Assembly (NCBI GenBank): GCA_948907985.1
Contig: CAQWMM010000003.1
Location: 7,173 to 71,172 of the forward strand
DNA from: an uncultured Bacillota bacterium
GTDB taxonomy: Bacteria; Bacillota; Dehalobacteriia; UBA4068; UBA4997
Direction of reading: 5' to 3'
Length of the DNA stretch: 64,000 bases
Numbering within the stretch: the stretch's first letter is position 1; every line of letters begins with the position of its first letter. Shown one piece after another: positions 1 to 64,000 of this stretch. Made by a program: the position numbers and the translations under genes. The notes under the pieces were generated by a model. The model saw only the letters and a program-made list of their open reading frames with translations. It was not told the origin of the DNA and searched no databases.

Positions 1-2403
1 GATATTAGCGTTATTGAGGCCCCCTTGGCTAAAGAAATGGTTTACTATCCAGGCCAGACCGTTACCTTTAAGTTGCCCAACAGCATTATGGCTAATTATA
101 ACGGGCAACTGCAATGGTCGATTGATAACGCCGGTGAGCTGGCGCTGTTTGGAATCACACTGACGCTTAGCGATCCTAAAGCGCCAATGCCTACGCTTAC
201 AATCCCCACCAACTTCCCTGTTGATAAAATCGATGAGATAAAGGTACGGGTGCATAACAGCGCGGTTGACGATCTGGATAAAACTACCGATAAAGTTCAG
301 AAAATCAGGGTGGAAAAATTTATCCCGGTCAGCAGCTTTACCGGTGAGCTGCCAAAGACAGTATATTTATCCCCGGAAAACGGCACCGCCGAGATTGATT
401 TGAGCGTTATTAAGATTAAAAACGCTGACGCCGCTACCTGCAAAACGATTGAATGGTATAACGGCGAAGATAAAATAGAGGGCGATAAGTTTTATGCCGA
501 GAAAGTCGGCCCGCTTACCTTAACCGCCAAAGTTGTTAACGGCACGCAGGCCTATGGCGACGCAAAAGACGCAGACTTTAGTCAATCCTTTAATATTGAG
601 GTTAAACCGGCGCAAACCGGGCCGATTGAAATTGTATCAGGCACCGAGCCTTTGGCAGGAGATAAGACCTATTATGCCGGACAAACAGCCGGTTTCAAAA
701 TGTCTGACGCGATAATGAATTTGTATGGCGGAACATTGGTATGGACTACCGACAATACCAAAGTAACAGGCGAAAAAGATACAAACAATAATTATGTTAT
801 TGATATTCCTGCCGATTTTTCCGGCAAGCTGAAGATAACCGCCACCAACCCCTCCACCGAGGAAAATATACCGCGGGAATATGAAATAACCGTATTGCCG
901 TTTACTTCATTTGATAACACAACATTTACAATTTCCAATCCAACGCATAAAGATAACACCCCTGATGTTAAAATAGGCGGTACGTTACCGCTTAAATATG
1001 ATGTAACCGGCGATGATTGGAACAAAGACCTGCAAACAATCACCTGGGGCTTTGCCAAAGGGGATAGACACGAGAGCGAAAAAACCACAATTGACGACAA
1101 AGGCGTCCTTACTATTGGTGCTGATGAAACTGCCGACACAATCAAGGTGGTTGCCACAATGGCAAACGGTCGGTTGGTTGACAACAAGCTGGAAGAGTTG
1201 CCTTCTAATACTTTAGATATTTCGGTTGATCGTCTGAATGTCAGCAATATCTTCTGGCAGCGTGATACCAAGGATGATCCGACACTCATTGGCGAAAATG
1301 ATATTCCGGAGTTTTACGCCGGTGAAAATATTACATTCTCAGCTGACGCATTGTCTACTTCGGTAGGTGGGCGCGATATTGAATGGAATATCACCAATTT
1401 AGATGCTATTATGAAACTATACCCAACTGCTAAAATTGATATTGACGGCGGCAAACTAATCGGCACTGATGTTATTAAGGCAGACACAACACTAAATATT
1501 ACCGCTCAAACTGTCGGCGCGGCCAAAGAGGTATCTGTATTGATTAAACCTTTCACTTCGGTAAGTAAATTGGAAATTGCCGCTAATGGTTCTACAACCG
1601 TAGAAACTGGCCAAACCTTACAGTTTACGTCAACTGTTACGCCTGTTGACGCGACCAAGGCAAGCGATATTGAGTGGAGCATAATAACCACTCATAAAGA
1701 GGGAACAAAAATAGAGAATGGTTTATTAACTATTGCTAATGACGAAGATGCAAAAACGATTACAGTTCAGGCTGCTATTAGAAACGGCAAAATAGCTAGC
1801 AATAAATTGCAAGATGTAACCAGCAGTGCAAAGGTTACGCCGTTTACATCCGTATCCGATATTACTATTGACTACCAAAAAGAGGGAAATAATATACGGT
1901 TCTCGGCTACTGTAAATCCGACAACTGCAAGCGTTAAAACTGTTAAATGGACTATAAGCGGCAACAAATCAGGTACATCCATAAACGCAACAACTGGTCT
2001 GTTAACTATTGCCGCTGATGATGATAGCCTAATCACAGTTACGGCAACCATTGAAAAATGTAAATTAAACAATGGTACTTATGGAAATGTAACCGCGACG
2101 GCAACAGTTCAAAATGGTAGTGTAACTGTCCAGAGCGCCAGTGCAAATTCGCGCGCCAAGGTTGCCGCACAGCCGGCTACTTCCTCCGTACCCGCTACCA
2201 TAGAACCGGAAAAGAAAGTTGAGGAAGAAAAACAGACCAGCAGCAAGGACAATACTATCAAGAAGTCGGCTGCTGAAATCCGCGCCGAACAGGCCGCTGC
2301 CGAGCGCGAACAGATCGAGGCGGAAAAACGCGCCCAGAGGGCCCGTCAGTCTTCAATCGCCAAAGGCTCTGGCGTCAGCAAAACCCAGGTTTCTGCGGAT
2401 TAA
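1..2403 (+). CDS. Large cell-surface protein with at least 6-7 tandem bacterial Ig-like (Big_2-type) repeats. The 5' end is truncated by the window edge, since the reading frame is open to position 1.
   Basis: An 801-codon open frame runs from position 1. It has recurring ~80-aa modules (…TVQA.I.NGK…S.KV…PFTSVS…). The C-terminal ~90 aa are K/E/A-rich and low complexity, with no LPXTG or SLH motif. An intrinsic terminator follows. Confidence 0.5.
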   Translation, partial: DISVIEAPLAKEMVYYPGQTVTFKLPNSIMANYNGQLQWSIDNAGELALFGITLTLSDPKAPMPTLTIPTNFPVDKIDEIKVRVHNSAVDDLDKTTDKVQKIRVEKFIPVSSFTGELPKTVYLSPENGTAEIDLSVIKIKNADAATCKTIEWYNGEDKIEGDKFYAEKVGPLTLTAKVVNGTQAYGDAKDADFSQSFNIEVKPAQTGPIEIVSGTEPLAGDKTYYAGQTAGFKMSDAIMNLYGGTLVWTTDNTKVTGEKDTNNNYVIDIPADFSGKLKITATNPSTEENIPREYEITVLPFTSFDNTTFTISNPTHKDNTPDVKIGGTLPLKYDVTGDDWNKDLQTITWGFAKGDRHESEKTTIDDKGVLTIGADETADTIKVVATMANGRLVDNKLEELPSNTLDISVDRLNVSNIFWQRDTKDDPTLIGENDIPEFYAGENITFSADALSTSVGGRDIEWNITNLDAIMKLYPTAKIDIDGGKLIGTDVIKADTTLNITAQTVGAAKEVSVLIKPFTSVSKLEIAANGSTTVETGQTLQFTSTVTPVDATKASDIEWSIITTHKEGTKIENGLLTIANDEDAKTITVQAAIRNGKIASNKLQDVTSSAKVTPFTSVSDITIDYQKEGNNIRFSATVNPTTASVKTVKWTISGNKSGTSINATTGLLTIAADDDSLITVTATIEKCKLNNGTYGNVTATATVQNGSVTVQSASANSRAKVAAQPATSSVPATIEPEKKVEEEKQTSSKDNTIKKSAAEIRAEQAAAEREQIEAEKRAQRARQSSIAKGSGVSKTQVSAD

Positions 2404-2447
2404 CCTGAAAATTGGCGACAGGCCAGAATCAGTTTAAGTATAGTAAA

Positions 2448-2486
2448 ATAGCCGAACCTTTTTCTTGAGGGTTCGGCTATTTTTTC
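2448..2486. terminator. Bidirectional rho-independent terminator between the Ig-repeat gene (+) and the CotF-like gene (-).
   Basis: An 11 bp perfect stem (atagccgaacc / ggttcggctat) is followed by TTTTT on the plus strand. Confidence 0.65.
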
Positions 2487-2514
2487 TTTTGGCTAAAAGC
2501 TTTCGCGTGCAGCC

Positions 2515-2781
2515 CTAGTTAGCGCCCTGGCTGCAACAGAATTTTTGTTTGACAGAGTTGATTTTGTTCTGCTCTGCCTGGTCCGGGGAATACCAGCCTT
2601 TGGCGGACATTTTGTTGTAGATATTGTCTTGAATGGCCAGCGAATTGTTAAGGGCGCTGTTGAAAGTTTGATGCACGTTGGCGGTGGAGGATTCGATAGC
2701 GCCGTGCATATAGAGATCGCAGACGCCTTTTTCCAGCAGCAGCATATTTTCCATCAGGTTTTTATCGTTATTGTTGTTCAT
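2515..2781 (-). CDS. Spore coat protein F (Coat_F domain) family protein, 88 aa.
   Basis: The protein carries Coat_F-like motifs (LLLEKGVCDLYMHGAIESST…MSAKGWYSPDQAEQNKINSVKQKF). An RBS (AAGGAGG) sits upstream of the ATG. Confidence 0.5.
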   Translation of the reverse strand: MNNNNDKNLMENMLLLEKGVCDLYMHGAIESSTANVHQTFNSALNNSLAIQDNIYNKMSAKGWYSPDQAEQNKINSVKQKFCCSQGAN

Positions 2782-2793
2782 GGGGGGCCTCCT

Positions 2794-2967
2794 TTACAGC
2801 AGACTGAAAAAGCTTTGATAAATTTGTTGGTTCTTTTGCGCCATTTGCTGAACGCAGGTTTTTAATTCGGCGTCTTGCAGCTGGCCGAGGGTTTCTTGGC
2901 ATTTGCTTTGAAAATACTGCGCATGGCCGAGAGCGTCTTCAATATACAGCAGTTCTTTGCTCGTCAT
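2794..2967 (-). CDS. Small hypothetical protein (57 aa) directly upstream of, and co-oriented with, the CotF-like gene.
   Basis: ATG with an AGGAGGT RBS at 6 nt spacing, giving MTSKELLYIEDALGHAQYFQ…SFFSLL. It lies 12 nt before the cotF-like start. It is shorter than the 60 aa cutoff of the ORF track. Confidence 0.35.
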   Translation of the reverse strand: MTSKELLYIEDALGHAQYFQSKCQETLGQLQDAELKTCVQQMAQKNQQIYQSFFSLL

Positions 2968-3059
2968 GGTTTGTACCTCCTGAGTAATCGTTTTGTTGTC
3001 TGTGTATAGATAGTTTGCCCGGGGCGGCGGGTTTTATTCATTTTTTTGCTTTGCCGCAT

Positions 3060-3100
3060 GATGGCATGGAATGTCCGATTGAGATGTGTTAAAATGCTAG
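3060..3100 (+). promoter_or_regulatory. Copy A of a 40 bp direct repeat that carries an extended -10 promoter (TGtTAAAAT), upstream of the small terminase gene.
   Basis: gatggcatggaatgtccgattgagatgtgttaaaatg matches 4780-4819 at 37 of 40 positions. The TGn plus -10 sits at the same offset in both copies. Confidence 0.45.
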
Positions 3101-3135
3101 TATAAAAAAATATGAAAAATTTTAGGGGGGATTAT

Positions 3136-3363
3136 ATGGTGGAAAAAGCCAGGCGGGCAGTGGCCTGCAAAACGGAGATTATGCAGTTTTTGACGGAGGT
3201 GATGCGCGGCGAGCTGGACGCGCCCAAGGTGAGCGAGCGAACCAAGGCGGCGGAACTGTTGGGGCGCAGCAAGCATATTTTTTCTGATAAGGCGGAGAAA
3301 AATAAAGAGGCCGAGCGGGCGTTGGAGGTGAGAATTTGGGGCGAGGATGATTTGGCGGATTGA
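3136..3363 (+). CDS. Phage small terminase subunit, PBSX XtmA-like, truncated. Only the C-terminal region is present and the N-terminal HTH DNA-binding domain is absent.
   Basis: EIMQFLTEVMRGEL…PKVSERTKAAELLGRS resembles the C-terminal half of XtmA/Terminase_2. An in-frame stop at 3103-3105 prevents any N-terminal extension. RBS AGGGGGG precedes the ATG at 3136. Confidence 0.55.
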   Translation: MVEKARRAVACKTEIMQFLTEVMRGELDAPKVSERTKAAELLGRSKHIFSDKAEKNKEAERALEVRIWGEDDLAD

Positions 3364-4628
3364 GATTGGCCGTGGGGCGGAAAGGCGGTGAGGGTGTGCA
3401 GGAAATATATCTGCCGGATTTGGTGGGCGGAGGTTATCGGGATTTTTGGCATTTTACCGGCCGCTACCGCGTGGTGAAAGGCAGCCGGGCCAGCAAGAAA
3501 TCCAAAACGACGGCGCTTAATTTGATTTGGCGGCTGCTACGCCTGCCGCAGACCAATTTGTTGGTGGTGCGCAAAACTTACCGCTCTTTGCGAGATTCGT
3601 GCTATGCGGAACTTTGCTGGGCAATCCGGCGGCTGGGCGTGGAAGCGGCCTGGCAGCGCCGGGAGGAGCCTTTGGAACTGACCTATTTGCCGACGGGGCA
3701 GAAGATCTTTTTTCGGGGGTTGGATGACCCGCAAAAAATAACTTCGATTGCCGCGCGGCAGGGACAGCTCTGTTTTTTATGGCTGGAGGAGGCCTATGAG
3801 GTTAGCCGGGAGGAAGATTTTGCTATTTTGGATGAGAGTATTCGGGGCGAGGCCCCTTTTAAGCAGCTGACGCTGACTTTTAACCCGTGGAATGAAAACC
3901 ACTGGTTAAAGCGGCGTTTTTTTGACTGCCCGGCTAGCCCGGATATTTTGGCCAAGACGGTGGATTATCGCTGCAATGAGTTTTTGGACGAGGCCGACCG
4001 GCGCGTTTTTGCCAATATGGCCATTCAGAACCCGCGGCGTTACCGGGTGGCCGGTTTGGGAGAATGGGGCGTGGCCGAGGGGCTGGTTTATGAAAACTGG
4101 CGCGAGGCGGACTTTGACTGGCGGGAGGCAGCCGCGGGGGCGCAGGCGCGCAGTATCTTTGGGCTGGATTTTGGTTATGTGAATGATGAGACAGCTCTGT
4201 TTTGTGGCCTGGTTGATTTGACGGCGCGGCGTATTTGGGTTTTTGATGAGATATACCGGCGGGGGTTGAGCAATGAGCAGCTTTATGCCGAGATTGTGGC
4301 TAAGGGTTATGCTAAGGAGAAAATTTGCGCGGACAGCGCCGAGCCGAAGAGCATTGACCGCCTGCGGGAACTGGGCTTGAGCCGGATTAAGCCTGCGCGC
4401 AAGGGAGCGGACAGCGTGCGGCACGGAATTGACTTTTTGCAGGGTTTTGAAATTTTGGTATCGCCGCGCTGCCCCAATTTTTTGGCCGAGATCAGCGCGT
4501 ATAGCTGGCAGACAGACAAAAATGGCCGGCTGCTGAATGTGCCGGAGGACGGGCATAATCATTTGATGGACGCGATGCGTTATGCGGCGGAGGATTTGCT
4601 GCGGGGAGCCAGTTTTAGTTTTGCCTAA
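3360..4628 (+). CDS. Phage large terminase subunit, PBSX/Terminase_3 family.
   Basis: A Walker-A-like YRVVKGSRASKKSKT motif and family-typical N- and C-terminal nuclease regions. It overlaps the terS stop. The start codon is uncertain (TTG at 3360 or a downstream GTG). Confidence 0.85.
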   Translation: MRLAVGRKGGEGVQEIYLPDLVGGGYRDFWHFTGRYRVVKGSRASKKSKTTALNLIWRLLRLPQTNLLVVRKTYRSLRDSCYAELCWAIRRLGVEAAWQRREEPLELTYLPTGQKIFFRGLDDPQKITSIAARQGQLCFLWLEEAYEVSREEDFAILDESIRGEAPFKQLTLTFNPWNENHWLKRRFFDCPASPDILAKTVDYRCNEFLDEADRRVFANMAIQNPRRYRVAGLGEWGVAEGLVYENWREADFDWREAAAGAQARSIFGLDFGYVNDETALFCGLVDLTARRIWVFDEIYRRGLSNEQLYAEIVAKGYAKEKICADSAEPKSIDRLRELGLSRIKPARKGADSVRHGIDFLQGFEILVSPRCPNFLAEISAYSWQTDKNGRLLNVPEDGHNHLMDAMRYAAEDLLRGASFSFA

Positions 4629-4631
4629 AAA

Positions 4632-4750
4632 AGTTCACTAGTACTCCATCTGCTTTGTCATTAGGCTGTTTGGCTTCGTCAACGTACTATTAGTACGCCT
4701 CCTCGCCGCACAGTCTAATTCCTCGCATTTGGGGCACTATTGAACTTTTT
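4632..4750 (+). other. Structured intergenic element between terL and portal. A long-range stem (agttcactagtac…ggcactattgaact) is followed by TTTTT. It encloses a 29 nt palindrome-containing motif.
   Basis: The outer complementary arms match at 11 of 13 positions. A U-run lies at 4746-4750. The internal perfect palindrome is CGTACTATTAGTACG. Confidence 0.35.
4676..4704 (+). repeat. 29 nt motif tcgtcaacgtactattagtacgcctcctc (7-1-7 palindrome plus a CCTCCTC tail), copy 1.
   Basis: Its reverse complement recurs at 29205-29233 with one mismatch. Confidence 0.6.
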
Positions 4751-4779
4751 AGTTTAGTAAAATATCCTTAGGAAAAAAA

Positions 4780-4819
4780 GATGGCATGGAATGTCCGATT
4801 GTGATGTGTTAGAATGGTA
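4780..4819 (+). promoter_or_regulatory. Copy B of the 40 bp repeat with an extended -10 (TGtTAGAAT), upstream of the portal gene.
   Basis: It matches 3060-3100. A strong RBS (GAGGAGGG) lies downstream. Confidence 0.45.
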
Positions 4820-4875
4820 TCATCAGGAAAGAATGAGAGCAACAGAAAAAGATTGAGGAGGGATGAAAAATTATA

Positions 4876-6366
4876 ATGCAAAAAATTGCCGATGCGTGCC
4901 GCAGGCTGAGTTCAGCCGGCGGTTTTTTGTACGCCGGAAAAGGCGGGCAGCCCGAGGAGCTGGAGGTGTTGGCCTGGGAACTGGAACGCTGGCTGACCTC
5001 GGAGCGGCGGCGTTGGATGGTGTTGGGCGAAGAATATTTTGCCGGCCGGCAGGATATTCTGCGGGAGCAGCGCCTGGTGATTGGGCGCGGCGGCCAGTTG
5101 GAGCCGGCCCAAAATCTGCCGAATAACCGGCTGGTGAATAATCAGTATGCCAAGTTGGTGAACCAGAAAACCAACTATATGTTGGGGCAACCGATTAGCT
5201 GGGAGGCGGAATGCCCAAAATTTGCCGACGCGTTGAGCCGGGTTTTTGACCGGACGTTTATGCGGCTGTTAAAAAGGCTGGGCAAGGATTGTTATAATCA
5301 GGGGATTGCCTGGCTTTATCCGTATATTGATTTGAGCGGGCGGCTGGCCTTTGCCCGCTTTGGCGGCCGGGAGATTTTGCCCTTTTGGGCGGACGCGGAA
5401 CATAATATTTTAACGGGCGCTTTGCGTTTGTTTGGCCGGGAGGTTTGGCGGCGGGGGCGGCTGCAAACCGTTTGGGGCGTGGAAGTGTATGATAGCGGCG
5501 GGGTGCGCCGGTTTGGCTGGGAGCCGGGGGCCGGCAGGCTGACGGCCTGGCAGTGGGACGCGCCGGGCGAGCGAGCGGACAATTCGGCGGCGGGCCGGCG
5601 GCTGGCTTATTTGCGGCATCGGACGGCGGCTGGTGGCTGGGAGGAATTTAATTGGCAGCGCGTGCCGTTGATTCCTTTTAAGCTGAATGAAAGGGAACAG
5701 CCTTTGATCTGCCGGGTGAAATCCTTGCAGGACGCGCTGAATACCATGTTATCTGGTTTTGAAAACGTTATGCAGGAAGACAGCCGCAACACAATTTTGG
5801 TGATTAAAAATTATGACGGTACGGATTTGGCGGAGTTTCGACATAATTTGGCGGCGTTTGGGGCGGTTAAGGTGAAAACGATCGACGGCGCGGAGGGCGG
5901 TATTGACAGCCTGGCCGTTGAAGTGGACGCCGGCAATTATCAGGCTATTCTGGAACTTTTGCAGCGGGCGATTATTGAAAACGGTTTGGGGTTTGATTCT
6001 AAGCTGGACCGGGCTTATCGGGCGGCCAATGAGTTGAATATTAAATCAATGTATAGCGACATATGCCTGGACGCTAACGATTTGGAAACTGAATGGCAGG
6101 CCAGTTTTACCGACTTGCTGTGGTTTGTGAAACGCTATCTGGCGATGAGCGGACAGGGCGATTTTCTGGATTGTGGCTGGCGGCTGATTTTTAACCGGGA
6201 CATTATGATTGACGAAAGCGAGGTTATTGACAACTGTTTGAAATCCCGCGGGCTGCTTTCGGATAAATCAATTATTGCCCAGCACCCCTGGGTGAACGAC
6301 GTGGAGGGCGAGCTGCGCCGTTTGCAGGCGCAGGCCAAACAGGAAAATGACGAGGCGCAGTTATGA
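4876..6366 (+). CDS. Phage portal protein, SPP1 gp6-like.
   Basis: NNRLVNNQYAKLVNQKTNYMLGQP is portal-family motif text. The protein is 496 aa and sits immediately after terL. The exact start is ambiguous, because the RBS is 15 nt from the ATG. Confidence 0.8.
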   Translation: MQKIADACRRLSSAGGFLYAGKGGQPEELEVLAWELERWLTSERRRWMVLGEEYFAGRQDILREQRLVIGRGGQLEPAQNLPNNRLVNNQYAKLVNQKTNYMLGQPISWEAECPKFADALSRVFDRTFMRLLKRLGKDCYNQGIAWLYPYIDLSGRLAFARFGGREILPFWADAEHNILTGALRLFGREVWRRGRLQTVWGVEVYDSGGVRRFGWEPGAGRLTAWQWDAPGERADNSAAGRRLAYLRHRTAAGGWEEFNWQRVPLIPFKLNEREQPLICRVKSLQDALNTMLSGFENVMQEDSRNTILVIKNYDGTDLAEFRHNLAAFGAVKVKTIDGAEGGIDSLAVEVDAGNYQAILELLQRAIIENGLGFDSKLDRAYRAANELNIKSMYSDICLDANDLETEWQASFTDLLWFVKRYLAMSGQGDFLDCGWRLIFNRDIMIDESEVIDNCLKSRGLLSDKSIIAQHPWVNDVEGELRRLQAQAKQENDEAQL

Positions 6367-7316
6367 AACAGTTTGATTTGTTGATTGGCAACGGCGAAGA
6401 CTGGCTGAGGCCGCAGGTTTTAAGCGGCCTGCGCTTGCAGCGGGGGGCTAACGCGGCGGCGGTGTTGGATTTTGCGGTGCTTAAAAACGGTATGCTTAAC
6501 TTTTTGGAGGGCGCGCCGGTGCGGCTGTTGGTTGACGGGCAGGTGATTTTTGCCGGGCGGGTGTTTGCCAAAAAGCGCAGTCAGCCGGAAATTATTCAGG
6601 TTCGGGCTTATGACCAGCTGCGTTATTTGCAAAACCGGGACTGCTGCGTTATGCAGGATTTTTCGCCGGGGGATTTGCTGCGGCGGATTTGCAGCGAGAA
6701 TAATTTGCAGATTGGAACGGTGGCGGATTGTGGGGTGCGCCTGTCGGCGCATAGCTTTGACAACCGGCGCTATCTGGATATGCTGGGGGAGGTGTTGAAT
6801 GAGGTTTGGCAGGCCAAGGGCAGCCGCTATTTTGTTTATGACGAGGCCGGCAAAATCTGCCTGCGGAGCTGCTGGGATTTGCGGGTGAATATTCTGTTGG
6901 CGGAGAACTGCATTGGCGGCTATGAATATGCTACCTCGGTGGACGGACAAACCTTTAACCGGGTTAAGGTGATTTATGAGGATAAGCGCAAGGGCCTGCG
7001 CAAGGAGTTTGTGGCGGAGAACCGGGAGCGAATTGACGATTGGGGGCCATTGCAGCTGGTGAGCAAGAGCGCCGACGCTAGGCAGCAGACTTATAGCCGG
7101 GCCAGAGAACTTTTGCAGGCTTATCAGCGGCGGCAGGAAAGCCTGGTGGTGCGGGACGCGCCAGGGGATTGGCGGGTACGCGGCGGCGGCATGGTTGGCC
7201 TGCGTTTGAATTTGGGCGAGCAGCTGGTGGACTGTTGGGCGTTGGTGAAAAGAGCGGAGCACAGAATTGTGGCGGGAAATTGTTTGATGAATTTAAACCT
7301 GGAGTGTATATATTAA
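6363..7316 (+). CDS. XkdQ/YqbQ-family phage tail protein (late-control-D/hub-like).
   Basis: Recalled similarity to B. subtilis XkdQ: GAPVRLLVDGQVIFAGRVF…IQVRAYDQLRYLQN…ESLVVRDAPGD parallels GDGIKFYWKGKLLFLGAVY…LVAYDDIWYLANN…ESLSVTTIG. Confidence 0.6.
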   Translation: MKQFDLLIGNGEDWLRPQVLSGLRLQRGANAAAVLDFAVLKNGMLNFLEGAPVRLLVDGQVIFAGRVFAKKRSQPEIIQVRAYDQLRYLQNRDCCVMQDFSPGDLLRRICSENNLQIGTVADCGVRLSAHSFDNRRYLDMLGEVLNEVWQAKGSRYFVYDEAGKICLRSCWDLRVNILLAENCIGGYEYATSVDGQTFNRVKVIYEDKRKGLRKEFVAENRERIDDWGPLQLVSKSADARQQTYSRARELLQAYQRRQESLVVRDAPGDWRVRGGGMVGLRLNLGEQLVDCWALVKRAEHRIVAGNCLMNLNLECIY

Positions 7317-7359
7317 GCTGACATATTAAATATATATGAATTTTGGGGAGGGGTGAGAA

Positions 7360-7806
7360 ATGTATCATTATTTTATTGGCGATGTGGAGCTGCCGCTGGC
7401 GCCGGAAAAATACAGCCTGAAGATTTGCCAGAATAATCAGCTGGTGCAGCTGGCCGACGGCGGCGAAATGAACCTTTTGCGGCCGGCGGGGCTTAGGGAA
7501 ATCAGCTTTGAATTGCTGCTGCCCTATTTTGAGGATTCGCCGCTGCTGCGCAACGGGGTTAAGGTTTTTAAGCCAATTTATTATTTGAACCGTCTGGCGG
7601 AATGGGCAGCGGCGGGGGAGCCTAGACGGCTGATTATTTATCGCTCGCTGCCGAACGGCGAGGAAATTTTTAATACCAGTATACTGGTGAGTTTGGAGGA
7701 TTATCAGGTTTTGGAGGCGGCTGATTTGGGCTTTGACGTGCGGGTGGCTCTGCGGCTGCGCGAATATCAGGAAAAGGTTTGCCAGAAATATGTGGGCGGC
7801 TTATAG
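7360..7806 (+). CDS. Hypothetical phage protein (tail/baseplate module), 148 aa.
   Basis: It lies between the XkdQ-like gene and a DUF2577-like ORF, has coding-like codon usage, and follows an RBS-like GGGGAGGGGTGAG. Confidence 0.4.
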   Translation: MYHYFIGDVELPLAPEKYSLKICQNNQLVQLADGGEMNLLRPAGLREISFELLLPYFEDSPLLRNGVKVFKPIYYLNRLAEWAAAGEPRRLIIYRSLPNGEEIFNTSILVSLEDYQVLEAADLGFDVRVALRLREYQEKVCQKYVGGL

Positions 7807-7847
7807 GCGAATTTTGGCAGTTTGGCGGGAATTAAGGAGGTGAGCGT

Positions 7848-8192
7848 TTGCAGACGGCGATTTTGGCAGAAACGCTGGCGGGGCTGGCCCAACGGGCGGC
7901 GGACAGTCAGTTGGCGGTGAACTTTGCCTTTGGCCGGGTGGTGGGGGAAAGCCCTTTGCAGATTTTGGTGGAGCAGCGGCTTTTGGTTCCGGAGGAACAG
8001 CTGATTTTGACCGACCCGGTGATTGGCAGTGTGGAGCGGCGGCTGGACGACGAGCGTTATTTACATGATAAGATTTATACCGTTTATCATAATTTGACGC
8101 TTGACGATCGGGTTTTGCTGGCCTGCGTACAGGGCGGGCAGGCTTATGTGATCGTCAGCCGTTATTATGCTACGGAACTGGACGAGGCCTGA
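7848..8192 (+). CDS. Hypothetical phage protein (possibly XkdR/DUF2577-like), 114 aa.
   Basis: TTG start preceded by AGGAGG at 7 nt. Context is the tail-hub block. Confidence 0.35.
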   Translation: MQTAILAETLAGLAQRAADSQLAVNFAFGRVVGESPLQILVEQRLLVPEEQLILTDPVIGSVERRLDDERYLHDKIYTVYHNLTLDDRVLLACVQGGQAYVIVSRYYATELDEA

Positions 8193-8227
8193 AAAACAGG
8201 TTTTGATAATGAAAAGGGGGTGAAAAG

Positions 8228-9190
8228 ATGGAACTTTGGGAAGATGCACTGCGCGCAGGCCTGAATTGGCTGCGGCAGGGGCGCGTTTGGCAACAACGAG
8301 CGGTTGACCGGCAAAGTCTGGGCGGCGGGCGGCCGCTGGTGAGCGAGGGCTCGACGGTGGGGAGGCCGAGCGAACAGGAGTTGGCCCTGTTGTTGGGCGT
8401 GGTTGGCAGGCCGGAAAACCCCGGCAAAAAAATTCGGCAGGGGTTGAGTAATCTGAACCGGCCCGGAGGCGGCGGCAGGCCGCAGAAGCGGGCGGCCTTG
8501 CCCGCACTGCCGAACCTGCCTGCACCGCCGGACTTGGTTACGTTGCCAGGCTCGCCCGCGTTGTCAGGCTCGTTGGTTGCGGCGGCTGGGAAAAAAAATG
8601 TACGGGGGCGGCCGCCAGTTGATTTGGCCGTTCGGCTGCCGGCGTTTACAGCGCGGCCGAATACTGGCCAACCGCCGGAAACCGCCGCCGAAGCGGAAAC
8701 GGACGGACAGTCGCCAATTCTGGCAGATTGGGCGGTTGACGTGCGGGCGGGAATGGAAGTGCGAAATTCTCCGGCGCGGGAAATGGCCGGCGAGGCGCAA
8801 AGCGCTGCGGGGCTGGCGGCTATCTTGGCTGAAAGCGAGGAGGTGATTTCGCGGCAGAGCGGCGAGGCGGCGGTGGCTGGGCCTGCTGATATAATAGCGG
8901 AAGCGAGCGGGCCGCCGGATAAAATACCGGAGCTGAACAGCGGGGAGCGGGTGGCTGCAATACCGGTGGCGAACAGGCCGGAGCCGGCGGACGATAATCA
9001 AAGGCTGGCGGCGGCAATTAATCTGACCGAAAAGGCGGCGCGCGAAACCCAGTTAGCGGTGGAGAGCCGGGCCGGCGATAGCGATTTTTTGACGGCATCG
9101 GCTGTGGATTTGGACGGTTTGGCCGATTTGGTAGCCGAAAGGCTGTGCGATGATATTGAGGCGATATTGAACAGTTCATCCTTGGTGTGA
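8228..9190 (+). CDS. Pro/Ala/Gly-rich low-complexity phage protein (320 aa), with a structured N-terminus and an acidic C-terminus.
   Basis: Good RBS (GGGGGTGAAAAG-ATG). It sits where a tape-measure gene would be expected, next to the tail chaperone. There is no helical or tape-measure signature. Confidence 0.45.
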   Translation: MELWEDALRAGLNWLRQGRVWQQRAVDRQSLGGGRPLVSEGSTVGRPSEQELALLLGVVGRPENPGKKIRQGLSNLNRPGGGGRPQKRAALPALPNLPAPPDLVTLPGSPALSGSLVAAAGKKNVRGRPPVDLAVRLPAFTARPNTGQPPETAAEAETDGQSPILADWAVDVRAGMEVRNSPAREMAGEAQSAAGLAAILAESEEVISRQSGEAAVAGPADIIAEASGPPDKIPELNSGERVAAIPVANRPEPADDNQRLAAAINLTEKAARETQLAVESRAGDSDFLTASAVDLDGLADLVAERLCDDIEAILNSSSLV

Positions 9191-9204
9191 GGGGAGGTGA
9201 AATG

Positions 9205-9600
9205 ATGAGCCAGAGTTTGACGGCTTTTTTGCAGGCTAATGCCCGGCGGGAGAATGTGCGCGTGGCGGTATCCGACCGGTTTGTGGACGAGGCGGGCCGG
9301 GCGCAGGAATGGGAATTGCAGCCTTTAACCGCGGCGGATTGGCAGGAGCTTTTGCTGGCGGCGGGCGGCGCCGGGCAGCCGCATTATAACGACATCTTTT
9401 TGGCGCTTTTGGCAAAATCTGTGGTGTGGCCGGATTTGAACAGCGCCGAATTGCAGGACAGTTATGGAGTGTTGGGGGCGGAAAAGCTGCTGTTGGCGAT
9501 GCTCTCGCCGGGCGAATATCAGGTTTTGCAGAGCGCTTTTGAGCAGCTTAATTTGCAGAGCCAGGCGGCGGGCGCGCAGTTGGCGGCGGCAAAAAACTGA
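9205..9600 (+). CDS. XkdN-like phage tail assembly chaperone (G-like product).
   Basis: MSQSLTAFLQANA…VAVSDRFVDEAG…VVWPDLNSAELQDSYGVLGAEKLL…LSPGEY closely parallels B. subtilis XkdN (MSKLQAFLQQNA…VVVSERFKDEEG…YPDLTNAELQKSYGVMGADELV…LPGEF). Confidence 0.7.
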   Translation: MSQSLTAFLQANARRENVRVAVSDRFVDEAGRAQEWELQPLTAADWQELLLAAGGAGQPHYNDIFLALLAKSVVWPDLNSAELQDSYGVLGAEKLLLAMLSPGEYQVLQSAFEQLNLQSQAAGAQLAAAKN

Positions 9601-9755
9601 TTGAGGCCGGCGATTGGGAGGTGAGCGCGGCGTTGGCGGCAATGCTGCGCTGGGGCTGGCGGCCAACGGATTTTATCCATATGAGCGCTGCCGAGCGGGC
9701 CTTTGTAATTGCCGGCCTGCAAAAGGAGTTGGCGGTTGGGCAGCGGTGCGTTTGA
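9205..9755 (+). CDS. Predicted G-T-like frameshift fusion of the tail assembly chaperone. It shifts -1 at 9591-9597 and continues in frame 0 to the stop at 9753-9755.
   Basis: The extension reads LIEAGDWEVSAALAAMLRWGWRPTDFIHMSAAERAFVIAGLQKELAVGQRCV. It looks protein-like rather than frame junk. Confidence 0.45.
9591..9597 (+). other. Canonical -1 programmed ribosomal frameshift heptamer A_AAA_AAC at the end of the chaperone gene.
   Basis: The X_XXY_YYZ heptamer is in the zero frame, 1 codon before the stop. The -1 frame is open for 52 more codons, and GC-rich structure follows. Confidence 0.5.
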
Positions 9756-9778
9756 ATATGAAAGGAGGTGAGCGGTAT

Positions 9779-10048
9779 ATGCTGGAGGAATTGCGGGCCT
9801 TATTTGGCGAGGCGGTTAATGAGGAAAATTTGGCCGAGTTTGAACGCAAATTTGTTAGCCGGACAAGCTATGAGGAATTGCAGCGGCAGTTTAGCCCGGA
9901 ATGGTTGGGGCTGGCCCCGGCGGCGGGCTGCGATGTGGAAGATATTGGCGGCGCAGACGGCGGTTGGAGCCTGCGTTTGGCCCAGGCCGAGGGCGTGGCG
10001 GCGATTAAGCTTAAGCAGGAGGCGGCGGCCAGGGGGATTATCGTGTGA
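9779..10048 (+). CDS. Hypothetical phage protein, 89 aa.
   Basis: ATG with an AAAGGAGGTGAG RBS. It lies between the chaperone and the capsid gene. Confidence 0.4.
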   Translation: MLEELRALFGEAVNEENLAEFERKFVSRTSYEELQRQFSPEWLGLAPAAGCDVEDIGGADGGWSLRLAQAEGVAAIKLKQEAAARGIIV

Positions 10049-10153
10049 GCGGCGGAGTGAAATTGTTGGGGAAATTTATAAAATATCTTAAAGAACGTTT
10101 GTTAAAGGTTTATTTAATAAAAATTATACTTAAATAGAAAGGATTGATTAATA

Positions 10154-11146
10154 ATGACACAGGTAAGTAATATTGGTACGGTTTGGAATTTGCCTAATTA
10201 TGCCGGTGAACTGTTTTGCGCCGACGCGATGCAAACCCCGCTTTTGGCGATGATTGGCGGGCTTTCCGGCGGGAGAATGACCACTAATTTTGAATTCCCT
10301 ACGGCAGCGCTGTTTGATTATCCGGAGGCCGTTCAGCCGGCGATTTCGGAAGAGGCGGCGGCGGTGGCCCCGGAGGCGCAGATGGCGGTACGCGAGCAGC
10401 AAACCAACGTGGTGCAGATTCATCAGGAGGTTATCAATTTGACTTATGCCAAGCAAAGCAACTGCGGGCGTATGCAGGGATTGAATACTGCCGGTGAGGA
10501 GGGCAACCCGTTAGCTGACGAGAGGGCTTTTCAGGTTCAGCATAAGCTGATTAAAATTGCCCGAGATGTGGAACACAGCTTTATTAACGGCAAGTTTCAG
10601 CGGGCGGACAGCAGCAGCAAGGCTAATAAGACGCGCGGCTTGTTGGAACTTTGCAGCGGCGGCACGACTATTGACGCTAAGGGCGCGGCGTTGAGCAAGA
10701 CGCTTTTGCAGCAGGTTTTCCGTGCGATGGCCGATAATGGCGCGTACTTCAGTAATATGGTGATGTTTTTGCCGGCTTTTCAGAAACAGGCGCTTTCGGA
10801 ACTTTATTCCTCGCAGTTTGCGGGCACTGCTGTTTATACGCCCAGTCAACGCCAGGTGGGCGGTGTGAATATTACGGAACTGGAAACCGATTTTTGCCGT
10901 TTGGGCGTTTGTTGGGACCGTTTTATGCCGGCGGATAGCATTTTGATTGCCGATGTGGCACATTTGGCCCCGGTGTTCCAGGCTGTGCCGGGAAAGGGCG
11001 TGCTGTTTGAGGAGGAACTGGCCAAAACCGGCGCGGCGGATAAAATCCAGATTTATGGTCAAATTGGTTTGGCGCACGGCCCGGCCTTTTTGCATGCCTC
11101 GATTACCGGACTGGCGGCGGGAACGACCGCCGGCAGCGGTGAGTAA
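10154..11146 (+). CDS. Phage major capsid protein (candidate).
   Basis: A 330 aa protein at the capsid position of the head module. Its composition resembles XkdG-type capsid proteins. Confidence 0.5.
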   Translation: MTQVSNIGTVWNLPNYAGELFCADAMQTPLLAMIGGLSGGRMTTNFEFPTAALFDYPEAVQPAISEEAAAVAPEAQMAVREQQTNVVQIHQEVINLTYAKQSNCGRMQGLNTAGEEGNPLADERAFQVQHKLIKIARDVEHSFINGKFQRADSSSKANKTRGLLELCSGGTTIDAKGAALSKTLLQQVFRAMADNGAYFSNMVMFLPAFQKQALSELYSSQFAGTAVYTPSQRQVGGVNITELETDFCRLGVCWDRFMPADSILIADVAHLAPVFQAVPGKGVLFEEELAKTGAADKIQIYGQIGLAHGPAFLHASITGLAAGTTAGSGE

Positions 11147-11148
11147 TT

Positions 11149-11613
11149 ATGTTGGCGAAGTTGACTATTCAGCCGGAGGAACTGCGCGAACGGCTGTTGG
11201 CTTTGGGCTATGAGTTTGCGGAAACTGGCCCGGATTCGGAGCCGGACGAGGCTGATTTGTGTTTGGCGGGACGGCGGGCGGCGGCGTTCGCTGTGCGCTT
11301 TTGTAACCGGATTGACTGGGCCAGGTTGGAGTTGGCGGAGCAGGAGGGGCAGGCGTGCGAACTGCCCCCGGCCCTGCGCGAGGCCTTGCTGGACCTGGCG
11401 GCGGGCTATTTTTTGCAGGCCAAAATGGCCCTGGCCCCGGAAAGTTTGGCGGTGATGCCAACGCTGACCTCTTTGCGTTTGGGGGACGCCACCTGGGGTT
11501 TTGGCGGCGGTACGCAGAAAAGCGGCGTCGACTCTTTGAGCCGGGCGGAACTTTTGGCCGCCGGCCTGCTGCGGGAGGCCCGGGCGGCGCTGTGCGCCTG
11601 GCGTTCTCTTTGA
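11149..11613 (+). CDS. Phage head-tail connector/gp6-like protein (candidate).
   Basis: The N-terminus (LTIQPEELRERLLALGYEF…) is typical of head-tail connector proteins. It sits between the capsid and the sheath genes. Confidence 0.4.
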   Translation: MLAKLTIQPEELRERLLALGYEFAETGPDSEPDEADLCLAGRRAAAFAVRFCNRIDWARLELAEQEGQACELPPALREALLDLAAGYFLQAKMALAPESLAVMPTLTSLRLGDATWGFGGGTQKSGVDSLSRAELLAAGLLREARAALCAWRSL

Positions 11614-11655
11614 TTTGGCCGGTTGGCCGGAAATTGACAGCTTGGGGGTGATTGT

Positions 11656-12069
11656 TTGTATGCGCAGAAAATGACCGCGCTTTATGCCCGGGCGGGCCGG
11701 ATGATGCAGCAGTTTTTGGACGGTATTTGCACGGTCTATGCTTTGCAGCCATTGGCGCAGGACGGTGTTTTATGCGGCGGGTTTGCTGATTTTGCCGGTT
11801 GGCAGCCGGTGGAGGGGCAGGAAAGCCTGCCCTGCCATTTGGCCGTGCAGCAGAATGGGCCGGCGGCGGCGGACGAGGACGGCAGCCGGGTGGCAGCGCA
11901 CTGCCGCTTGTTTTTAAGCCGGGCGGAGCAGAGCGGCGCGCCGCCTGCCGGCAGCCGGATGCGGGTGGAGCAGCAGGGGCAGGTTTTTTGGCTGGCTTGC
12001 AGCGGGCTGGCGGCCAGTTATCCCACGCATTGGGAAATGGAGGTTAAATTGTTGGATGAGCGGGCCTGA
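11656..12069 (+). CDS. Phage head-tail adaptor/head-closure protein (candidate).
   Basis: Assigned by position. The C-terminal THWEMEVKLLDE motif fits that family. Confidence 0.35.
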   Translation: MYAQKMTALYARAGRMMQQFLDGICTVYALQPLAQDGVLCGGFADFAGWQPVEGQESLPCHLAVQQNGPAAADEDGSRVAAHCRLFLSRAEQSGAPPAGSRMRVEQQGQVFWLACSGLAASYPTHWEMEVKLLDERA

Positions 12070-12090
12070 GCGAAAGGAGGCGGAGAACTT

Positions 12091-12627
12091 TTGCAGGATT
12101 TTTTATGGGCGGTGGCGGACAGGCTGCGCCGGCTTTTCCCGGAGGGAGCGCCGGTTTATTTTGGCCGGCTTTTGCAGGGTGAAAGAACGCCCTGTTTTTA
12201 TTTGCCGCCGCCGGCGCTGCGCCGTCAGCTTTGGCCCTGCGGCCGGGTGCGCCGGGAAATTGAATTGGAACTGTGTTATTATCCCCGGCAGCGCCGATTT
12301 TCGGCGGAAACGGCGGCTAATTCGTCCGCGGCGCAAAATTTAAGCGGTTTGAGCGAACAGGAGCGCATCGGCGAGGGGTTGGTGCGCGGGATGGGCGAGT
12401 TGACGGGACGCCGGCGCGGTTATCGAGGCCGGGAACTTAGCTGGCAGGCTGGCAATGAATGTCTGCGCTTTAAGGCCAGGTATGTTTATTATACCACTTT
12501 GGAGCTGGAGGCGGCGGACGGCTGGAGCGAGCCGCCGGCAGGCGCGGATTTGATGGAGTTCTGGTTATTGGCGGACAGCGAAGATAATAACGACAATATT
12601 GTAAATGATGATCATACAGAAAAATAA
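12091..12627 (+). CDS. Phage tail-completion/HK97 gp10-like protein (candidate).
   Basis: Assigned by position (third small gene before the sheath). TTG start with a GGAGG RBS. Confidence 0.3.
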   Translation: MQDFLWAVADRLRRLFPEGAPVYFGRLLQGERTPCFYLPPPALRRQLWPCGRVRREIELELCYYPRQRRFSAETAANSSAAQNLSGLSEQERIGEGLVRGMGELTGRRRGYRGRELSWQAGNECLRFKARYVYYTTLELEAADGWSEPPAGADLMEFWLLADSEDNNDNIVNDDHTEK

Positions 12628-12650
12628 ATTTTATAATGGAGGGAAGAAGT

Positions 12651-13958
12651 ATGGCGTTTGGTGGCGGAAGTTTTGTAACGCAAAATAAAATTTTGCCCGG
12701 GGTTTATGTGAATGTTAATCAGCAGAGCCGGGCTGGTTCTAACGTGTCTGAGCGGGGCGTGGCTGCTTTAGGCCTGGAGCTGGACTGGGGGCCGGAGGGC
12801 GAGCCCTTTTTTGTGGAGGCCGGCGAGTTTAGGAGCAAGGCGCAAAAGCTGTTTGGTTATGCTTATGGTGATGAAAAGCTGAAAGGGCTGCGGGATTTGT
12901 TTCTGCACGCGGGGGGTTGTTATTTTTATCGTTTGAATGGCGGCGCTAAGGCGGGCTGCGCTTTGAGCACGGCCAAATACAGCGGCGAGCGGGGCAACGC
13001 GCTGACGGTGAAGGTGGAGGCTGGGCCGGAACCGGGCGGCGGTTTTGAGGTTATAACTTTTTTGGCCGGCCAGGAGATTGACCGCCAGCAGGTGAGCAGC
13101 GCCGCCGCTTTGCGGGATAATGATTTTGTTTGTTGGAAAAAAGACGCGGAACTGACGGCTGACAGTTATGTTCAGCTGACCGGAGGCAGCAGCAAGGCTA
13201 AGGCGGCCGCGGAGGATTATCAAACGATGCTTGAGGCGTTGACGGAATGTGATTTTAACGTTTTGGGCTGTTTGAGCACGGAGCAGGCCGTGAAAACTTT
13301 GCTGGCCAAGTATACCAGAGAACAGCGCGAGGATAACGGGCGCAAGTTCCAGACGGTGCTTTATGATTATGGGGCTAATTATGAGGGCGTGATTTCAGTG
13401 GGCTGCCCGGCGGCGGAAACTGATTGGCCGGCCAGCGCGTTGGTTTATTGGGTGTTGGGCGCGGAAGCCGGCTGCGCGGTGAACGCTACGCTGACCAATG
13501 CCGTTTACGACGGGGAGATTAAGGCGCAGGCGGTAAGCGGGCAGCGGAATTTGCAGCAGGCCCTGTTGGACGGGAAACTGGTTTTGCACCGTTTGAACGG
13601 CGAACTTCGGGTTTTGGAGGACGTGAACTCTCTGGTGGGCTGGCAGGAGAGCGGCCAGGAAGACCGGCGCTTTAATCAGACGATCAGAGTGCTGGACCAG
13701 ATTGTGCTGGATTTGGCCGGCCTGTTTTATCAGCGTTATTTGGGAATTGTGCCTAATGACAACGCCGGGCGCATTAGCCTGTGGAGCGATGTGGTGGCTT
13801 ACTTCCGCAAGCTGGAGGGGCTGCGCGCTATCGAGGGCTTTTCTACCGACGACGTGGCGGTGGAGCAGGGCGAAAATAAAAAAGCGGTGGTGGTTTCGGT
13901 CCGTCTGAACGTAACCAACGCGATGTCGCAGTTATACCTGACGGTTACTTTTAACTAA
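12651..13958 (+). CDS. Phage tail sheath protein (XkdK-like).
   Basis: A ~435 aa protein with a sheath-family N-terminus (MAFGGGSFVTQNKILPGVYVNVN). GGAGGG RBS. Confidence 0.85.
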   Translation: MAFGGGSFVTQNKILPGVYVNVNQQSRAGSNVSERGVAALGLELDWGPEGEPFFVEAGEFRSKAQKLFGYAYGDEKLKGLRDLFLHAGGCYFYRLNGGAKAGCALSTAKYSGERGNALTVKVEAGPEPGGGFEVITFLAGQEIDRQQVSSAAALRDNDFVCWKKDAELTADSYVQLTGGSSKAKAAAEDYQTMLEALTECDFNVLGCLSTEQAVKTLLAKYTREQREDNGRKFQTVLYDYGANYEGVISVGCPAAETDWPASALVYWVLGAEAGCAVNATLTNAVYDGEIKAQAVSGQRNLQQALLDGKLVLHRLNGELRVLEDVNSLVGWQESGQEDRRFNQTIRVLDQIVLDLAGLFYQRYLGIVPNDNAGRISLWSDVVAYFRKLEGLRAIEGFSTDDVAVEQGENKKAVVVSVRLNVTNAMSQLYLTVTFN

Positions 13959-13988
13959 AAATTAATAATATAGAAAGAGGGGAAAAAT

Positions 13989-14456
13989 ATGGCAACAACC
14001 ATGAACGCCTGGGACGCTTTAAGCGCCGGATTGGCGGAATGTTATGTTACAATCGACGGACGGCGTTATAAATTTATGCAGGCCATTAATCTGGAGGCCA
14101 GCATTGAAAAGAAAAAAATGCAGGTGCCGGTTTTGGGACGCGTTGGCCGGGGCAATAAAGGCGTTAGCTGGAGCGGTTCCGGCAAGGCGACCTTTCATTA
14201 TAACAGCTCGGTGTTTCGGGAACTGTTGTATCGCTTTAAGGAAAGCGGCGAGGATATGTATTTTGATATTCAGATTACTAACGAGGACCCGGTGAGCAGC
14301 GTTGGCCGGCAAACGGTGATTTTGAAAGACTGCAACCTGGACGGCGGCGTTTTGGCCAAGTTCAGCGCGGAGGATGAATATTTGGAGGAGGAACTGCGCT
14401 TTACCTTTGAAGACTTTGAGATCCCGGAGAAATTCAGTAATCTGGCCGGGATGTAG
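13989..14456 (+). CDS. Phage tail tube/core protein (XkdM-like).
   Basis: A 155 aa protein directly after the sheath gene, with tube-family composition. Confidence 0.75.
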   Translation: MATTMNAWDALSAGLAECYVTIDGRRYKFMQAINLEASIEKKKMQVPVLGRVGRGNKGVSWSGSGKATFHYNSSVFRELLYRFKESGEDMYFDIQITNEDPVSSVGRQTVILKDCNLDGGVLAKFSAEDEYLEEELRFTFEDFEIPEKFSNLAGM

Positions 14457-14474
14457 GCGGGGGAGGCCGAACTG

Positions 14475-14840
14475 ATGACGGAGGAGAGCAGAACCTATGC
14501 AATGAGCGAGCTTTCCGGCCAGGGCTGTGTGCTGCGGGGTATGACGGAGGGAGCGGCGGCGCTGCGCCAGACGGTGTTTATGCTTTTGCAGACTGAAGCC
14601 GGGCAGTGGCCGGTTTATCCTGACGGTTTTGGCGTGGAGCTGGCCGACCTGTTCGGCCAGCCCCTGGTTTATGTGATACCGGAGGTGGAAAGGCGGCTGC
14701 GGGAGGCGCTGCTGCGGGACGAGCGGATTTTGAACGTGGAAAATTTCAGCTTTAAGCAGCAGAGCAGCCGCCTGCTGGTTGAGTTCACGGTGAAAAGCGT
14801 TTACGGCGAAATGACGCTGGCCGCGGAAATTGCGCTTTAG
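14475..14840 (+). CDS. XkdS-like (DUF2634) baseplate protein.
   Basis: A 121 aa protein immediately before baseplate J. Confidence 0.5.
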   Translation: MTEESRTYAMSELSGQGCVLRGMTEGAAALRQTVFMLLQTEAGQWPVYPDGFGVELADLFGQPLVYVIPEVERRLREALLRDERILNVENFSFKQQSSRLLVEFTVKSVYGEMTLAAEIAL

Positions 14841-14865
14841 GCGGACAGGCGGGGAGGTGAAAGAA

Positions 14866-15936
14866 ATGTTTGAAAATATGACCTATGAAAAAATTATGAA
14901 CGATATGTTGGCGCAGGTGAATAACCCTGTGGATAAGCGCGAGGGTTCGCTGATTTGGGATGCGCTGGCCCCGGCGGCCTGGGAACTGGCCAGACTTTAT
15001 GCCGCTATGGACCAGGTTTTGTTGGAGGGGTTTGCCGATACGGCCTCGCGCCAGTATTTAATTCTGCGGGCCAGCGAACGGGGATTGACGCCGCGGCAGG
15101 CCAGCGCCGCCAGAGCCCTGGGCGAGATTGAACTGGCGGCGGGGGCTAAAGCGCCGCTGGGCGCGCGTTTTTGCTGCGACCGTTTTAACTGGCGTATTGT
15201 GGCTGATTTAGGCGATAAACTTTATGAACTGGAATGTGAGGAGCTGGGCAGCAAGCCCAACGCTTATATTGGCAATATGGTGCCGCTGGAATATATGAAC
15301 GGTTTGAATAAGGCGGAACTGCTCAGGATTCTGGTCCCTGGCGAGGACGTGGAGAGTACGGAAAACTTCCGGGCGCGCTATTTGAAAGATTTGGTGGAAC
15401 AGAGTTTTGGCGGCAATGCGGCAGATTATGTTAATAAGGCGGAAAGTATCGCCGGGGTGGGCGCGGCTAAGGTGCAGGCGGCCTGGAAGGGCGGCGGCAC
15501 TGTGAAACTGCTTTTGTTGAACGAAAAAATGGGTGTGCCGGACAATGCGTTGGTGCAGCGCGTGCAGATGACTTTTGATCCACCGCCGGGGCAGGGTGCC
15601 GGTTTGGGATTGGCCCCGATTGGCCATGTGGTTACGGCGGCGGCAGCCAGAGCCAGAAGCGTGGCGGTGAGTTTGAACGTTACGCTGCGCGAGGGCTGGC
15701 AGCTTGCCGATGTGCAGAAAGCGGCGGCGGGCTGTGTGGACAAATATTTTGCGGATTTGTGCGCCGGATGGGGTGCGGCGGAGCGGCTGATTGTGCGCGT
15801 CAGCCAGTTGGAGGCCCGGATTTTGCAGCTTGACGGCATTTTGGATGTGGGCAGTTTGCAGCTGAACGGCCAGAGCGCAAACCTGACTTTGGCGGCGGAT
15901 GAAATCCCGGTGCGGGGGCAGGTGAGCGTTCATTAA
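14866..15936 (+). CDS. Baseplate J-like protein (XkdT-like).
   Basis: Baseplate_J-like N-terminal region (MTYEKIMNDMLAQVNNPVDKREGSLIWDALAPAAWELARLYAAMDQ). Confidence 0.8.
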   Translation: MFENMTYEKIMNDMLAQVNNPVDKREGSLIWDALAPAAWELARLYAAMDQVLLEGFADTASRQYLILRASERGLTPRQASAARALGEIELAAGAKAPLGARFCCDRFNWRIVADLGDKLYELECEELGSKPNAYIGNMVPLEYMNGLNKAELLRILVPGEDVESTENFRARYLKDLVEQSFGGNAADYVNKAESIAGVGAAKVQAAWKGGGTVKLLLLNEKMGVPDNALVQRVQMTFDPPPGQGAGLGLAPIGHVVTAAAARARSVAVSLNVTLREGWQLADVQKAAAGCVDKYFADLCAGWGAAERLIVRVSQLEARILQLDGILDVGSLQLNGQSANLTLAADEIPVRGQVSVH

Positions 15937-15985
15937 TAATACGGATTATAAAACGGCGGCGAGCTTTGAGGCGCAGGCGGGGCAG

Positions 15986-16516
15986 CTGGCGGAATATCTG
16001 CCGCCGGTGGCTTTGCAGATTCGGAATGTTGAGCAGGTTTTGGACGTGGAACAACCTTTTTTTGCCACGGCCTGGCGACGGCTGGCTGGGGTTTTGTCGG
16101 AGGAGATGATTATGCAGGCCGGCAGCTATGGCATTGGCCGCTGGGAGGAGCTTTTGCAAATTGCCGGGCGGGACAGCCTGAGCCTGGAAGAGCGGCGCAG
16201 ATTGGTTCTGCTGCGCCTGAACGAACAGCTGCCTTTTACGATCAGCCGCCTGCGGGAACTGTTGGCTGCCAATGTGCCGGCGGGCGAATATGTTTTGACG
16301 CTGGACCATGCTGCTTATACGCTGCACGTCTTTTTGGAACTTAGCTCTAAGGGCTGTGCCCCGGCTCTGCGGGAGCTGCTGCGGCGGGTGCTGCCCGCCA
16401 ATTTGCAGTTTGATTTGCAGCTTTTGTATAACACCTATGGCCGCCTGGGCCAATATAAACACGCGGAACTGGCGGGGCTGCGCCATTGGGAAATTCGTGA
16501 GGAGGTGCTTGATTGA
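15986..16516 (+). CDS. XkdU/YmfQ-like (DUF2313) tail protein. The start codon is non-canonical or uncertain.
   Basis: The conserved N-terminal YLP motif (LAEYLPPV) lies upstream of the first GTG (16007). There is no ATG, GTG or TTG between the upstream stop (15923-15925) and the motif. A CTG at 15986 after GGCGGGG would give M-AEYLPP. Confidence 0.5.
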   Translation: MAEYLPPVALQIRNVEQVLDVEQPFFATAWRRLAGVLSEEMIMQAGSYGIGRWEELLQIAGRDSLSLEERRRLVLLRLNEQLPFTISRLRELLAANVPAGEYVLTLDHAAYTLHVFLELSSKGCAPALRELLRRVLPANLQFDLQLLYNTYGRLGQYKHAELAGLRHWEIREEVLD

Positions 16517-17574
16517 TGGCTACTTATACCATAAATTATAATTTGAAAAAACCTGCGCCGTCGGAATATTATAATATTCAGGATTTCAATAATAACGCCG
16601 ATACCATCGACGCTAAGCTTAAGCTGGGCGATGAGGCCAAAACTCTGGCTGACGCGTTGAATACTAAAATGACGGCGGCTAATAAAAATATTGAAAATCT
16701 GCTGAAAAGAAGTTTGATTGCCGTTGAAATTTGGGCTCCGCCTAATACGCAGGTTACGCTGGAGCAGGGGCAGCTTTCGTTTTCCGGCACGGTGAGCAGC
16801 AGCATGACGCTGCTGGCTCCGGTATCGGCTCTGGGGCTTTGGGAGATGACCTATATCTATGCCGGCAAAACCTATTTTCGGGACGTCTGGGTTGATCGGA
16901 TTGGCTATACGCGGGCGGTGGCCGCACCGTCGCTGGCGGCTTCGCCCTGGGCTTTTATCGCTAAGGTTTCGGAGGCCGGGCTGGCCCGAGAGGCCTATGT
17001 TCTGGGCAGCACCAAGAGCGTTGCCAGCAGTTTGGGCACTTATGATATGCAGATTATCGGCTTTGATCATGACTGTTTGACCACGCCGCGGCCGGGGCGG
17101 GAAAGGGCCGGCCTGACCTTTCAAATGCGCTCGTCTACGCCGGCGAATTATTCTATTGATCCGGATATTTATTTTGCGGACAGCTGGCTGGAATGTAATA
17201 TGCGGACCGAGCAGCTGCCGGCTATTCTGGAATCTATGCCGGCCGATTTGCAGAGTGTGATTAAACTGGTGAACAAGTATACCGCCAGCGTTAATTCTAT
17301 GGAGGGACTAAGCAGCAGCGAAGAGTTGTTTTTGTTCTCTGATTATGAACTTTGCGGACACAGCGGGCTGATTACGCCGTATTCTTACAGCCGGCAGTAT
17401 GAATATTACTGCTGCGGCCATACGCCGCAAAAGAATGTTTCTTACTGGCTGCGCAATAATACGTCCGGCCCAAATGGTCTGGAAAATTTCTTATTGCTGG
17501 ACAGTGCAAATAAATCTCCGAAGTTTAGCCGCTGCGAAAATAAGCAAGGGCTTTGTTTGGGATTTTGTGTGTGA
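16516..17574 (+). CDS. Phage tail fibre/receptor-binding protein.
   Basis: The N-terminus (ATYTINYNLKKPAPSEYYNIQDFNNNADTIDAKL) is the conserved tail-fibre N-terminal motif. The C-terminus is Cys-rich. Confidence 0.55.
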   Translation: MATYTINYNLKKPAPSEYYNIQDFNNNADTIDAKLKLGDEAKTLADALNTKMTAANKNIENLLKRSLIAVEIWAPPNTQVTLEQGQLSFSGTVSSSMTLLAPVSALGLWEMTYIYAGKTYFRDVWVDRIGYTRAVAAPSLAASPWAFIAKVSEAGLAREAYVLGSTKSVASSLGTYDMQIIGFDHDCLTTPRPGRERAGLTFQMRSSTPANYSIDPDIYFADSWLECNMRTEQLPAILESMPADLQSVIKLVNKYTASVNSMEGLSSSEELFLFSDYELCGHSGLITPYSYSRQYEYYCCGHTPQKNVSYWLRNNTSGPNGLENFLLLDSANKSPKFSRCENKQGLCLGFCV

Positions 17575-17630
17575 TTTTTGATTTGCCTTGCGTAAAAAAA
17601 CTGAATACAATATGAAGGAGGGGTTGCGTT

Positions 17631-17852
17631 TTGACAATTTTGCAAAGACTGGCCAGACTGTTGGATGTTAAAAGTCTGGTTACGCTGGCGCTGGTTTTGG
17701 TTCTGTGTATCATGACCTTGAGCGGCCGGGAGGTGAGCGAACTTTTTAGCAGTGCGGTAATGCTGGTGTTGGGTTTCTTTTTTGGCAAGAATGTACCGGC
17801 GGCTGGCGGCCAGCAGGAAAATAACGGCAGGGAGAACCAGAAAGGAGTGTAG
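17631..17852 (+). CDS. Holin (candidate), 73 aa with two transmembrane segments.
   Basis: A small hydrophobic protein immediately upstream of the lysin gene. Confidence 0.5.
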   Translation: MTILQRLARLLDVKSLVTLALVLVLCIMTLSGREVSELFSSAVMLVLGFFFGKNVPAAGGQQENNGRENQKGV

Positions 17853-17858
17853 GGTGGT

Positions 17859-18491
17859 ATGCGTTATCCTTTTGATAAGTATCGTCTGGGTACGGGCTAT
17901 GGCGCTAAAGGCGGCCTGTGGCGGGCCGGCTGGCACAGCGGGCAGGATTTTATCTCGGTGAGCTTTGGCGGCGACGGTTTGGTATATCCGCTTTATGAGG
18001 GGCGGGTGCTGCGGGTTAGCCGGGGCGGCAGCTACGGCAACTGTGTGCAGGTGCGCCATGCCGACGGTTATCTTACGCTTTATGCGCATTTGCGTACAGT
18101 TTATGTGCGCGCCGGGCAAAAAGTGGGCGAGAATACGGTTTTGGGCATTGAGGGGGCGACCGGCAACGTTACCGGCCGGCATTTGCATTTGGAGGTACAT
18201 AAAGGGGAATATCATTATCCCTCGCTGGTTAATCCGCTGCAATTTATCGCCCAAAGAATGATGAACGGCGGCTTGACAGAAAATTCAGAAAAGGAGGCGG
18301 ACGGCGAATTGGAAAAACTGCTGAAAATTCGCCTGAACGGCACGGAGAAAGTTGTACAGGCGATTGAAAAAAGCGGCCATAATTATGTGCGCCTACAGGA
18401 TCTGCGCGATGGATTGATTGCGGTGGAATATGACGAGGCGGCGCATATTCCGGTGGTGCAGGTGCATAATAAAAAATATATTAATATGTAA
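17859..18491 (+). CDS. M23-family peptidase endolysin.
   Basis: LytM-type motifs HSGQD…GNCVQVRH…TLYAHL…GATGNVTGRHLHLEV. The C-terminal ~70 aa domain is of unknown type. Confidence 0.75.
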   Translation: MRYPFDKYRLGTGYGAKGGLWRAGWHSGQDFISVSFGGDGLVYPLYEGRVLRVSRGGSYGNCVQVRHADGYLTLYAHLRTVYVRAGQKVGENTVLGIEGATGNVTGRHLHLEVHKGEYHYPSLVNPLQFIAQRMMNGGLTENSEKEADGELEKLLKIRLNGTEKVVQAIEKSGHNYVRLQDLRDGLIAVEYDEAAHIPVVQVHNKKYINM

Positions 18492-18521
18492 GGCAATTTG
18501 CACAAGGCTTTTGAAAAATGA

Positions 18522-18550
18522 TTGAACTTTGCGTAGCTATATGATATAAT
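18522..18550 (+). promoter_or_regulatory. SigA-type promoter (TTGAAC, 17 bp spacer, TGaTATAAT) at the junction of the phage element and the chromosome.
   Basis: A near-consensus -35, a 17 bp spacer and an extended -10. Confidence 0.5.
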
Positions 18551-18634
18551 GTGAGTATCGGCGATTGTCAAGTCTGAAAGACGCAGGCAGAGCCGCTTAC
18601 GAACAAATACCATAGTGCAATTTGTTGGTATTAG

Positions 18635-18663
18635 GTAAAATGATCTTGTCCCTATGGTATAAT
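18635..18663 (+). promoter_or_regulatory. Extended -10 promoter (TGgTATAAT) upstream of the small membrane protein and lspA. It is overlapped by the inverted repeat TACCATAG…CTATGGTA.
   Basis: A perfect extended -10. The inverted 8-mers lie at 18607-18614 and 18651-18658. Confidence 0.45.
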
Positions 18664-18679
18664 ACAGAAATAAAACGAT

Positions 18680-18919
18680 ATGCTGAAAAAATTTTGGGAA
18701 AAATTTGCCTTAAAAAAACGGCTGCGGTTTTTTCTGCGCCATTTTTTGGCGGGGGTGTTTCGGGGTATGGGCTTTGCGTTGGGTTTCTTCCTGTTAAGCG
18801 CGCTGGCCTTATATCTGCTGAATATGCTGGTGGATTTAGGAATTCCGGTGATCGGCGATTTTATTGCCCAGCTGTTATTTTATATTGAGAGCGTGCAGCG
18901 CGCTAAAGGTTTGGTTTAG
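18680..18919 (+). CDS. Small membrane protein (79 aa) upstream of lspA.
   Basis: Hydrophobic, coding-like and co-oriented with lspA. Confidence 0.4.
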   Translation: MLKKFWEKFALKKRLRFFLRHFLAGVFRGMGFALGFFLLSALALYLLNMLVDLGIPVIGDFIAQLLFYIESVQRAKGLV

Positions 18920-18946
18920 ACAAATTGCATATAAGAGGTTTGGTGA

Positions 18947-19402
18947 ATGATTTTTATTCTGATAATTTTGTTGGGGTTGGCTGCCGATCAGTTAAGCAAA
19001 TGGCTGGTGGCGGGCAGCCTGCCCCTGGGGGGCAGCGTTGAACTTTTGGGGCCGCTGCTGCGCCTGCATTATGTGCAGAACACCGGCGCGGCCTGGAGCC
19101 TGTTTAAGAACAGCACTTTGGCTTTGGCTGTGTTTTCGGTTTTGCTGCTGGCCTTGCTGGCGGTGTGGTTCAGCCTGACGCCGGCGGCCAAAAGGGGACA
19201 GCGTTTGGCCTTGAGCGTGATTATGAGCGGCGCTTTGGGCAATATGCTGGACCGCTTTCGGCTGGGCTATGTGGTGGATTTTTTGGAGCTGCCGCATTGG
19301 CCGGTTTTTAATGTGGCGGATATGCTGCTTTGCTGCGGCGTGGCGGCGTTGGCGCTGTTGATTCTGCTGGAGGAAAAACGGGAAAAAACCGAGGTTAAGT
19401 GA
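18947..19402 (+). CDS. lspA: Lipoprotein signal peptidase II.
   Basis: NTGAAWS…VVDFLEL…FNVADM motifs. Four transmembrane segments. Confidence 0.9.
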   Translation: MIFILIILLGLAADQLSKWLVAGSLPLGGSVELLGPLLRLHYVQNTGAAWSLFKNSTLALAVFSVLLLALLAVWFSLTPAAKRGQRLALSVIMSGALGNMLDRFRLGYVVDFLELPHWPVFNVADMLLCCGVAALALLILLEEKREKTEVK

Positions 19403-19407
19403 AACAT

Positions 19408-20361
19408 ATGGGTTGGGATAAGCAGGAAATCAATATTGTGTTGCCGGCGGCGAGTAGCGGACAGCGTTTAGACCGCTTTTTGACGGAGTCGGCCATTGCC
19501 GGCGGGGAAAAATCCCGCTCTTTCTGGCAAAAGCTGCTGAAACAGGGCGCGGTGCGTCTGCGGCCAGCCAAGCTTGCGCAGGAAATTGTTCCCAAGGCTA
19601 ATTATCTGTTGAGTGAGGGGGACGAAATTTGCCTGGCTTTGCCAGAGCCGGAAGTTTTGCAGGCGGCGGCTGAAAATATTCCCCTGGATATTCTGTTTGA
19701 GGACGCCGACTTGTTGGTGGTTAATAAACCGCGGGGTATGGTTGTGCACCCGGCGGCCGGCAACTGGCAGGGTACGCTGGTTAACGCGCTGCTGGCGCAT
19801 TGCCGGGATTTATCCGGAATTAACGGGGTTTTGCGGCCGGGCATTGTGCACCGTCTGGATAAGGACACCACGGGGCTGATTATTGTGGCTAAAAGTGATT
19901 TGGCGCATCAACGCCTGGCCGAGGGTTGGCACAAGGGCGCGGTTAACCGTTGGTATCTGGCGCTGCTGCATGGCAGTATGGCGGAGCCGGGAGGCACGAT
20001 TGACGCGCCGCTGGGGCGCAGCCCGAAAGACCGCAAGAAGATGGCGGTGATACCGGAGGGCCGCCGGGCCGTAACCCATTATCAGGTGTTGGAGCGGCTG
20101 GGACAGTTTACTTATGTCTGCTGCAAGCTGGAAACCGGGCGGACGCACCAGATCCGCGTACATATGAAGTATCTTGGTTATCCGCTGGTTGGCGATAAGC
20201 TTTATGGGCCGCGCAATACGCCCGACGTGGGCATGCTGTTACATTCGGCGCGGCTGAAGTTTACTCACCCGATTAGCGGGGAATTGATTGAGCTGGAGGC
20301 CCCTTTGCCGGCGGATTTTGCTGATTTTTTGGCGGAACAGCGCAAAAATGTTAAAAAATGA
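19408..20361 (+). CDS. rluD: 23S rRNA pseudouridine synthase, RluD/RluA family (S4 plus catalytic domain).
   Basis: VVNKPRGMVVHP…HRLDKDTTGLIIVAK motifs. Confidence 0.85.
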   Translation: MGWDKQEINIVLPAASSGQRLDRFLTESAIAGGEKSRSFWQKLLKQGAVRLRPAKLAQEIVPKANYLLSEGDEICLALPEPEVLQAAAENIPLDILFEDADLLVVNKPRGMVVHPAAGNWQGTLVNALLAHCRDLSGINGVLRPGIVHRLDKDTTGLIIVAKSDLAHQRLAEGWHKGAVNRWYLALLHGSMAEPGGTIDAPLGRSPKDRKKMAVIPEGRRAVTHYQVLERLGQFTYVCCKLETGRTHQIRVHMKYLGYPLVGDKLYGPRNTPDVGMLLHSARLKFTHPISGELIELEAPLPADFADFLAEQRKNVKK

Positions 20362-20382
20362 GCATATAAAAAGGAGGAATGT

Positions 20383-21723
20383 TTGGTGAATCAGCCTAAT
20401 TTGTTCAGCGCGCAGGCGGACGAGAACCGGCGGCGGGCCGCCCCGCTGGCGGCCAGAATGAGGCCGCGCAGTTTGGCGGAATATGCCGGACAGGAGCAGA
20501 TTTTGGCGCCGGGGCGTTTGCTGCGCCGGGCGATTGAGGCCGATCAGCTTTCTTCTCTGATTTTTTATGGGCCGCCGGGCGTGGGTAAAACCTCTTTGGC
20601 GCGGGTGATTGCCAACAGCACCAGCAGCGATTTTAAGCAGCTTTCGGCGGTGGGTACCGGCGTGGGCGATATCCGGGCGGTTTTGCAGGCGGCCAAGGAA
20701 AATCTGGAGCTTTACAATATGCGCACCGTTTTGTTTATTGACGAAATTCATCGCTTTAATAAGGGCCAGCAGGACGCCCTTTTGCCGGCGGTGGAGGAGG
20801 GAACGGTGATTCTGATTGGCGCGACAACGGAAAATCCCTATTTTGAGGTGAACGGCGCGCTGCTTTCGCGCTCGCGTATTTTTCGGCTAACCCCATTGCA
20901 GCCCCGGCATATCCGGGCCTTACTTTTACAGGCTTTGCAGGATAAGGAGCGGGGGCTGGGCAATTATCGCGTGGAGTTGCAGGAGGCGGCGCTTAAACAT
21001 ATTGCCGAATCCGCCGCGGGGGACGCCCGCAACGCTTATAACGCGCTGGAGTTGGCGGTTTTGACAACCCCGCCGGCTGAAGACGGTATCAGGCATATTA
21101 CTTTGGAAGTGGCGGCGGAGAGTATTCAGCAAAAGGCTTTGCACTACGACAAAAAGGGCGATAATCATTATGATGTGATTTCGGCTTTTATTAAGAGTAT
21201 GCGCGGCTCGGACCCGGACGCGGCGCTGCATTATCTGGCGCGGATGATCAGGGCCGGCGAACAGCCGGAATTTATTTGCCGGCGTATTATTATTTGCGCG
21301 GCGGAGGATGTGGGGCTGGCTGACCCCCGGGCTTTGCAGGTGGCGACGGCCTGCATGGACGCGGTGCATTTTGTCGGCTGGCCGGAGGCGCGGATTCCGC
21401 TGGCTTTGGCGGCGGTTTATGTGGCCCGCGCCCCCAAGAGCAACAGCGCTTATTTGGGGATTGACGCGGCGCTGGCCGATGTGGATAAACTGGGCGATTT
21501 TGCGGTGCCGCGCCATTTGCGGGATTCCAGCTATCCTGGGGCCAAGGAGTTTGGCCATGGCCTGGGTTATAAATATGCTCATGATTTTGGCGGCTATGTG
21601 CGGCAGCAATATCTGCCTGACGAACTGAAAAACAGGAAATATTTGCAGCCCACCGGCAACGGGGACGATTTGCGGGAGCCGTGGTTTGCTGCAAAAGCTG
21701 AAAATACACAGGGGGATGATTAA
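20383..21723 (+). CDS. rarA: Replication-associated recombination protein A (AAA+ ATPase).
   Basis: Walker A (GPPGVGKTSLA), Walker B (LFIDEIHRF) and MgsA C-terminal domains. Confidence 0.85.
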   Translation: MVNQPNLFSAQADENRRRAAPLAARMRPRSLAEYAGQEQILAPGRLLRRAIEADQLSSLIFYGPPGVGKTSLARVIANSTSSDFKQLSAVGTGVGDIRAVLQAAKENLELYNMRTVLFIDEIHRFNKGQQDALLPAVEEGTVILIGATTENPYFEVNGALLSRSRIFRLTPLQPRHIRALLLQALQDKERGLGNYRVELQEAALKHIAESAAGDARNAYNALELAVLTTPPAEDGIRHITLEVAAESIQQKALHYDKKGDNHYDVISAFIKSMRGSDPDAALHYLARMIRAGEQPEFICRRIIICAAEDVGLADPRALQVATACMDAVHFVGWPEARIPLALAAVYVARAPKSNSAYLGIDAALADVDKLGDFAVPRHLRDSSYPGAKEFGHGLGYKYAHDFGGYVRQQYLPDELKNRKYLQPTGNGDDLREPWFAAKAENTQGDD

Positions 21724-22944
21724 ATGAAATATGTTGTGATTCTGGCTGACGGCATGGCGGATTGGCCCTGCCCGGAACTGGATGGTCAAACGCCCATGAG
21801 CGCGGCGCATAAGCCGCATATGAACGCAATGGCGGCGGGCGGTATAACCGGCCTTTGCCAGACGGTGCCGCCGCAGTTTTTGCCCGGCTCGGACGTGGCT
21901 AATTTATCTATTTTAGGTTATCCGCCGGCGGAGTTTTATAAAGGGCGTTCTTCTCTGGAGGCGGTTTCGGCTGGGGTGCCGCTGGGCGAGGGGGATTTAA
22001 CCCTGCGCGTTAATCTGGTGCAGTTATCCGACGAACCGAATTATGCAGACAAACATATGCTGGATTATTCCGGCGGTGAAATTGCCACCCCGGACGCGGT
22101 GGAGCTTATCAAAACGCTGGCGGCCCAGCTGGACGATGAGCAGCGGCAGCTTTTCCCGGGGGTTTCTTACCGGCATTTGCTTTTGTGCCATGGCGCGAAG
22201 GATGATACCACCTATACGCCGCCGCATGATATACTGGGAGAGCGGATTGGCGACCATTTGCCGCAGGGCGCGGGCGCGGCGGCTATGCTGGAATATATGC
22301 AGCGGGCCGGCGAGATTTTAGCCGGGCAGCCCTATAACTTGCAGAAAGCGGCTAAGGGCGAGGGCTATGCCAACGCGATCTGGCTTTGGGGGCCGGGGGT
22401 TAAGCCGCAGCTGCCCAAATTTGCGGAGCGCTGGCGGCTGAAAGGCGGTATTATCAGCGCGGTGGATTTGCTGCGCGGTATTGGCCTTTCTGCCGGAATG
22501 GACGTTTTGTATCTGTCATCGGCGACGGGCAGCGTGGATACTGATTTCAGGGGCAAGGGCGAATTAGCGGCGGCTTATCTTAAAGGCGGCGGGGATTTCG
22601 TCTATGTTCATGTTGAGGCCCCGGACGAAAGCGGCCATCAGGGTTTGCTGGCCAAGAAAATCAGCGCGATTGAGCATATTGATGCGGAAACTATCCCTCC
22701 GATTTTGGACGCTATGCAGGATATGGGTGAGGATTATCGGATTTTGGTGCTGCCCGACCATTTTACGCCTTTGCAAATCCGCACGCATGCCCGGGACGCA
22801 GTGCCATTTTTGCTGTTTGACAGCCGCCACCATAAGTTGGACGGTTCGGTTGTTTTTAGCGAGGCGCAGGCGGCGGAACAAAATTTGCTGCTGCCGGACG
22901 GGATCAGCTTGCTGCAAAAATTATTCGACATAAATTTTTTATAA
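21724..22944 (+). CDS. apgM: Cofactor-independent phosphoglycerate mutase, archaeal type.
   Basis: MKYVVILADGMADWP… metalloenzyme and phosphopentomutase-like architecture. Confidence 0.8.
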   Translation: MKYVVILADGMADWPCPELDGQTPMSAAHKPHMNAMAAGGITGLCQTVPPQFLPGSDVANLSILGYPPAEFYKGRSSLEAVSAGVPLGEGDLTLRVNLVQLSDEPNYADKHMLDYSGGEIATPDAVELIKTLAAQLDDEQRQLFPGVSYRHLLLCHGAKDDTTYTPPHDILGERIGDHLPQGAGAAAMLEYMQRAGEILAGQPYNLQKAAKGEGYANAIWLWGPGVKPQLPKFAERWRLKGGIISAVDLLRGIGLSAGMDVLYLSSATGSVDTDFRGKGELAAAYLKGGGDFVYVHVEAPDESGHQGLLAKKISAIEHIDAETIPPILDAMQDMGEDYRILVLPDHFTPLQIRTHARDAVPFLLFDSRHHKLDGSVVFSEAQAAEQNLLLPDGISLLQKLFDINFL

Positions 22945-23003
22945 TTTTGACAAACTATATAATTTATAAAGATTGGATTGCTTGTTAGCATTGTTTTTTT
23001 AAG

Positions 23004-23714
23004 ATGATTAGTATGGATTTTAAAAGGGGGCTGCACGACGGCGTGCCAATCGGTTTGGGCTATTTCTCGGTGGCCTTTACCTTTGGGCTGGCCGCGGTGG
23101 CGGCTGGTTTGCCGATTTGGGCCCCGGTGTTGATTTCGATGAGCAATACAACCTCTGCCGGGCAGTTTGCCGGCTTGCAGGTGATTGCGGCCTGTGGCTC
23201 GCTGTTGGAGATTGCGGTTTCGCAGTTGGTTATTAATCTGCGCTATGCGCTGATGAGCCTTTCGCTCTCCCAAAAGCTGGACCATACGGTGCGGCTTAGG
23301 GATCGTTTTTTGATTGCTTTTGTGAACACTGACGAAGTTTTTGCCGTGGCGGCCGGACGGCCGGGCGAGGTGGGCCGGGCTTATATGTTTGGCCTGATTT
23401 GCGCTCCGTACTTTGGCTGGGCGGCTGGCACGCTGTTGGGGGCTGTTGCGGGGGATTTTTTGCCAGACTCTTTGGCCTCGGCTTTGGGTGTGGCTATTTA
23501 TGGTATGTTTCTGGCAATTATTATCCCGCCGGCGAAAAAAAACCGGGCGATTGTGGCGGTGATTGCGCTGGCGGTGGCTTTAAGCTGTCTGCTGCAATGG
23601 CTGCCGGTTTTTGCCGGTTTAGGCAGCGGTTTTGTGATTATTATTTGTACGCTGCTGGCGGCGGCTTTTGCGGCCTGGCGCTTTCCGCTGAAGGAGGCTG
23701 AGCCGGATGTCTGA
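23004..23714 (+). CDS. azlC: AzlC-family branched-chain amino acid transporter.
   Basis: A polytopic membrane protein with an AzlC signature N-terminus. Confidence 0.75.
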   Translation: MISMDFKRGLHDGVPIGLGYFSVAFTFGLAAVAAGLPIWAPVLISMSNTTSAGQFAGLQVIAACGSLLEIAVSQLVINLRYALMSLSLSQKLDHTVRLRDRFLIAFVNTDEVFAVAAGRPGEVGRAYMFGLICAPYFGWAAGTLLGAVAGDFLPDSLASALGVAIYGMFLAIIIPPAKKNRAIVAVIALAVALSCLLQWLPVFAGLGSGFVIIICTLLAAAFAAWRFPLKEAEPDV

Positions 23715-24036
23715 ATTGAGCAACGCCGCCCTTTTGGCGTATATTGGTACTATGGCGCTGGTAACTTATTTGATTCGCCTTTTGCCGCTGGTTTTGTTTC
23801 ATAAAAAAATTACTAATATTTTTGTGCGCTCCTTTTTATATTATGTGCCGTATGCTGTTTTGGGAGCGATGACGGTTCCGGCCATTTTTACGGCTACCGC
23901 CTGCGTGCCCTCGGCGATTGTTGGCGGGCTTACCGCCGTATTTTTTGCCTATCGGGAAAAGAGCCTGCTGTTTGTGGCCGTGGCGGCCAGCGCGGCGGTG
24001 TTTATCGCGGAGCGGCTAATTGACATTTTGTTGTGA
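23707..24036 (+). CDS. azlD: AzlD-family small membrane partner.
   Basis: 109 aa, hydrophobic, overlapping azlC. Confidence 0.7.
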   Translation: MSELSNAALLAYIGTMALVTYLIRLLPLVLFHKKITNIFVRSFLYYVPYAVLGAMTVPAIFTATACVPSAIVGGLTAVFFAYREKSLLFVAVAASAAVFIAERLIDILL

Positions 24037-24069
24037 TAAGATATATGTGATACAGAAAGAGGGAAATTT

Positions 24070-24969
24070 ATGGGCGGAGATTTTAAACAAGCTATGCTGC
24101 AAATGTTTGCGCAGATGCAAAGAAACGCAATTTATCTGACTTATCAGACGGCGGCGGAACCTCTTGCGGTTGGTATAAGCCGTTTCGGCGGCCAGCCGGA
24201 TGTGCCGGCGGATTTTGTCTGGCCGCGTTATACCGGTGAAGATTACCAGGGGGTTGTGGCCGAGCGGCCGCTAAGTTTTATGGCGCAGATTAACCTGGCC
24301 GAAGCGGCGGCCTTTGATAAGGATGGGCTGCTGCCTAAAAGCGGTTTGTTGAGCTTTTTTTATGAAATGACGACCGAGAAATGGGGCTTTGACCCGACGG
24401 ATAAGGGCTGCGCCCGGGTATATTACTTTGCAGATATGGCTGCTTTAACGCCCAGCCCTTTCCCGGATGATTTGGACGGGGAATTTCGGCTACCGGAGTT
24501 TGCGCTGGAGATGCGCGCGGCAGCAGCTTTACCGGAATGTTATGATTTTATGAAGTCGCCGCTTACGCAGGCTATTCCGGAGCAGTTCCCGGAGGCGGCG
24601 GATTTTGATTGGGACGCTTATGAAGAACTGCGGGCGGAATATGGCTGCGCGCCGCCGGAAGACGGCTGGAGCGAAACCAGCAAGTTGCTGGGTTGGCCAA
24701 ACACTATCCAGGGGCCGATGGAATATGAGTGCGAGGCGGTGAGCCGGGGCGTATACAGCGGCGTGCCCCAGGAAATAGCCGATGAGCTGCGGGCGGAAAT
24801 TGAACAGGCCAGCCTGGACTGGATTTTGCTTTTCCAGATGGGTACTGTTGAGCATGGGGATTTTGAACTGATGTTTGGCGATGTGGGGCATATCTATTAC
24901 TGGATTAAAAAACAGGATTTGGCGGCCGGCAATTTTGACAAGGTTTGGCTGATCCTGCAATGCTCCTGA
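24070..24969 (+). CDS. DUF1963 (YwqG-family) protein.
   Basis: SRFGGQPDVP…LLGWPNTIQ…GDVGHIYYWI motifs. Confidence 0.65.
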   Translation: MGGDFKQAMLQMFAQMQRNAIYLTYQTAAEPLAVGISRFGGQPDVPADFVWPRYTGEDYQGVVAERPLSFMAQINLAEAAAFDKDGLLPKSGLLSFFYEMTTEKWGFDPTDKGCARVYYFADMAALTPSPFPDDLDGEFRLPEFALEMRAAAALPECYDFMKSPLTQAIPEQFPEAADFDWDAYEELRAEYGCAPPEDGWSETSKLLGWPNTIQGPMEYECEAVSRGVYSGVPQEIADELRAEIEQASLDWILLFQMGTVEHGDFELMFGDVGHIYYWIKKQDLAAGNFDKVWLILQCS

Positions 24970-24996
24970 ACAATAGCGCACTGTTGTTGCACTTAA

Positions 24997-25034
24997 AAGA
25001 GGCATACCGTTTTTGGCGGTATGCCTCTTTTGGT
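24997..25034. terminator. Bidirectional intrinsic terminator between convergent genes.
   Basis: A 13 bp perfect stem (aagaggcataccg / cggtatgcctctt) with T-runs. Confidence 0.75.
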
Positions 25035-25048
25035 GTTTTAAATGTTGC

Positions 25049-25969
25049 CTAGGCGTTGACGTTGAGCGTCGGCTGGCTGACTGTCGGGCTGGCAGTTTGC
25101 GCGGCGGTGTAGGCGGCGCGGGCGGCTTGCCTGCGGGCGCGGCGCACTTTGCGCAATTCGGGCGAATCAACCTTGTGCTCTGATGATTGTGTCGTTTGAT
25201 CTGTGTTAGCCTGAACCTTAACTGCCGGTTTGGCCGGGGTGGGCGCGGACTGCGTGTTTTCAGTTGGCGTACTTTCCGGGTTTTTGACGCCTGGCTGTTC
25301 GGGCGTTTGCTCTGTTTTGGTTGAAACGTCCGGCTGTTCCGGTTGTTCGGGTTTTTGTGGCTTTTGCGGTTTGGTCTGCTGCTGTTTTTCTTCCTTGCGG
25401 GCCTTGGCCTCTTCAGCTTCGGTAGGCAGACGGTCGTATTCGCCGCTTTGAACAAAGGCGCTGGTGCTTTGTTCTATTTTGTCCATGCGCATTTTTTCCT
25501 GCATACAGATTTCCAGTTTTTTGCTCTCGGGTATGTGGGAATTGTTGCGCACTGACCCGATAACCGAAAGAGAAGAGGCAATCTGGTTCATCTTCAGCCG
25601 CTGAACCTCTTCCTTGGTTTTGCACTGGCGCAGCTTTTTTTCATAGGCCTTTTGCTCCTGTTCAATGGAGCGTAGTTTTTCATAGGCCTGGGGATTTTTG
25701 GCTTTGAGATATTCTTTTTCTTTGCTGGTAAGCTTGGCGCCGGCATAAATTTTCTGCATGATGTTGTTAAGCTTTTTTTTGCCCTCCTCATCATCCGGAT
25801 TGTTGCCGGTTAGGCCTCGCTTCAAAGCCTGTTGGCTGGTATCCAGCCATTCTTCCAGCGATTTTTTATGGCTGTTGTAATCGCCGGATTTTTGTTTAAG
25901 ATTCCATTGTGTCTGCAATTTCAGGGTTTTGGTGTAGGAATTGACCGAACCCATGATGGAGATACTCAT
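25049..25969 (-). CDS. Hypothetical protein (306 aa) with a coiled-coil, K/E-rich middle and a P/Q/T-rich low-complexity C-terminus.
   Basis: AGGAGG RBS and a consensus promoter. GC content is lower than its neighbours. Confidence 0.5.
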   Translation of the reverse strand: MSISIMGSVNSYTKTLKLQTQWNLKQKSGDYNSHKKSLEEWLDTSQQALKRGLTGNNPDDEEGKKKLNNIMQKIYAGAKLTSKEKEYLKAKNPQAYEKLRSIEQEQKAYEKKLRQCKTKEEVQRLKMNQIASSLSVIGSVRNNSHIPESKKLEICMQEKMRMDKIEQSTSAFVQSGEYDRLPTEAEEAKARKEEKQQQTKPQKPQKPEQPEQPDVSTKTEQTPEQPGVKNPESTPTENTQSAPTPAKPAVKVQANTDQTTQSSEHKVDSPELRKVRRARRQAARAAYTAAQTASPTVSQPTLNVNA

Positions 25970-26016
25970 AAAATCAACCTCCTTTTCAGACGGAAAAATT
26001 TTGCGTATTCAATAAT

Positions 26017-26046
26017 ATTATATCTGCACGGGGGGCGGTTTGTCAA
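26017..26046 (-). promoter_or_regulatory. Consensus SigA promoter (TTGACA, 17-18 bp spacer, TATAAT) for the 25049-25969 gene.
   Basis: tgtcaa and attata read on the plus strand at the correct spacing. Confidence 0.6.
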
Positions 26047-26059
26047 TGGAAATAGAGAA

Positions 26060-26109
26060 TGTTAAATAAAAATAGAAGAGCGGTTTCTTGCTGAAACAGC
26101 CCTTCTATT
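26060..26109 (-). terminator. Intrinsic terminator downstream of the Lrp gene.
   Basis: A long imperfect hairpin (aatagaagagcggtttc…gaaacagcccttctatt) followed by a T-run on the minus strand. Confidence 0.6.
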
Positions 26110-26186
26110 AATTTGTTTAAATTAGCCCAGAGTTTCATCCTAAAGACATATCCAATTTGTAAAGTAAGTAAGTTTTATTGCCCCGG

Positions 26187-26651
26187 TTAAAATTCGTCGT
26201 CAGCTCCGGTTGGGGAAACTTCGTAAATATTTTTAACCTCTTTCAGCACATAATGTGTGATTGTGCCGGAAACACCGGGGATTTCTTTAACGAAACGGTG
26301 TAGATCCTCCAACTCTTCTGAGGAGCGGCAGCAGATTTTTAAATTGAAATCAAAATCTCCTGTAAGATAGTAGCAATCCACAATGTTGGGGTTGCTTTGC
26401 ACCGCCTCCACAAAGCTGTCATAAAAGCGCGGATGCTCTAGGCGCACCTCCATAACAGCCAGCACATCATAGCCCAATTTGCGGGAATCCAGCAAAACTG
26501 TATATTTTTTTACCACGCCGTTCTCTTCCAGTTTATGGATTCTGTCCAATACGGCTGAAACGGAAAGATGTATGCGCTTGCTGATGCTAGAAGCCGTTTC
26601 GCGGCCATTATCCTGTAAAATTTTTAATATGACCAAATCAATGTTATCCAT
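26187..26651 (-). CDS. Lrp/AsnC-family transcriptional regulator.
   Basis: An HTH_AsnC N-terminus plus a RAM domain. A promoter (TTTACA, 17 bp spacer, TAAAAT) lies at 26721-26749. Confidence 0.8.
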   Translation of the reverse strand: MDNIDLVILKILQDNGRETASSISKRIHLSVSAVLDRIHKLEENGVVKKYTVLLDSRKLGYDVLAVMEVRLEHPRFYDSFVEAVQSNPNIVDCYYLTGDFDFNLKICCRSSEELEDLHRFVKEIPGVSGTITHYVLKEVKNIYEVSPTGADDEF

Positions 26652-26795
26652 ATAGTCTATTCACCCTTTTGTAATCTAAAAAATCTCCCTCTTTCGATAA
26701 AAACTCGGACTGTTTCCTATATTTTAGCATAGTTAGGGTATAATGTAAATAATTTTTTGAGAAAAAGCTGATGATTCCTTAAAAAAATTATCAGG

Positions 26796-27725
26796 TTATT
26801 TTAAAAAACCGCTTATAATCTGTTGTTCGGCTTCGGCCTCGGTCAGCCCCAAGGTTTGCAGTTTGAGGATTTGCTCCCCGGCAATTTTGCCGATGGCGGC
26901 CTCGTGAATCAGGCTGGCGTCCAGGTGATTAGCCACAATCTCCGGGATGGCGGATATTTTGGCCTCGTCCATAATGATAGCGTCGCATTCGGAATGGCCG
27001 CTGCAAGGAGCGTTGCCCACGATATTGGAGCAGAAAACCTGTTTGCTCCGCCCGGCTGCAACCGAGCGCGAAGATACGCTGCACGATGCGCCCGCGCCGT
27101 TCATCTCTACATTAAAATGGGTTTCGGCCAGCTGTTGGCCGTGCGTCATAATTTTTTCTTTAACTACTAGGGTGGCGCCGGCCTGTAAAATGGCGTCGGT
27201 GCGGCGGACGGTGGAATCCACGCCTTTGATCTGGACGGTTTCCATTTCCAGATAAGCGCCGGCGGCCAGCTCGGCCACCGTGTGAGGGTTCATAATGCGC
27301 TCGCCGCTGCCTTCGCCCTCGCCGTAATGCTTTTCAATATAGCGCACGCGCGCGCCCTCTTCCAGAAAGAAGCGGTGCAGTCCGTCGTGCTCGGCTTTGG
27401 CGGAGCCGGCGTTGTGGATGCCGCAGCCAGCTACGATTATCACATCGGCCCCGGCTCCCACATAAAAATCATTGTAAACCGTTTCGGTCAGCCCGCTTTC
27501 GCTTAACACCACCGGGATATGGACGCTTTCGTTAACCGTGCCGGGCTTGATATGAATATCAATACCGGGCTTGTCCTCTTTGCTGGTGATTTGAATGTTT
27601 GCTGTGCTGCGCCGGCCGCCGGACTGCCCGTTCAGCCGCAGGTTATAAGCGCCGGCGGGGGTATCGTGCAGGTCGGCTACGGCGGAGAGCAGGTTTTTAG
27701 TGATACTGTCCAGTTGCTTAGTCAT
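26796..27725 (-). CDS. sufD: SufB/SufD-family Fe-S assembly protein (short SufD-like).
   Basis: SufBD beta-helix-like sequence. It starts 2 nt after sufC with an AAGGAGG RBS. Confidence 0.65.
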   Translation of the reverse strand: MTKQLDSITKNLLSAVADLHDTPAGAYNLRLNGQSGGRRSTANIQITSKEDKPGIDIHIKPGTVNESVHIPVVLSESGLTETVYNDFYVGAGADVIIVAGCGIHNAGSAKAEHDGLHRFFLEEGARVRYIEKHYGEGEGSGERIMNPHTVAELAAGAYLEMETVQIKGVDSTVRRTDAILQAGATLVVKEKIMTHGQQLAETHFNVEMNGAGASCSVSSRSVAAGRSKQVFCSNIVGNAPCSGHSECDAIIMDEAKISAIPEIVANHLDASLIHEAAIGKIAGEQILKLQTLGLTEAEAEQQIISGFLK

Positions 27726-28449
27726 TGCGTTGGCCTCCTTTGCAGCTGTATTTGTAATCAATATTGATTAACTGCGGCAAAATTTCCGTACGCGTGCCTT
27801 GGCTGGCAATTTGGCCGCCGGAGAGCAGCACCAGTTCGTCGGCAATAGATAAAATCCGCTCCTGATGAGAGATTACCACAATAGCGGCGGCGCTGTTTTG
27901 CCGCAGATTGTTGAATACGTCAATCAGATTGTTAAAGCTCCAAAGGTCGATACCGGCTTCTGGTTCGTCAAAGATAGCCAGTTTGGTTTGCTCGCTGCGC
28001 GCCAACAGGCCGGCAATCTCGATGCGTTTAAGTTCGCCGCCGGAGAGTTTGCCGTCCACCTCGCGGTTGACGTAATCCCGGGCGCAGAGACCCACCTCGG
28101 ATAGATATTCGCAAACCTGGGCGGTGGTAAGTTTTTTATCAGTTCCGGCGGCCAGTGATATAATATCTGTTACCGTCAGCCCTTTGAAACGCACCGGCTG
28201 CTGAAAGGCAAAGCTAAGCCCCAGCCGGGCGCGCTCGGTGATATTCAGGCCGGTTATGTCCTTGCCGTTTAAGATGATCTGGCCGCTGCTGGGGCGTTCA
28301 ATGCCCATAATCAGCCTGGCAAGCGTGGTTTTGCCGCTGCCGTTGGGGCCGGTGATCACCACAAAACGACCGTCGTTGATGGTCAGACTGATATTGTTCA
28401 AAATATTGCGGTCGGAAGCTTGAAAATAGATATTTTTTAATTCCAGCAT
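27718..28449 (-). CDS. sufC: SufC-like ABC ATPase.
   Basis: Walker A (GPNGSGKTTLA), ABC signature (LSGGELKR) and Walker B (AIFDEPE). Confidence 0.8.
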   Translation of the reverse strand: MLELKNIYFQASDRNILNNISLTINDGRFVVITGPNGSGKTTLARLIMGIERPSSGQIILNGKDITGLNITERARLGLSFAFQQPVRFKGLTVTDIISLAAGTDKKLTTAQVCEYLSEVGLCARDYVNREVDGKLSGGELKRIEIAGLLARSEQTKLAIFDEPEAGIDLWSFNNLIDVFNNLRQNSAAAIVVISHQERILSIADELVLLSGGQIASQGTRTEILPQLINIDYKYSCKGGQRND

Positions 28450-28450
28450 T

Positions 28451-29107
28451 TTAGGCTCCTTTATTCAACCTGTCCCTAAGCAGACGGCAGCCGGGCAGCA
28501 GCAAGCCGCCCAGGGCGTTGCCCAGAGTCATAATCAGCAGCCAAAGCCAGGTGTGGGTTGACCAGCAGCCGGCCATGGCAAAATAAAACATATTGGCGAC
28601 GCAATGTTCAAAACCGCAGAGGATAAACACCGAAACGCCGAAAAACAGCCCCAGATATTTGCCCAGCTCGTGCCCATTGGTGCGGAAACCGTCTACGGCT
28701 ATGTACATCAAAATGTTGCAGAAGACAGCCAGAATAAAAACGCTAAGCGCGGAATCCGCCAGTTTGATTTGGGCCAGAGCGGCGGCTTTTTCGGCAAAAG
28801 CCGGGGCCAGACGCGTCAGCCGCAGCAGCGCGGCGACGGCGCAGGTTCCGGCCAGGTTGCCCAGCCAAACGGTCAGCAGAAAGGGCAGATAAGCGGCGGG
28901 GGGATTTTCCAGCGCATAGCCTACCTTGCCGGTGAAGAGGTTGAAGCCGTTGACGCAGACGGTGAACAGGCCGACGGTGAAGAACAACGCGCCGATGATT
29001 TTGTTATCCAGCGCCAAAAAAACCGCGCCGCCCAGGGCAATCGCCAGGCCGGCCAAAACGGCGTAAATGAAATCGGCCAAAAGGCTGGGGAAATTTTTTT
29101 CTTTCAT
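28451..29107 (-). CDS. Formate/nitrite transporter (FNT) family channel.
   Basis: A six-transmembrane FNT topology with a GFEHCVANMF motif. Its stop lies 2 nt before the sufC start. Confidence 0.8.
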   Translation of the reverse strand: MKEKNFPSLLADFIYAVLAGLAIALGGAVFLALDNKIIGALFFTVGLFTVCVNGFNLFTGKVGYALENPPAAYLPFLLTVWLGNLAGTCAVAALLRLTRLAPAFAEKAAALAQIKLADSALSVFILAVFCNILMYIAVDGFRTNGHELGKYLGLFFGVSVFILCGFEHCVANMFYFAMAGCWSTHTWLWLLIMTLGNALGGLLLPGCRLLRDRLNKGA

Positions 29108-29204
29108 ATTTATATTATCCTTAATATGTTAAGATTATTTAAGATGTAAAATGGATATAAGGCTGTTGAGAAATGTTCAGATTCAAATGAATCGCAAGCG
29201 AGAT

Positions 29205-29233
29205 GAGGAGGCGTACTAATAGTACGTCGACGA
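29205..29233 (-). repeat. Copy 2 (reverse orientation) of the 29 nt palindromic motif, in the FNT-sufCD promoter/leader region.
   Basis: It matches the reverse complement of 4676-4704 at 28 of 29 positions. Local hairpins are nearby (cgacga-ttcgag-tcgtcg; gattca-aa-tgaatc). Confidence 0.6.
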
Positions 29234-29284
29234 TTCGAGTCGTCGCGATGAATTTGAAGATGGGCGTTTATCAACAGTCTTTAT

Positions 29285-29767
29285 TTATTGCCAGTTTTTG
29301 CAGACATTAACCCATTTGAGGCTGCCGCTTAGCTTTTCCAACTCCGCCAGATTAAGGCGCACCGCGCTGTTGCTGCTGCCCGCCGCGGGATAAACGATCT
29401 CAAAGCGGCGCAGCGATTCGTCCAGATAGACGTCAACCCCAGGGTTGACGGCAAAGGGGCATACGCCGCCCACCGCGTGGCCGATCAACTCTTCGGCCTG
29501 GTCGGCGGGAACCATTTTGGCTTTAAAGCCAAATTCCTGTTTGAAACGGGAGTTGTCCACTTTGGCGTCGCCGGCGGCCACCACCAGCAGACAGGCGGCC
29601 TCTGGCCCGGGCTGTAAAAAGGCCAGGCTTTTGGCAATATGGGCCGGCTGGCAGCCTACTGCCTGCGCGGCCAGTTCAACCGTAGCGCTGGCGCCGGGTT
29701 CGCTAAATTCCATAATCCGCTCCGCCATACCCTGGGCCGCCAGATATTGTTTAACTTTTTCCAGCAT
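29285..29767 (-). CDS. ybaK: YbaK/ProX-type aminoacyl-tRNA deacylase.
   Basis: A YbaK editing-domain sequence, 160 aa. Confidence 0.75.
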   Translation of the reverse strand: MLEKVKQYLAAQGMAERIMEFSEPGASATVELAAQAVGCQPAHIAKSLAFLQPGPEAACLLVVAAGDAKVDNSRFKQEFGFKAKMVPADQAEELIGHAVGGVCPFAVNPGVDVYLDESLRRFEIVYPAAGSSNSAVRLNLAELEKLSGSLKWVNVCKNWQ

Positions 29768-29971
29768 AAAAAAGATACCTCCGATCTATTGCCTAGTTTC
29801 TTTATAGGCTAATAATTAATTTTATACATAATTAGATAGTTTGTCAAGCTTTTATTGCTGTTTCCTGATAATTATCTGTTGGAGTGGCGGATATAAATGG
29901 GCCATTTATCAATGTTAAGATAATGTATAAAAAAATTTGTGTCTTTTTGCCATTTATTTAACAAAAAATTG

Positions 29972-30000
29972 TTGTAGCCGCCAGCAAACTGTGATATAAT
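29972..30000 (+). promoter_or_regulatory. glg operon promoter (TTGTAG, 17 bp spacer, TGaTATAAT).
   Basis: An extended -10 with a reasonable -35, ~100 nt upstream of glgB. Confidence 0.55.
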
Positions 30001-30101
30001 GAACTTAGAAAAAATTGTATATTGTGGGCAAGCCCAGGGTGTTGCCGGCCGCGCTTAGATTTGGTTGGCGTGGCTTTAGTTTTATAAGGAGGGGGAGTCT
30101 A

Positions 30102-32009
30102 ATGACTGATCACAGACTAATCTCAGAATCCGAGGCTTTTTTGTATAATCAGGGGACGTATTACCATGCGTATAATACCCTGGGCGCGCATATTATGGAG
30201 GTGGACGGCCAACAGGGCGTAGGCTTTGTGGTGTGGGCCCCCCATGCCTGCCGCGTTAGTTTGGTTGGTGAATTTAACGGCTGGCAGGGCGACGGCTTTG
30301 AGATGAAGCCGCTGACCGGCGGTTTTTGGCAAATCTTTACCACTCGCGCCAAGGCGGGGGATTTGTATAAATACCGCCTGGAAACCGGACAGGGACGGAT
30401 TATTTATAAGGCTGATCCCTTTGCTTTTATGGCCGAGAAAAGGCCGGGGACGGCCTCGCGCGTGGCCGCTTTGAACTATGAATGGCATGACGGAGAATGG
30501 CTGCGCCAGCGGGCCAAAGGCAGCCATTTTGAAAAGCCGCTGAATATTTATGAACTGCATTTGGGCAGCTGGCGGCGCAAGGAGGGCAGCCCGGATAATC
30601 CGGAGGGCTTTTATTCATATCGCGAGCTGGCGGCGGAACTGCCGGCTTATCTCCAGGAGATGGGTTATACACATGTGGAGCTGATGCCGGTTATGGAGCA
30701 CCCCTTTGACGGCTCCTGGGGCTATCAGACGACTGGCTATTTTGCTCCCACCAGCCGTTACGGCAGCCCGCAGGATTTTATGTTTTTGATGGACAGCCTG
30801 CACCAGGCCGGTTTGGGCGTAATTCTGGACTGGGTGCCCGGGCATTTCTGCCGGGATGAGCACGGTTTGGTGCAGTTCGACGGTACCAATCTTTATGAGG
30901 AAGAGGAACATATTGAATGGGGTACCTATAAATTTAATTTCCGCCGCACCGAGGTACGCAGTTTTTTAATCAGCAGCGCCATGTTCTGGCTGGCGATGTA
31001 TCATGCCGACGGCCTGCGCTGCGACGGCGTGAGCAGTATGCTTTATATGAATTACGGTATTGACAATCCGGCGCTTAAACGCTTTAACGAGCAGGGCGGC
31101 GAAGAGAACCTGCCGGCGGTGGCTTTTTTGCAGCAGCTGAACCAGACCATTGGCAGCTATTTCCCGGATGTGTTTACGGTGGCGGAGGAAAGCACCGCCT
31201 GGCCGCTTGTTACCTATCCGCCGGCGGCGGGCGGCCTGGGGTTTCACTACAAATGGGATATGGGCTGGATGAACGACACTCTTAAATATATGTCGATTGA
31301 TTTTCCGGGACGATTTTATAATCACCGGCTGCTGACCTTTTCCATGATGTATGCTTTTAATGAAAATTTTGTGCTGCCGCTCTCGCATGACGAGGTTGTG
31401 CACGGCAAGAAATCGCTTATCGGCCGGATGCCTGGCGATTATTGGCGGCAGTTTGCCAATCTGCGCCTGCTTTATCTGTATCAGATGATGCACAGCGGCG
31501 CTAAGCTGAACTTTATGGGCAATGAGATGGCCCAGTTTATTGAATGGCGTTTCGCCGAGCAGTTGGAGTGGTTTTTGCTGGATTATGAAAAACACGAGCA
31601 ATATCAGCGTTTTGTGGCGAAATTGAATAAGCTTTATTTGCAGGAAACAGCCCTTTGGCGGCAAAATTATAGTTGGGACGGTTTTCAGTGGTTGGAGGCG
31701 GATAATGCCGAGCAGTCGGTGCTGCTGTTCTTGCGCAGCACCAAGCCGATGGAGCGGGCGCGGCGCAGCGACTTTGTTTTGGTGGCCTTGAACTTTCTGC
31801 CGGAAAGTTATCAGGAGTATCAGGTGGGGGTGCCTTTTGCCGGCGATTATCTGGAAATTTTTAACAGCGACGCGCCGGAATTTGGCGGCAGCGGCAAGTT
31901 GAATACAGGCCGGCTGACAGCGGAAAAACAACGGATGCACGGCCAGCCTTATGCTTTGACTTTGCGGGTGCCGCCGCTGGGCGGATTGATTATCAAACCG
32001 GTTAAATAG
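30102..32009 (+). CDS. glgB: 1,4-alpha-glucan branching enzyme (GH13_9).
   Basis: A CBM48 N-terminus plus a GH13 catalytic core. AAGGAGGGGG RBS. Confidence 0.9.
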   Translation: MTDHRLISESEAFLYNQGTYYHAYNTLGAHIMEVDGQQGVGFVVWAPHACRVSLVGEFNGWQGDGFEMKPLTGGFWQIFTTRAKAGDLYKYRLETGQGRIIYKADPFAFMAEKRPGTASRVAALNYEWHDGEWLRQRAKGSHFEKPLNIYELHLGSWRRKEGSPDNPEGFYSYRELAAELPAYLQEMGYTHVELMPVMEHPFDGSWGYQTTGYFAPTSRYGSPQDFMFLMDSLHQAGLGVILDWVPGHFCRDEHGLVQFDGTNLYEEEEHIEWGTYKFNFRRTEVRSFLISSAMFWLAMYHADGLRCDGVSSMLYMNYGIDNPALKRFNEQGGEENLPAVAFLQQLNQTIGSYFPDVFTVAEESTAWPLVTYPPAAGGLGFHYKWDMGWMNDTLKYMSIDFPGRFYNHRLLTFSMMYAFNENFVLPLSHDEVVHGKKSLIGRMPGDYWRQFANLRLLYLYQMMHSGAKLNFMGNEMAQFIEWRFAEQLEWFLLDYEKHEQYQRFVAKLNKLYLQETALWRQNYSWDGFQWLEADNAEQSVLLFLRSTKPMERARRSDFVLVALNFLPESYQEYQVGVPFAGDYLEIFNSDAPEFGGSGKLNTGRLTAEKQRMHGQPYALTLRVPPLGGLIIKPVK

Positions 32010-32048
32010 GTATAATATAAAAGAACTTACAGGGGGGTAATATAGAAA

Positions 32049-34460
32049 ATGTTTAAGAACACAGAGGAATTTATTAAAGAATACCGCAGCGAATTTTTGC
32101 GCTCGGTGGGCGAGTCGTTCGAGGATTGCGACAGTTGGCAGAAGTATTCGGCTTTGGCTAAGCTGATCTGCAACAAGGCGGCGCATCAGTCGGTTTTGAC
32201 ACAGCAGCGTCAGCTTGCCAATAATTCTAAACGGGTTTACTATTTTTCTATGGAGTTTTTAATTGGCCGCCTGCTGAAAAACTATTTGATTAATTTGGGT
32301 ATTGAGGATTTGGTGCGGGAGGGCCTGGCCGAGATGGGCGAGGACCTGGATTATATTTGTGATCAGTGTGTGGCGCCGGGCCTGGGCAACGGCGGCCTGG
32401 GGCGTTTGGCCGCCTGCTTTATGGATTCTCTGGCCAGCCTGGGTTATGCCGGCTATGGCATGGGCCTGCGTTATGACTATGGCCTGTTTAAACAAAAAAT
32501 TGTGGACGGCCGCCAGGTGGAACTGCCGGACGCCTGGTTGGATAAACCTTATCCCTGGGAGATGCGCAACGAAGACGATATGATTGAAGTGCGCCTGGGC
32601 GGCGTGGTGGAACGCCACTATCAGGACGGCAATCTAACCTTTACGCATCACGGCTATAAGGCGGTGGCGGCGATTCCTTATGACCTGCCGATTGTGGGCT
32701 GGGGCGGCAAAACGGTTAACAAACTGCGCCTGTGGCGCGCCAAACCGCTGGTGGAACAATTTGATTTGGAGGCCTTTAACCGGGGCGATTACAGCGCCGC
32801 CATGCGCGACCGCAACGAAATCAGCGCTCTCACCGCCGTGCTTTATCCGGAAGACAGTACCGAGGCCGGCAAGGCCCTGCGTCTGAACCAGGAATATTTC
32901 CTTTCGGCGGCGGGCGTTGGCTCTATTATCCGCCGTTATCGTGAACGCTATGGCAATGAAGCCTGGCAGGATATGCCCAAACGGGTGGCGATTCATATTA
33001 ACGATACGCACCCGGCCCTTTGCGTGCCTGAGATGATGCGGATTCTGATGGACGATATCGGCCTGGGCTGGGACGAGGCCTGGGAGATTACCACCCATAC
33101 TATTTCTTATACCAATCATACGGTGCTGCCGGAGGCCCTGGAAACCTGGCCGATTCCGCTGATGCGGCGCTTGCTGCCCAGAATTTATATGATCGTGGAA
33201 GAGATTGACCGCCGTTTCCGCGAGAGCCTGCAATGGCCAGGCTGGCAGGAACATTTGCGTTCCACCGCTATTCTGTGGGATGAGCGGGTGCGTATGGCTA
33301 ATCTTTCGGTGATTGGCAGCTATTCGGTGAACGGTGTGGCGGCCCTGCACACCGAAATTTTGAAAAACGACGTGATGAAAGACTTCTATAAGCTTTATCC
33401 GGAGCGTTTTAATAATAAAACTAATGGCGTAAGCCACCGCCGTTTTTTGATGGAGGCTAACCCACTGCTGACTAAGCTGATTGACGAGGCTATCGGCGAT
33501 GAATGGCGGGTTACGCCCAGTCTGCTGCAAAACCTGCTGCGTTACGAAAAGGACGAGGCTTTTCTGGAGCGTCTGGCCGGGGTTAAGCTGGCCAACAAGC
33601 AGCGCTTGGCCGATTTTATCAAGCAGGAGAACGGGATTGAGGTTGATCCGCAGTCGGTTTTCGATGTTCACGTCAAACGTATTCATGCCTATAAGCGGCA
33701 GCTGCTGAACGTGTTCAAGATTATGGATTTGTATAATCAGCTGCATGATAACCCCAATCTGGACATTCTGCCGCATACGTTTATTTTTTCCGGCAAGGCG
33801 GCGGCCGGTTATGCTTTCGCCAAAGAGGTTATCCGCCTGATTTGCAGCGTGGCTCAGTTGGTGAACAATGATCCCGTCTGCAAGGATAAAATTAAGGTGG
33901 TGTTTATTGAAAACTTCACCGTTTATAAGGCCCAGCTGATTTATCCTGCCGCCGACATCAGCGAGCAGATTTCTACCGCTGGCAAGGAAGCCAGCGGCAC
34001 GGGCAATATGAAGTTTATGTTTAACGGCGCGGTTACGCTGGGCACTTTGGACGGCGCTAATATTGAGATTCTGGAACAGGTGGGCCGGGAGAATATTTGT
34101 ATTTTCGGCCTGACGGCGGAACAGGTAATGAACTATTATCTGGACGGCAGTTATCTGGCCTTTACCCAGTGCAAGAACGATCTGCGCCTGCAAAGAATCA
34201 CCGAACAGCTGACCAACGGTCATTTTGCCGGCGTGGGCGGCGACTTCTGGGGAGTTTATGATCCTCTGCTGCGCAACAACGACGAATATTTTGTTTTGCG
34301 GGATTTCGATTCTTATGTGGCGGCCTGGAACCGTCTGGGCGAGCTGTATCGCGACGAGCAGCAGTGGCGTCGGGTATCCTTGCGCAACATCGCCAAGGCC
34401 GGCTATTTTAGCAGCGATCGGACGATTGCCGAATACGTTAAGGATATTTGGCATCTTTAA
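32049..34460 (+). CDS. glgP: Glycogen/maltodextrin phosphorylase (GT35).
   Basis: EASGTGNMKFM PLP-site motif. 803 aa. Confidence 0.9.
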   Translation: MFKNTEEFIKEYRSEFLRSVGESFEDCDSWQKYSALAKLICNKAAHQSVLTQQRQLANNSKRVYYFSMEFLIGRLLKNYLINLGIEDLVREGLAEMGEDLDYICDQCVAPGLGNGGLGRLAACFMDSLASLGYAGYGMGLRYDYGLFKQKIVDGRQVELPDAWLDKPYPWEMRNEDDMIEVRLGGVVERHYQDGNLTFTHHGYKAVAAIPYDLPIVGWGGKTVNKLRLWRAKPLVEQFDLEAFNRGDYSAAMRDRNEISALTAVLYPEDSTEAGKALRLNQEYFLSAAGVGSIIRRYRERYGNEAWQDMPKRVAIHINDTHPALCVPEMMRILMDDIGLGWDEAWEITTHTISYTNHTVLPEALETWPIPLMRRLLPRIYMIVEEIDRRFRESLQWPGWQEHLRSTAILWDERVRMANLSVIGSYSVNGVAALHTEILKNDVMKDFYKLYPERFNNKTNGVSHRRFLMEANPLLTKLIDEAIGDEWRVTPSLLQNLLRYEKDEAFLERLAGVKLANKQRLADFIKQENGIEVDPQSVFDVHVKRIHAYKRQLLNVFKIMDLYNQLHDNPNLDILPHTFIFSGKAAAGYAFAKEVIRLICSVAQLVNNDPVCKDKIKVVFIENFTVYKAQLIYPAADISEQISTAGKEASGTGNMKFMFNGAVTLGTLDGANIEILEQVGRENICIFGLTAEQVMNYYLDGSYLAFTQCKNDLRLQRITEQLTNGHFAGVGGDFWGVYDPLLRNNDEYFVLRDFDSYVAAWNRLGELYRDEQQWRRVSLRNIAKAGYFSSDRTIAEYVKDIWHL

Positions 34461-34526
34461 GATAAATATAAAATCCAGGATTAAAGCACGACCAAACACG
34501 ACAAAGCAAGGGTGGAGGTTATAAGT

Positions 34527-35687
34527 ATGCAGAAAAAGGAATGTATCGCTATGCTGCTGGCCGGCGGGCAGGGCAGCCGGCTGGGGGCGCTTACCAGCAA
34601 AATTGCCAAGCCGGCTGTGGCCTTTGGCGGTAAATACCGCATTATTGATTTTAGTTTGAGTAACTGCGTTAATTCTAAGATTGATACGGTGGGGGTGTTG
34701 ATTCAGTACCGGCCGTTGATGTTAAATTCTTATCTGGGCACCGGCGCGCCCTGGGATCTGGATGAGCAGGAGGGCGGTGTTTTCGTTCTGCCGCCTTACG
34801 CCACCCAGGCCGGCGGCGAATGGTACAGCGGCACCGCCGATTCGGTGCTGAAGAATATTGATTTTATCGACAGCTATAACCCGGAGTATGTTTTGATTAT
34901 TTCGGGCGATCATCTCTACACTATGGATTATAACCGGATGTTGGAGTTTCACAAAAAGAATCAGGCGGAGCTTACGGTTTCGGTTATTGAGGTGCCGATT
35001 GAGGAGGCCAGCCGTTTTGGCATTATCACTGCCGGTGAGGACGGGCGGATTGTGAAGTTCTCTGAGAAGCCGGCCCACCCGGACAGCACTTTGGCTTCGA
35101 TGGGAATTTACATATTTGATTGGCCGGTGTTGCGGGCGGCTTTGCAGGCAGACGCTTTGAACCCGGAATCAGAACACGACTTTGGTAAAAATGTAATTCC
35201 CATGCTGCTGGAGGAGCGCCGCCGCCTGTTTGCATATGCCTTTAGCGGCTACTGGCGCGATGTCGGCACGATTGAAAGCTATTATGAGGCGAATATGGCC
35301 CTGCTGGCTGATGACTGCGAGTTTGATATTTTCTCGGAGAACGCCAATATTTACAGCAACGCTAATATCTTTCCGCCGCATTATGTGGGCGAAAAGGGCG
35401 TGGTGCAGAACTCGCTTATCTGCAACGGTTGTATCGTGGAGGGCGAGGTGCGCAATTCGATATTGAGCACCGAGGCTTATGTCGGCCCCGGCGCGAAGGT
35501 GGAAGATTCTATTTTGCTGCCGGGAGCGCGCGTGGAAAGCGGCGCCCGGGTTATGCGGGCGATTGTGGGCGAGCGCGCGGTGATTGAGGTTAACGCTTAC
35601 TTTGGCAGCCTGGACCAAAGCCAGCCTATCGCGGTGATCGGCGATAATGAACATGTTGCAGACGATTTGTGGTCGGGGAGGTATTAA
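34527..35687 (+). CDS. glgC: Glucose-1-phosphate adenylyltransferase.
   Basis: [10 protein letters not shown] nucleotide-binding motif and an LbH C-terminus. Confidence 0.9.
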
Positions 35688-35689
35688 GC

Positions 35690-36793
35690 ATGGCGGGCAG
35701 AATTTTTGGTATAATTTCCTGTAATTATAATGATGATAGTTTTGGTCAGCTAACTGCGGTGCGTTCGGTGGCCTCGCTGCCCTTTGGCGGCCGCTATCGT
35801 CTGCTGGATTTTGCAATTTCCAATATGGTAAACTCTGGTATCCGCACCATTGGATTGGTAACTCCTTATCAGTACCGCTCTATTTTGGATCATGTCGGCG
35901 CGGGCAAGGAATGGTCTTTGGACCGCAAGCACGGCGGTTTGTTTCTGCTGCCCGGCTCTATTTATGGCCCTAAGGGGGCGCATTGCAGCTTTATGCTGCG
36001 GGATATTATCAAAAACCAGCCCTATTTGGACCGCGCCAAGGCGGATACGGTTTTAATCTGCGGCAGTTCTAAGGTGTTTAATATGGATTTTCGGCCAATG
36101 TTTGCCGCCCATGAGGCGGCAGGCGGCGGCATCACCATGCTTTATAAAAAGGTCAGTGATTCGGCAGCCCGGGACGCTCTTTATCTGGATTTGGAGGGCG
36201 ATATGGTTAAGAATATGACGCGCGAAACCATCGGCGCGGCCAACTGCTTTATGGACTGCTTTTTGATTGATAAAAAGCTATTGCTCAACTTTGTTGAGTG
36301 GTATCAGAACTTCAGCCATATTGATATGACGGAGATTATGAATGATAATCTGGAAACCCTGCCGATCCATGCTTATCCCTTTGAGGGCTATTTGGGGCAG
36401 GTGAACAGCATTAACGATTATATGCGCTGCTCGCAGGACCTGCTGCGGGCCGAGATCCGGCAGGAATTGTTTGGCGGCCCTGCTAAAATCCGCACTAAAA
36501 TTGAGGATAACCCACCGGCCAAATACAGCGCCGAAGCGGAGGTGCGCAACTCTTTGGTGCCGACTGGCTGCCAGATTGACGGCCTGGTGGAGAACAGTAT
36601 TTTGTTTAGGGGCGTTAAGGTTAAAAAGGGCGCGCAGGTGCGCAACTGCGTAATTATGTCTAAGTGCGTGATTGAAGAGGGCGCTCTGCTGGAGAACGTG
36701 ATTTGTGATAAATTTGTTACAATCAGCAGCGGCAACAAGCTTTCCGGTACGGAGGCCAAACCGTTGGTGATTGGCAAAAACAGCAACATCTAA
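35690..36793 (+). CDS. glgD: GlgD, the regulatory subunit of ADP-glucose pyrophosphorylase.
   Basis: Paralogous to GlgC but lacking the canonical GGxGxR. The gene order glgC-glgD is the Firmicutes pattern. Confidence 0.8.
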   Translation: MAGRIFGIISCNYNDDSFGQLTAVRSVASLPFGGRYRLLDFAISNMVNSGIRTIGLVTPYQYRSILDHVGAGKEWSLDRKHGGLFLLPGSIYGPKGAHCSFMLRDIIKNQPYLDRAKADTVLICGSSKVFNMDFRPMFAAHEAAGGGITMLYKKVSDSAARDALYLDLEGDMVKNMTRETIGAANCFMDCFLIDKKLLLNFVEWYQNFSHIDMTEIMNDNLETLPIHAYPFEGYLGQVNSINDYMRCSQDLLRAEIRQELFGGPAKIRTKIEDNPPAKYSAEAEVRNSLVPTGCQIDGLVENSILFRGVKVKKGAQVRNCVIMSKCVIEEGALLENVICDKFVTISSGNKLSGTEAKPLVIGKNSNI

Positions 36794-36822
36794 ATTTAAT
36801 GTCAAGAAAGGTCAGTTATAAA

Positions 36823-38280
36823 ATGGTAAAGAAAAAAATTCAGGTTTTGTTTGCCGCCTTTGAGGCCGCGCCGTTTTTTAAGACCGGCGGCCTGGGCGAG
36901 GTGGCCGGCAGTCTGCCGGCCGCGCTTAAAAAGGAGGGCGCGGAGGTTCGTTTGGTTCTGCCCAAGGCTGCGGCGCTGCCGGAGCAATTCGCCGCTAAAC
37001 TGCGTCATGTGGCCGATTTTAAAGTACCGGTGGGCTGGCGTTGGCAGTATTGCGGTATTGAGGAGCTTAAGTATAAATATATAACCTACTATTTTTTGGA
37101 TAACGAATATTATTTTAAACGCGACGGCCTTTACGGCTATGGCGACGAGGCCGAACGCATGGCCTTTTTCGCCAAGGCCCTGCTTGAGAGTATCCAGTAT
37201 CTGCCGGACTTTCAGCCGGATATTATTCACTGCAATGACTGGCATACGGCGTTAGCGCCGGTGTTCCTGCGCGAGCAGTATATGAGTTCGCCGGAGTATG
37301 CCAAAATCAAGACGGTTTTCAGCGTGCATAATTTGAAATATCAGGGGCGGTTCGGCGGCTATCTGCTGGGGGATCTGCTGGGGCTTAACAGTGGCGCGGC
37401 GCTCTCGCAGCTGATTCATGACGACGATCTGAACTTTATGTGCGGCGCTCTGTGTTACAGCGATCGTTTGTTGACGGTCAGCCCCAGCTATGCGGACGAG
37501 ATTTGCACTCCCTCCTTTGGCGAGGGGCTGGACGCGGTGTTTCGCCGCCGCCGCGACCGCCTGCGCGGCATTTTGAACGGCATTGACTATAAGGTGTATA
37601 ACCCGGAAAAGGATAAAAACCTGCCGGCGGCTTTCAGCGCCGCTGATTTGAGCGGCAAAGCGGTCTGCAAGGCGGATTTGCAGCGGCGTCTTGGCCTGCC
37701 GGAGAATCCGGACGCGCCGCTGTTGGTGTTGATCAGCCGCCTGACCGAGCAGAAAGGCCTTGATTTGCTGCTTCATATTTTGCAGGAGCTTTTGCAAACC
37801 CAGCCGGATGTGCAGCTGGCGGCGCTTGGTTTGGGCGACGAGCGTTATGAGCATGATTTTGGCTGGTTCTCTAACAACTTCCCGCAGCAGGTGGCCTACC
37901 GGCGGGAATTTGACGATAATCTGGCGCATAATTATTATGCCGCCGGCGATCTGCTGCTGATGCCCTCGCGCTTTGAACCTTGCGGTCTGGCGCAGATGAT
38001 TGCCATGCGTTACGGCACCCTGCCGCTGGTTCGGGAGTGCGGCGGCCTGAAAGACAGCGTTTCGCCCTATAATCGTTTCACCGGCGAGGGTACAGGCTTT
38101 AGCTTTGCCAATTATAACGCCCATGAACTGCTGTTTACCTTGCAGAACGCCCTGGAACTTTATCGCGGCCAGCCCAAGGCCTGGCGCAAGCTGATGCTCC
38201 AGGCTATGCAGCAGGATTTCAGCTGGCAGCGTTCCGCCAAGGAATACGCCGCTGTTTATAAAGAACTGTTGGCCGAATAA
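36823..38280 (+). CDS. glgA: Glycogen synthase (GT5).
   Basis: The FEAAPFFKTGGLGEV N-terminal motif. Confidence 0.85.
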   Translation: MVKKKIQVLFAAFEAAPFFKTGGLGEVAGSLPAALKKEGAEVRLVLPKAAALPEQFAAKLRHVADFKVPVGWRWQYCGIEELKYKYITYYFLDNEYYFKRDGLYGYGDEAERMAFFAKALLESIQYLPDFQPDIIHCNDWHTALAPVFLREQYMSSPEYAKIKTVFSVHNLKYQGRFGGYLLGDLLGLNSGAALSQLIHDDDLNFMCGALCYSDRLLTVSPSYADEICTPSFGEGLDAVFRRRRDRLRGILNGIDYKVYNPEKDKNLPAAFSAADLSGKAVCKADLQRRLGLPENPDAPLLVLISRLTEQKGLDLLLHILQELLQTQPDVQLAALGLGDERYEHDFGWFSNNFPQQVAYRREFDDNLAHNYYAAGDLLLMPSRFEPCGLAQMIAMRYGTLPLVRECGGLKDSVSPYNRFTGEGTGFSFANYNAHELLFTLQNALELYRGQPKAWRKLMLQAMQQDFSWQRSAKEYAAVYKELLAE

Positions 38281-38289
38281 TGCGTATAA

Positions 38290-38350
38290 GCGCCCTCTCT
38301 GTCCAGCGTCGCCTACGCTCTGCTGGACAGCTCTCCCAAAGGGAGAGCCA
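38290..38350 (+). repeat. REP-like intergenic element copy A (GCGCCCTCTC, variable hairpin, AGCTCTCCC-AAA-GGGAGAGCC).
   Basis: It shares the flanking GCGCCCTCTC and the CTCTCCC/GGGAGAG hairpin with 57622-57680. Confidence 0.5.
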
Positions 38351-38429
38351 GGACGTTTAAGCAAAAAGTTATTGATAATAAATTGTCATATTATAAGAAC
38401 ATGTCGTGTAAGAGGAAATATAAAATATT

Positions 38430-41400
38430 ATGGAAGTTTTGCATAATTCTCATCTGGCGGTTTATCGCCAGCCTTTTGGCGCGGTGCCGGTGGGCGGCGC
38501 GGTTACTCTGGCGCTGGACATTTTGGGCGAGGACACCGAGCCCTGGAGCGGCGAGTGGGTGGCCGAGGCCATGGTGCGGCTTTGGCGGGACGGCTTTGGC
38601 GAAGAACTTGTGCCGATGCAGCCCCTGCCGTTGCCAGCGGGCGGGCGGCGTTTTGCCGCTAAAATTAACCTGCCGGAGGAGGGCGGCCTGGTTTGGTATT
38701 ATTTTTTGCTGCGTCTGGGCGACGGCGGCCTGTTGTTTTATGGCAACAATCCGCGGCAGCAGGGCGGCGTTGGCTGCTTGAGCCAGGAACAGCCGCCGTC
38801 TTATCAGATCACGGTTTGGCAGCCGCCGGCGCAGGAAAACTGGCCGGTTTGGTTCAGCAACAACATTTGCTACCAGATCTTTCCGGATCGGTTTTGCCGC
38901 GGCGCAAACTGGCAGGCCTGCCAGAACGCCGCCAGTCAGCCGGACGAATGGCTGGGGCCGAAACGTTTTGTGCAGCAAAACTGGTATGATAAACCGTTTT
39001 ATACCTGCAACAGCCGTGGTGATGTTACCCGCTGGGGCTTTTTTGGCGGCAATCTGGAGGGTATTCGCAGTAAACTGCTGTATCTGAAAAGCCTGGGGGT
39101 GGGTTCTCTGTATCTTAATCCAATTTTTTTGGCTGCCTCCAATCATAAATACGATACGGCGGATTATCTGCGCATTGACCCCTCCTTTGGCGATGAGGCG
39201 GATTTTGCGCGCCTGGCGGCGGAGGCCGAACAACTGGGCGTCAGCCTGATTTTGGACGGCGTTTTCAGCCATACCGGCGCAGACAGCCGTTATTTCAACA
39301 AGCATGGCAATTATGCCGACGTGGGCGCGTACCAAAGCGAGGATTCGCCCTATGCCGCCTGGTATAAATTCCAAAGTTTTCCGGAGGAGTACACCGGCTG
39401 GTGGGGTAATAAATCCCTGCCGGAGGTGGACGAGAGCAACCCGGCTTATCAGCAGTTGATTTATGCCGCCAAAAACAGCGTGGTGCGCAAATGGCTGCGG
39501 CTGGGCGCGCGCGGTTGGCGGCTGGACGTGGCCGACGAGCTGCCGGACAGCTTTATTGCCGGCCTGCGAGCGGCGGCCAAGGCGGAAAAGCCGGACGCCC
39601 TGGTGTTGGGCGAGGTTTGGGAAGACGCCAGCAACAAACAAAGCTATGGCGAGAAACGCCGCTATCTTTTTGGCGACGAACTGGACGGCGTGATGAATTA
39701 TCCTTTTCGGGAAGCCGCGCTGGCCTTTATGCTGGGCGAAATCAGCGCGGAAGAAATGGCGGCGCGTTTTATCAGCCAGCTGGAGAATTACCCCGCTCTG
39801 GCGCTGGCCAACAACCTTAATCTGATTGGCACGCACGATACGGCCCGGATTTTGACGGTTCTGGGCGGCGAATTGCCGCCGCTGGACCGGGGAGAGCCGG
39901 CGGGGCGTCAGGCGGCGGAGGAATATGAACTGCCGCCGGAGCGTCTGCAACTGGCCCGGGAGCGGCTAAAACTGCTATCGCTGCTGCAATTTACCATGCT
40001 GGGCGTGCCCTGCGTTTATTATGGCGACGAGGCCGGATGTCAGGGTTTGCCGGACCCTTTTAACCGGGGGACTTACCCCTGGGGGCGGGAAGACGAAGAT
40101 TTGCTTTACTGGTACCGGCGGTTAGCCAACCTTCGTCAGGAGTATCATCTGCTAAGCCAGGGCGAATTTTGGCCGCTGGCGCTGGCGGAAGACGTTTATG
40201 CCTGCCGCCGTTTTTGGCCGAAAAAAGCCCAGCTGTCCAGCGCCGCCGATCACAAATTGGATGAAATTTTGGTGGTCTGCAACCGTAGCCCGGAAAAGAC
40301 GGTCAATCTGGAACTGCCCCTGCCGGAGCATGGCGGCTGCGTCTGGGCTATGGAGTTGCTTTCCGGCCGCGAGGTTGGCGGTTTGGGCGCACAAAAAAGC
40401 CTGCTGCAAAGCCTGCCGCCGCTGTCGTGTCAGGTCTGGCTGCTGCGCAGTCAGGAGCCGGCGCGCTGGCGGCCCGAGCGGGCGGCGGGCGTGCTGTGCC
40501 CGATAAGTGCCCTGCCGCCCACCGAAGGGGGCTGGCTGGCGGCGGCCAAACGTTTTGTTGATTATCTGGCTATGGCTGGCCAAACGCTTTGGCAGCTTTT
40601 GCCGCTGAACCCGGTGGGCGACAGCGGCTCGCCCTATACGCCGTTTTCGGTATTTGCTGGGCAGGAACAGCTGGCGGCGGAGCTGCTGGAGCAGGCGGAA
40701 GGCCGGGTGCCGCCTAAGGATATGGCGCTTTATCAGCAATTCTGCAATGATAATGCGGACTGGCTGGAGGATTACGCGCTGTTTGCCGCTATCAGCGAGG
40801 CCTATCCGGACTGCGCCTGGCAGGATTGGCCGCAGGCGGAGCGCGAGCGGGAGGATTTGCCCGCTTTGCGTAAAATCTATGCCGAGAGCATGGAGCAGTG
40901 CCGTTGCCGCCAGTTTATGTTTTGGCAGGCCTGGGGCAAGCTTAAGGAATACGCCAACCGGCACGGCGTTCGTCTGATTGGCGATATTCCCATTTACGCC
41001 GGAGCAGCCAGCGCCGACGTTTGGGCCGGGCGGGAACTTTTCCTGCTGCGCGGGGACGGCTGGCCGTTGGCCGGGGCCGGCGTGCCGCCAGACTACTTCT
41101 CAGCCGAGGGGCAAAACTGGGGGCACCCGCTTTATAACTGGCCGCGAATGCGCGCTGACGGTTTTGCCTGGTGGAAGCGCCGTCTGCGCCGGGCGTTGCA
41201 GGCCTATGATTATATCCGGCTGGATCACTTCCGCAGTTTCTCTGCCTTTTTTGCGGTGCCGGCGGGCGGTACGCCCAAGGACGGCAGTTGGCTGAAAGGC
41301 CCCGGCTATGAATTTTTTGCCGAGGTGGAGCGCGAACTTGGCCGGCTGCCGGTTATTGCCGAGGATTTGGGGCTGCTGGATCAGGAGGTGCACAATCTGT

Positions 41401-41816
41401 TGCGGCTTTGCGGCTATCCCGGCATGTTGGTTTATCAGTTTGCGCCGGACAGGCTGCCGGAGCTGACTGCTGAGGATTCGCCGGAGCCGGTGGAGCCGGA
41501 CGAGGATCTGGCCGGGCGGGCGCTTTACAGCGGCACGCACGATAATCAGACGCTTTGCGGCTGGCTGAACGGCCAGGATGAGCCGGAGCCGCAGAGCCGT
41601 GCCAAAAAAATTATTCAGCTATTATACAGCAGCCCGGCGCCGCTGGTGATCATTCCCTTGCAGGATCTTTTTGGCCTGGGGGACGAGGCGCGGCTGAATA
41701 TCCCCGGCCAGGCCCAGGGCAACTGGCGTTGGCAGGCGGATTGGCAGCAGTTCAAAATTACTTTGGCGGCGGAGCTTTCCGCCTTAACAAAACTGACGAA
41801 GAGGGGTACGGTGTGA
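38430..41816 (+). CDS. Bifunctional GH13 alpha-amylase-family (neopullulanase/debranching-like) plus GH77 4-alpha-glucanotransferase (MalQ-like) fusion protein, 1128 aa.
   Basis: The N-terminal ~690 aa carry GH13 motifs (LYLNPIF…DTADY, LILDGVFSHTG, GWRLDVADEL). The C-terminal ~430 aa are MalQ-like (GVLCPISALP…GDIPIYA…IAEDLG). There is one uninterrupted ORF. Confidence 0.8.
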   Translation: MEVLHNSHLAVYRQPFGAVPVGGAVTLALDILGEDTEPWSGEWVAEAMVRLWRDGFGEELVPMQPLPLPAGGRRFAAKINLPEEGGLVWYYFLLRLGDGGLLFYGNNPRQQGGVGCLSQEQPPSYQITVWQPPAQENWPVWFSNNICYQIFPDRFCRGANWQACQNAASQPDEWLGPKRFVQQNWYDKPFYTCNSRGDVTRWGFFGGNLEGIRSKLLYLKSLGVGSLYLNPIFLAASNHKYDTADYLRIDPSFGDEADFARLAAEAEQLGVSLILDGVFSHTGADSRYFNKHGNYADVGAYQSEDSPYAAWYKFQSFPEEYTGWWGNKSLPEVDESNPAYQQLIYAAKNSVVRKWLRLGARGWRLDVADELPDSFIAGLRAAAKAEKPDALVLGEVWEDASNKQSYGEKRRYLFGDELDGVMNYPFREAALAFMLGEISAEEMAARFISQLENYPALALANNLNLIGTHDTARILTVLGGELPPLDRGEPAGRQAAEEYELPPERLQLARERLKLLSLLQFTMLGVPCVYYGDEAGCQGLPDPFNRGTYPWGREDEDLLYWYRRLANLRQEYHLLSQGEFWPLALAEDVYACRRFWPKKAQLSSAADHKLDEILVVCNRSPEKTVNLELPLPEHGGCVWAMELLSGREVGGLGAQKSLLQSLPPLSCQVWLLRSQEPARWRPERAAGVLCPISALPPTEGGWLAAAKRFVDYLAMAGQTLWQLLPLNPVGDSGSPYTPFSVFAGQEQLAAELLEQAEGRVPPKDMALYQQFCNDNADWLEDYALFAAISEAYPDCAWQDWPQAEREREDLPALRKIYAESMEQCRCRQFMFWQAWGKLKEYANRHGVRLIGDIPIYAGAASADVWAGRELFLLRGDGWPLAGAGVPPDYFSAEGQNWGHPLYNWPRMRADGFAWWKRRLRRALQAYDYIRLDHFRSFSAFFAVPAGGTPKDGSWLKGPGYEFFAEVERELGRLPVIAEDLGLLDQEVHNLLRLCGYPGMLVYQFAPDRLPELTAEDSPEPVEPDEDLAGRALYSGTHDNQTLCGWLNGQDEPEPQSRAKKIIQLLYSSPAPLVIIPLQDLFGLGDEARLNIPGQAQGNWRWQADWQQFKITLAAELSALTKLTKRGTV

Positions 41817-43402
41817 TGTATAAAAAGAATATCTTTTTTGATGATAACACAGGCCTGAGCCTGGACTTTAATGGTCTGCAAAAATCCCTGGCGGAACAGA
41901 TTGCCGCGCAGGAAAAGATGCTGCAAAAAGCGCGGGCGGATATGGCGGCCCTGGAGGGGGGCGCTGTGGCCAACCCGGATGAGCAGCGGATGGTGGGGCA
42001 CTATTGGCTGCGCAATCCCAAGCTGGCGCCCAAGCCTGCCATTCAGCAGGAGATTGAAACGGTGCAGCACGATATTTGGCAGTTCGCCGCCCAGGTACAC
42101 AGCGGCGAGATTGTCGGCTGCGATGATAAGCCTTTTAAAAATGCGCTGGTGATTGGTATTGGCGGCAGCAGCCTGGGGCCGGTTTTTGTATCGGAGGCTT
42201 TGCGCCTGCCCAAGAATAAGCTGGAGTTGTTTTTTATTGATAACACCGATCCGGACGGGATGGATATGGTGCTGCATAAAATCCAGCGCGCACTGGGGCA
42301 AACGCTGGTGATCGTGATCAGCAAAAGCGGCGGCACTGTGGAAACCCAAAACGGCCTGGTTGAGGTTAAGGGCGCTTTTGCCGCTAAGGGGCTTGATTTT
42401 TACGCTAACGCCGTGCGCATAACCCAGCGGGGCAGCGCCTTTGATACCGCGCCGGACGCGCATAAATGGCTGGCCTCTTTCCCGATGTGGGATTGGGTTG
42501 GCGGCCGGACTTCGGTGCTTTCGGCGGTGGGGCTGCTGCCGTTGGCCTTGCAGGGCGTGGACTGCGCGGGCCTGTTGGCGGGCGCCGCGGCCTGCGACGC
42601 GCTTAGCCGCGAGGCGGACGCGCCGGAGAACGATCCCGCGCTGTTGCTGGCGCTGGCCTGGTATACGCAAACCGGCGGCCAGGGCGGTACGTCGATGGCG
42701 GTGCTGCCTTATAAGGATCGTTTGCAGCTTTTTGCTAAATATTTGCAGCAGTTGATTATGGAATCGCTGGGTAAAGAATATGATTTGGCCGGCCAGGAGG
42801 TACATCAGGGGTTGGCAGTTTTTGGCAACAAAGGCTCTTCGGATCAACATTCTTATGTGCAGCAGCTGGTGGCGGGGCCGGATAATGTGTTTGTGGCCTT
42901 TATCGAGGCTCTGCGCGACCGGGTTAAGGCGGAAAGCTCCCCGCTGGTGCGGGACGGCAGCACGTCCGGCGATTATTTGCAGGCCTTTATGCTGGGCACC
43001 TCCAAGGCGCTGCGGGATCATGGCAAAAGCAGCCTGATTATTACGGTGCCGGACGTCAACGCTTTTACGGTGGGTATGCTGATTGCCCTGTTTGAGCGCG
43101 CGGTTGGCTATTACGCCTCTTTTGTCGGCATTAACGCCTATCATCAGCCGGCGGTGGAGTTCGGCAAAAAAGCGGCCGGTGAAATTATCGAACTGAAGAA
43201 CAACTTGCAGCAATATCTGGCGGCCAATCGCAGAAAATATTTCACCGCCGGAGAACTGGCGGCGGAATTTGGCGCGGACGAGGTGCAGGTTTGGCATTTG
43301 CTGCGTCATCTGACGGCTAACGATATTTATCGGATGCGCTGTGAGCGCAACGAGGCGGGCGAGCTGACTTTTGCCTTTATCAAAAAAAAGACCGACGCTT
43401 GA
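41816..43402 (+). CDS. pgi: Glucose-6-phosphate isomerase.
   Basis: PGI-family SIS domains. The start overlaps the upstream stop (TGATG). Confidence 0.85.
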   Translation: MYKKNIFFDDNTGLSLDFNGLQKSLAEQIAAQEKMLQKARADMAALEGGAVANPDEQRMVGHYWLRNPKLAPKPAIQQEIETVQHDIWQFAAQVHSGEIVGCDDKPFKNALVIGIGGSSLGPVFVSEALRLPKNKLELFFIDNTDPDGMDMVLHKIQRALGQTLVIVISKSGGTVETQNGLVEVKGAFAAKGLDFYANAVRITQRGSAFDTAPDAHKWLASFPMWDWVGGRTSVLSAVGLLPLALQGVDCAGLLAGAAACDALSREADAPENDPALLLALAWYTQTGGQGGTSMAVLPYKDRLQLFAKYLQQLIMESLGKEYDLAGQEVHQGLAVFGNKGSSDQHSYVQQLVAGPDNVFVAFIEALRDRVKAESSPLVRDGSTSGDYLQAFMLGTSKALRDHGKSSLIITVPDVNAFTVGMLIALFERAVGYYASFVGINAYHQPAVEFGKKAAGEIIELKNNLQQYLAANRRKYFTAGELAAEFGADEVQVWHLLRHLTANDIYRMRCERNEAGELTFAFIKKKTDA

Positions 43403-43447
43403 AGTCGGACTGAAATAAACTCAGAAAAGTTTGGGAGAGCGGATTTT

Positions 43448-44488
43448 ATGGAGAAGCAAAATTTTGCCCAGGCGGATTGGCCGCAGAAAATGCAGTATTT
43501 GAATGATTATGACAATTTCGCCCGGCTGTATGGTATGAGGCTGGTGGAATACAGTCTGGGCTATGCCTGCCTGGAGATGCCCATGCGTCCGGATTTCTTA
43601 AATTCTCAGCTGCGGCTGCACGGCAGCTGGCAGGCGGCGCTGATTATGATTTGCGCCGGTAAGGCGGCGCGCAGTCAGGGAAGAGAGGTTCGCCCCTGCA
43701 AGCTGAATATGAATTATCATCACGGGGTGCGCGAGGGGCTGCTGCGGGTGATTGCCCGGCAAAAATTTGCCTCTGATAATTGGCTGACCTGTGATGTGGA
43801 AATTCATTGCCAGGGGGATCATTCGGTGAATGGCGACCACGCGGTCAGCCAGCAAGCCGCCGCTGATATTTTGGTAGCCTCGGGGCGGGTGGATTTTTTG
43901 CTGCTGGATTATGAATTGGAATTTCCGGCAGAGCCAAATCCAAAATTCTTCCCGGCTGAACGACGGATAGCCCGACCGCGACCGGTTTATCCGGAAAGCC
44001 GCGCCGGCCTCTATGACGACGTGCCGGGACTGCGTCCTTGCTTTAAGCAGGCAGATTGGCCAACCAAAATGGCCTATATGAACGAAAACGAAAATATGTA
44101 TTATAGCGAGGATCTGCGCATGACGGAATACGGCCCTGGTTATGGCCGCGCCGAGCTGGATATTTGGCCGCAGCACGTTGACGCCTGGGGGCTGCTTGAT
44201 CCGGCCTGGCTGGTTATTGTGTTAGATCCGCTGATTGGCAAACCCTCACTGCATACCGGGAATTTTTGTGTAACGGCGCAGAGTTCAATCACCTTTTTTG
44301 AACCGCGGGCGGCGTTGGGCGGGCGGCTGCACGGCCAGGCGGAAAAAGTGAGCCAGGAAGGGCATTTTGCGGTTTACGCCGGCAGCGTTTATGATGAACA
44401 GGGCCGGGAACTGGCCTGTGGGGTTTGCACAATGTATCTGCGGGATACGGAGATTAATTTTCGCCGGGAACTGCCGCTGAATTTATAA
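43448..44488 (+). CDS. Tandem-duplicated hotdog-fold (PaaI-like) thioesterase.
   Basis: Two homologous halves (QADWPQKMQYLNDYDNF… and QADWPTKMAYMNENENM…). Confidence 0.55.
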   Translation: MEKQNFAQADWPQKMQYLNDYDNFARLYGMRLVEYSLGYACLEMPMRPDFLNSQLRLHGSWQAALIMICAGKAARSQGREVRPCKLNMNYHHGVREGLLRVIARQKFASDNWLTCDVEIHCQGDHSVNGDHAVSQQAAADILVASGRVDFLLLDYELEFPAEPNPKFFPAERRIARPRPVYPESRAGLYDDVPGLRPCFKQADWPTKMAYMNENENMYYSEDLRMTEYGPGYGRAELDIWPQHVDAWGLLDPAWLVIVLDPLIGKPSLHTGNFCVTAQSSITFFEPRAALGGRLHGQAEKVSQEGHFAVYAGSVYDEQGRELACGVCTMYLRDTEINFRRELPLNL

Positions 44489-44527
44489 TAGCTAAATATA
44501 AAGTAATTTTTATTAAACGAGCTTCCG

Positions 44528-44947
44528 TCAGGAGGCTCGTTTGGCGTTATCTGGGGGAAACAGACGCGCCAGGGTTTGCTTTTGCCGGCGGTTTAGCTGG
44601 CGCACGCTGTAGCCCAAACGCTCGGCGGTTTTTTCCCAGGTCAGACCCTCGATATAATAAAGCCGCAGCAGGCGGCGTTCTTCTGGCTGCAAATTGGCAA
44701 TAAATTCTTCAATTTCCTGCCGCAGGGCGATTAGCTGGTTCAGGCGCTGGGCCAAAAGCTGGCTTAGCTGCCAAAGCCGGGCGGCGGTATCGGATACGGC
44801 GTCTTTCACCAGCCCCTTGCGCCGGCTGCCGTTGCCGAGCGGCCAGCTGGCGGGCAGGCTGCCCTGCGCCAAAGCCTCTTTTTCGTCCTCCAGTTCTCTG
44901 ATTTCATAGCATAACTGCCGGTACTGCATAAGCGATTGTTTGTCCAT
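44528..44947 (-). CDS. Sigma-70 region-4-like small transcriptional regulator (ArpU/RinA/DUF1492-like phage late activator type), 139 aa.
   Basis: A C-terminal ERRLLRLYYIEGLTWEKTAERLGYSVRQLNRRQKQTLARL motif, which is a region-4 HTH. The N-terminus is a coiled coil. A consensus promoter (TTGACA, 17 bp spacer, TATATT) lies at 45018-45046 on the minus strand. Confidence 0.5.
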   Translation of the reverse strand: MDKQSLMQYRQLCYEIRELEDEKEALAQGSLPASWPLGNGSRRKGLVKDAVSDTAARLWQLSQLLAQRLNQLIALRQEIEEFIANLQPEERRLLRLYYIEGLTWEKTAERLGYSVRQLNRRQKQTLARLFPPDNAKRAS

Positions 44948-45079
44948 ATCATACTACCCTCCGTAATGTTAAGTATTTCAAACGCTTGGCGTTTGTTGAG
45001 TTGCTTTTTACGTTACAAATATAACACTAAATGAGTTGCTTGTCAAGTACTTTTTTCTGCAAAAAGTTTGCAAAAACTG

Positions 45080-45108
45080 TTGCATTTTACGGAACAATGT
45101 GGTATAAT
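45080..45108 (+). promoter_or_regulatory. Promoter of the S24 repressor gene (TTGCAT, 17 bp spacer, TGgTATAAT), flanked by palindromes.
   Basis: An extended -10. The palindromes are TGCAAAaagTTTGCA (45058-45072) and CAAACGCttgGCGTTTG (44979-44995), both in the divergent intergenic region. Confidence 0.5.
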
Positions 45109-45129
45109 GCCGGGCAAGAGGTGATTTAT

Positions 45130-45744
45130 ATGACGACTGGCAGTAAGCTTAAGGCCAGGCGCAAACAGCTTGGCCTGACATTGGAGGAGCTGGCCGGCCA
45201 CATTGGCGTAACCAGACAAACGTTGAGCCGCTATGAAAACGGGGTGATCGCCAACATCCCTATGGAGCGGATTGAGCGTTTGGCCGCGGCCATGCAAACC
45301 ACGCCGGGCGAACTTTTGGGTTGGCAGGACAATGATTTTTTAGAGTATCAGCCCAACCGGCGGGTGCCGATTTTGGGGCGGATTTCCGCCGGGCTGCCGC
45401 TTTATGCGGAAGAGCAGGTGGAGGGCGCAATTTGGGTGGAGGTCGGCGGCGCCGGCGAATACTTTGCCCTGCGCGTTAAGGGCGACAGCATGAACGCCGC
45501 CCACATTTTTGAGGGCAATCTGCTGATTGTGCGCAAGCAGGATATTGTGGAAAACGGCGAGATCGCCGTGGTGATGATTGACGACAACGACGCCACCGTT
45601 AAACGTTTTCATCGCCAGGGCCACATTGTAACCCTGCTGCCGCAGTCTACCAATCCGGAGCACCTGCCCCAGATTTATGATACGCGCAAAACAGCGGTGC
45701 GGGTGATTGGCAAGGTGATTAAAAACGAAATTATTTTTGAGTAA
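45130..45744 (+). CDS. XRE-HTH plus S24 peptidase autocleavable repressor (LexA/CI/HdiR-like).
   Basis: An HTH_XRE (LKARRKQLGLTLEELAGHIGVTRQTLSRYENG), an Ala-Gly site (ISAGLP), a Ser nucleophile (GDSM) and a Lys (TVKRF). It is not the canonical winged-HTH LexA. Confidence 0.7.
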   Translation: MTTGSKLKARRKQLGLTLEELAGHIGVTRQTLSRYENGVIANIPMERIERLAAAMQTTPGELLGWQDNDFLEYQPNRRVPILGRISAGLPLYAEEQVEGAIWVEVGGAGEYFALRVKGDSMNAAHIFEGNLLIVRKQDIVENGEIAVVMIDDNDATVKRFHRQGHIVTLLPQSTNPEHLPQIYDTRKTAVRVIGKVIKNEIIFE

Positions 45745-46573
45745 ATTATGGCAAAGGTATGGTCTGGCCGTTGGCCTGTGGCTTTTGTTTGAAGGCGTGG
45801 CTGTCGGCCTTTGGCTGGCGCTGGATAACAGTTTTTATTTGTTTAATTTTTCCTATATCGGCACGGCGCTGGCGTTTGGCGTGGCGCTGTTCAGTCAAAA
45901 GCGGCCATATGCGCGCAATGTGGTGCAGTTTGCCATTGGCTTGTATATGCTGGTTTATATTGGCCTGCTTGGCCGGGAGAATATGCAGATTGAGGGCTTT
46001 TGGTATTATTTGTTTTTGGGTGTGTTTGAAGCCGCCACCATTCATTATGCCGTTGCCAAAATCTTTGGGCCGCTGGTTTTTGGCCGGGGCTGGTGCGGCT
46101 ATGCCTGCTGGACGGCGATGGTCTTAGATTTGCTGCCTTTTAAAACGCCGCAGTTGCCGCGTAAGAGCTGGGGCTGGGTGCGGTATCTGGTTTTTGTTGC
46201 CTCGCTGCTTTTTGTAGCTACGCTTTTTTGGTTGCGGGTTGACAATCTGGTGGAGATTATGTGGTGGAGCTTTATTATCGGCAATCTGCTTTATTATCTG
46301 GTGGGGATCGCGCTGGCCTATCTTTGCCGGGATAACCGGGCTTTTTGCAAATACATCTGTCCGATTACTGTATTTTTGAAACCGATGAGTTATTTTGCGC
46401 TGCTGCGGGTTAAACTGGATGAAGAAAAGTGCGTTGCCTGCGGCAAATGCCGGCGGCTTTGCCCGATGAACGTTGATGTGCCGAACAACTCCCGGCGCAG
46501 GCTAAACGCCACCGAATGTATTTTGTGTATGCGCTGTGTCGATAGCTGCCCGCAAAAAGCTTTAAAATTATAA
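45737..46573 (+). CDS. Polytopic membrane protein with a C-terminal 2x[4Fe-4S] ferredoxin domain (NapH/MauN-like).
   Basis: CVACGKCRRLCP and CILCMRCVDSCP motifs after multiple transmembrane segments. Confidence 0.6.
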   Translation: MSKLWQRYGLAVGLWLLFEGVAVGLWLALDNSFYLFNFSYIGTALAFGVALFSQKRPYARNVVQFAIGLYMLVYIGLLGRENMQIEGFWYYLFLGVFEAATIHYAVAKIFGPLVFGRGWCGYACWTAMVLDLLPFKTPQLPRKSWGWVRYLVFVASLLFVATLFWLRVDNLVEIMWWSFIIGNLLYYLVGIALAYLCRDNRAFCKYICPITVFLKPMSYFALLRVKLDEEKCVACGKCRRLCPMNVDVPNNSRRRLNATECILCMRCVDSCPQKALKL

Positions 46574-46602
46574 AAAGACGCCGAAAGTGGCGTCTTTTTA
46601 TA
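46571..46602. terminator. Bidirectional intrinsic terminator.
   Basis: aaagacgcc-gaaagt-ggcgtcttt with flanking A- and T-runs. Confidence 0.7.
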
Positions 46603-46615
46603 ATGGGCGTATTGT

Positions 46616-47953
46616 TTAGGGTAAGCGGCGTTGCAGACGATGCAGGCAGAACAGCGAGAAAATCAGCGTCAGCCCCTCGGCGGCGGGGATAGCCAGCCAA
46701 ACGCCGGTTTGCTGCCAAATCTGCGGCAAGATGAGAATGGCCGGAGTTAAAAAGCCAAAGGTACGCAGAAAAGAGAGCAGGGCGGAGGTTTGGCCGTCGG
46801 ATAGGGCGGTGAACAGGGCCGAGCTGAAAATGTTAAGCCCGCCAAACAAAAAACTGACAGCGAAGATTTGGAAACCGCCGGCGGCCAGCTGAAAAACCTC
46901 GCCCTGCGGCCCGGCGAAGATCCGCACCAAAATTTGTCCACCGCCAAAGGCCAACAGAAAGTTCGCCAGCGAGGCGGCGGCGATAAACTCAAGACAGCAG
47001 CCGATAATCCGGCGCAGGCGGCCAAAATTGCGGCTGCCATAATTATAGCCGATGATGGGCGCAACGCCCATGCCAAAGCCAATATAAAGAGTATTGAACA
47101 AAAACTGGGCGTAGTTCATAATGGTGATGGCGGCCACGCCGTCATCACCGGCCAGGCGCTGCATGGTGTGATTAAAAAGCAGTACGCTGACGGCGGTAGC
47201 CAGCTGGCCAACCATTTCTGAACAGCCGTTCAGACAGCTTTCAGCAATAACGGCGGGCTGCCAGGCGCAGCGGCAGAGGTGGAGATTTTCCTGCCGGCGC
47301 AGGCCGAAAAAGAGCAGACCGGCCAGCGAGGGCAGCAGATAGCCGCAGCCGGTGCCCCAGGCGGCCCCGGCAACGCCCATTTGCATTTTGACGATAAAGA
47401 TGTAATCAAGCGCGATATTTAAAAGACCGGAGGCAACGGCCAACAGCGAACCAAGCCCCGGGTGGCCGGCGGTTACAAAAAGGTTAGCGAAAATGGTTTG
47501 CAGCAGATAGGCGGGGAAGAAGAGCAGCAAAATGCGCAGATATGGCCGGGCGTAGCGGGCAATGCCGGCGCTGGCTCCCAGAAATTGCAGCAGCGGCTCC
47601 AGATAAAGCGAACCGAGCAGCGCCAAAATCAGGCCGAGCAGCGCGCCGGTGAAGATAATCAGGCTGAAGCTGTGGCAGGCCTGCCTGGGCCGTCCCTCGC
47701 CCAGTTGGCGCGAAATAACGGCGTTGCCGCCGGTGGCCAGCATGGTTCCCAGCCCCACCACCAGACTGATTAGCGGCGTAACGATGTTAACGGCTGCCAG
47801 AGCGTCGGTGTTGACAAAGTGGGCCACAAAAAGGGTGTCTACAACGGTGTATAAGCCCAAAAACAGCATCATCAGCAGGGTGGGCAGGGCAAAAAGCAAA
47901 AGCTGGCGGCGGTTAAAATCCTGCCCAAGAATAGTTTCCGAGTTTTCAGGCAT
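46616..47953 (-). CDS. MATE-family efflux transporter.
   Basis: A 12-transmembrane MATE topology, 445 aa. Confidence 0.8.
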   Translation of the reverse strand: MPENSETILGQDFNRRQLLLFALPTLLMMLFLGLYTVVDTLFVAHFVNTDALAAVNIVTPLISLVVGLGTMLATGGNAVISRQLGEGRPRQACHSFSLIIFTGALLGLILALLGSLYLEPLLQFLGASAGIARYARPYLRILLLFFPAYLLQTIFANLFVTAGHPGLGSLLAVASGLLNIALDYIFIVKMQMGVAGAAWGTGCGYLLPSLAGLLFFGLRRQENLHLCRCAWQPAVIAESCLNGCSEMVGQLATAVSVLLFNHTMQRLAGDDGVAAITIMNYAQFLFNTLYIGFGMGVAPIIGYNYGSRNFGRLRRIIGCCLEFIAAASLANFLLAFGGGQILVRIFAGPQGEVFQLAAGGFQIFAVSFLFGGLNIFSSALFTALSDGQTSALLSFLRTFGFLTPAILILPQIWQQTGVWLAIPAAEGLTLIFSLFCLHRLQRRLP

Positions 47954-48833
47954 GGCTGATCACCCGCCTTGGATTGGGCAGCACAAAACGCTGGGTGGGG
48001 TAGCCAAATTCATACAGCAGATCGGCAGGCTGAAAGCCCAGACGTTGCAGAACCTCTCGCTGTCCGCTGTCCGCCGGATCACCGGCGCGGAAAGTGGTGG
48101 TATAAACAGGCCGTCCGGGCAGCAAATCCCTCTGCAGGCAGTGCAGCATTTGTTTGGCCGCTCCACGGCGGCGGCGCTGCGGGCAAACCGCCAGAAAGTC
48201 CAGCGCGCCAGATTCGGCGGAAAAGGCCAGCGCGCCGGTCAGACCGTTATTACCGGCTAAAATGCAGGCCTGTCCCCGGGCAATGTGTCGCTGTAAATGG
48301 CGGCAGTATGCAGCCTGCCGCCAGTGCGGGTAACCGGCTACCGATTGGCGCGCCAGTTGCAGCCAGGCGGCAATGTTTTGCGGCCCGGCCGGGCGGATTA
48401 GCATACGGGCGGTTGGTTCTTCGGTTGGCTGCTGGATAGCCAGCGGCAGCTGTAGGGGATAAAATTGCCGCCTGGCGCGGAATTTGGCTGGCGGCAATTT
48501 GTACATAGCTTTAAATGCCTGGCTGAAAGCCTGTTGGCTGGTATAGCCGCTATTCAGGGCAATCTCGGCCAGCGGCAGCGGGCTGAAGACTAAACGCCGG
48601 GCGGCTTCGGTAAGCTGGCGGCGGCGTATGTAGCTGTGCAGCGGTTGGGCGGCGATTTGGCTGAATATGCGGTGCAGATGAAACGGCGAATAGCCCAGCG
48701 TGTTGGCCAGCGCGTTCAGGTTTAGGAGTTCCGCGTCCGCGCCGTCTGCAATCAGTCTTTCAATATGGTTAACGGTTTGGGCGGTAAGCCTGGCTGCCTG
48801 ATTAGACATTGATTCAAGCATTAGTTCAAACAT
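47946..48833 (-). CDS. AraC-family regulator with an N-terminal HTH and a C-terminal GNAT-like domain.
   Basis: A double HTH_AraC (LGYSPFHLHRIF…SQQAFSQAFK) followed by an acetyltransferase-fold motif (LAVCPQRRRRGAAKQML). Confidence 0.65.
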   Translation of the reverse strand: MFELMLESMSNQAARLTAQTVNHIERLIADGADAELLNLNALANTLGYSPFHLHRIFSQIAAQPLHSYIRRRQLTEAARRLVFSPLPLAEIALNSGYTSQQAFSQAFKAMYKLPPAKFRARRQFYPLQLPLAIQQPTEEPTARMLIRPAGPQNIAAWLQLARQSVAGYPHWRQAAYCRHLQRHIARGQACILAGNNGLTGALAFSAESGALDFLAVCPQRRRRGAAKQMLHCLQRDLLPGRPVYTTTFRAGDPADSGQREVLQRLGFQPADLLYEFGYPTQRFVLPNPRRVISHA

Positions 48834-48897
48834 TGGTTAAACCTCCTTTTGTCTAATTATAGCAGGCGGTCAGGGTAATGTCTTAATAATTCTTGCT

Positions 48898-49785
48898 TTA
48901 TTCAGTCAGTTTCTTTATTTCATCGGCCAGGCGGGCAAAATCATTCAGCGTAAGGGTTTCGGCGCGGCGGCTCGGTTCGATTTGGGCGGCGGCCAGGGCG
49001 GCCATAATCCGCGGTTTATCTAAAAAGGCGGCGCTTAGAGAATTAGCCAGCGTTTTGCGCCGTTGATTAAAGCCGGCGCGAATCAGCTTGAAAAACAATT
49101 CTTCATCCTGCGGCTGCACCGGCGGAGCCTCCAGACGCTCCAGCACGATTACGGCGCTGGCCACCTTGGGGCGGGGCACAAAAACGCTGGGCGGTACGCT
49201 GAAAGCCAGCCGCGCCTGCGCCCGATACTGCACCGCCAGCGAGAGCGCGCCATAATCCTTGCTGCCGGGGGCGGCCTGCATGCGCTCGGCCAACTCTTTT
49301 TGCACCATAAACACCAGCCGCCGCCAGGGGAGCGCGGGTTGTTCCAAAAAGCGCAGCAGCAGCGGCGTAGTGATGTAGTAGGGCAGGTTGGCGACGGCCA
49401 AAAAGCCGGGGCGCAGATTGCCGGCGCGGTGTTCGGCTAAAAGCTGCTGTAAATCTGTTTGCAGCGCGTCGGCATGCAGCAGCAGCAGATTGGGGCAATC
49501 GGCCAGACTTTGCCGCAGGGCCGGCAGCAGGCTTTGGTCAATCTCCAGTGCGATAACCTGCCCGGCAGCGGCGCAGAGCGCCTGCGTCAGGCTGCCCAGC
49601 CCCGGGCCGATTTCCAGCACCAGATCCTGCGCGTCGCAGCCGGCGGCGGCCACGATATTGGCGATGACCTGCGGTTCAATAATAAAATTCTGGCCCAAAC
49701 TTTTCTTGGCGCTGATCTGGTGGGCTTGCATAAGCGAACGGGTAACGCTGGGGGTGGCAATTTTTTTTGACGTATTATTTGACAT
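48898..49785 (-). CDS. rsmA: 16S rRNA (adenine1518/1519-N6)-dimethyltransferase.
   Basis: LGQNFI…LEIGPGLGSLT SAM-binding motifs. Confidence 0.85.
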   Translation of the reverse strand: MSNNTSKKIATPSVTRSLMQAHQISAKKSLGQNFIIEPQVIANIVAAAGCDAQDLVLEIGPGLGSLTQALCAAAGQVIALEIDQSLLPALRQSLADCPNLLLLHADALQTDLQQLLAEHRAGNLRPGFLAVANLPYYITTPLLLRFLEQPALPWRRLVFMVQKELAERMQAAPGSKDYGALSLAVQYRAQARLAFSVPPSVFVPRPKVASAVIVLERLEAPPVQPQDEELFFKLIRAGFNQRRKTLANSLSAAFLDKPRIMAALAAAQIEPSRRAETLTLNDFARLADEIKKLTE

Positions 49786-49790
49786 AATGA

Positions 49791-50759
49791 TTAAACGGTT
49801 TGCGTGCCGCAGTCCGGGCAGAATTTGGAGGACACCATTTTCCGGCAATGCGGGCAAAAGCGGTCGCCGGCCGGCGCTGCCGCCGGTTGTTGCTGGGGCT
49901 GGGGATTGTTGTTAAAGGCGTTGTTCATTTGCTGGGCCATTTGCGCGCCCACCGCAAATTGTGCGGCCAGTCCGGCCACATTGCCGCCTTGGCTGTTGGC
50001 CATGCCGTCGGCCGCGTTAATCGCCGCATAACGGCCAACGTCACCCACAAAGGCCTGCGCGGCCACGCGCTCGGCCATGCGCTGAACCTCCGGCGGATAA
50101 TTAATGCCGACGATGTTAAAATCGCGTACGCCAAAACCAATATCCAGCAGTTCTTTGTCTAACTCCTGCTGAATACGCCGGGCTAGCGAGCGGTTGTTTT
50201 GTTGCAGGCTGAACAGCACGTTCACGCCCACCTGGGTTTGGCCGTTCAGGATGGACTCGGTCAAAACCGGGTTCAGCTCGCCCATAATCCGGTCGGATAT
50301 ATCGCCCAGCGAATAGGTTTGTTTAACGCCGGCAATCCGTTCAATAAATTTCAGATAGTCCTTAAATTCGATAACCAGAGTGCCGTTCATGCCCACCGGC
50401 ACGCCGCCGGGAGCCGCGTCGGTGGGGATCATAATCCGCTGGCGCGTGCCCCACTTCAACAGCAGTTCTTTGGCGTTGACGAAATATACTTCGGCGCGCA
50501 GGCCGGTATCACTGCGTAGCTGCAAAATTCCTTGCAGACTGGATAAAAAAGGCACAATCTCGCTGTATATGTCATAAGTTCCCGGCTCTTCAAAAACACC
50601 CTCCACGCGGCCATTAGCGTAAAAGACGGCCTTTTGGCCGGGGCGGATAATCAGCTTGGAGCCTTTTTTCAGTTCGTTTTCTTTCCATTTATAAAATAAT
50701 AAATCCGGGCGGGTTTCCTGCCACTCGACGGTGGAGCGGCCCTGTCCAAAAAATCCCAT
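49791..50759 (-). CDS. SPFH/band-7-like protein with a C-terminal zinc ribbon (YdjI-like).
   Basis: A C-terminal CPHCRKMVSSKFCPDCG motif. Operon position matches B. subtilis pspA-ydjGHI. Confidence 0.6.
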   Translation of the reverse strand: MGFFGQGRSTVEWQETRPDLLFYKWKENELKKGSKLIIRPGQKAVFYANGRVEGVFEEPGTYDIYSEIVPFLSSLQGILQLRSDTGLRAEVYFVNAKELLLKWGTRQRIMIPTDAAPGGVPVGMNGTLVIEFKDYLKFIERIAGVKQTYSLGDISDRIMGELNPVLTESILNGQTQVGVNVLFSLQQNNRSLARRIQQELDKELLDIGFGVRDFNIVGINYPPEVQRMAERVAAQAFVGDVGRYAAINAADGMANSQGGNVAGLAAQFAVGAQMAQQMNNAFNNNPQPQQQPAAAPAGDRFCPHCRKMVSSKFCPDCGTQTV

Positions 50760-50777
50760 TGAGAGCGCCTCCTGTTA

Positions 50778-51959
50778 TTATGTTTGGATTAGATACTTGG
50801 TTGCTTCGATAAGCGGTGCGGCGGTATCAGCCGGGCCGAGCAGGCCGGCTGTTTGGTTGAGCGCGGCCGGGAGTTCGGCGGCGTAGCTTTCGCCACTGAA
50901 GAGCAGAATAATCAGGGCGCAGATCAACAGCGCCAGCAACACCGCCGCGCCAATTTTGACGGCGGAATAGGGGCGTTCGCCGCTGACCTTGCCGGTTTCG
51001 CCGTTGATGGCATAATGCCAGCTTTTGCCGCCCTGGGTGAACGCGGCCAGCCAAACCGGCAGCAGCACCTGTTTGTAAGTAACGTTGGCGTAGCTGGGGT
51101 TCAAGCGGGTAATTGAGGCCTGTTGAAAGCCGCGCCCCAGAATTTGGCTGGTGGCGGCGGCGTGCAGTTCGGCCTCCATTTGCTGTTGCGCCTGGCGGTA
51201 GCCGTCATCTAAGGGCAGAGCGTAATGTTCGGCCTGCGCGCCGGCCAGATAGGCCACGTCGTAAGGCTTGCAGCCGCGGCTGGTGCCAAAGGGCTGGATT
51301 TCGCCGGCCAGCTGCCGCTGGCTGTTGGCCGAGGCGCAGATTTGAATATCGTCAAAGCTTTGCCGCACCGTGCCGCTGACGGGATACCAGTCAATGGTGG
51401 TGCGGGTTTGCTTACCCTGGCGGATATGGCGTACCCGGCCGCCGCGCCCCTGATAATTGGCCTGCGCCTGGGCGTCGAAAGTCCAGTAGGGCAGATAGAC
51501 CGGCGTCAACTTGCCCTCCTGATAGGATTTCTTCAAACTGTTGGGGGCGAACCAGCGGCTGCGTACCCACTTGCGGAAAGCCTCCTGCGCCTGATACTGG
51601 TCCACCTTAAAAGGAATAATGCCGTCCGGGGGTATGCCCTCGGCCTGGCGGGCGGCGTTGATGTGCGCCGAGCCGCACATTGGGCAGCAGGTGGCGGTTT
51701 GGTGGGCGCTGAACATCACCTGCGCGCCGCAGTTCTGGCAGGATATTTCCATAGTTTCGGCCTGGGCAACCCGATGGCTGGCGTTTACGGCCTGGGCGGC
51801 GTAGGGGTGTTCTGTGGGGGGCGTGCTGTTCAGCGGAAAGGGCGCGGGGGTTCCGCAGCTTGCGCAAACCAGCTGCTGCCTGCTTATATCATAGCGTATG
51901 CCGCCGCCGCAGTTGGCGCAGATATAACTGCGGGGCGGTTGATTGGCGTTTTCCGGCAT
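50778..51959 (-). CDS. Multi-zinc-ribbon membrane protein (YdjG/YdjH-like).
   Basis: CANCGG…CASCG, CQNCG…CPMCG and a C-terminal transmembrane segment. It starts 2 nt after the pspA stop. Confidence 0.5.
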   Translation of the reverse strand: MPENANQPPRSYICANCGGGIRYDISRQQLVCASCGTPAPFPLNSTPPTEHPYAAQAVNASHRVAQAETMEISCQNCGAQVMFSAHQTATCCPMCGSAHINAARQAEGIPPDGIIPFKVDQYQAQEAFRKWVRSRWFAPNSLKKSYQEGKLTPVYLPYWTFDAQAQANYQGRGGRVRHIRQGKQTRTTIDWYPVSGTVRQSFDDIQICASANSQRQLAGEIQPFGTSRGCKPYDVAYLAGAQAEHYALPLDDGYRQAQQQMEAELHAAATSQILGRGFQQASITRLNPSYANVTYKQVLLPVWLAAFTQGGKSWHYAINGETGKVSGERPYSAVKIGAAVLLALLICALIILLFSGESYAAELPAALNQTAGLLGPADTAAPLIEATKYLIQT

Positions 51960-51961
51960 GG

Positions 51962-52663
51962 CTAGTTATTCATCATGGCTTTCAGCTTGGCCAATTCGTC
52001 GTCAACCGAGTTGGCGCCGCCCGCGCCGCCGCCGGCATATTTGCGTTCCAGCTCGCGACGTTCCGCCTCCGGGTCCAGATCCTGATTAAGCTGGGCCTGT
52101 GCGTCGATGGTGTCGATTCGCTTCTGCACCGCGTCAAAAAGGCCGTCCATATTGTTCAGGCTGCTGCCGGCCCCGCCAAGGCGCTGGTTAAGCTGCTGCA
52201 TTTTTTCCTGGCTTTGCGCCATACTCATTTTGGCTTTCAGTTCGGCCATTTTGCTGCCGGCGGCGTTAATTTCCTCGGTCAGTTTTTGGCTCATCAGGCG
52301 CATTTTCTCCGAGTTCTCCTTGGCGGCGGCATAGCTGGCCTGCAAATTCGCCAATTTGGCGGTTTCCTGCTGTTTATAGGTCAAAAATTTGCGGGCGTCG
52401 TCGTCGTTGCCGGCGCGCACTGCGGCCTCGGCATATTGGCCGTATTTGGCTATATCCGCCTCGCAGTCGGCCAGCTTGCGCCCCTGGGCCATTTCTTCGG
52501 CGATTACCGCCGCGGTTTCGCTTTTCAGCTGCTCCAAATCGCGTCTGGCGTCGGCGATGTATTTTTCCAGCAGTTTATCAGCGTTTTTGGCCTCGGCCTT
52601 GCTGAGTACAGAATTGATGTTGGCCGACATAATATCGGCAAAACGGGTAATGATATTTGCCAT
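51962..52663 (-). CDS. pspA: Phage-shock protein A / IM30 (ESCRT-III-like).
   Basis: A PspA_IM30 coiled-coil sequence. A promoter (TTGTAA, 17 bp spacer, TATAAT) lies at 52698-52726 on the minus strand. Confidence 0.8.
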   Translation of the reverse strand: MANIITRFADIMSANINSVLSKAEAKNADKLLEKYIADARRDLEQLKSETAAVIAEEMAQGRKLADCEADIAKYGQYAEAAVRAGNDDDARKFLTYKQQETAKLANLQASYAAAKENSEKMRLMSQKLTEEINAAGSKMAELKAKMSMAQSQEKMQQLNQRLGGAGSSLNNMDGLFDAVQKRIDTIDAQAQLNQDLDPEAERRELERKYAGGGAGGANSVDDELAKLKAMMNN

Positions 52664-52746
52664 AGTTTGGTTCCTCCATATTTATAATATATTTATAATT
52701 ATAAAATATTTTGCCAGTGATTACAATATTTTTTAGCAAAATTGGT

Positions 52747-52775
52747 TTGCTAATTAACGATAAATCTGTTATAAT
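52747..52775 (+). promoter_or_regulatory. yfbR promoter (TTGCTA, 17 bp spacer, TATAAT).
   Basis: A consensus -10 with a good -35 in the AT-rich divergent region. Confidence 0.5.
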
Positions 52776-52814
52776 AAAGGGCATAAAAAATTTTTTCAGA
52801 TTTATGGAGCGGCT

Positions 52815-53393
52815 ATGTTTCATTTTTTTGCTTATATCAGCAGATTGCGCCTGATTAAACGCTGGGGGTTGATGCGCAACACCTACGAGGAGAACACCCA
52901 GGAACACAGCTGGCAGGTGGCGGTGGTGGCGCACGCCCTGGCGGTGATCAAAAACCGGCTTTTCGGCGGCCAGCTGGACGAGGGGCGGGTGGCTTTGCTG
53001 GCGCTTTATCATGACGTGAGCGAAACGGTTACCGGTGATCTGCCCACGCCGGTTAAGTATGCCAACGGCGAGATTGAACGGGTGTTCCATGCGCTGGAGG
53101 AGGCGGCGGTTGACGAACTGGCCCGCAAGCTGCCGGCAGAGCTGCAAGGGGACTTTCGGCAGGTTTTGCTGCCCCAGCCCTCGCCGGAAGAGGAGTTGGT
53201 GCATATTGCCGATAAGCTTTGCGCCTATTTGAAATGCGCGGAAGAGCTTAATTGCGGTAACCGCGAGTTTGAGGTGGCCTATACGGCGACGGCGGAGAAA
53301 ATGAAAAAATACGCCGACCTTCCGGAGGTGGCGTATTTTATGGAAAATTTTGTGCCTTCGTTTTCGCTGACTTTGGATGAACTGAAAAAATAA
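52815..53393 (+). CDS. yfbR: HD-domain 5'-deoxynucleotidase (YfbR-like).
   Basis: H…HD…D HD motif (ALYHDVSETVTGD). Confidence 0.75.
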   Translation: MFHFFAYISRLRLIKRWGLMRNTYEENTQEHSWQVAVVAHALAVIKNRLFGGQLDEGRVALLALYHDVSETVTGDLPTPVKYANGEIERVFHALEEAAVDELARKLPAELQGDFRQVLLPQPSPEEELVHIADKLCAYLKCAEELNCGNREFEVAYTATAEKMKKYADLPEVAYFMENFVPSFSLTLDELKK

Positions 53394-53395
53394 GC

Positions 53396-53866
53396 CTAAG
53401 CCACCTGTTCCTGCTCCAAATCCTCCAGGAAGTTGATCAGCCGGTCAATATTGGTGGCGTAGATTGAGCGCAGCCCCAGAGAATAGCGGTCCAGATAAGC
53501 CTGGGCCTGGGCGATAATCTGTTTTTCGTTCTTTTGAATAATTTTGTCCGCCCTTTGCAGGCCGGGGTTGTTATCTATGTAAAATTTTTGGATATATTTT
53601 TTGCGAATGGGGAACATTTTGCAGTAATGCAGGCCGTGGCGGTGCCTTGGCCGGGTGGTGTGGCGGGGCGGCAAAGCGAAGTAATTGTCTTTTTGCTCGG
53701 CTGGCGGGATGTTGGAGCGAAACGGCACCGCAAAATCCTGCCGGCGGCCGTTATAGCGCAGCCTTAAAACCAGCAGACAAGGACGCCCCTGTTTATTCAT
53801 CAGCATTTCCGGATCAATCTGGCACATGGTATCGGCCAGGTTTTTGTCAATGGAAATTATCCTCAT
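53396..53866 (-). CDS. Hypothetical protein with ToxN/AbiQ-like (type III toxin) features, 156 aa. Low confidence.
   Basis: Weak motif resemblance (…DFAVPFRSNIP…GLHYCKMFPI…). AAGGAGA RBS. It is preceded by a leader hairpin plus U-run and a consensus promoter. Confidence 0.3.
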   Translation of the reverse strand: MRIISIDKNLADTMCQIDPEMLMNKQGRPCLLVLRLRYNGRRQDFAVPFRSNIPPAEQKDNYFALPPRHTTRPRHRHGLHYCKMFPIRKKYIQKFYIDNNPGLQRADKIIQKNEKQIIAQAQAYLDRYSLGLRSIYATNIDRLINFLEDLEQEQVA

Positions 53867-53910
53867 CGCGGTTTCTCCTTGCCAATCGAGCCTAAAATAG
53901 TGTAACCATT

Positions 53911-53952
53911 GAAAAACCCTCCCAGGCAATCGAAGATAATCGAGCCAGGAGG
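53911..53952 (-). terminator. Leader terminator/attenuator hairpin (ccctcc…ggaggg plus UUUUU), ~45 nt upstream of the ToxN-like ORF.
   Basis: A 6 bp GC stem with a 25 nt loop followed by TTTTT on the minus strand, located between the promoter and the RBS. Confidence 0.4.
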
Positions 53953-54084
53953 GATCCATCATACACATGAACGATATTCTACATTTTTACTACCCCGTCG
54001 TTCTCGGAGGTAAAACATACATGCAAAGCCTTGTGTGGCCTTATTGTATGCAGAAATTCTTAACTTTATCCCTGCACCATAATT

Positions 54085-54113
54085 ATTATAAGCAAAAAAG
54101 CGCTGTTTGTCAA
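54085..54113 (-). promoter_or_regulatory. Perfect-consensus SigA promoter (TTGACA, 17 bp spacer, TATAAT) driving the leader plus ToxN-like ORF.
   Basis: tgtcaa and attata on the plus strand with a 17 bp spacer. Confidence 0.6.
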
Positions 54114-54160
54114 GTCTTTTTACCAATAAAATTTCTTTAATTTGCTGTTAATTTTTGTCA

Positions 54161-54742
54161 TCAACTTTGCGGCGCCGGTGCGGCTTCCTCCGGCCCAATC
54201 AGGTTGGCGCGGCCACTTTCGTCAAGTTTAAGGCTAAGGCCGAAAGCGGCGGTGAAAAAATCCTCCGGCAGGTATAATTCGTCCTGATAAAAACGGCCAG
54301 GCGCGGAGAGGCTAAGCAGTTGGCCGACATTTTCCGCCACCAGCCAAACGCCCAGACTGGCCGGCTGCTGCTCCTGCCCGTACCAGCAGATCACCGCGGC
54401 CTGGGGCGTTTGGGCGGCGGTCTGGTTTAACAGCAGCATGGAGCCGCAGGCGGCTGGCGCGGTTTGTTTTTTGTCTTCGTCTTTGAGCTGTGTTTGCTGG
54501 CAGAGCCAACCGTTTTGCTGGGCGATGGCGCGCACCGGCAGCAACACCTGGCCGTCTTCGCTGATGATGGCGGCGGGTTGGATTTCCTGCCCGTTTTGAT
54601 AAATGGGCAGCAGAAAAGAAAGGTCGCTTTGCTGCCGGCTGTTCAGCCAGTGCCAGCCGGCGGCCAGCAGCAGCGCCAGGCAAAGCAGGGTTATAATCTG
54701 CTTAAATAGGTTTTGTCTTTTAAAGTTTGTATTAAAGTTCAT
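54161..54742 (-). CDS. Hypothetical membrane-anchored/secreted protein, 193 aa.
   Basis: An N-terminal transmembrane/signal segment. Q/A-rich. Confidence 0.4.
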   Translation of the reverse strand: MNFNTNFKRQNLFKQIITLLCLALLLAAGWHWLNSRQQSDLSFLLPIYQNGQEIQPAAIISEDGQVLLPVRAIAQQNGWLCQQTQLKDEDKKQTAPAACGSMLLLNQTAAQTPQAAVICWYGQEQQPASLGVWLVAENVGQLLSLSAPGRFYQDELYLPEDFFTAAFGLSLKLDESGRANLIGPEEAAPAPQS

Positions 54743-54859
54743 TTCGGCTCCTTTCTGCGGCTTGCGTTCTGTGATTTTATATGCTATAATAATATAAATA
54801 TAAAGTTAAAAAACTATATGCGGCCTTCAGACCGTTTATTATCTGCAAGAGGATGTTTT

Positions 54860-55834
54860 ATGAAAATTTTTGCCAAAAACAGGCCCCTGCTTTGGGGGCT
54901 GATAATGCTGGGGGTTTTGCTGCTGGCCGGCTGCCAGCCGAAGCCGTCGGATAATCCCGGCCGCGGCGAGCTTACGCCGGATTTGATTTCGCAGCAGCCG
55001 CAGTCTTCGGTTACGGCCTTCTTTAAGGCCCAGGGCTGTGATGTTTTGGTGCCGTTGGTTTATGGTATCAATTCCAGCCGCGATACAATCTGGATTGCGC
55101 TGGAAAAGCTGCTGGCCGGCCCGCCGGATTCTTTTGTGGAACCGGTAATCCCGCAGGGCGTTAAAATGAAAGATTTATATTTTTCAGACGGTACGGTGAA
55201 TATTCACCTGACTGGCGATGTGTCTCTGGCGCTGGAGGACGTGAACTTGCAGGCCTTTTGGAGCACCGTTAATATGGAGCTTTTAGAGCAGGACGGTACG
55301 ACGGCGGCGGTGCGGCTTTATTATAACGATCAGCCTTTGCTGGAAGATGCTTATCAGGCGCAGGCGGTGAACGATTTTGGCGGCGGCGCGGACGGCTCGT
55401 ATGTCTATTTTGTGGACGGTCAGGCAATGTATCTGGTGCCGCTGGCCCTGCCGCTGACGGCTATGGATAAAGGACAGGCCGGGGAAGAGTTCTTCACGGC
55501 GCTGTTGAGCGCCTGGGCGGGTGTGCCGCCGGAGGGCAGCGGCGTATATTCTGCGCTGGCGCTGGTGGATGATTTGCAGTTGTTGGGTATCAGCTTGCAG
55601 GACGGCGTGCTGACGCTTAACTTCAGCGCCGGGCTGCAAAGACTGTCCAGCAGTACGCAGGAAAAATTGCTGCTGGACAGTCTGCTGGCCACGCTTGCGC
55701 CGTACCGCCAGATTGACAGCGTGCAGCTTTTGGCGGAGGGCGAACCGCTTAATTATCTGCCCAGCGGGCTGGAGGTGGATCAACCTCTGAAAGTTGAACA
55801 CTCGCTGGACGCCTTTAACCGGGTGGGGCAGTAA
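54860..55834 (+). CDS. GerM-like lipoprotein (two GerMN domains).
   Basis: Lipobox LLLAGC. GerMN-type sequence in both halves. Confidence 0.6.
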   Translation: MKIFAKNRPLLWGLIMLGVLLLAGCQPKPSDNPGRGELTPDLISQQPQSSVTAFFKAQGCDVLVPLVYGINSSRDTIWIALEKLLAGPPDSFVEPVIPQGVKMKDLYFSDGTVNIHLTGDVSLALEDVNLQAFWSTVNMELLEQDGTTAAVRLYYNDQPLLEDAYQAQAVNDFGGGADGSYVYFVDGQAMYLVPLALPLTAMDKGQAGEEFFTALLSAWAGVPPEGSGVYSALALVDDLQLLGISLQDGVLTLNFSAGLQRLSSSTQEKLLLDSLLATLAPYRQIDSVQLLAEGEPLNYLPSGLEVDQPLKVEHSLDAFNRVGQ

Positions 55835-55882
55835 ACAGATTGATAACAAATAAGCTATTGGGGCGGGAGGTAAACTGTTAAG

Positions 55883-56707
55883 ATGAATAAAACTCTGGCA
55901 TTTTTAGGCAGCGGCAATATGGCCTCGGCGATTGGCCGTGGGCTGGCCGCCCGCGGCAGCAGTTTGCAGCTGTGTTTTTATGATGTAACGCCGGCTAAGG
56001 CGCAGGCTTTGGCCGGAGAGGTCGGCGGGGCTGCCGCTGCCAGCCTGGCGGAGGCGGCCCGGGCGGATGTTCTGCTGCTGGCCGTTAAGCCGCAGAACAT
56101 GGCCGGGCTTTTGGCTGATTTGGCTCCTTTGCTGGAAAACACCAACGGCAAACTGATTTTAACCATTGCCGCGGGGCTGCCTTTGGCCTGGTATGAACAG
56201 CGTCTGCCGGCTGGGTTGGCGCTGGTGCGCGCCATGCCCAACACCTCGGCGGCGGTGGGGGCGGCGATTTCCGGACTGATGGCTGGCCGCTTGGCAACAG
56301 CCGGGGACAAAAGCCTGGCGGAACAGGTTTTTGCGGCGGTGGGCCGCTTTATCTGGCTGGATGAGCGGGATATTCACGCGCTGACCGCCGTTTCCGGCAG
56401 CGGCCCGGCTTATTATTATTATTTCACCGAGGCTTTGGCGGCGGCGGGGGCAAAGCTGGGGCTTGCCCCACAGGTGGCCGAGCTTTTGGCGCGCCAGACG
56501 GCGATCGGCGTTGGCCGTCTGCTGGAGAACCAGCCGGACGTGCCTCTGGCTGAACTGCGCCGGCAGGTTACCTCCAAAGGGGGTACAACGGCGGCGGCGC
56601 TGGCGGCTTTTGCGGCGGAGGACGCGGGCGGCGGCCTGCCCGGCCTGGTGGAAGAAGCCTGCCGGGCCTGTGCCCGGCGCAGTGAGGAAATGGCTGAAGA
56701 ACTTTAA
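55883..56707 (+). CDS. proC: Pyrroline-5-carboxylate reductase.
   Basis: An NADP Rossmann N-terminus (LAFLGSGNMASAI) and a P5CR C-terminal domain. Confidence 0.85.
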   Translation: MNKTLAFLGSGNMASAIGRGLAARGSSLQLCFYDVTPAKAQALAGEVGGAAAASLAEAARADVLLLAVKPQNMAGLLADLAPLLENTNGKLILTIAAGLPLAWYEQRLPAGLALVRAMPNTSAAVGAAISGLMAGRLATAGDKSLAEQVFAAVGRFIWLDERDIHALTAVSGSGPAYYYYFTEALAAAGAKLGLAPQVAELLARQTAIGVGRLLENQPDVPLAELRRQVTSKGGTTAAALAAFAAEDAGGGLPGLVEEACRACARRSEEMAEEL

Positions 56708-56741
56708 GAGGAGCTTAAAACGGGAGGGGTAAACAAGCCTG

Positions 56742-57587
56742 ATGATAAAAATTATTGCTGATAGTGCCTGTGATTTACCGGCAGAGTTGGTTGAAGAGTA
56801 CGGAATTTTGATTATGCCAATGCACATAAGTTTTGGCGAGTCCACCTATGACGATCAGGAAGAATTGAGTACAGACGACTTTTATCAGCGGCTGACGGCT
56901 GGCCGGGAGTTCCCCACCACCTCGTATCCGGCGATTGGCCGCTATCAGAATGCGGTGGACGCGGAACTGGCCGCCGGTAATCAGGTGTTGATTATTACTA
57001 TTGCCGAGCCTCTTTCCGGCTGTTATGACAGTTTGCGCCTGTTGTTTGCCGATTATCCGCAGGATCGGGTGGCGGTGGTGGACTCTAAAAGCGCCACCCT
57101 GGGCGAGGGCGCGGTTGTGCTGGCGGCGGCCCGGCTGGCGGCCGGCGGTTGCAGCTTTGGCGAACTGCTGGCGGCGATGCCCGGGTTGGTGGCCCGCTCG
57201 CAGGGTTATGGGGCGATTAATAACCTGACCTATCTGGCTAGGGGCGGCCGTATCAGCGGCACAGCCGCCACGGTGGCTACGGCGTTGAATATTAAGCCGG
57301 TAATTAATATTTGCCCGGACGGCTCTTTGGAGGTCGCCCAGAAAGTGCGCGGTATGGCCAAGGCGCTGGCCTGGCTGGCGGCCCGGGTTAAACAGGACGG
57401 GTTGGATTTTCGGCAGACGACGCTGTTTGTCAGCTATATTGTGCAGGAAGACAGCGCTCGGCGGCTGTTGGAGCAGCTGCGGCAGGAACTGGAACTGGGC
57501 GAGGTCGTCTTTTCGCAAATCGGGCCTACTGTGGGTACGCATCTGGGGCCGGGGTGTGTGGCGCTGTTTTACCTGCGGCCAGAGTAG
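56742..57587 (+). CDS. DegV-family fatty-acid-binding protein.
   Basis: A DegV N-terminus (MIKIIADSACDLP) and family length. Confidence 0.8.
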   Translation: MIKIIADSACDLPAELVEEYGILIMPMHISFGESTYDDQEELSTDDFYQRLTAGREFPTTSYPAIGRYQNAVDAELAAGNQVLIITIAEPLSGCYDSLRLLFADYPQDRVAVVDSKSATLGEGAVVLAAARLAAGGCSFGELLAAMPGLVARSQGYGAINNLTYLARGGRISGTAATVATALNIKPVINICPDGSLEVAQKVRGMAKALAWLAARVKQDGLDFRQTTLFVSYIVQEDSARRLLEQLRQELELGEVVFSQIGPTVGTHLGPGCVALFYLRPE

Positions 57588-57621
57588 GGAACATTGATAA
57601 AAAAATTGTTATAGCAAGTTC

Positions 57622-57680
57622 GCGCCCTCTCAGTCTATTTGCTAACACAAATAGCCAGCTCTCCCAAGGGGAGAGCCAAG
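57622..57680 (+). repeat. REP-like element copy B (GCGCCCTCTC, hairpin, AGCTCTCCC-AAGG-GGAGAGCC), followed by two more hairpins to 57754.
   Basis: It matches 38290-38350. Additional hairpins are cctctccc-tgt-gggagagg and gtcaaccg-gcataa-gtcggttgac. Confidence 0.5.
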
Positions 57681-57800
57681 GCTTACAGGCCGAAAAGACC
57701 TGCCTCTCCCTGTGGGAGAGGTGTCAACCGGCATAAGTCGGTTGACGGAGAGGGTAAAAACAAATAAATATAAATATAAAGACAGGAATTAGGTTTGATT

Positions 57801-58949
57801 ATGCAGGAAATTTATTTTGATAACGCCGCCACCACCCAGGTTTTGCCCGAGGTGGCGGAGATGGCGCGGAAGATGATGTGCGAGGAATACGGCAATCCCT
57901 CTGCTCTGTATGGGCGCGGCCTGGCGGCCGAGCGGGCGGTTAAACAGGCCCGGGAACAGGTGGCGGCGCTGATTGGCGCGCAGCCGCAGGAAATTATTTT
58001 CACCTCCGGCGCCACCGAGTCCAACAATATGGCGATGCGCGGCGCGATGAAAATTCGGACGCGGCGCGGCAAGCATATGGTGATTTCCGCTCTGGAGCAT
58101 CAATCGGTTATCCAGACGGTGCGCGCCATGCTGGAGCTGGGTTATGACTTCGACTTGATACCGGTGGAAACCAGCGGGAGGATTAATCCAGGCGTTGTGC
58201 AAAATATGATGCGGCCGGACACGGTTTTTGCCAGTATTATGTTGGTGAACAACGAGGTCGGCACCGTCCAGCCGATTGCCGATTTGCGCCGCGCTATTGA
58301 CGCCAAGCGCAGCCAGGTTTTGCTGCACGTCGACGCCTCGCAGGCCTTGGGCAAAATCCCGATCAATGTAAGCGAGCTGGGCGTTGACTTTCTGACGGGC
58401 AGCGGCCACAAGCTGCACGCGCCCAAAGGCGTGGGTTTTGTTTATGTTCGTCAGGGGCTTAGGATTCCGCCATTTATCAACGGCGGCGGGCAGGAGGGCG
58501 GTTTGCGCTCCGGCACCGAAAACACACCGGGCATTTGCGCTTTGGGTTTGGCGGCCAGGCTGGCCCAGACGCAAATGGAAGAACGCTATCAACAGGTGAA
58601 ACAGGTTCATGATACGTTTTTGCAGGGGCTAAAAGGTCTGGACGGCTGGCATATCAACGGCCGGGCCGCCGAGCGGCTGCCGCATATTCTGAGCATTGCC
58701 TTTGACGGCGTTAAAAGCGAAGTTTTGCTGCATATGCTGGAGGAGCAGGGAATTTATGTGTCGGCTGGGGCGGCCTGTTCCGCCCATAAAGATACTTTAA
58801 GCCACGTCCTGCGCGCTATGCGGATGCGGCGCAACCTGATTGAGGGCACGCTGCGCTTTAGCTTTTCCCATTTGAACACCACCCAGGAGGCAGAATTGGC
58901 GGCCCAGGCGGTTTGCCGTTCGGTGCAGGATTTGAGAGGTATAATATGA
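57801..58949 (+). CDS. nifS: Cysteine desulfurase (NifS/IscS-like).
   Basis: Class V aminotransferase with a PLP-Lys motif (SGHKLHAPKG). It overlaps thiI (ATGA). Confidence 0.85.
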   Translation: MQEIYFDNAATTQVLPEVAEMARKMMCEEYGNPSALYGRGLAAERAVKQAREQVAALIGAQPQEIIFTSGATESNNMAMRGAMKIRTRRGKHMVISALEHQSVIQTVRAMLELGYDFDLIPVETSGRINPGVVQNMMRPDTVFASIMLVNNEVGTVQPIADLRRAIDAKRSQVLLHVDASQALGKIPINVSELGVDFLTGSGHKLHAPKGVGFVYVRQGLRIPPFINGGGQEGGLRSGTENTPGICALGLAARLAQTQMEERYQQVKQVHDTFLQGLKGLDGWHINGRAAERLPHILSIAFDGVKSEVLLHMLEEQGIYVSAGAACSAHKDTLSHVLRAMRMRRNLIEGTLRFSFSHLNTTQEAELAAQAVCRSVQDLRGII

Positions 58950-60157
58950 TAAAGACAGGCCAGCCACAGCAGTTGTTGATGATTAAATACGGCGAACTGG
59001 GCTTGAAAGGTAAGAATAAAAATTTATTTATCCGTCAGCTGGTGCAGAATATTGAGCAGGCGATCTCTGACCTGCCCAGCCGCAAGGTGCGCAGTACCCG
59101 CGGGCGGATTATTGTGCCGCTGCTCTCGGCGGACGAGTTGTCGCCGCTGCGCGAACGTTTGAGCCGGGTTTTTGGTATTTATGCCATCTGCCCGGTGCAG
59201 TTTGCCACCAAAGAACTGCCGCAGATCCAGAAAACGGCCCTAAGGGTGTTGGAACAGGCTCTGCCGGCGGGCGGCGAGTTTAAGGTGGAAAGCCGCCGGG
59301 CGGATAAAAGTTTCCCGCTGATCTCGCCGGAAATCAGCCGCGAGGTGGGCAATTATATTTTTGAGCAGACCGGCGATAAATACACCGCTCAGATGAACCA
59401 CCCAAAAAACATTTTGCAGGTGGAGGTGCGCGACGAAGCCGCCTATGTTTACTGCGGCAGCTGGCCTGGCGCTAAGGGTATGCCGGTTGGCACCGGCGGC
59501 CGGGCGGTTGTAATGCTCTCCGGTGGTATCGACAGCCCGGTGGCAGCCTGGCTGGCGATGAAGCGCGGCGTTACGGTGCAGGCGGTTCACTTTGAAAGTT
59601 TTCCTTTTACCAGCGAGCGCGCGCAGGAAAAGGTGATGGATTTGGCGCGCAAACTTTCTTGCTGGCAAAACGGCGAGTTTAAGGTGCATTGCGTGCATTT
59701 TACAGAAATTCAAAAGGCGATCCACGCCGCCTGCCCGGAAGAATACGGCATTACCATAATGCGGCGTTTTATGTTTCGTCTGGCAGAAAAAATTGCCCGA
59801 AGCAACGCCGGTCTGGCAATTTATACCGGCGAGAGCGTCGGCCAGGTGGCCAGCCAAACCCTGGAGAGTATGTATGTGATTAACGAGGTTTGCCGGATGC
59901 CGGTAATGCGGCCGCTGGTGGGCTTTGATAAGGAAGAGATTATGGCCCGGGCCAAACAGATTGGCACTTACGACATTTCAATCCGCCCCTATGAAGATTG
60001 CTGTACGGTGTTTTTGCCGGCTCATCCCAAAATCAGGCCGCGCCTGGCCGAGGCGCAGGCCATGGAGGCCGGATTGCCGGTGGACGAACTTTTGGAACAG
60101 GCTTTGGCGGCTACCAAAACCTGGCTGGCTACACCGGAGGGGGTGAGTGTGTTATGA
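58946..60157 (+). CDS. thiI: tRNA 4-thiouridine synthase (short form without a rhodanese domain).
   Basis: THUMP plus a PP-loop (SGGIDSPVA). Confidence 0.85.
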   Translation: MIKTGQPQQLLMIKYGELGLKGKNKNLFIRQLVQNIEQAISDLPSRKVRSTRGRIIVPLLSADELSPLRERLSRVFGIYAICPVQFATKELPQIQKTALRVLEQALPAGGEFKVESRRADKSFPLISPEISREVGNYIFEQTGDKYTAQMNHPKNILQVEVRDEAAYVYCGSWPGAKGMPVGTGGRAVVMLSGGIDSPVAAWLAMKRGVTVQAVHFESFPFTSERAQEKVMDLARKLSCWQNGEFKVHCVHFTEIQKAIHAACPEEYGITIMRRFMFRLAEKIARSNAGLAIYTGESVGQVASQTLESMYVINEVCRMPVMRPLVGFDKEEIMARAKQIGTYDISIRPYEDCCTVFLPAHPKIRPRLAEAQAMEAGLPVDELLEQALAATKTWLATPEGVSVL

Positions 60158-62040
60158 GAAAACGTTCACAAAGCAAGAGCAGTTTAGAAAAGGCGGCTGG
60201 TCGGGTTGAGGCCAAAATTGCTAAGGAGCGGCGCCGTAAATCGGCCAGCCGGCAGACTGACAAAGAGCGCAAACGCGGCGGCCATGTTTTGCAGGGCTTT
60301 TTTATGGCGGCTGCCGCCGGTTACGGTTTTGTGCGCACGCATCGCCCCGGTTGGCCGGATATTTTCATTCCCCGGGATTTTGTCGGTGCGGCGCAGGGTT
60401 CGGATTGGGTGGAGGTTGCTGTTTTCGGCAGCCTGGACGAAAATAATATCACGCGTGAAAGTCGCATCGCCGGTCGGGTTCTGCGGGTTTTGCAGCGTGT
60501 TGATCCCCAAAAGCTGGTTGACGGCTCCGGCGAGGATATGCAGCTGATTATCCGCCAGTTTGGCGCGCCGGGTGATTTTCCGGAGGATGTTTTGCAGGAG
60601 GCCGCCGCCGCTCCCCAACAGGTGCGGCCGGAGGAGTTGGCAGGCCGCCGGGATTGCCGGGAGCTGCCGCTGGTTACGATTGACGGGGTGGACAGCCGGG
60701 ATTTTGACGACGCGGTTTATTGCCGCCGTCTGGAAAACGGCAATTATTTTTTGAGCGTGCAGATTGCCGATGTGGCCCATTATGTGCCTCTGCGTTCCGC
60801 TTTGGAGCAGGAAGCCTTTGCCCGCGCCACCAGTATCTATCTGCCGGATAGGGTGCTGCCGATGCTGCCCTGCGAACTTTCCAACGGTATTTGCAGCCTG
60901 AACGCTGGTCAGGACAGGCTGGCGCTGGCCTGTGATATGGAGTATACGCCGCGCGGCCGCCTGGTCAGCCATGATATTTATCAAAGCGTTATCAAAGTTG
61001 CCCAACGGCTGGATTATGACACCGTCAACGCCGCCCTGCTGGATAAAGATAAAGCGGCGCGGAACGAACTGGCGGCGCATTTGCCGATGTTGCAGGATTT
61101 GGCGGCCTTGCAGCGGATTTTGGCGCGCAAACGCCACCGCCGGGGCGCGCTGGATTTTGAATTTCCGGAACTGAAAGTTAAGCTGGACGAACAGGGACGG
61201 GTGGTTGACGTTGGCAGACGCAGCAGCCGTCTGGCCGAGAAAATGATTGAACAGGCTATGCTTTCGGCCAACGAAACAGTAGCCGAGCACTTTTGGCGTT
61301 TGCGTCTGCCGCTGGTTTATCGTGTGCACGAGGGGCCGACTGACGAGCGGCTGGAGATGCTGAACGAGGCGCTGGCGGCGCTCTCGCTGGAGCCGCTGCC
61401 CGCCGGGCCGGACTTGACGCCCAAGGCCGTACAGCAGTTGCTTAGCCAGGTAGAGGGCAGCGAAATGGCGGATTTTGTGCAGCTGACTGCCCTGCGCAGT
61501 ATGAGCCATGCCGCCTATGCCGCCAAGCAGGGGGAGCATTTTGGGCTGGCGGCCAAATATTACTGCCACTTTACTTCGCCAATTCGGCGCTATCCGGATT
61601 TGCTGGTTCACCGGGTGGTTAAGCAGTTTTTGAGCGGCCGGGAAAATCCGGCCCTGCTGCCGGCCAATCCGCAAAAGCAGCTGGCCTATGTGGAGGCCGC
61701 GGCCAGGCAGTCTTCAGAACGGGAACTGGCGGCGGAAGAAATTGAGCGCGCCGCTATCAAAATGAAGTGTTGCCTGTTTATGCAGAATAAAATTGGTGAA
61801 ATCTTTGCGGCGCGGGTTTCCGGGCTGACGGCCAAGGGGCTTTATGTGGCGCTGCCTAACGGTATTGAGGGCCACATTCCGCTGCTTAGTCTGCCAGCGG
61901 ACGAATATCAGTATATTGAGCCGATTATGCTGCTGAAAGGCCGCGAGCGCAGTTATACCCTGGGGGATGAGGTGCAGGTGCGCCTGACGGCGGTTGATTT
62001 GCTGGAGCGGCGGATTACCTTTGAGGAGGTGCAGGCATGA
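60154..62040 (+). CDS. rnr: Ribonuclease R (RNB family, S1 C-terminus).
   Basis: An RNB catalytic core (DDAV…, HFTSPIRRYPD) and a C-terminal S1 domain. Confidence 0.85.
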   Translation: MRKRSQSKSSLEKAAGRVEAKIAKERRRKSASRQTDKERKRGGHVLQGFFMAAAAGYGFVRTHRPGWPDIFIPRDFVGAAQGSDWVEVAVFGSLDENNITRESRIAGRVLRVLQRVDPQKLVDGSGEDMQLIIRQFGAPGDFPEDVLQEAAAAPQQVRPEELAGRRDCRELPLVTIDGVDSRDFDDAVYCRRLENGNYFLSVQIADVAHYVPLRSALEQEAFARATSIYLPDRVLPMLPCELSNGICSLNAGQDRLALACDMEYTPRGRLVSHDIYQSVIKVAQRLDYDTVNAALLDKDKAARNELAAHLPMLQDLAALQRILARKRHRRGALDFEFPELKVKLDEQGRVVDVGRRSSRLAEKMIEQAMLSANETVAEHFWRLRLPLVYRVHEGPTDERLEMLNEALAALSLEPLPAGPDLTPKAVQQLLSQVEGSEMADFVQLTALRSMSHAAYAAKQGEHFGLAAKYYCHFTSPIRRYPDLLVHRVVKQFLSGRENPALLPANPQKQLAYVEAAARQSSERELAAEEIERAAIKMKCCLFMQNKIGEIFAARVSGLTAKGLYVALPNGIEGHIPLLSLPADEYQYIEPIMLLKGRERSYTLGDEVQVRLTAVDLLERRITFEEVQA

Positions 62041-62504
62041 GCGCTAATTCCCGAACAATTATTGATAATCGCAAGGCGCGTCATGAATATAATTTTTTGG
62101 AAAAATACGAGGCGGGCATAGAGTTGCGCGGCACCGAGGTTAAATCACTGCGCGCCGGCAAGGGCAGTTTGCAGGACGCTTACGCCCGCATTGAAAATGG
62201 TCAGCTGTGGTTGTATAATCTGCATATCAGCGCCTATGCCTTTGGCAATATTAACAATCATGAAGAAAAACGCCCGCGCCGCCTGCTGCTGCATAAGTCG
62301 GAGATTGCCCGGCTTTATGCCGCTGTACGCGAAAAGGGCCTGACGCTGGTGCCGGTGCGGCTTTATTTCAGCCGGGCGCTGGTTAAGGTGGAACTGGCGC
62401 TGGCGCGGGGCAAAAAGCTTTACGATAAGCGCGACGCTATGGCCGAGCGCGACAGCAAGCGGCAGATTGAGCGCAGTCTGAAAGAGCGCAGCCGGGATTT
62501 TTAG
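62037..62504 (+). CDS. smpB: SsrA-binding protein.
   Basis: Canonical SmpB sequence (GTEVKSLRAG…). Confidence 0.9.
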   Translation: MSANSRTIIDNRKARHEYNFLEKYEAGIELRGTEVKSLRAGKGSLQDAYARIENGQLWLYNLHISAYAFGNINNHEEKRPRRLLLHKSEIARLYAAVREKGLTLVPVRLYFSRALVKVELALARGKKLYDKRDAMAERDSKRQIERSLKERSRDF

Positions 62505-62605
62505 GCCGATACTGTTTTAAAGTGTCGAAAAATTGGTGAGAAAATCTGCTTAAAAACCGGAGGATTTCGCCAATAATAATTGTAATTATATAAGAAATAA
62601 AATCC

Positions 62606-62963
62606 GGGGGTGTTTTCTGGATTCGACGTGGGAAGGATTGGTTGGATAAGCGAGCCGGGGACGTCATCAGCCCGTTAAACTATGGCAAAAGTCATTTTTA
62701 AATGGCAACAGAAACAATTTAGCTTTAGCAGCTTAATCGCTACCTCTGCCTGGGCCCAGCTTGCCGGCCGGGGCAAAGAGGTCATCCATGCAAGCTATTC
62801 TGGCGCCGCCTGCCCGGCGGCGCTGGCAGAAAAATTTTGGGCTGGCGGTTTTGAAGATTTGTTTGCTGCTCTTGAAACCGTAAGATTTGGCAACAAAATA
62901 CGCTCGTAGAAAGTCTGATGGGTTCTCTTGCGGACGCGGGTTCAACTCCCGCCACCTCCACCA
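62606..62963 (+). ncRNA. ssrA: tmRNA (transfer-messenger RNA).
   Basis: The 5' end GGGGGUGUUUUCUGGAUUCGACG pairs with the 3' end CACCUCC-A-CCA. A T-arm GGACGCGGGTTCAACTCCCGCC is present. The tag ORF ends …NLALAA-TAA. Confidence 0.85.
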
Positions 62964-63046
62964 GAGAAAAGCCTTGTGCAGGGCGCGTCGCAAGGGTTGG
63001 GCTTTTCAATAACCTGCTCTATAACACGTTCTGGATAAGGTAAATT

Positions 63047-63083
63047 AAAAGAGGTTACTGTTTGAATCAGTAACCTCTTTTTC
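63047..63083. terminator. Bidirectional intrinsic terminator.
   Basis: A 14 bp perfect stem (aaaagaggttactg / cagtaacctctttt) with a TTTTT run. Confidence 0.7.
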
Positions 63084-63136
63084 GTGAACACTTGAGCGGT
63101 CGGCGCACGCTAAAGTGATTAAAAACGGCGGCTTGT

Positions 63137-63985
63137 TCACTCGGTTGTAATGGGAAACTCCGGTGTTCCGGCCGCGCCGGCGGCAATCTCGTATTTGGCA
63201 AAGGTAACAACCGGTACGCCGTCTGGCCGGATATAAAAGGCGGTGTTTTCATCCACGCCTGCAAATCCGCCCTCTTCCGCCGGGAAAAAGTAAGAGAATC
63301 CCGTTTCGTCCACGCTGGCCGCGATGCCGCGCTGGATGGATTCATTACAAATCTGCACCCAGTCGTCGCCTAAAAGCATTTGCAGAGTAATTGGCTGGTT
63401 ATTCTGCAAATCTAAATTATAATAATAACTCTCCTCGTATGCCGCAACCCAACATTCGCCAAGATACACCGCAAAAGAAACCGTGGTGTCGGTTTGGCTT
63501 TTAATTTCATAATCCACTATCACATCCATTCTCCGTTCCGCCAGTTCAGCTTTCGTGCCGCCGGTTGCCAAAAAGGCCTCGGAATAATCGGCCCAATCCT
63601 GGCGGGCTTTGGCCAAATGCCTGTCCACCTCTTCCTGAATAGCGGCGTTAATCTGCGGGGCCAGCGGGCCAGAGGCTTGTATTTCCGGAACGCTCACCTG
63701 AAAGTCAATGCCGTCTTGTGTTTGCTGAAAATTTTGAATGGTTAAAATTTTGAACAGACCGCTTAAAATCGGCATATCCGCTGCTATTGCCGCCGCTGTG
63801 GGCGAAAGGTTAAGCGTGCCGAAAAGCACGGCGAAACAGGCGGCGGCGGTGGCGAGGCTGATTTTCAGATAACGCTGCCGGTAATTTTTCCTGCCCTGCC
63901 GGATTGAGGCGCGCACCAGAGCGTCCAATTCCTGCGGGATGGGGGTTGCCTCATAATCGTTTCTGGCGTTTTTTAATTCGTTCAT
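63137..63985 (-). CDS. RsiV-like anti-sigma factor (cytoplasmic anti-sigma domain, transmembrane segment, DUF4163/DUF3298 ectodomain).
   Basis: A short N-terminal region, a transmembrane segment (LATAAACFAVLFG) and a lysozyme-binding-type extracytoplasmic domain. The cognate ECF sigma gene would lie beyond the window. Confidence 0.5.
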   Translation of the reverse strand: MNELKNARNDYEATPIPQELDALVRASIRQGRKNYRQRYLKISLATAAACFAVLFGTLNLSPTAAAIAADMPILSGLFKILTIQNFQQTQDGIDFQVSVPEIQASGPLAPQINAAIQEEVDRHLAKARQDWADYSEAFLATGGTKAELAERRMDVIVDYEIKSQTDTTVSFAVYLGECWVAAYEESYYYNLDLQNNQPITLQMLLGDDWVQICNESIQRGIAASVDETGFSYFFPAEEGGFAGVDENTAFYIRPDGVPVVTFAKYEIAAGAAGTPEFPITTE

Positions 63986-64000
63986 TCAATCATCGCTCCT

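Follow-up and report, generated by a model that had tools for sequence, protein, structure and literature searches.

A vertically inherited phage-derived element of gut Peptococcaceae with head, PBSX-type contractile tail and lysis genes and a probable miniature tape measure

The DNA analysed, a window of 64 kb together with the 10 kb upstream of it, contains a cluster of phage genes, 15 kb long and covering head, contractile tail and lysis, that looks like a host-owned particle, either a gene transfer agent or a killer particle, and not an ordinary prophage. The best explanation of positions 3136-18491, to which we give a probability of roughly 0.6, is a domesticated, vertically inherited phage-derived element encoding a complete DNA-packaging head, a PBSX-type contractile tail and a lysis pair. 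The element is vertically inherited under purifying selection in a group of gut Peptococcaceae and, as in gene transfer agents (viriforms), is devoid of integration, lysogeny and replication genes. We infer that particles are produced, along with the type of DNA they would package, a ruler role for the 320 aa protein P320, and the tail length.

Organization of the operon and its surroundings

ORF listing and Pfam/PHROGs searches resolve 3136-18491 into a single plus-strand operon of 21 genes for packaging, head, contractile tail and lysis, with all 21 ORFs intact (Table 1). The first-pass annotation had described a head and tail late operon in which the 496 aa portal is the largest ORF and no ORF of tape-measure size exists on either strand, and these points are borne out. 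Coding sequence occupies 94% of the chain with a widest gap of 247 nt, leaving no space for a tape measure, and the longest minus-strand ORF, at 280 aa, is a shadow of XkdQ. The description is amended in the start of TerS, now placed at 3136 (75 aa), and in the holin candidate recognized at 17631-17852 before the M23 gene. Pfam, PHROGs and NCBIfam searches detected no tape-measure or protease domain in the element ORFs, including those earlier called hypothetical, in agreement with the original report of no recognisable prohead protease. The bona fide phage relatives sampled (L037 and L045), in which portal and capsid are separated by a Mu F-like protein and a scaffold, likewise carry no protease-sized gene, so that its absence from the element is not a reduction.

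Table 1. Features of the operon, with positions in the window.
Feature	Position	Strand	Basis or remark
Extended -10 promoter-like box, TGnTAnAAT	3087..3095	+	about 40 nt upstream of terS
Small terminase TerS, 75 aa	3136..3363	+	C-terminal match to phrog_51
Large terminase TerL	3366..4628	+	PF04466 E=3e-50, PF17288; dN/dS 0.06-0.14
Portal, SPP1 gp6 type, 496 aa	4876..6366	+	PF05133 E=6e-63
Baseplate hub, YqbQ/XkdQ family, displaced to directly after portal	6363..7316	+	PF24032 E=3e-68
XkdP-like tail protein, 148 aa, without LysM	7360..7806	+	phrog_380 positions 34-154
DUF2577/XkdR baseplate protein	7848..8192	+	PF10844 E=1.6e-13
P320, probable miniature tape measure	8228..9190	+	slot and termini; no family match
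XkdN-type tail assembly chaperone	9205..9600	+	PF08890 E=9e-19
Slippery heptamer A AAA AAC and -1 frame extension of chaperone, G/GT-type product	9591..9755	+	
Head scaffolding protein, internally deleted, 89 aa	9779..10048	+	alignment to orthologues
Major capsid protein, SU10 type	10154..11146	+	PF17236 E=1.7e-60; dN/dS 0.04-0.12
Two head-tail adaptor/connector candidates, 154 and 137 aa	11149..12069	+	position between capsid and tail terminator
Tail terminator	12091..12627	+	PF20765 E=1.3e-6
Contractile tail sheath	12651..13958	+	four sheath Pfam domains; phrog_279 E=1e-105
Tail tube, XkdM type	13989..14456	+	PF09393 E=5e-47; dN/dS 0.01-0.06
Baseplate wedge: sheath initiator XkdS, baseplate J XkdT, Mu gp48/XkdU	14475..16516	+	PF10934, PF04865, PF10076
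Tail fibre/receptor-binding protein	16513..17574	+	after XkdU; partial phrog_37900 match
Holin candidate, two hydrophobic segments (two TM)	17631..17852	+	phrog_13256 E=5e-12, function unnamed
M23 peptidase	17859..18491	+	PF01551 E=4.5e-20

The Xkd-type contractile tail and baseplate set (K, M, N, P, Q, R, S, T, U) is matched throughout in Pfam/PHROG; the window copy of XkdP is without the C-terminal LysM found on its homologues in groups 2 and 3. A block of XkdQ, XkdP, XkdR, P320 and XkdN is placed between portal and capsid, giving the order portal-Q-P-R-P320-N-scaffold-MCP...tube-S-T-U. The broken canonical order already pointed out by the first-pass annotation recurs, with XkdQ directly 3' of the portal, in the genome loci L001-L009, nine in all, and in the viral contig L026, indicating that the shuffling is not an assembly artefact.

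At the 5' end, the TGnTAnAAT pattern is invariant in aligned upstream regions of five group-1 loci (the group to which P320 belongs), and may serve as the promoter. The two adaptor/connector candidates show weak PHROG matches (phrog_442 E=0.0035 and phrog_615 E=1e-4). At the 3' end, the candidate holin gene is kept immediately 5' of M23 in every group-1 locus and its product would act as the holin, with the M23 peptidase encoded 3' of it being the probable endolysin.

The upstream neighbours of the element are CotF, an ORF of 57 aa, an SLH wall protein of 1803 aa, SerA/SerC-like genes and HicB, and those downstream lspA, rluD, rarA and apgM, the latter named from translations, with the family scan covering selected later ORFs. 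Consistent with the earlier claim, gene calls, with precomputed Pfam labels for the upstream part, revealed no integrase, repressor or replication gene in the window or the 10 kb upstream. An Xre/Xpf-type regulator at the element edge was likewise not found in those upstream calls and labels or in the downstream translations, and neither an att-like repeat nor a tRNA flanks the element.

Chromosomal site and vertical inheritance

In all seven genome loci whose sequence extends into the right flank, the element is next to lspA-rluD-rarA, with cotF on the left also in L001-L004, thereby establishing conservation of the position in related genomes, every genome compared being a MAG. The lineages that share the element at this site have diverged by up to 30% in the housekeeping proteins of its flanks. 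The element and host-flank trees have identical topology, with pairwise distances correlating at r=0.99, and dS of the element equals dS of the flanks. Element dN/dS spans 0.01-0.5 against 0.05-0.23 for host flanks, with terminase, portal and capsid among the most constrained genes (0.04-0.17), while GC3 (0.654 for the element, 0.652 for the host) and codon usage (r=0.96) are host-like. Conserved site, co-divergence, purifying selection and codon usage together strongly support the earlier suggestion of a reduced, domesticated particle without a lysogeny module.

Small terminase and head

TerS matches only the C-terminal part of phrog_51 (positions 143-230 of 261), whereas its orthologues in L006 and L008 measure 155-188 aa and keep the N-terminal domain, the L008 protein being a full PF03592 Terminase_2. 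The comparison shows the window TerS as a truncated form missing its N-terminal DNA-binding half. The supposed absence of a scaffold does not hold. The ORF at 9779-10048 has no family match of its own, but its N- and C-terminal parts align to orthologues of 150-224 aa, of which that in L005 is PF06810 Phage_scaffold (E=2.6e-16), and the alignment shows an in-frame internal deletion leaving 89 aa. Scaffold dN/dS reaches 0.4-0.5 in the clade of the window and L001, measured over few codons, and this remodelling could mean that head assembly is failing there.

The chaperone, the frameshift and P320

P320 adjoins the tail assembly chaperone, its stop overlapping the GTG at which the XkdN ORF is listed to start (9187), and the gene order is reversed at this point, with the tape-measure candidate preceding the chaperone. 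The chaperone gene carries a programmed-frameshift signal, the slippery site GCAAAAAACTGAT, which occurs once in the window; past the A AAA AAC heptamer the -1 frame continues without a stop over about 54 codons, and the extension LLRWGWRP..F....E.AFVIAGL is conserved in all three lineages. Both site and open, conserved extension are kept also in lineages without a full-size tape measure. To our knowledge, the sole established role of the XkdN chaperone and its frameshift product is handling the tape measure (lambda G/GT, P2 E/E').

The P320 slot is filled in all group-1 loci by orthologues with conserved termini and a fast-evolving middle, their length being held at 259-374 aa across ten lineages despite fast sequence change. 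The description of the protein as Pro-rich fails as a family trait, its 8.8% Pro comparing with 0.8-8% in orthologues. Pfam, PHROGs and NCBIfam searches with P320, its orthologues and their C-terminal fragments found no tape-measure domain (PF20155 TMP_3, tape-measure PHROGs), and no tape measure matched P320 directly at a significant level. Among 1.8 and 5.8 billion proteins, searches returned a handful of relatives of 288-318 aa and a 122 aa fragment; the only long matches, of 2711 and 3303 aa, arise via short internal repeated stretches and do not establish a tape-measure link. The AF2 model, of low confidence (pLDDT 48), places helices at 3-30, 182-210, 256-290 and 295-317 and disorder at 32-188, about half of the chain being disordered.

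The sister lineage, group 2, encodes mini proteins of 211-300 aa that demonstrably carry a tape-measure C-terminus, as judged by profile matches. An HMM built only from tape measures of 740-1070 aa retrieved five of them among 5735 ORFs at E=4e-6 to 4e-3, the group-2 HMM in turn matched, at 2.6e-11, a canonical tape measure of 636 aa, and group-2 proteins matched positions 665-705 of 706 of phrog_1068 'tape measure' at E=5e-6 and 4e-5. The likeness of the P320 C-terminal motif to these mini tape measures is weak (hhalign P=0.003-0.004 between the C-terminal profiles, and P=0.003-0.034 overall for P320 against group 2); P320 orthologues are among the top sub-threshold matches of the group-2 HMM, and the top non-member match of the P320 HMM is a group-2 protein.

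P320 is thus probably a miniature tape measure, about a third of normal size, the ruler role being favoured by its coupling to XkdN, the retained frameshift and the C-terminal likeness to group-2 proteins. Of the two options left by the first-pass annotation, a 320 aa ruler or a system working without a tape measure, the XkdN overlap, the frameshift and the group-2 motif (P about 0.003) favour the former. The competing possibility, which we consider less probable, is that there is no ruler or that a full-size tape measure lies elsewhere in the genome, of which the window and the 10 kb upstream were read, P320 being an unrelated disordered protein such as an assembly factor or internal protein. 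The missing domain, a non-significant profile comparison of P320 with the genuine tape measures of group 3, an AF2 model that does not predict one continuous long helix, and the fact that the related group-2 gene belongs to the head module, where it is flanked by terL and portal, all speak for it. It leaves unexplained, however, why selection maintains XkdN and its frameshift product, why P320 adjoins XkdN at a constrained length, and why the group-2 counterpart ends as a tape measure does, and the element offers no other candidate ORF.

Proposed mechanism and alternative explanations

Under the favoured explanation of a domesticated element, the operon would be under host control, transcribed from the conserved extended -10 promoter. 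SU10-type capsids would be built on the shortened scaffold without a protease and filled by TerL and a TerS lacking its DNA-binding half, a combination expected to package non-specific, largely host DNA. The tail would begin on the XkdQ/XkdP-like/XkdR hub gripping the C-terminus of P320, a putative tape-measure remnant held in solution by XkdN and its -1 frameshift product, with tube and sheath polymerising along it until capped by the terminator. At about 1.5 Å per residue, the tail specified by orthologues of 259-374 aa would be very short, at roughly 40-55 nm, and particles would be released by the holin and M23.

A killer particle (PBSX-type phibacin, or tailocin-like), in which the contractile tail is selected for killing related strains while heads are made and DNA transfer is irrelevant, is a possible but less probable reading. 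The tail module is of PBSX type, XhlA-like ORFs are present in L005 and L008, the clade of the window has a degenerating scaffold, and none of the large structural genes diverges faster than the fibre (35-66% identity), as expected for a specificity determinant. The constraint on terminase, portal and capsid, however, is hard to reconcile with useless heads, and since PBSX packages DNA too, this reading departs from the domesticated element only in the activity selected. Far less credible is an ordinary cryptic prophage remnant decaying after loss of its early region. Missing lysogeny and replication genes, truncation of TerS, scaffold and tape measure, and loss of LysM would suit such decay, but neutral decay over a dS of about 1 would have wrecked the reading frames, whereas all ORFs are intact at one site across divergent hosts, with matching trees and dN/dS as low as in host genes. 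We also consider very unlikely a self-mobilising helper-dependent satellite or piece of a split phage, drawing regulation, replication and a full tape measure from another locus or a co-resident phage. FpGTA and the known gene transfer agents are indeed spread over several loci (PMC12946183), and the DNA read is only part of the genome. Satellites, however, have integrases and replication genes, usually without a full structural set, the reverse of the element, and strict co-divergence with the host speaks against mobility.

Comparison with known systems

In PBSX of Bacillus subtilis the gene order is canonical, with a XkdO tape measure of 1332 aa encoded between xkdN and xkdP; there are Xre/Xpf regulators, and lysis is by XhlA/XhlB/XlyA. 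Its particles enclose random host DNA, about 13 kb in length, and kill but do not propagate. The element shares homologues of XkdK sheath, XkdM tube, XkdN with its frameshift, and XkdP, Q, R, S, T and U, and resembles PBSX as a chromosomal set of head, tail and lysis genes for which own propagation is impossible. It differs in the SU10-type capsid, the hub block between portal and scaffold, the M23 lysin, the 320 aa ruler candidate and the lack of a regulator at the locus, its ORFs showing neither an XkdO-type tape measure (TMP domain) nor the canonical order. The label PBSX-like accordingly stands for the tail module and falls for capsid, regulator and tape measure.

With R-type tailocins (pyocin R2, diffocin) the element has in common a domesticated contractile tail, a holin and lysin, and a variable fibre. 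Those particles, however, have no terminase, portal or capsid genes and a full-size tape measure, whereas the element retains terminase, portal, scaffold and capsid under strong constraint, setting the element apart from a class defined by the lack of head genes.

The RcGTA tail is non-contractile. Gene transfer agents such as RcGTA and FpGTA resemble the element in consisting of structural genes only, in vertical descent under purifying selection, and in a TerS without an obvious DNA-binding domain, whereas the element adds sheath, tube and a full baseplate. Particles of this class package random host DNA in pieces too small for the cluster itself and deliver it to recipients, and the one indirect hint that the element may do likewise is the TerS lacking its DNA-binding half. 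FpGTA of Faecalibacterium, reported as most likely podovirus-like, shows that such elements are active in gut Clostridia (PMC12946183).

P320 and the group-2 proteins resemble rulers shortened by in-frame internal loss with termini kept. In mutants of lambda gpH, TP901-1 and T4 gp29, such internal deletions shrink the tail in proportion. In contrast to these laboratory mutants, natural lineages have here fixed a reduction by two thirds, with the gene moved and both the central TMP_3 domain and the hydrophobic segments missing.

Group-3 phages (e.g. IMGVR_UViG_3300048923_000272, L037) have terminase, portal, scaffold, capsid, sheath, tube, XkdN and baseplate proteins 26-68% identical to those of the element and hold the slippery site in common with it. 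Unlike the element, they are arranged in canonical order, encode a TMP_3 tape measure of 738-1070 aa and a Mu F-like protein of the head, and have both a full TerS and an XkdP that carries LysM; they are found on viral contigs of about 28-44 kb.

Gene content and surroundings of the element

The element occupies window positions 3136-18491 on the forward strand as one tight gene chain, 94% coding, with a biggest gap of 247 nt. According to Pfam and PHROGs, it opens with TerS (matching the C-terminal part of phrog_51 only), TerL, and an SPP1-type portal, which at 496 aa is its largest ORF. YqbQ/XkdQ, an XkdP-like protein without LysM, DUF2577/XkdR, the 320 aa protein P320, the XkdN chaperone, and a small ORF follow, then an SU10-type capsid protein, two weak adaptor candidates, tail terminator, sheath, and tube, with the XkdS sheath initiator, baseplate J, Mu gp48/XkdU, fibre, and an M23 peptidase at the 3' end. 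Neither strand of the element has an ORF of tape-measure size in the ORF listing, no element ORF matched a tape-measure or protease family in Pfam, PHROGs, or NCBIfam, and the unassigned ORFs matched nothing in NCBIfam. ORF listing and family searches thus establish as real what the first-pass annotation had observed, a complete-looking head and tail operon in broken canonical order, with the portal as its largest ORF and no ORF of tape-measure size.

Upstream, the opposite strand carries the CotF gene and a conserved ORF of 57 aa; farther out come an 1803 aa SLH wall protein, SerA/SerC-like genes, and HicB. The 10 kb upstream contain neither an integrase nor a repressor, no att-like repeat or tRNA was found flanking the element, and the locus contains no regulator gene. 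Downstream, the order is DUF5665 membrane protein, lspA, rluD, rarA, and apgM, followed by glycogen-metabolism and Suf housekeeping genes. Forward-strand GC skew across window 3001-25000 is 0.21-0.33 in the element, well above the 0.02-0.18 of downstream host genes, with codon usage alike.

Coordinates of features in the window and in homologous loci (L numbers)
Feature	Location	Strand	Observation
SLH-domain wall protein, C-terminal 792 aa	window 1-2403		Ig-like repeats; GC 0.42-0.45 vs ~0.55 in neighbourhood
57 aa ORF and CotF gene	window 2515-2967	-	Conserved operon, divergent from the element's predicted promoter; 57 aa ORF without family, its DNA nearly invariant across window and L001-L004
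Promoter-like box TGnTAnAAT	window 3087-3095	+	Conserved upstream of element
TerS	window 3136-3363	+	
P320	window 8228-9190	+	Without family
XkdN chaperone	window 9205-9600	+	
Scaffold ORF	window 9779-10048	+	89 aa
Holin candidate	window 17631-17852	+	Two hydrophobic segments; phrog_13256, function unnamed
DUF5665 membrane protein	window 18680-18919		Between M23 and lspA; kept in 4/4 group-1 loci examined (L001, L003, L005, L008); may be part of the lysis module or host-owned
Lys/Glu/Gln-rich ORF, 306 aa	window 25049-25969	-	Without family, amid housekeeping genes; low-GC patch (0.41-0.50)
tmRNA gene	window 62606-62963		Tag peptide GNRNNLALAA
Scaffold, close relative	L001:9440-9940		Different N-terminus
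Scaffold, close relative	L003:9463-9978		Full length
Sheath gene	L005:8404-9685		Over two frames in MAG; sequencing error or real frameshift
Short tandem peptide-coding repeats	L008:7310-7519; L007:5814-6275		LSEVERTAEVADW..., KKYGSVRVAIEA...; with N runs, between element genes
One-TM coiled-coil ORFs	L005:13301-13543; L008:17308-17637		In the more remote group-1 loci, between fibre and holin candidate; missing from window; XhlA-like by eye; L005 ORF matches phrog_1863
Group-2 reduced elements (examples)	L010:2165-3206; L025:2706-3413		Tape measure shortened to 211-300 aa and moved between terL and portal
Group-2 element and upstream genes	L014:2977-4444		Directly 3' of spoIIAA-spoIIAB-sigF and DUF6062 gene; coincidence, or may hint at sporulation/mother-cell lysis
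Tape measure, 636 aa	L053:3944-5854		Human gut metagenome; canonical slot; C-terminus bridges groups 2 and 3
XkdN-to-XkdQ gap	L056:1010-2344		Only ~760 nt, M23-like fragments inside

Three lineages of relatives

With the capsid protein as query, 47 loci were retrieved and all window proteins were mapped onto them, the concatenated tree resolving three lineages, each supported by 100/100 bootstraps. Group 1, the window's own lineage, consists of the Peptococcaceae-type MAG loci L001-L009, Candidatus Avidehalobacter among them, plus the viral contig L026. The window's unusual gene order is common to all group-1 loci, exactly, indicating that the scrambled order is a fixed trait and no assembly artefact. 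In all seven group-1 loci reaching the right flank (L001-L006, L008), lspA-rluD-rarA adjoins the element, so the locus is conserved in relatives, a point raised by the earlier annotation; cotF also lies on the left side in L001-L004.

Group 2 (L010, L011, L014, L025, L027-L029) is a sister lineage from Oscillospiraceae or other Clostridia that keeps the canonical order, yet has an XkdN-to-XkdP spacing of only 150-200 nt. Its members, from Oscillospiraceae-like genomes, are thus reduced elements of a second kind of descent. At the expected fibre position, L010, L011, L014, L025, and L027 end with a secreted, conserved ricin-lectin protein of ~700 aa, and the L011 and L014 elements have host genes on their flanks and no integrase. 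Group 3 (e.g. L037, L041, L045) consists of ordinary phages on viral contigs of roughly 28-44 kb, with a tape measure of 738-1070 aa 3' of XkdN (PF20155 in L037) and a Mu F-like head protein plus a ~210 aa scaffold between portal and capsid. In L037 and L045, the pair of group-3 phages whose complete sequence was read, that interval has no protease-sized gene, so the missing protease of the window is probably an ancestral state rather than a reduction. A metagenome scan with XkdN recovered five distant loci, none of them an addition to group 1. L056 may contain another shortened or decayed tape measure.

Domestication and selection

Across eight group-1 genomes, the host-flank tree (lspA+rluD+rarA) and the six-protein element tree have the same topology, element and flank pairwise distances correlate at r = 0.99, and element-gene synonymous divergence equals the flank value in every tested pair. 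Codon usage is indistinguishable from that of the host (GC3 0.654 vs 0.652, r = 0.96). Element dN/dS spans 0.01-0.5, against 0.05-0.23 in the host flanks, with values of 0.01-0.06 for tube, 0.04-0.12 for capsid, 0.06-0.14 for TerL, and 0.08-0.18 for sheath. Vertical inheritance of the element predates the split of these lineages (flank proteins then up to 30% closer), and purifying selection acts on every element gene, those of the head among them. Together, these observations rule out a decaying prophage remnant, and the constraint on inherited head genes argues against a pure tailocin. Of the reduced, domesticated particle proposed earlier, domestication is upheld by the same evidence, while the absent protease, being probably ancestral, does not count as reduction.

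Candidate tape measures

XkdN genes of the window and of each of the three lineages terminate with GCA AAA AAC TGA, where a -1 slip at A AAA AAC opens a conserved frame of ~54 codons (LLRWGWRP..F....E.AFVIAGL in group 1). The chaperone pairs G/GT of lambda and E/E' of P2 handle the tape measure, and retention of the XkdN frameshift pair implies that a client protein exists. Group 2 encodes, between terL and portal, acidic mini proteins of 211-300 aa, whose last ~45 residues are, at the level of sequence, a tape-measure C-terminus. An HMM built from group-3 tape-measure ends alone matches five of them among 5735 ORFs (E = 4e-6 to 4e-3), and the reverse search with group 2 as query retrieves a group-3 tape measure at 3e-4 and the canonical tape measure of L053 at 2.6e-11, this locus from the metagenome scan helping to connect group 2 with tape measures. 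Positions 665-705 of 706 in phrog_1068, "tail length tape measure protein", also match the mini proteins (E = 5e-6, 4e-5). When the tape measure of a genuine relative was searched by sequence against the PDB, matches were confined to the central TMP_3 region; the search therefore gives no information on the binding partner of the C-terminus.

Positional orthologues of P320, 259-374 aa long, occur in every group-1 locus, with a conserved N-terminus and C-terminal motif (vDlD.LAdlVAERL.e.IE..L.S.SfV) and a fast-evolving Ala/Glu/Gly-rich middle. The motif aligns with the group-2 ending (DIDDVADMLTMRICDIM...), yielding P = 0.003-0.004 in C-terminal profile-profile comparison with group 2 and P = 0.034 in full-length local alignment, where C-terminus pairs with C-terminus. 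The group-2 HMM places P320 orthologues near the top of its sub-threshold matches, and the best non-member match of the P320 HMM is a group-2 protein. These signals make P320 the candidate ruler of the element, with a probability of about 0.6-0.65.

The alternatives are that the element has no ruler at all, or that one is encoded elsewhere in the genome; both appear less probable. The HMM of the P320 C-terminus found nothing significant outside group 1, groups 1 and 2 show no resemblance between their N-terminal profiles, comparison of P320 (group 1) with full-length group-3 tape measures was not significant, and ten 50 aa C-terminal fragments returned nothing relevant from PHROGs. Searches of 5.8 billion and 1.8 billion proteins yielded a handful of 288-318 aa relatives, a 122 aa fragment, and two very long proteins matched over short internal stretches only, establishing no tape-measure link, and the AF2 model (pLDDT 48), with terminal helices only and a disordered centre, is too poor for a fold search. 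The ruler role suggested by the first-pass annotation thus gains from the group-2 C-terminal resemblance and the retained chaperone, while direct matching to tape measures fell short of significance.

Scaffold, small terminase, and other reductions

A scaffold, stated earlier to be missing along with the protease, is present: the N- and C-terminal segments of the 89 aa ORF match same-slot proteins of 150-224 aa in relatives, the L005 orthologue being PF06810 Phage_scaffold (E = 2.6e-16). The window copy carries an in-frame internal deletion, with ~80 central residues gone; for the protease, the statement stands, no family having matched. Scaffold dN/dS is relaxed (0.4-0.5), and the deletion together with the changed N-terminus in L001 indicates that the scaffold is undergoing remodelling in the window clade. 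TerS measures 75-98 aa in the window and L001-L004, its N-terminal half being gone there but still present in L006 and L008, of which the L008 protein is a full PF03592 Terminase_2. Similar loss occurs in group-2 L011 and L014, the L011 Pfam match spanning profile positions 60-135 only. Additionally, XkdP has lost its LysM domain, and the Mu F-like head protein is missing in the element.

Lysis and expression

In every group-1 locus, a conserved ORF with two hydrophobic segments lies directly 5' of the M23 gene, and the two are read as a putative holin and endolysin. The conserved TGnTAnAAT box is likely the promoter. Sporulation-linked expression, considered in view of cotF beside the window element and spoIIAA-AB-sigF before L014, was dropped: upstream, a sigma-A-like extended -10 box alone is conserved and no promoter of the sporulation type turned up, and L006 and L009 have a different left flank.

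Comparison with known systems and significance

A host-controlled operon would produce heads of the SU10 type, filled with DNA and mounted on very short contractile tails of the PBSX type, with holin and M23 peptidase releasing the particles; selection for gene transfer and selection for killing would each be compatible with these genes. The earlier PBSX-like label holds for the tail module only, but the element departs from PBSX in tape measure, gene order, and regulators, and with its head genes constrained it is no tailocin. Its genomic features are those expected of a gene transfer agent (GTA), making it a candidate GTA. Literature searches turned up no account of the element. In gut Clostridia, the closest published counterpart is the Faecalibacterium GTA, FpGTA, whose TerS lacks an obvious DNA-binding domain, its authors citing the RcGTA small-terminase study (PMC12946183); FpGTA is, however, reported as most likely podovirus-like (PMC12946183), whereas the element encodes a contractile tail.

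Shortening of the tape measure in both lineages and loss of the DNA-binding half of TerS in a subset of each suggest common domestication steps. It is conceivable, though rather doubtful, that these elements form a new family of contractile-tailed GTAs in gut Clostridia, with two lineages, shrunken tape measures, and repeated loss of the TerS DNA-binding domain. One lineage would be fixed in Peptococcaceae (the window), and the second would occur in Oscillospiraceae-like genomes (group 2); both would have reduced their tape measures to 211-374 aa upon domestication, giving unusually short contractile tails, and the TerS domain would have disappeared from the window and L001-L004 in the first lineage and from L011 and L014 in the second. 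If true, such elements could be the source of GTA-like packaging reported in gut Oscillospiraceae and Christensenellaceae (PMC12946183). The element itself supplies a concrete and conserved candidate, one equipped with genes for a contractile tail. It also offers a natural experiment on the limits of tape-measure shrinkage, a ruler of 211-374 aa predicting tails of ~30-55 nm and the same rule giving roughly 110-160 nm for the 738-1070 aa of related phages. In addition, its late-operon gene order is permuted on one strand with function apparently kept.

Follow-up and report, generated by a model that had tools for sequence, protein, structure and literature searches.

Why should nearly the same 40 bp of DNA stand in front of two different genes of one phage-like late region, a small-terminase-like (terS-like) gene and the portal gene? 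The two copies lie on the forward strand at 3060–3099 and 4780–4819 of the window, the whole 64,000-nucleotide stretch analysed here. As the original prediction had stated, they agree at 37 of 40 positions and carry a TG-extended −10 element at equal offset (TGTTAAAAT at 3087–3095 in copy 1 and TGTTAGAAT at 4807–4815 in copy 2). The similarity begins with a sharp left edge at 3060 and 4780, and among the true repeat families of the window this pair (D17) is the longest. A 37-nt degenerate consensus identifies these two sites alone in 64 kb, with 0 expected from 100 shuffles. When the window is scanned with a position weight matrix (PWM), copies 1 and 2 score 43.6 and 43.1 bits, the next match reaches 8.9 bits and the shuffle maximum is at most 19.8 bits. 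No third copy was found in the 64-kb window by consensus, composite-pattern or PWM searches, and the PWM returned no motif copies downstream of copy 2 within the window. Copy 1 occupies the gap between a cotF-like gene and the terS-like gene (2968–3135) and copy 2 the gap between terL and portal (4629–4875); both are intergenic, and they are not parts of a longer duplicated coding segment. Across 185,579 species genomes, the exact 19-mer GGCATGGAATGTCCGATTG gave two matches, in unrelated organisms and without a −10, where about four are expected by chance, and a search of 2400–5400 against Rfam with E up to 1 returned nothing relevant.

Each copy has the anatomy of a promoter preceded by a pair of direct repeats with a 10-bp period. 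In copy 1 the half-sites read ATGGCA (3061–3066, about −41 to −36) and ATGTCC (3071–3076, about −31 to −26), and the same layout is seen on the same strand in copy 2 (4781–4786 and 4791–4796). The second half-site ends 13 nt before the extended −10 and in copy 1 reaches into the −35 position (TGGAAT, 3067–3072; a 3/6 match) from its 3′ side. In both copies the extended −10 comprises TG and five of the six hexamer positions and is of the housekeeping-sigma type, as judged by sequence match. A generic promoter scanner listed neither site because the −35 is weak; with an extended −10 so near consensus, the promoters might fire without an activator. Transcription is predicted to start near 3101–3104 and 4821–4824. 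Direct repeats placed immediately upstream of a terS promoter, as at 3061–3066 and 3071–3076, are a feature of late promoters of the Ltr type. Other binding sites were considered. The cotF neighbours had prompted a comparison with sporulation sigma promoters (SigF, SigG, SigE and SigK), whose consensus sequences were compared with the 40-mer by eye; this option was rejected, as no CATA-type −10 is present and GCATG is not conserved in relatives. The boxes of SpoIIID (GGACA), Spo0A (TGTCGAA), PhoB (TGTCAT, 11-bp period) and WalR bear a resemblance but differ in period or sequence and have no regulator context in their support.

The genes downstream begin elsewhere than had been proposed. According to the original prediction, the gene after each copy starts with ATGAAAAAT; this string is present at 3112 and 4863, but neither is a start codon. 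ATG3112 lacks a Shine–Dalgarno sequence, its counterpart in the 90% relative (L009) is ATA, and the supported start of the terS-like gene is ATG3136, which follows AGGGGGG and is also the gene call of the source assembly. ATG4863 abuts the Shine–Dalgarno sequence and lies in another frame than the portal open reading frame, which starts at ATG4876. The terS-like gene (3136–3363, + strand; phrog_51, E 3.6e-4; dN/dS 0.18–0.25) encodes 75 aa that match a complete small terminase in its C-terminal half only and align to residues 74–143 of a 145-aa Terminase_2 protein in the related element L013. It is followed by terL, the large terminase gene (3366–4628, + strand; Terminase_3, E 3e-50; Terminase_3C, E 1e-23; dN/dS 0.07–0.12). 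Between the terL stop codon and copy 2, folding reveals an imperfect hairpin of 123 nt (4628–4750) with a dG of −48.2 on the + strand and −53.8 on the − strand (z about −7.8). This hairpin, which has no Rfam match and whose 29-nt core recurs at 29205–29233, is confined to the window species and the 90% relative and is absent from L011, L014 and L015; it is either terminator-like or a palindromic insertion. The portal gene (4876–6366, + strand; SPP1_portal, E 6e-63) is the first gene of a long operon extending from 4.9 to 18.5 kb. Clues to host taxonomy are limited to SLH and CotF proteins and a 48% portal match to Propionispora.

Comparison with related elements defines which parts of the 40 bp are kept. 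The layout ATGTC(A/C)-N4-ATGTCC-N13/14-TAnnAT is found at 14 sites in eight related elements, with a common core of aaGATGTCAtTGaATGTCCGG-N8/9-TGnTAnaAT and flanks that are unalignable. Across these sites, half-site 1 aligns with ATGTCA, ATGTCC or ATGGCG, while half-site 2 contains GTCC (GTCT in L016) in 14/14 and always ends 13–14 nt before the −10 hexamer; 12 of the 14 sites have the TG extension. Coding dS among the relatives is 0.5–1.0. Despite this divergence, the promoters of the window and of L009 are identical at 37/37 and 38/40 positions, copy 1 is the invariant block when the cotF–terS intergenic region is aligned with L011 and L015, and copy 2 is a conserved block when the region upstream of portal is aligned with L009, L014 and L015. 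An internal promoter before portal had been called unusual, which overstates the case. Such a promoter is present in five of the seven other related elements with a readable terL–portal junction (L009/L010, L013, L014, L015 and L016) and absent from two (L011 and L017), L012 being left out of the count as its sequence is cut at the −10. It is kept in relatives down to 63% portal identity and, judged by this distribution, is ancestral. L017 has three promoters in the element.

The motif is linked to one family of regulators in phages, as seen from two directions. A motif-first search with a degenerate pattern led to 12 loci from phages or metagenomes. Three independent lineages show one arrangement, with a phrog_36 / Sigma70_r4 / DUF1492 gene whose end coincides with the motif and a terminase gene next. 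Conversely, a protein-first search found 28 IMG/VR loci that encode approximately 30%-identical homologues of the window open reading frame at 44528–44947. The motif was scored where ATGTC(C/G/T)-type units repeat exactly over 7 nt or more at a 10-bp period and an extended −10 accompanies them. By this test it directly follows the homologue gene at 23 of the 28 loci, and 3 of 494 control windows score as well; the former figure is inflated because closely related phages from one metagenome are included, many of the loci being near-duplicates and about seven of them distinct variants. The regulator gene is directly upstream of the terS promoter in the phage relatives L020/21, L023, L028/30, L031–L058 and L066. 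Adjacency of this kind could in principle come from a conserved order of ltr, late promoter and terS without any binding. However, homologues that are otherwise near-identical have different recognition-helix regions according to their repeat type (GTTCG, ATGTCCC, ATGTCGC, ATGTCTC or ATACACAT), and this co-variation of helix and half-site argues against adjacency without binding. The earlier view that the ~30 bp upstream of the −10 form a shared recognition element, and are not the upstream parts of two unrelated SigA promoters, is supported by two half-sites of 10-bp period that are kept in diverged relatives and tied to one regulator family.

The candidate regulator named in the original prediction (44528–44947, − strand) belongs to this motif-linked family and is supported as a candidate. 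It is a basic protein of 139 aa (pI 9.55) that matches phrog_36 (E 2.9e-22) and PF04545 (Sigma70_r4; 33.4 bits against a cut-off of 24.1), and it has the trait of the Ltr superfamily, a small basic protein with a C-terminal sigma-r4-like domain. In an AF2 model (pLDDT 81) the N-terminus forms a two-helix hairpin, and the region-4 domain superposes on region 4 of SigF, SigD and SigE at 1.7–2.0 Å. The protein scores below the cut-offs for RinA (TIGR01636; 21.0 bits, cut-off 31.9) and LtrB / DUF1492 (PF07374; 14.4 bits, threshold 21.5), the latter of which is passed by the phage homologues L023 (23.1) and L028 (27.7). Sigma region 2 is absent from the protein: all Pfam, NCBIfam and PDB matches fall on residues ~60–130, corresponding to region 4, and the TIGR02937 score of 40.9 is below the cut-off of 42.9. 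Sequence and Foldseek searches for a solved structure of a family member returned none, the matches being sigma region-4 domains. A shared activator or an alternative sigma factor had been suggested; the conserved half-sites and the regulator-family link support the activator, whereas the alternative sigma is not supported, as region 2 is absent and the −10 is of the normal housekeeping extended type. The gene lies 41 kb from copy 1, with host genes on both sides (pgi/thioesterase on one, ferredoxin/MatE on the other), and is the sole member of the family in the window. Its product is most likely the cognate activator, although this distance counts against it and, with the search covering 64 kb of the genome, another paralogue could be the true factor.

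Divergent from the regulator gene, and 183 bp from it, is a gene for a CI/LexA-like repressor containing HTH_3 and an S24 peptidase (45131–45744, + strand). A LexA model matches its C-terminal domain (E 8e-29), and the HTH is matched besides; in relatives, a 203–204-aa HTH_3 and Peptidase_S24 protein has the same synteny. The regulator/repressor pair is syntenic in relatives, and both the pair and the structural genes are under purifying selection, with dN/dS of 0.07–0.25. The intergenic region contains a TTGACA-17-TATATT promoter flanked by TGAGTTGCTT, twice. The repressor is presumed to be an SOS-sensitive upstream switch.

We consider it likely, with a probability of roughly 0.7, that each 40-bp copy is an Ltr-type late promoter in which two activator half-sites precede an extended −10. 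The half-sites, ATG(G/T)C(A/C), lie one helical turn apart and would span about −41 to −26, occupying the −35 position. A small sigma-region-4-like HTH activator, most likely the product of 44528–44947 (− strand), would bind both half-sites and recruit or stabilise RNA polymerase where the −35 matches at three of six positions. The sequence anatomy, its conservation, the genomic link of motif to regulator family and the co-variation of helix and half-site are shown directly, whereas we infer the binding and activation, the start sites and the choice of cognate factor. Because the activator gene is divergent from that of a self-cleaving CI/LexA-like repressor, derepression (for example, during an SOS response) would turn on both promoters together. 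Copy 1 would drive the terS-like gene and terL, and copy 2 would drive portal and the genes for head, tail and peptidase functions in the ~13.6 kb behind it; in the window species, the two transcripts are probably kept apart by the long hairpin that follows terL. Most likely, then, the two copies represent a regulatory type already known for late promoters, and the outcome is mostly ordinary.

Another use of the half-sites would be to load a Q-like antiterminator, instead of or besides activation, so that polymerase leaving a constitutive extended −10 promoter becomes terminator-resistant. Terminator-like hairpins occur in the leaders that follow the same layout at many phage loci and in L013 and L016, family members weakly match Q models (phrog_79, E about 1e-3; PF06530, E 0.006–0.07), and published Ltr reporter data include a terminator between ltr and terS (PMC3753634). 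The near-consensus extended −10 would likewise suit an activator-independent promoter, and the window has its long hairpin after terL. We nevertheless regard antitermination as unlikely here, since the window leaders (3096–3135 and 4816–4875) contain no terminator-like hairpin, the matches to Q models stay under threshold and involve the HTH alone, and published work reads Ltr proteins as promoter activators.

Alternatively, the half-sites could be an operator through which a repressor, such as the CI-like S24 protein, covers the −35 of a strong promoter until it is cleaved; the site does overlap the −35 position, the −10 looks strong enough to work unaided and a CI/LexA-like repressor is encoded in the window. 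However, CI/LexA-type dimers normally bind inverted repeats, whereas these half-sites are direct repeats. The Ltr/CI intergenic region, at which this repressor would be expected to act, has a different repeat, TGAGTTGCTT, and no ATGTCC motif, and in phages the half-site sequence co-varies with the adjacent sigma-r4-like protein, which together make an operator improbable. We give even less credence to two ordinary SigA promoters that are alike by duplication, with a non-regulatory upstream block, or to recombination or packaging sites flanking the terminase module. Although the copies flank terS–terL exactly and their −10 is housekeeping-like, the portal-proximal promoter is shared with diverged relatives, and the orthologous copies of the window and L009 are more alike than the paralogous ones, so that recent duplication or gene conversion was rejected as the source of the 37/40 identity. 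Moreover, the half-sites persist at a divergence that has saturated neutral sites, unrelated phages have the same motif after their regulator genes, and nothing ties it to pac or cos function.

Returning to Ltr-type late promoters, what kind of element would they serve? The structural cluster (3.1–18.5 kb) is flanked by cotF-like and lspA genes, its upstream flanks are host-like in 6/6 examined, and its scrambled gene order is conserved at 63–90% portal identity. It looks like a conserved, stripped-down PBSX-like element. On a further reading, which we consider less likely than not, the promoters would control a phage-derived particle system that an uncultured spore-forming Firmicute lineage has domesticated and passes on vertically, in the form of a rearranged PBSX-like head-and-contractile-tail cluster. 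Its TerS would have lost the DNA-recognition half, which would point to packaging without sequence specificity, in the manner of a gene transfer agent. This reading also includes remote control, in that an orphan SOS-type repressor and Ltr activator at a separate, syntenic, host-kept locus may switch the cluster on, and an ATGTC-N5-ATGTC box may be the defining cis-element of the regulon; elsewhere in the phrog_36 family, this box might load an antiterminator and not a simple activator. The box offers a concrete cis-element for a large, mostly unstudied Ltr branch (phrog_36 / sigma70_r4), namely two ATGTC half-sites 10 bp apart and 13–14 nt from an extended −10, which could help to find the late promoters of Clostridia-type phages and prophages during annotation. 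A switch whose activator is unlinked from its target would be the arrangement expected of a host-captured phage-derived element. If the cluster makes particles, the lineage would supply a Firmicute example of a domesticated particle system, of which few are known, and its circuit would be simple, running from repressor to activator to two promoters.

The closest known systems are those of the Ltr proteins (RinA, ArpU, LtrA = sigma70_r4, LtrB = DUF1492 and LtrC), which are small, basic and under cI control, and which bind direct repeats upstream of terS with a specificity set by the C-terminus (PMC3753634; PMC3152322). Characterised members include RinA of phi11/80alpha, ArpU of phiFL2A, LtrA of phage 37 and LtrC of phi55 (Quiles-Puchalt et al. 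2013, PMC3753634; Ferrer et al. 2011, PMC3152322). Like the window, these systems have a small, basic regulator whose HTH is C-terminal and sigma-r4-like, and direct repeats, two to four of them in Ltr systems, upstream of the terS promoter; the regulator acts under a CI-type repressor in Ltr systems and presumably does so in the window. In both the Ltr systems and the phrog_36 family, the C-terminal region and the repeats co-vary, and the window switch would share with Ltr systems packaging and morphogenesis genes as its targets. In every characterised Ltr system, however, the regulator is directly upstream of terS, whereas in the window it lies 41 kb away among host genes; one promoter is replaced by two in window-type elements (three in L017); the half-sites at −41 to −26, over the −35 position and with a strict 10-bp period, set the window apart; and the window protein falls below the RinA and DUF1492 cut-offs.

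Other known systems share some of the features. Lambda-type Q resembles the window in having its DNA site inside a constitutive-looking promoter, and many relatives of the window also have a leader terminator; the window protein has no significant homology to Q, and the window copies are without a leader terminator. The Alt activator of TP901-1 reportedly binds repeats upstream of the late promoter before terS (Pedersen et al. 2006, cited in PMC3753634). That promoter is said to rely, like the window copies, on its −10 rather than its −35, while Alt is said to belong to a different, narrowly distributed protein family with a different repeat sequence. Finally, PBSX of Bacillus subtilis, as reportedly described by McDonnell et al. 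in 1994, combines an xre repressor, a sigma-like positive factor (Xpf) and a late operon. Compared with PBSX, the window has a scrambled gene order, a truncated TerS, no recognised gene of tape-measure size and a factor without sigma region 2. Yet, like PBSX, the window appears to have a defective, chromosomally fixed myovirus-like element with XkdN/Q/R/S/T/U-type genes and a cascade of repressor and sigma-like factor that is presumed to be SOS-responsive; the regulators of PBSX are contiguous with its late operon, for which a single late promoter is described, whereas those of the window are unlinked and face two promoters.

The 40-bp repeat is real and functional-looking. As originally predicted, its two copies, at 3060–3099 (copy 1) and 4780–4819 (copy 2), mismatch at only three positions. 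Both are intergenic, and neither belongs to a duplicated coding segment: copy 1 has two divergently oriented cotF-like genes (2515–2967, minus strand) on one side and a short terS-like gene on the other, and copy 2 is flanked by terL and the portal gene. Similarity sets in sharply at 3060 and 4780 and decays a few bases past the −10-like element. The pair (family D17) is the sole long true repeat within the 64-kb window, and a 37-nt degenerate consensus, searched on both strands, matches these two sites only and finds no match in 100 dinucleotide shuffles.

Each copy reads GATGGCATGGAATGTCCGATTG(A/T)GATGTGTTA(A/G)AATG and contains two half-sites, ATGGCA (3061–3066 and 4781–4786) and ATGTCC (3071–3076 and 4791–4796), spaced by one helical turn. 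A 13-nt gap separates the second half-site from the −10 region, which is a TG-extended element in both copies (TGTTAAAAT at 3087–3095 and TGTTAGAAT at 4807–4815). With an assumed 17-bp spacer, the −35 position holds TGGAAT, a 3/6 match that overlaps the half-sites, between and within them. From the sequence, we infer that transcription would start near 3102 and 4822, with leaders of ~35 nt (copy 1) and ~55 nt (copy 2). The proposal that genes starting ATGAAAAAT follow both copies proved wrong: ATG3112 has no ribosome-binding site and is ATA at the same position in L009, a related element at 90% identity, and ATG4863 does not share the reading frame of the portal ORF. The true starts are ATG3136, preceded by AGGGGGG, and ATG4876.

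We gathered the regions 5′ of the terS, terL, portal and chaperone genes from eight related elements, giving 14 sites. All 14 share the layout aaGATGTCAtTGaATGTCCGG, 8–9 nt, TGnTAnaAT, with an invariant GTC in the second half-site and 13 or 14 nt from this half-site to the −10 hexamer at every site; the TG extension is present in 12/14. In syntenic intergenic alignments, the motif is the lone conserved block besides ribosome-binding sites. The window and the 90% relative differ at ~38% of synonymous sites, and their promoters are identical at 37/37 and 38/40 positions. Similarity is higher between orthologous copies from different genomes than between the two copies of a single genome, and relatives with as little as 63% portal identity still have the portal-proximal copy. 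We therefore attribute the 37/40 identity to constraint on an old pair, not to recent duplication. Lineage-specific half-site variants are common to the copies of one genome (two GGCAT in the window, two GTCCT in the related element L015 and two GTCTGCC in another, L016), a pattern that would be expected from a shared binding protein.

A motif-first search of viral and metagenome collections with a degenerate motif returned 12 loci, several of which carry three ATGTCC units with a 10-bp period 5′ of distantly related terminase genes. Three independent phage lineages each have a 134–150-aa gene that terminates exactly at the motif, and all of these genes match phrog_36 (E 1e-15 to 1e-27) and Sigma70_r4, two of them passing the DUF1492 threshold. 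The protein-first search, for homologues of the window ORF at 44528–44947 in IMG/VR, returned 28 loci. In 23 of these 28 loci, the regulator gene is directly followed by a perfect repeat (unit ATGTCC, ATGTCG or ATGTCT; length ≥7 nt, period 10 bp) and an extended −10; the same test is positive in 3/494 control windows. Many of the loci are near-duplicates, representing about seven distinct variants. In the other five, the repeats are imperfect or different (GTTCG; AATACACAT). Among otherwise near-identical IMG/VR homologues, the recognition-helix segment varies with the repeat type. The cultured Acetoanaerobium phage ANDSL2_ph1 has the same design with another unit, ATGATACAC twice followed by TATGAT. 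Two loci, L024 and L027, place the motif directly 3′ of an M23 peptidase gene, resembling the one that ends the window cluster, and upstream of a 403-aa gene of unknown function, which is not a terminase context.

The ORF originally suggested as the regulator (44528–44947, minus strand) encodes 139 residues with a pI of 9.55 and belongs to the same family as the motif-adjacent phage genes (phrog_36, E 2.9e-22; Sigma70_r4, 33.4 bits; 30% identity to the protein of phage locus L028). All of its profile and PDB matches are confined to residues ~60–130, corresponding to sigma region 4. In the AlphaFold model (mean pLDDT 81), a two-helix hairpin (3–27, 48–84) leads into a domain of three helices, which superposes at 1.7–2.0 Å on the −35-binding domains of SigF, SigD and SigE. 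Because it lacks region 2, the protein is no full sigma factor, and the alternative-sigma option falls. The comparative evidence upholds both the shared activator element and the ORF originally suggested as its regulator.

Divergent from the regulator gene is a CI/LexA-type gene (45131–45744) whose single product combines an HTH with an S24-peptidase. Within the 183-bp spacer between the two genes (44948–45130), a TTGACA-17-TATATT promoter points towards the regulator gene, and two TGAGTTGCTT direct repeats (45008–45017 and 45032–45041) are candidate operators. Host genes flank the pair on one side (glycogen synthase, amylomaltase, pgi, thioesterase) and on the other (ferredoxin-type, MatE, AraC, ksgA). 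The pair is syntenic, from pgi/thioesterase to ferredoxin/MatE, in relatives whose regulator is 73–75% identical, one such contig coming from the same sample as L015, and the regulator gene has a dN/dS of 0.12–0.19.

Could the motif instead be a repressor binding site? This is unlikely, because the half-sites have direct-repeat geometry and co-vary with the sigma-like protein, and the regulator's own control region carries different repeats. Neither the conservation pattern nor the tie to the regulator gene is explained by simple duplication of SigA promoters or by a role in recombination or packaging. A further possibility is that, in the wider regulator family, the motif is a loading site for a Q-like antiterminator. 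In many phage relatives, the leader 3′ of the ATGTC-repeat promoter holds a terminator-like hairpin with a U-run (L020, L021, L022, L027, L028, L030, L033, L043 and L066, and the related elements L013 at 4930–4990 and L016 at 3950–3985), whereas neither leader in the window contains a terminator.

In the window species and the 90% relative, a 123-nt imperfect hairpin (4628–4750) immediately follows the terL stop codon and precedes copy 2. Its z is about −7.8 for either strand, an A-run and a U-run border it on opposite sides, and it has no Rfam match. Its 29-nt apical core (TCGTCRACGTACTATTAGTACGCCTCCTC) recurs at 29205–29233 in another palindromic intergenic region, in sense orientation just 3′ of a gene, as at terL. 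The hairpin may be a dispersed palindromic element, terminator-like or MITE-like; if it ends transcription, copy 2 would maintain expression of the portal operon. Among the related elements, L014 and L015 have no hairpin and the promoter directly follows terL; in L011, which lacks the promoter, terL and portal are separated by just 22 bp.

The phage structural genes span 3.1–18.5 kb (~15.5 kb). They begin with a short TerS-like protein, TerL and an SPP1-type portal, followed by XkdQ/P/R-like genes (among them XkdQ/YqbQ-like and DUF2577, which is XkdR-like), an unknown gene and an XkdN-type chaperone gene. An SU10-type capsid protein, tail terminator, sheath, tube, gp25-like, baseplate J and Mu gp48-like proteins (XkdS/T/U-like), a probable fibre protein and an M23 peptidase complete the order. 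The cluster contains no integrase, repressor/immunity or replication genes and no recognised gene of tape-measure size. Host genes flank it on the left (SLH protein, cotF-like) and right (lspA, rluD, rarA), and host-like genes directly precede terS in 6/6 relatives with a readable upstream flank. The head and contractile-tail genes are PBSX-like, their scrambled order is retained in relatives at 63–90% portal identity, and the genes are under purifying selection (dN/dS 0.07–0.25 at dS 0.5–1.0). This includes the terS-like gene (3136–3363), whose 75-aa product aligns to residues 74–143 of the 145-aa Terminase_2 TerS of L013 and comprises the C-terminal half only, the N-terminal half, usually the DNA-binding domain, being missing. 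The PBSX-like cluster looks domesticated. Hypothetically, it is a host-embedded, rearranged cluster with a remote repressor/activator pair, which would make it a more interesting object than the promoters.

Other arrangements occur elsewhere. In the related element L017 (2772–11437), terS and terL are ~5 kb apart, with host-like genes between them (M23/G5 peptidase, bipA, eamA); the motif is found ahead of terS, terL and the XkdN-like gene but not ahead of portal, where (GGATAGTT)n-type tandem repeats fill the upstream region. A distantly related second case (L026, 5480–10562 as oriented; also L025 and L029), whose terL is 33% identical, has this promoter motif directly after host prkC and rsgA, then a short 86-aa TerS-like gene and terL; early phage genes are absent from the interval.

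This system matches the Ltr model of phage late activation (Quiles-Puchalt et al., PMC3753634; earlier RinA work, PMC3152322), and we file it as one that would work like an Ltr system. In that model, cI controls the expression of small basic proteins. The Ltr members RinA, ArpU, LtrA (sigma70_r4), LtrB (DUF1492) and LtrC bind two to four direct repeats 5′ of terS, with repeat specificity set by the C-terminal region, and are the sole phage factor required for turning on the packaging, morphogenesis and lysis genes (PMC3753634). By domain content, the window regulator fits the sigma70_r4-type branch, passing the Sigma70_r4 threshold but falling below the curated RinA and DUF1492 thresholds; we claim no membership in the latter two. 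In contrast to the Ltr model, the regulator gene is unlinked from terS, and the element has two promoters (three in L017). The mechanism is of a known kind, in an unusual arrangement.

Follow-up and report, generated by a model that had tools for sequence, protein, structure and literature searches.

The window analysed here is a 64,000-nt stretch of a contig from an uncultured Bacillota bacterium, in which the reading frame 3112/3136-3363 (plus strand) adjoins a PBSX-family large terminase gene on the 5' side of the latter. The short gene, termed terS' here, and its surroundings comprise the following features.

3060-3098, plus strand: promoter-like box P1 (GATGGCATGGAATGTCCGATTGAGATGTGTTAAAATGCT); a related box is kept 5' of terS in loci with short and with full-length TerS
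3103-3105, plus strand: TAA closing the terS frame on its 5' side, in frame with ATG 3112 and ATG 3136 by direct reading of the sequence
3125-3130, plus strand: ribosome-binding site GGGGGG, 5 nt before ATG 3136 and coinciding with the start position of the orthologues
3136-3363, plus strand: terS', predicted HTH-less small terminase of 75 aa (homology, orthologues, profile matches and model)
3360-4628, plus strand: terL, PBSX-family large terminase (Terminase_3, 3.3e-50; Terminase_3C, 1.4e-23; TIGR01547, 166.5 bits with a cut-off of 105)
4780-4818, plus strand: promoter-like box P2, identical to P1 at 37 of 39 positions, preceding the portal gene

The terS' frame ends with TGA at 3361-3363, and the start of terL overlaps this stop by 4 nt; the terS-terL arrangement is the same in all relatives. 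Translation from ATG 3112 would give 83 aa and from ATG 3136 75 aa (8.5 kDa). ATG 3136 is the likely start because it is preceded at 5 nt by the GGGGGG ribosome-binding site and because all orthologues start there, their first residues (MAEK/MVEK...) mapping to this codon and their start codons being ATG, TTG or GTG. ATG 3112 was rejected, since it lacks a ribosome-binding site and none of the orthologues reaches that far. The initial annotation had given a size of 76-83 aa, the upper end of which agrees with ATG 3112, whereas the lower end is off by one residue. Its observation that the in-frame TAA leaves no room for an HTH domain 5' of terS' held, since only this stop codon and a short promoter-bearing spacer precede the gene. 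Stops are found a few codons before the start in orthologous terS loci as well. Between the start codon of the divergent CotF-like gene (at 2967, minus strand) and ATG 3136 there are 168 bp, part of which is filled by the promoter-like box. In P1, the -35 position is covered by a direct repeat (ATGnCn-N4-ATGTCC), which is combined with an extended -10 element (TGtTAAAAT), and a P2-type box ahead of the portal gene was also found in four other loci (L001, L008, L009 and L011).

TerS' consists of a basic N-terminal arm, core helices at residues 12-24 and 34-44, and a conserved C-terminal tail, VRIWGEDDL. The arm (RRAVACK) is conserved in the short TerS forms, with a net charge of +3 to +4. The AF2 monomer model of the 75-aa protein shows two helices at low confidence (pLDDT 62.7), and the loop between the two core helices has 3 residues in TerS' versus 8-19 in relatives.

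As the initial annotation had claimed, the product aligns only with the C-terminal part of small terminases, in tblastn, profile and SF6 structure matches alike. Residues 74-146 of P0014, a full-length Terminase_2 protein of 146 aa, align to window positions 3154-3360 with 55% identity (tblastn, E 2.8e-18). The phrog_51 profile, 'terminase small subunit', matched TerS' over positions 143-230 of 261 (E 3.5e-4), and the TerS' family profile matched the SF6 G1P TerS structures (3zqp/3zqq) over chain residues 83-153 (E 0.006). The match of TerS' to Pfam Terminase_2 (PF03592) was confined to profile positions 112-140 of 141 and, at 15.7 bits, stayed below the cut-off of 26.1; the orthologues P0004 and P0005 reached about 19 bits over positions 55-138 only. 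The sister elements and phages were above the cut-off and covered positions 1-133 to 1-139; P0014 likewise passed it, over positions 1-132. In total, 650 relatives were found at E<=1e-3. These matches point, well above chance, to homology of TerS' with the C-terminal part only of Terminase_2 small terminases of the SF6/SPP1 G1P type.

The AF2 model of full-length P0014 has a confident four-helix N-domain (pLDDT 93-97), which among PDB entries resembles most closely the DNA-binding domain of SF6 TerS (4ZC3 and 2CMP; TM 0.80, rmsd 1.5 A, 35% identity). The part kept in TerS' corresponds to helices 79-91 and 106-122 of the full-length model; TerS' begins 11 residues ahead of the first core helix, and the DNA-binding domain (DBD) is absent. 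A tblastn search of the 64-kb window with the N-domains of P0014 and seven other Terminase_2 proteins found no HTH N-domain (best E 0.07), so that a separate upstream gene for this domain, which the initial annotation had suggested looking for, is not present in the window. In the fetched parts of related contigs, no N-domain was detectable either.

The gene terS' heads a cluster (3136-18491, 15.4 kb) of 21 co-oriented genes, all intact and closely spaced on a single strand, for packaging, head, contractile tail and lysis. Downstream of terL, the cluster contains the following.

4876-6366, plus strand: portal protein, SPP1 Gp6-like (PF05133, 6e-63; phrog_64)
6363-8192, plus strand: displaced baseplate-hub block (profile matches)
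6363-7316, plus strand: YqbQ/XkdQ-like protein, within the displaced block
7360-7806, plus strand: XkdP-like protein of 148 aa, without a LysM domain
7848-8192, plus strand: DUF2577/XkdR-like protein
8228-9190, plus strand: 320-aa protein, conserved at both ends, with a hypervariable P/A/G-rich middle
9187-9600, plus strand: XkdN-like tail assembly chaperone (TAC)
9614-10048, plus strand: 144-aa protein before the capsid gene, possibly a scaffold
10154-11146, plus strand: SU10-type major capsid protein
11149-11613 and 11656-12069, plus strand: two head-tail adaptor-like proteins
12091-12627, plus strand: tail terminator
12636-13958, plus strand: tail sheath (contractile)
13989-14456, plus strand: tail tube
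14475-14840, plus strand: sheath initiator/XkdS
14830-15936, plus strand: baseplate J/XkdT
16007-16516, plus strand: Mu gp48-like protein
16513-17574, plus strand: putative fibre of 353 aa
17631-17852, plus strand: holin-like hydrophobic ORF of 73 aa, in the lysis cassette that closes the element on its right
17859-18491, plus strand: M23 peptidase endolysin, in the lysis cassette

The order is thus portal, Q, P-like, R, 320-aa protein, TAC, 144-aa protein, capsid, adaptors, terminator, sheath, tube, S and T. Profile searches recognised neither a tape measure nor a prohead protease in the cluster, so particle assembly is not assured. The PADLOC defence models gave no match on terS' or on the unknown proteins of the cluster. 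The Walker A and B motifs of TerL match those of true phages; its unusual Walker A (KGSRASKKS) was considered as a mark of domestication and rejected, the same motif being present in true phages.

The cluster is bounded by host genes on both sides.

2515-2781, minus strand: left boundary, host CotF-domain gene (PF07875, 2.6e-19)
2794-2967, minus strand: left boundary, 57-aa partner gene beside the CotF gene
18680-18919, plus strand: right boundary, host DUF5665 gene, with the same junction in L021-L026
18947-19402, plus strand: right boundary, lspA (signal peptidase II), with the same junction in L021-L026

The CotF pair is 89-96% identical in related MAGs and always lies directly 5' of the short terS, and the lysis cassette adjoins DUF5665-lspA, an arrangement conserved in L021-L026; both junctions are therefore the same across diverged lineages. 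Profile searches of the cluster found no integrase, repressor or replication genes. Flanking att repeats were absent (the longest shared word was 11 nt), and there was no tRNA near the cluster, the only RNA gene found being a tmRNA at 62.6 kb. No regulator of the Xre-type repressor or Xpf-type late sigma factor kind was found within or beside the cluster, whose flanks are CotF, DUF5665, lspA and rluD. Because integrase, repressor, replication genes and att sites are missing and the gene order is scrambled yet conserved, the cluster looks domesticated; it is fixed in the chromosome between CotF and lspA and inherited vertically. The earlier description as a 'defective or domesticated' element is borne out in that the fixed junctions, the missing lysogeny and replication genes, the lack of att sites and purifying selection speak for domestication and against an active prophage.

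A short TerS orthologue of 70-88 aa occupies this position in the chromosome, between the CotF genes and lspA, in five or more species-level lineages, the compared genomes being MAGs or metagenome contigs throughout. Across lineages the dN/dS of terS' is 0.09-0.36, with dS up to about 1, and that of terL is comparable (0.07-0.15); differences in loop length among the TerS orthologues are all in frame. Judged by these substitution patterns, terS' is under purifying selection. The TerL tree unites the short-TerS elements in one clade (100/100), with elements of full-length TerS as its sister group and phages as outgroup. The sister elements and related true phages have a TerS of 140-155 aa with an SF6-type HTH domain, and in the phages closest by TerL it is 140-143 aa long. 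Because the short-TerS clade is monophyletic and both sisters and phages are full-length, the tree indicates that the HTH domain was lost once, in the ancestor shared by one clade of Peptococcaceae. The possibility raised at the outset, that the family is naturally about 80 aa long, is right in so far as a family of 70-88 aa exists, but this is a derived clade nested among relatives of 140-155 aa; the short form is therefore a secondary loss, and the reading of a lost domain is not refuted.

Truncation of TerS at its left edge by the CotF junction was rejected, since the promoter box is common to short and full-length loci, which argues for an internal deletion instead. MAFFT paired MxEKxRR of the short forms with LSEKQQR at the N-terminus of the full-length proteins; this match hints that the first codons of the old gene were kept, but it is too short to serve as evidence. 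About 25% of the 150 best representatives of the TerS family are shorter than 110 aa. They were not taken as a naturally short family because P0025 (82 aa), rejected as a true short TerS, is a frameshifted full-length gene with the HTH still readable 5' of it, and P0034 (71 aa) comes from a contig of 1.8 kb that has no terL. No short TerS relatives were found in IMG/VR (2.9 million contigs). Searching a 5.8-billion-protein set with a DBD profile of the sister elements gave eight distant matches of at most 43% identity, in a search that missed its own source sequences.

We consider it probable that, as a whole, the following explanation holds: terS' encodes a functional Terminase_2 small terminase from which an internal deletion removed the entire N-terminal HTH domain, and its packaging is pac-independent. 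The deletion would have spared the promoter, a translation start, the oligomerisation core with its two helices, and the C-terminal tail. The 75-aa TerS' may still make a ring, with the VRIWGEDDL tail recruiting and regulating TerL. Without a ring of HTH domains there would be no choice of a pac site, and headful packaging would begin on any available DNA, to which the basic N-terminal arm (net charge +3 to +4) might make weak non-specific contacts. Random host DNA would fill the particles, and the holin/M23 cassette would release them; they might deliver this DNA, as a GTA does, or only kill, as PBSX does. With an HTH-less TerS' at its head and a fixed chromosomal locus, the cluster is a candidate gene-transfer agent (GTA) or PBSX-like particle factory of a Gram-positive host. 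We propose only tentatively, as a possibility open to considerable doubt, that it is a bona fide, undescribed contractile-tailed GTA of gut/anaerobic Peptococcaceae, in which deletion of the HTH switched packaging from self to any host DNA.

The missing HTH alone does not prove a loss of specificity, and non-specific packaging by the HTH-less TerS' is a prediction. On its own, the SF6 DBD shows non-specific DNA binding in vitro (PMC4737164), and the C-terminal tail of P22 TerS is needed for both DNA binding and association with TerL (PMC9611059). Specificity might be kept otherwise, if an HTH-less TerS or TerL read a defined site via the N-arm, core or tail; packaging would then not be random and might favour the element or one region. 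TerS-pac binding in several pac phages is weak and sequence-independent in vitro, so that the HTH is not the sole determinant (PMC9611059; PMC4737164), and the conserved charged arm of the short forms would suit such a role. Nevertheless, we regard this as unlikely, given that removal of the DBD-like domain drastically lowers the DNA affinity of the SF6 and Sf6 small terminases (PMC4737164), that RcGTA gp1, the sole DBD-less TerS tested, binds DNA weakly and without specificity (PMC6854486), and that the 15.4-kb element has no replication module with which to amplify itself. It seems quite unlikely, too, that the 75-aa core works together with a DNA-recognition domain encoded elsewhere in the genome or with a DNA-binding protein of the host. 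Stand-alone Terminase_2 N-domain ORFs (48-118 aa) do exist in public data, and the genome was examined over 64 kb; however, neither the window nor the fetched parts of related contigs contain an N-domain, and the stand-alone domains are no more than 43% identical to the sister DBDs. P0284, the only one of them with its context fetched, lies in an unrelated, degraded context, and P0025, the one 'short TerS' with resolvable 5' sequence, is a frameshifted full-length gene and no true split.

That the short ORF is a non-functional remnant in a prophage being lost could be suspected from the failure of Pfam and NCBIfam to recognise TerS', from the lack of a recognised tape measure or protease, and from a related lineage in which terS is an orphan and the rest of the element is gone. 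Such decay is very improbable in view of the low dN/dS of terS' at a dS near 1, the strong purifying selection on terL, the conserved start position, the in-frame indels, the 21 of 21 genes intact and packed on one strand, and an architecture shared by five or more species-level lineages. An ordinary active temperate phage with a naturally short TerS family would accord with the quarter or so of the best representatives below 110 aa, one of which, when examined, proved to be a frameshift artefact. With a 15.4-kb cluster lacking integrase, repressor, replication genes and att sites, a fixed locus and vertical inheritance, absence from IMG/VR, and a TerS of 140-143 aa in the phages closest by TerL, this explanation is extremely improbable.

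The RcGTA particle has a non-contractile tail, whereas the element here encodes a contractile sheath, and the RcGTA host is an alphaproteobacterium, unlike that of the element. Like TerS', RcGTA gp1 is small, lies directly 5' of terL, heads a fixed, domesticated phage-derived cluster and starts with the oligomerisation region, without an HTH. Gene transfer requires gp1, a protein that has no N-terminal DBD and whose binding to DNA is weak and non-specific, and a DBD-less TerS has been proposed as a hallmark of GTA-type TerS (PMC6854486). However, gp1 belongs to an unrelated family, its predicted structure resembling the T4-like 44RR TerS, whereas TerS' is of the Terminase_2/SF6 G1P type (PMC6854486). 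The function of gp1 has been tested experimentally, while that of TerS' is a prediction from sequence; unlike in gp1, the loss in TerS' can be dated via full-length sister elements. SF6 TerS is a ring oligomer (9-mer) that binds and regulates TerL. SF6/SPP1 G1P (3ZQP, 3ZQQ, 4ZC3; PF03592) and TerS' are homologous over the oligomerisation core and the region following it, and terS lies directly 5' of terL in the close phage relatives, too. In G1P (16 kDa), residues 1-68 form a four-helix HTH DNA-binding domain (PMC4737164), all of which TerS' lacks.

PBSX of Bacillus subtilis (XtmA/XtmB, Xkd) shares with the element a PBSX-family TerL (TIGR01547), a Terminase_2-type TerS, the absence of replication functions and, by Pfam matches, the Xkd-type contractile tail module (sheath, tube, XkdN, XkdP, XkdQ/YqbQ, XkdR/DUF2577, XkdS and XkdT). 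It is a defective prophage for which host-DNA packaging is documented, in random fragments of 13 kb. PBSX is about 28 kb long, with Xre/Xpf regulators and a long tape measure, in contrast to the 15.4-kb element without a recognisable regulator or tape measure. The gene order of PBSX is the canonical one (head, sheath, tube, TAC, tape measure, XkdP, Q, R, S, T), which is also found in the unrelated prophage L027, unlike in the element, and XtmA is full length. The initial annotation had likened the predicted packaging to that of PBSX; for an HTH-less TerS' this is a loose comparison, XtmA being full length, and RcGTA gp1 and FpGTA are the better precedents (PMC6854486; PMC12946183). FpGTA of Faecalibacterium prausnitzii is a podovirus-like element of 10.5 kb with ten ORFs and a predicted TerS without an obvious DBD (PMC12946183). 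Its packaging of random host DNA has been shown experimentally (PMC12946183), whereas for the element here it is a prediction.

An HTH-less TerS is already known as a proposed GTA hallmark (RcGTA gp1, FpGTA), of which the locus described here is a new convergent variant. The explanation for random packaging of host DNA by GTAs and PBSX-like particles has so far relied largely on RcGTA gp1, the one tested case, and on a prediction for FpGTA; the HTH-stripped TerS here has an independent origin, in a different TerS family and a different phylum. If the tentative GTA reading is true, it would be a convergent repeat of the RcGTA proposal with natural 'before' and 'after' orthologues. The claim that loss of the DBD causes indiscriminate packaging is directly testable because the sister elements carry the full-length gene under the same promoter. 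Among GTA-like elements of Gram-positive bacteria, of which a 2026 paper counted only PBSX and FpGTA, the locus is a further candidate. For annotation, a Terminase_2 core of 70-90 aa directly 5' of terL may serve as a signature that current Pfam and NCBIfam thresholds miss.

The sister elements L013-L015 keep the HTH domain, yet they too have a scrambled gene order and a fixed locus. Loss of the HTH was therefore not needed for domestication and could have been a nearly neutral later step.

Read directly from the sequence, the terS' frame has a TAA at 3103-3105 (as described in the initial annotation), ATG codons at 3112 and 3136, and a TGA at 3361-3363, so that the ORF encodes 83 or 75 aa. 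Because the ATG at 3136 is preceded, at a distance of 5 nt, by a GGGGGG ribosome-binding site and all orthologues begin at the equivalent position (MAEK... or MVEK..., with ATG, TTG or GTG as start codon), 3136 was taken as the start. Of the product length proposed initially (76-83 aa), the upper value holds for ATG 3112, whereas the lower end is 75 aa. The gene opens a series of 21 tightly packed genes (3136-18491), all on the plus strand:

3136-3363, plus strand: terS', small terminase (gene 1)
3360-4628, plus strand: terL, large terminase (gene 2), with a 4-nt overlap with the terS' stop codon; Terminase_3 (3.3e-50) and Terminase_3C (1.4e-23)
plus strand: portal (gene 3)
plus strand, next in order: YqbQ/XkdQ-like, XkdP-like, DUF2577/XkdR-like
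8228-9190, plus strand: 320-aa protein, ends conserved, middle hypervariable
plus strand, next in order: XkdN chaperone, 144-aa protein, SU10-type capsid protein
plus strand, next in order: two adaptor-like proteins, tail terminator, sheath, tube
plus strand, next in order: sheath initiator (XkdS), baseplate J (XkdT), gp48-like, putative fibre
17631-18491, plus strand: lysis genes at the end, holin-like ORF and M23 endolysin

The terL product is a PBSX-family large terminase (TIGR01547, 166.5 bits vs a cut-off of 105). TerS' itself reached only 15.7 bits against Pfam Terminase_2, below the 26.1 cut-off, and had no match at curated thresholds. However, it matched phrog_51 'terminase small subunit' (E 3.5e-4) at profile positions 143-230 of 261, and residues 74-146 of P0014, a full-length 146-aa Terminase_2 TerS, with 55% identity (E 2.8e-18). 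Moreover, its orthologues covered only positions 55-138 of the Terminase_2 profile, and the profile of its family matched chain residues 83-153 of the SF6 G1P small terminase structures (3zqp/3zqq). At the sequence level, homology to the Terminase_2 family is therefore evident, though only over the C-terminal part, in line with the initial annotation. By descent, TerS' belongs to the Terminase_2/G1P family, although it falls below the profile threshold and lacks the N-terminal DNA-binding domain (DBD), two defining features.

In full-length relatives, the Terminase_2 match begins at profile position 1. In the AlphaFold model of P0014, residues 5-57 form a four-helix bundle at the N-terminus with high confidence (pLDDT 93-97), and a disordered linker and helices 79-91 and 106-122 follow; the best PDB matches of the model were 4ZC3 and 2CMP, the SF6 small terminase DNA-binding domain (target TM 0.80, rmsd 1.5 A, 35% identity). 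TerS' starts 11 residues ahead of the helix corresponding to residues 79-91, indicating that the entire HTH DNA-binding domain and the linker are missing. Its own model has helices at 12-24 and 34-44, with low confidence, and its mass of 8.5 kDa is about half that of a typical phage TerS protomer (15-21 kDa; PMC9611059). No Terminase_2 N-domain was found in the 168 bp that separate ATG 3136 from the divergent CotF-like gene, nor elsewhere in the 64-kb window, which bears out the claimed exclusion of an upstream HTH and answers the suggested search for a separate HTH ORF. In addition, the core-helix loop (3211-3222) has 3 residues in the window and in the orthologues P0001, P0002 and P0006, the shortest in the clade, vs 8-19 in relatives (longest, the L001 type, HDRHETQKGGEVQVRLDGP); every length difference is an in-frame indel. 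Besides the HTH loss, the window lineage has thus undergone a second reduction.

Orthologues of 70-88 aa (64-89% identity) formed a dozen clusters in the protein searches, some of them present on 47-160 contigs. In the fetched contigs and MAGs, which carry the labels Bacillota or uncultured Peptococcaceae, short terS always lay directly after a divergent CotF-type gene pair, 89-96% identical to that of the window, and was always followed by the same gene series. Pairwise dN/dS of short terS was 0.09-0.36 (dS up to about 1), near the 0.07-0.15 of terL in the same pairs, which shows maintenance by selection. Three more distant versions of the element (L013, L014 and L015; terL 68-75% identical) carry full-length TerS of 140-155 aa with an LSE[KR]QQRFC... 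HTH N-terminus, and L013, the only one fetched beyond terL, has the same unusual order (terS-terL-portal-YqbQ-XkdP-like-DUF2577). By TerL, the nearest true phages are Bacillus phage BC-1 and Streptococcus phage Javan202 (50-56% identity); their Terminase_2 TerS proteins have 143 and 140 aa, respectively. In a neighbour-joining tree of TerL, the short-TerS elements formed one clade (100/100) with the full-length-TerS elements as sister and the phages outside. The simplest reading of these sequences is that the HTH domain was lost once, in the ancestor of the short-TerS clade. The possibility that the family is naturally about 80 aa long holds only in part: such orthologues do exist, yet they make up a single derived clade. 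Together, these comparisons indicate that the short TerS is a conserved derived form and no accident.

In a 50%-identity representative library, most of 650 relatives were 125-215 aa long and reached the core match at residue 55-80, and about a quarter of the best 150 were short. One of these, the 82-aa P0025 (L019, 1990-2410, and L020; metagenomic, upstream of terL and portal), was rejected as a true short TerS, since an HTH N-terminal KKQELFCHYYIE... is readable in another frame just upstream and the gene is a frameshifted full-length Terminase_2 gene. As P0025, the only one resolved upstream, proved to be frameshifted, the short relatives in the library are not to be taken at face value, and length-based screens for GTA-type TerS call for the same caution.

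A promoter-like box upstream of terS (3060-3098 in the window) was common to short and full-length loci, with the form GTCnTGGAATGTC, 13-14 nt, extended -10 TGnTAnAAT. The only other copy in the window, at 4780-4818 before the portal gene, is 37/39 identical and is also present in relatives. Both contain a direct repeat, ATGnCn-N4-ATGTCC (also written ATGTCC-N4-ATGTCC), over the -35 position, which, purely by inference, would suit an activator. The shared box rules out truncation of terS by the left edge of the element and indicates that the deletion took the domain coding sequence and left the transcription signals; it would also have supplied the start codon with its ribosome-binding site. 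The chromosomal neighbours differ (CotF at the short-TerS locus vs AsnC/aminotransferase/pxp genes in the sister group), so either the element changed place or its surroundings changed. At the locus of the sister group, P0014 terS was also found alone (L005, 10001-10441; also L006, L007 and L012), with pxp/LamB/GLUCM-like genes upstream and, in place of terL, a 130-aa ORF and then a reverse-strand G5-M23 peptidase; in this lineage, the other element genes have apparently disappeared or been relocated.

The morphogenesis genes (4876-17574, one strand) are scrambled relative to the canonical myovirus order seen in the unrelated prophage L027, and the scrambled order is identical across relatives, including L013 as far as fetched. 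The 320-aa protein had no family match; conservation with its L001 orthologue is limited to about 60 residues at the N-terminus and 30 at the C-terminus, around a hypervariable P/A/G-rich middle. No integrase, repressor or replication genes occur among the element genes, no att repeats flank it, and no tRNA was found near it. On either side, the element is flanked by ordinary host genes, and its right junction (endolysin-DUF5665-lspA-rluD-MgsA) recurs in the near-identical genomes GCA_949935695.1 and GCA_948746715.1 and in a diverged lineage with a 73% identical endolysin. Furthermore, the short TerS had no relative among 2.9 million IMG/VR contigs. This gene content indicates that a cluster with complete-looking particle and lysis genes, headed by a conserved, HTH-less terS' coupled to an intact terL, cannot replicate or excise. 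With fixed junctions and constant order, the element has the character of a phage derivative that is inherited vertically and maintained by the host, and its initial description as defective or domesticated was borne out. The M23 endolysin has many homologues (54-82% identity), at least one of them (L027/L028, 10001-10576) from an ordinary P2-like prophage with a diversity-generating retroelement (Avd and reverse transcriptase); active phages thus have this lysis gene too.

The C-terminal VRIWGEDDL is invariant in short and full-length TerS alike. From what is known of the family, the two retained helices would form the oligomerisation core of SF6-type TerS, and VRIWGEDDL is the likely TerL-contacting tail. 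The small terminases of SF6 and Sf6 bind DNA with drastically lower affinity once their DBD-like domain is removed (PMC4737164). The DBD-less gp1 of the Rhodobacter capsulatus gene transfer agent (RcGTA) is essential and binds TerL, with weak DNA binding lacking specificity (PMC6854486), and the predicted TerS of the Faecalibacterium prausnitzii agent (FpGTA) is likewise DBD-less (PMC12946183). The retained core and tail and these precedents suggest that the 75-aa TerS' may still activate TerL without selecting a pac site, with headful packaging beginning on bulk host DNA. In short TerS, the first 12 residues have a net charge of +3 to +4, whereas full-length forms are acidic just ahead of the core helix; the basic segment of the short forms could give weak, non-specific DNA contact, which fits the mechanism.

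Packaging specificity might instead reside elsewhere than in the HTH domain: in P22, the C-terminal tail is needed for DNA binding as well as TerL association (PMC9611059), and in vitro the isolated DBD of SF6 shows no specificity of its own (PMC4737164). A DBD could also act in trans, encoded somewhere in the genome beyond the window. Packaging of bulk host DNA has two further weak points, namely that the sister elements seem equally domesticated yet retain the HTH, and that neither a tape measure protein nor a prohead protease was recognised in the cluster. On balance, we consider the mechanism as a whole, from TerL activation without pac selection to packaging of bulk host DNA, moderately likely.

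By this proposed mode of action, the nearest counterparts of TerS' are the 'GTA-type' small terminases of RcGTA and FpGTA, which are unrelated to it or not known to be related. RcGTA gp1 is the only DBD-less TerS studied, and its authors proposed the missing DBD as the defining trait of GTA terminases (PMC6854486). The principle of an HTH-less TerS is thus already known, whereas this instance is new and of independent origin, and full-length orthologues survive alongside its clade. PBSX resembles the element in its TerL family and Xkd tail module but differs in gene order, size and regulators.

Upstream of the CotF genes, 25-2403 encodes a 792-aa repetitive, Ig-like surface-type protein without a Pfam match. 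Its counterpart at the same position in L002 has 963 aa with Big_2 and SLH domains; such a protein occurs here only in some lineages and is absent from L001 and L003. A tmRNA gene (62606-62963; tag peptide GNRNNLALAA) is also present in the window, not next to the element.
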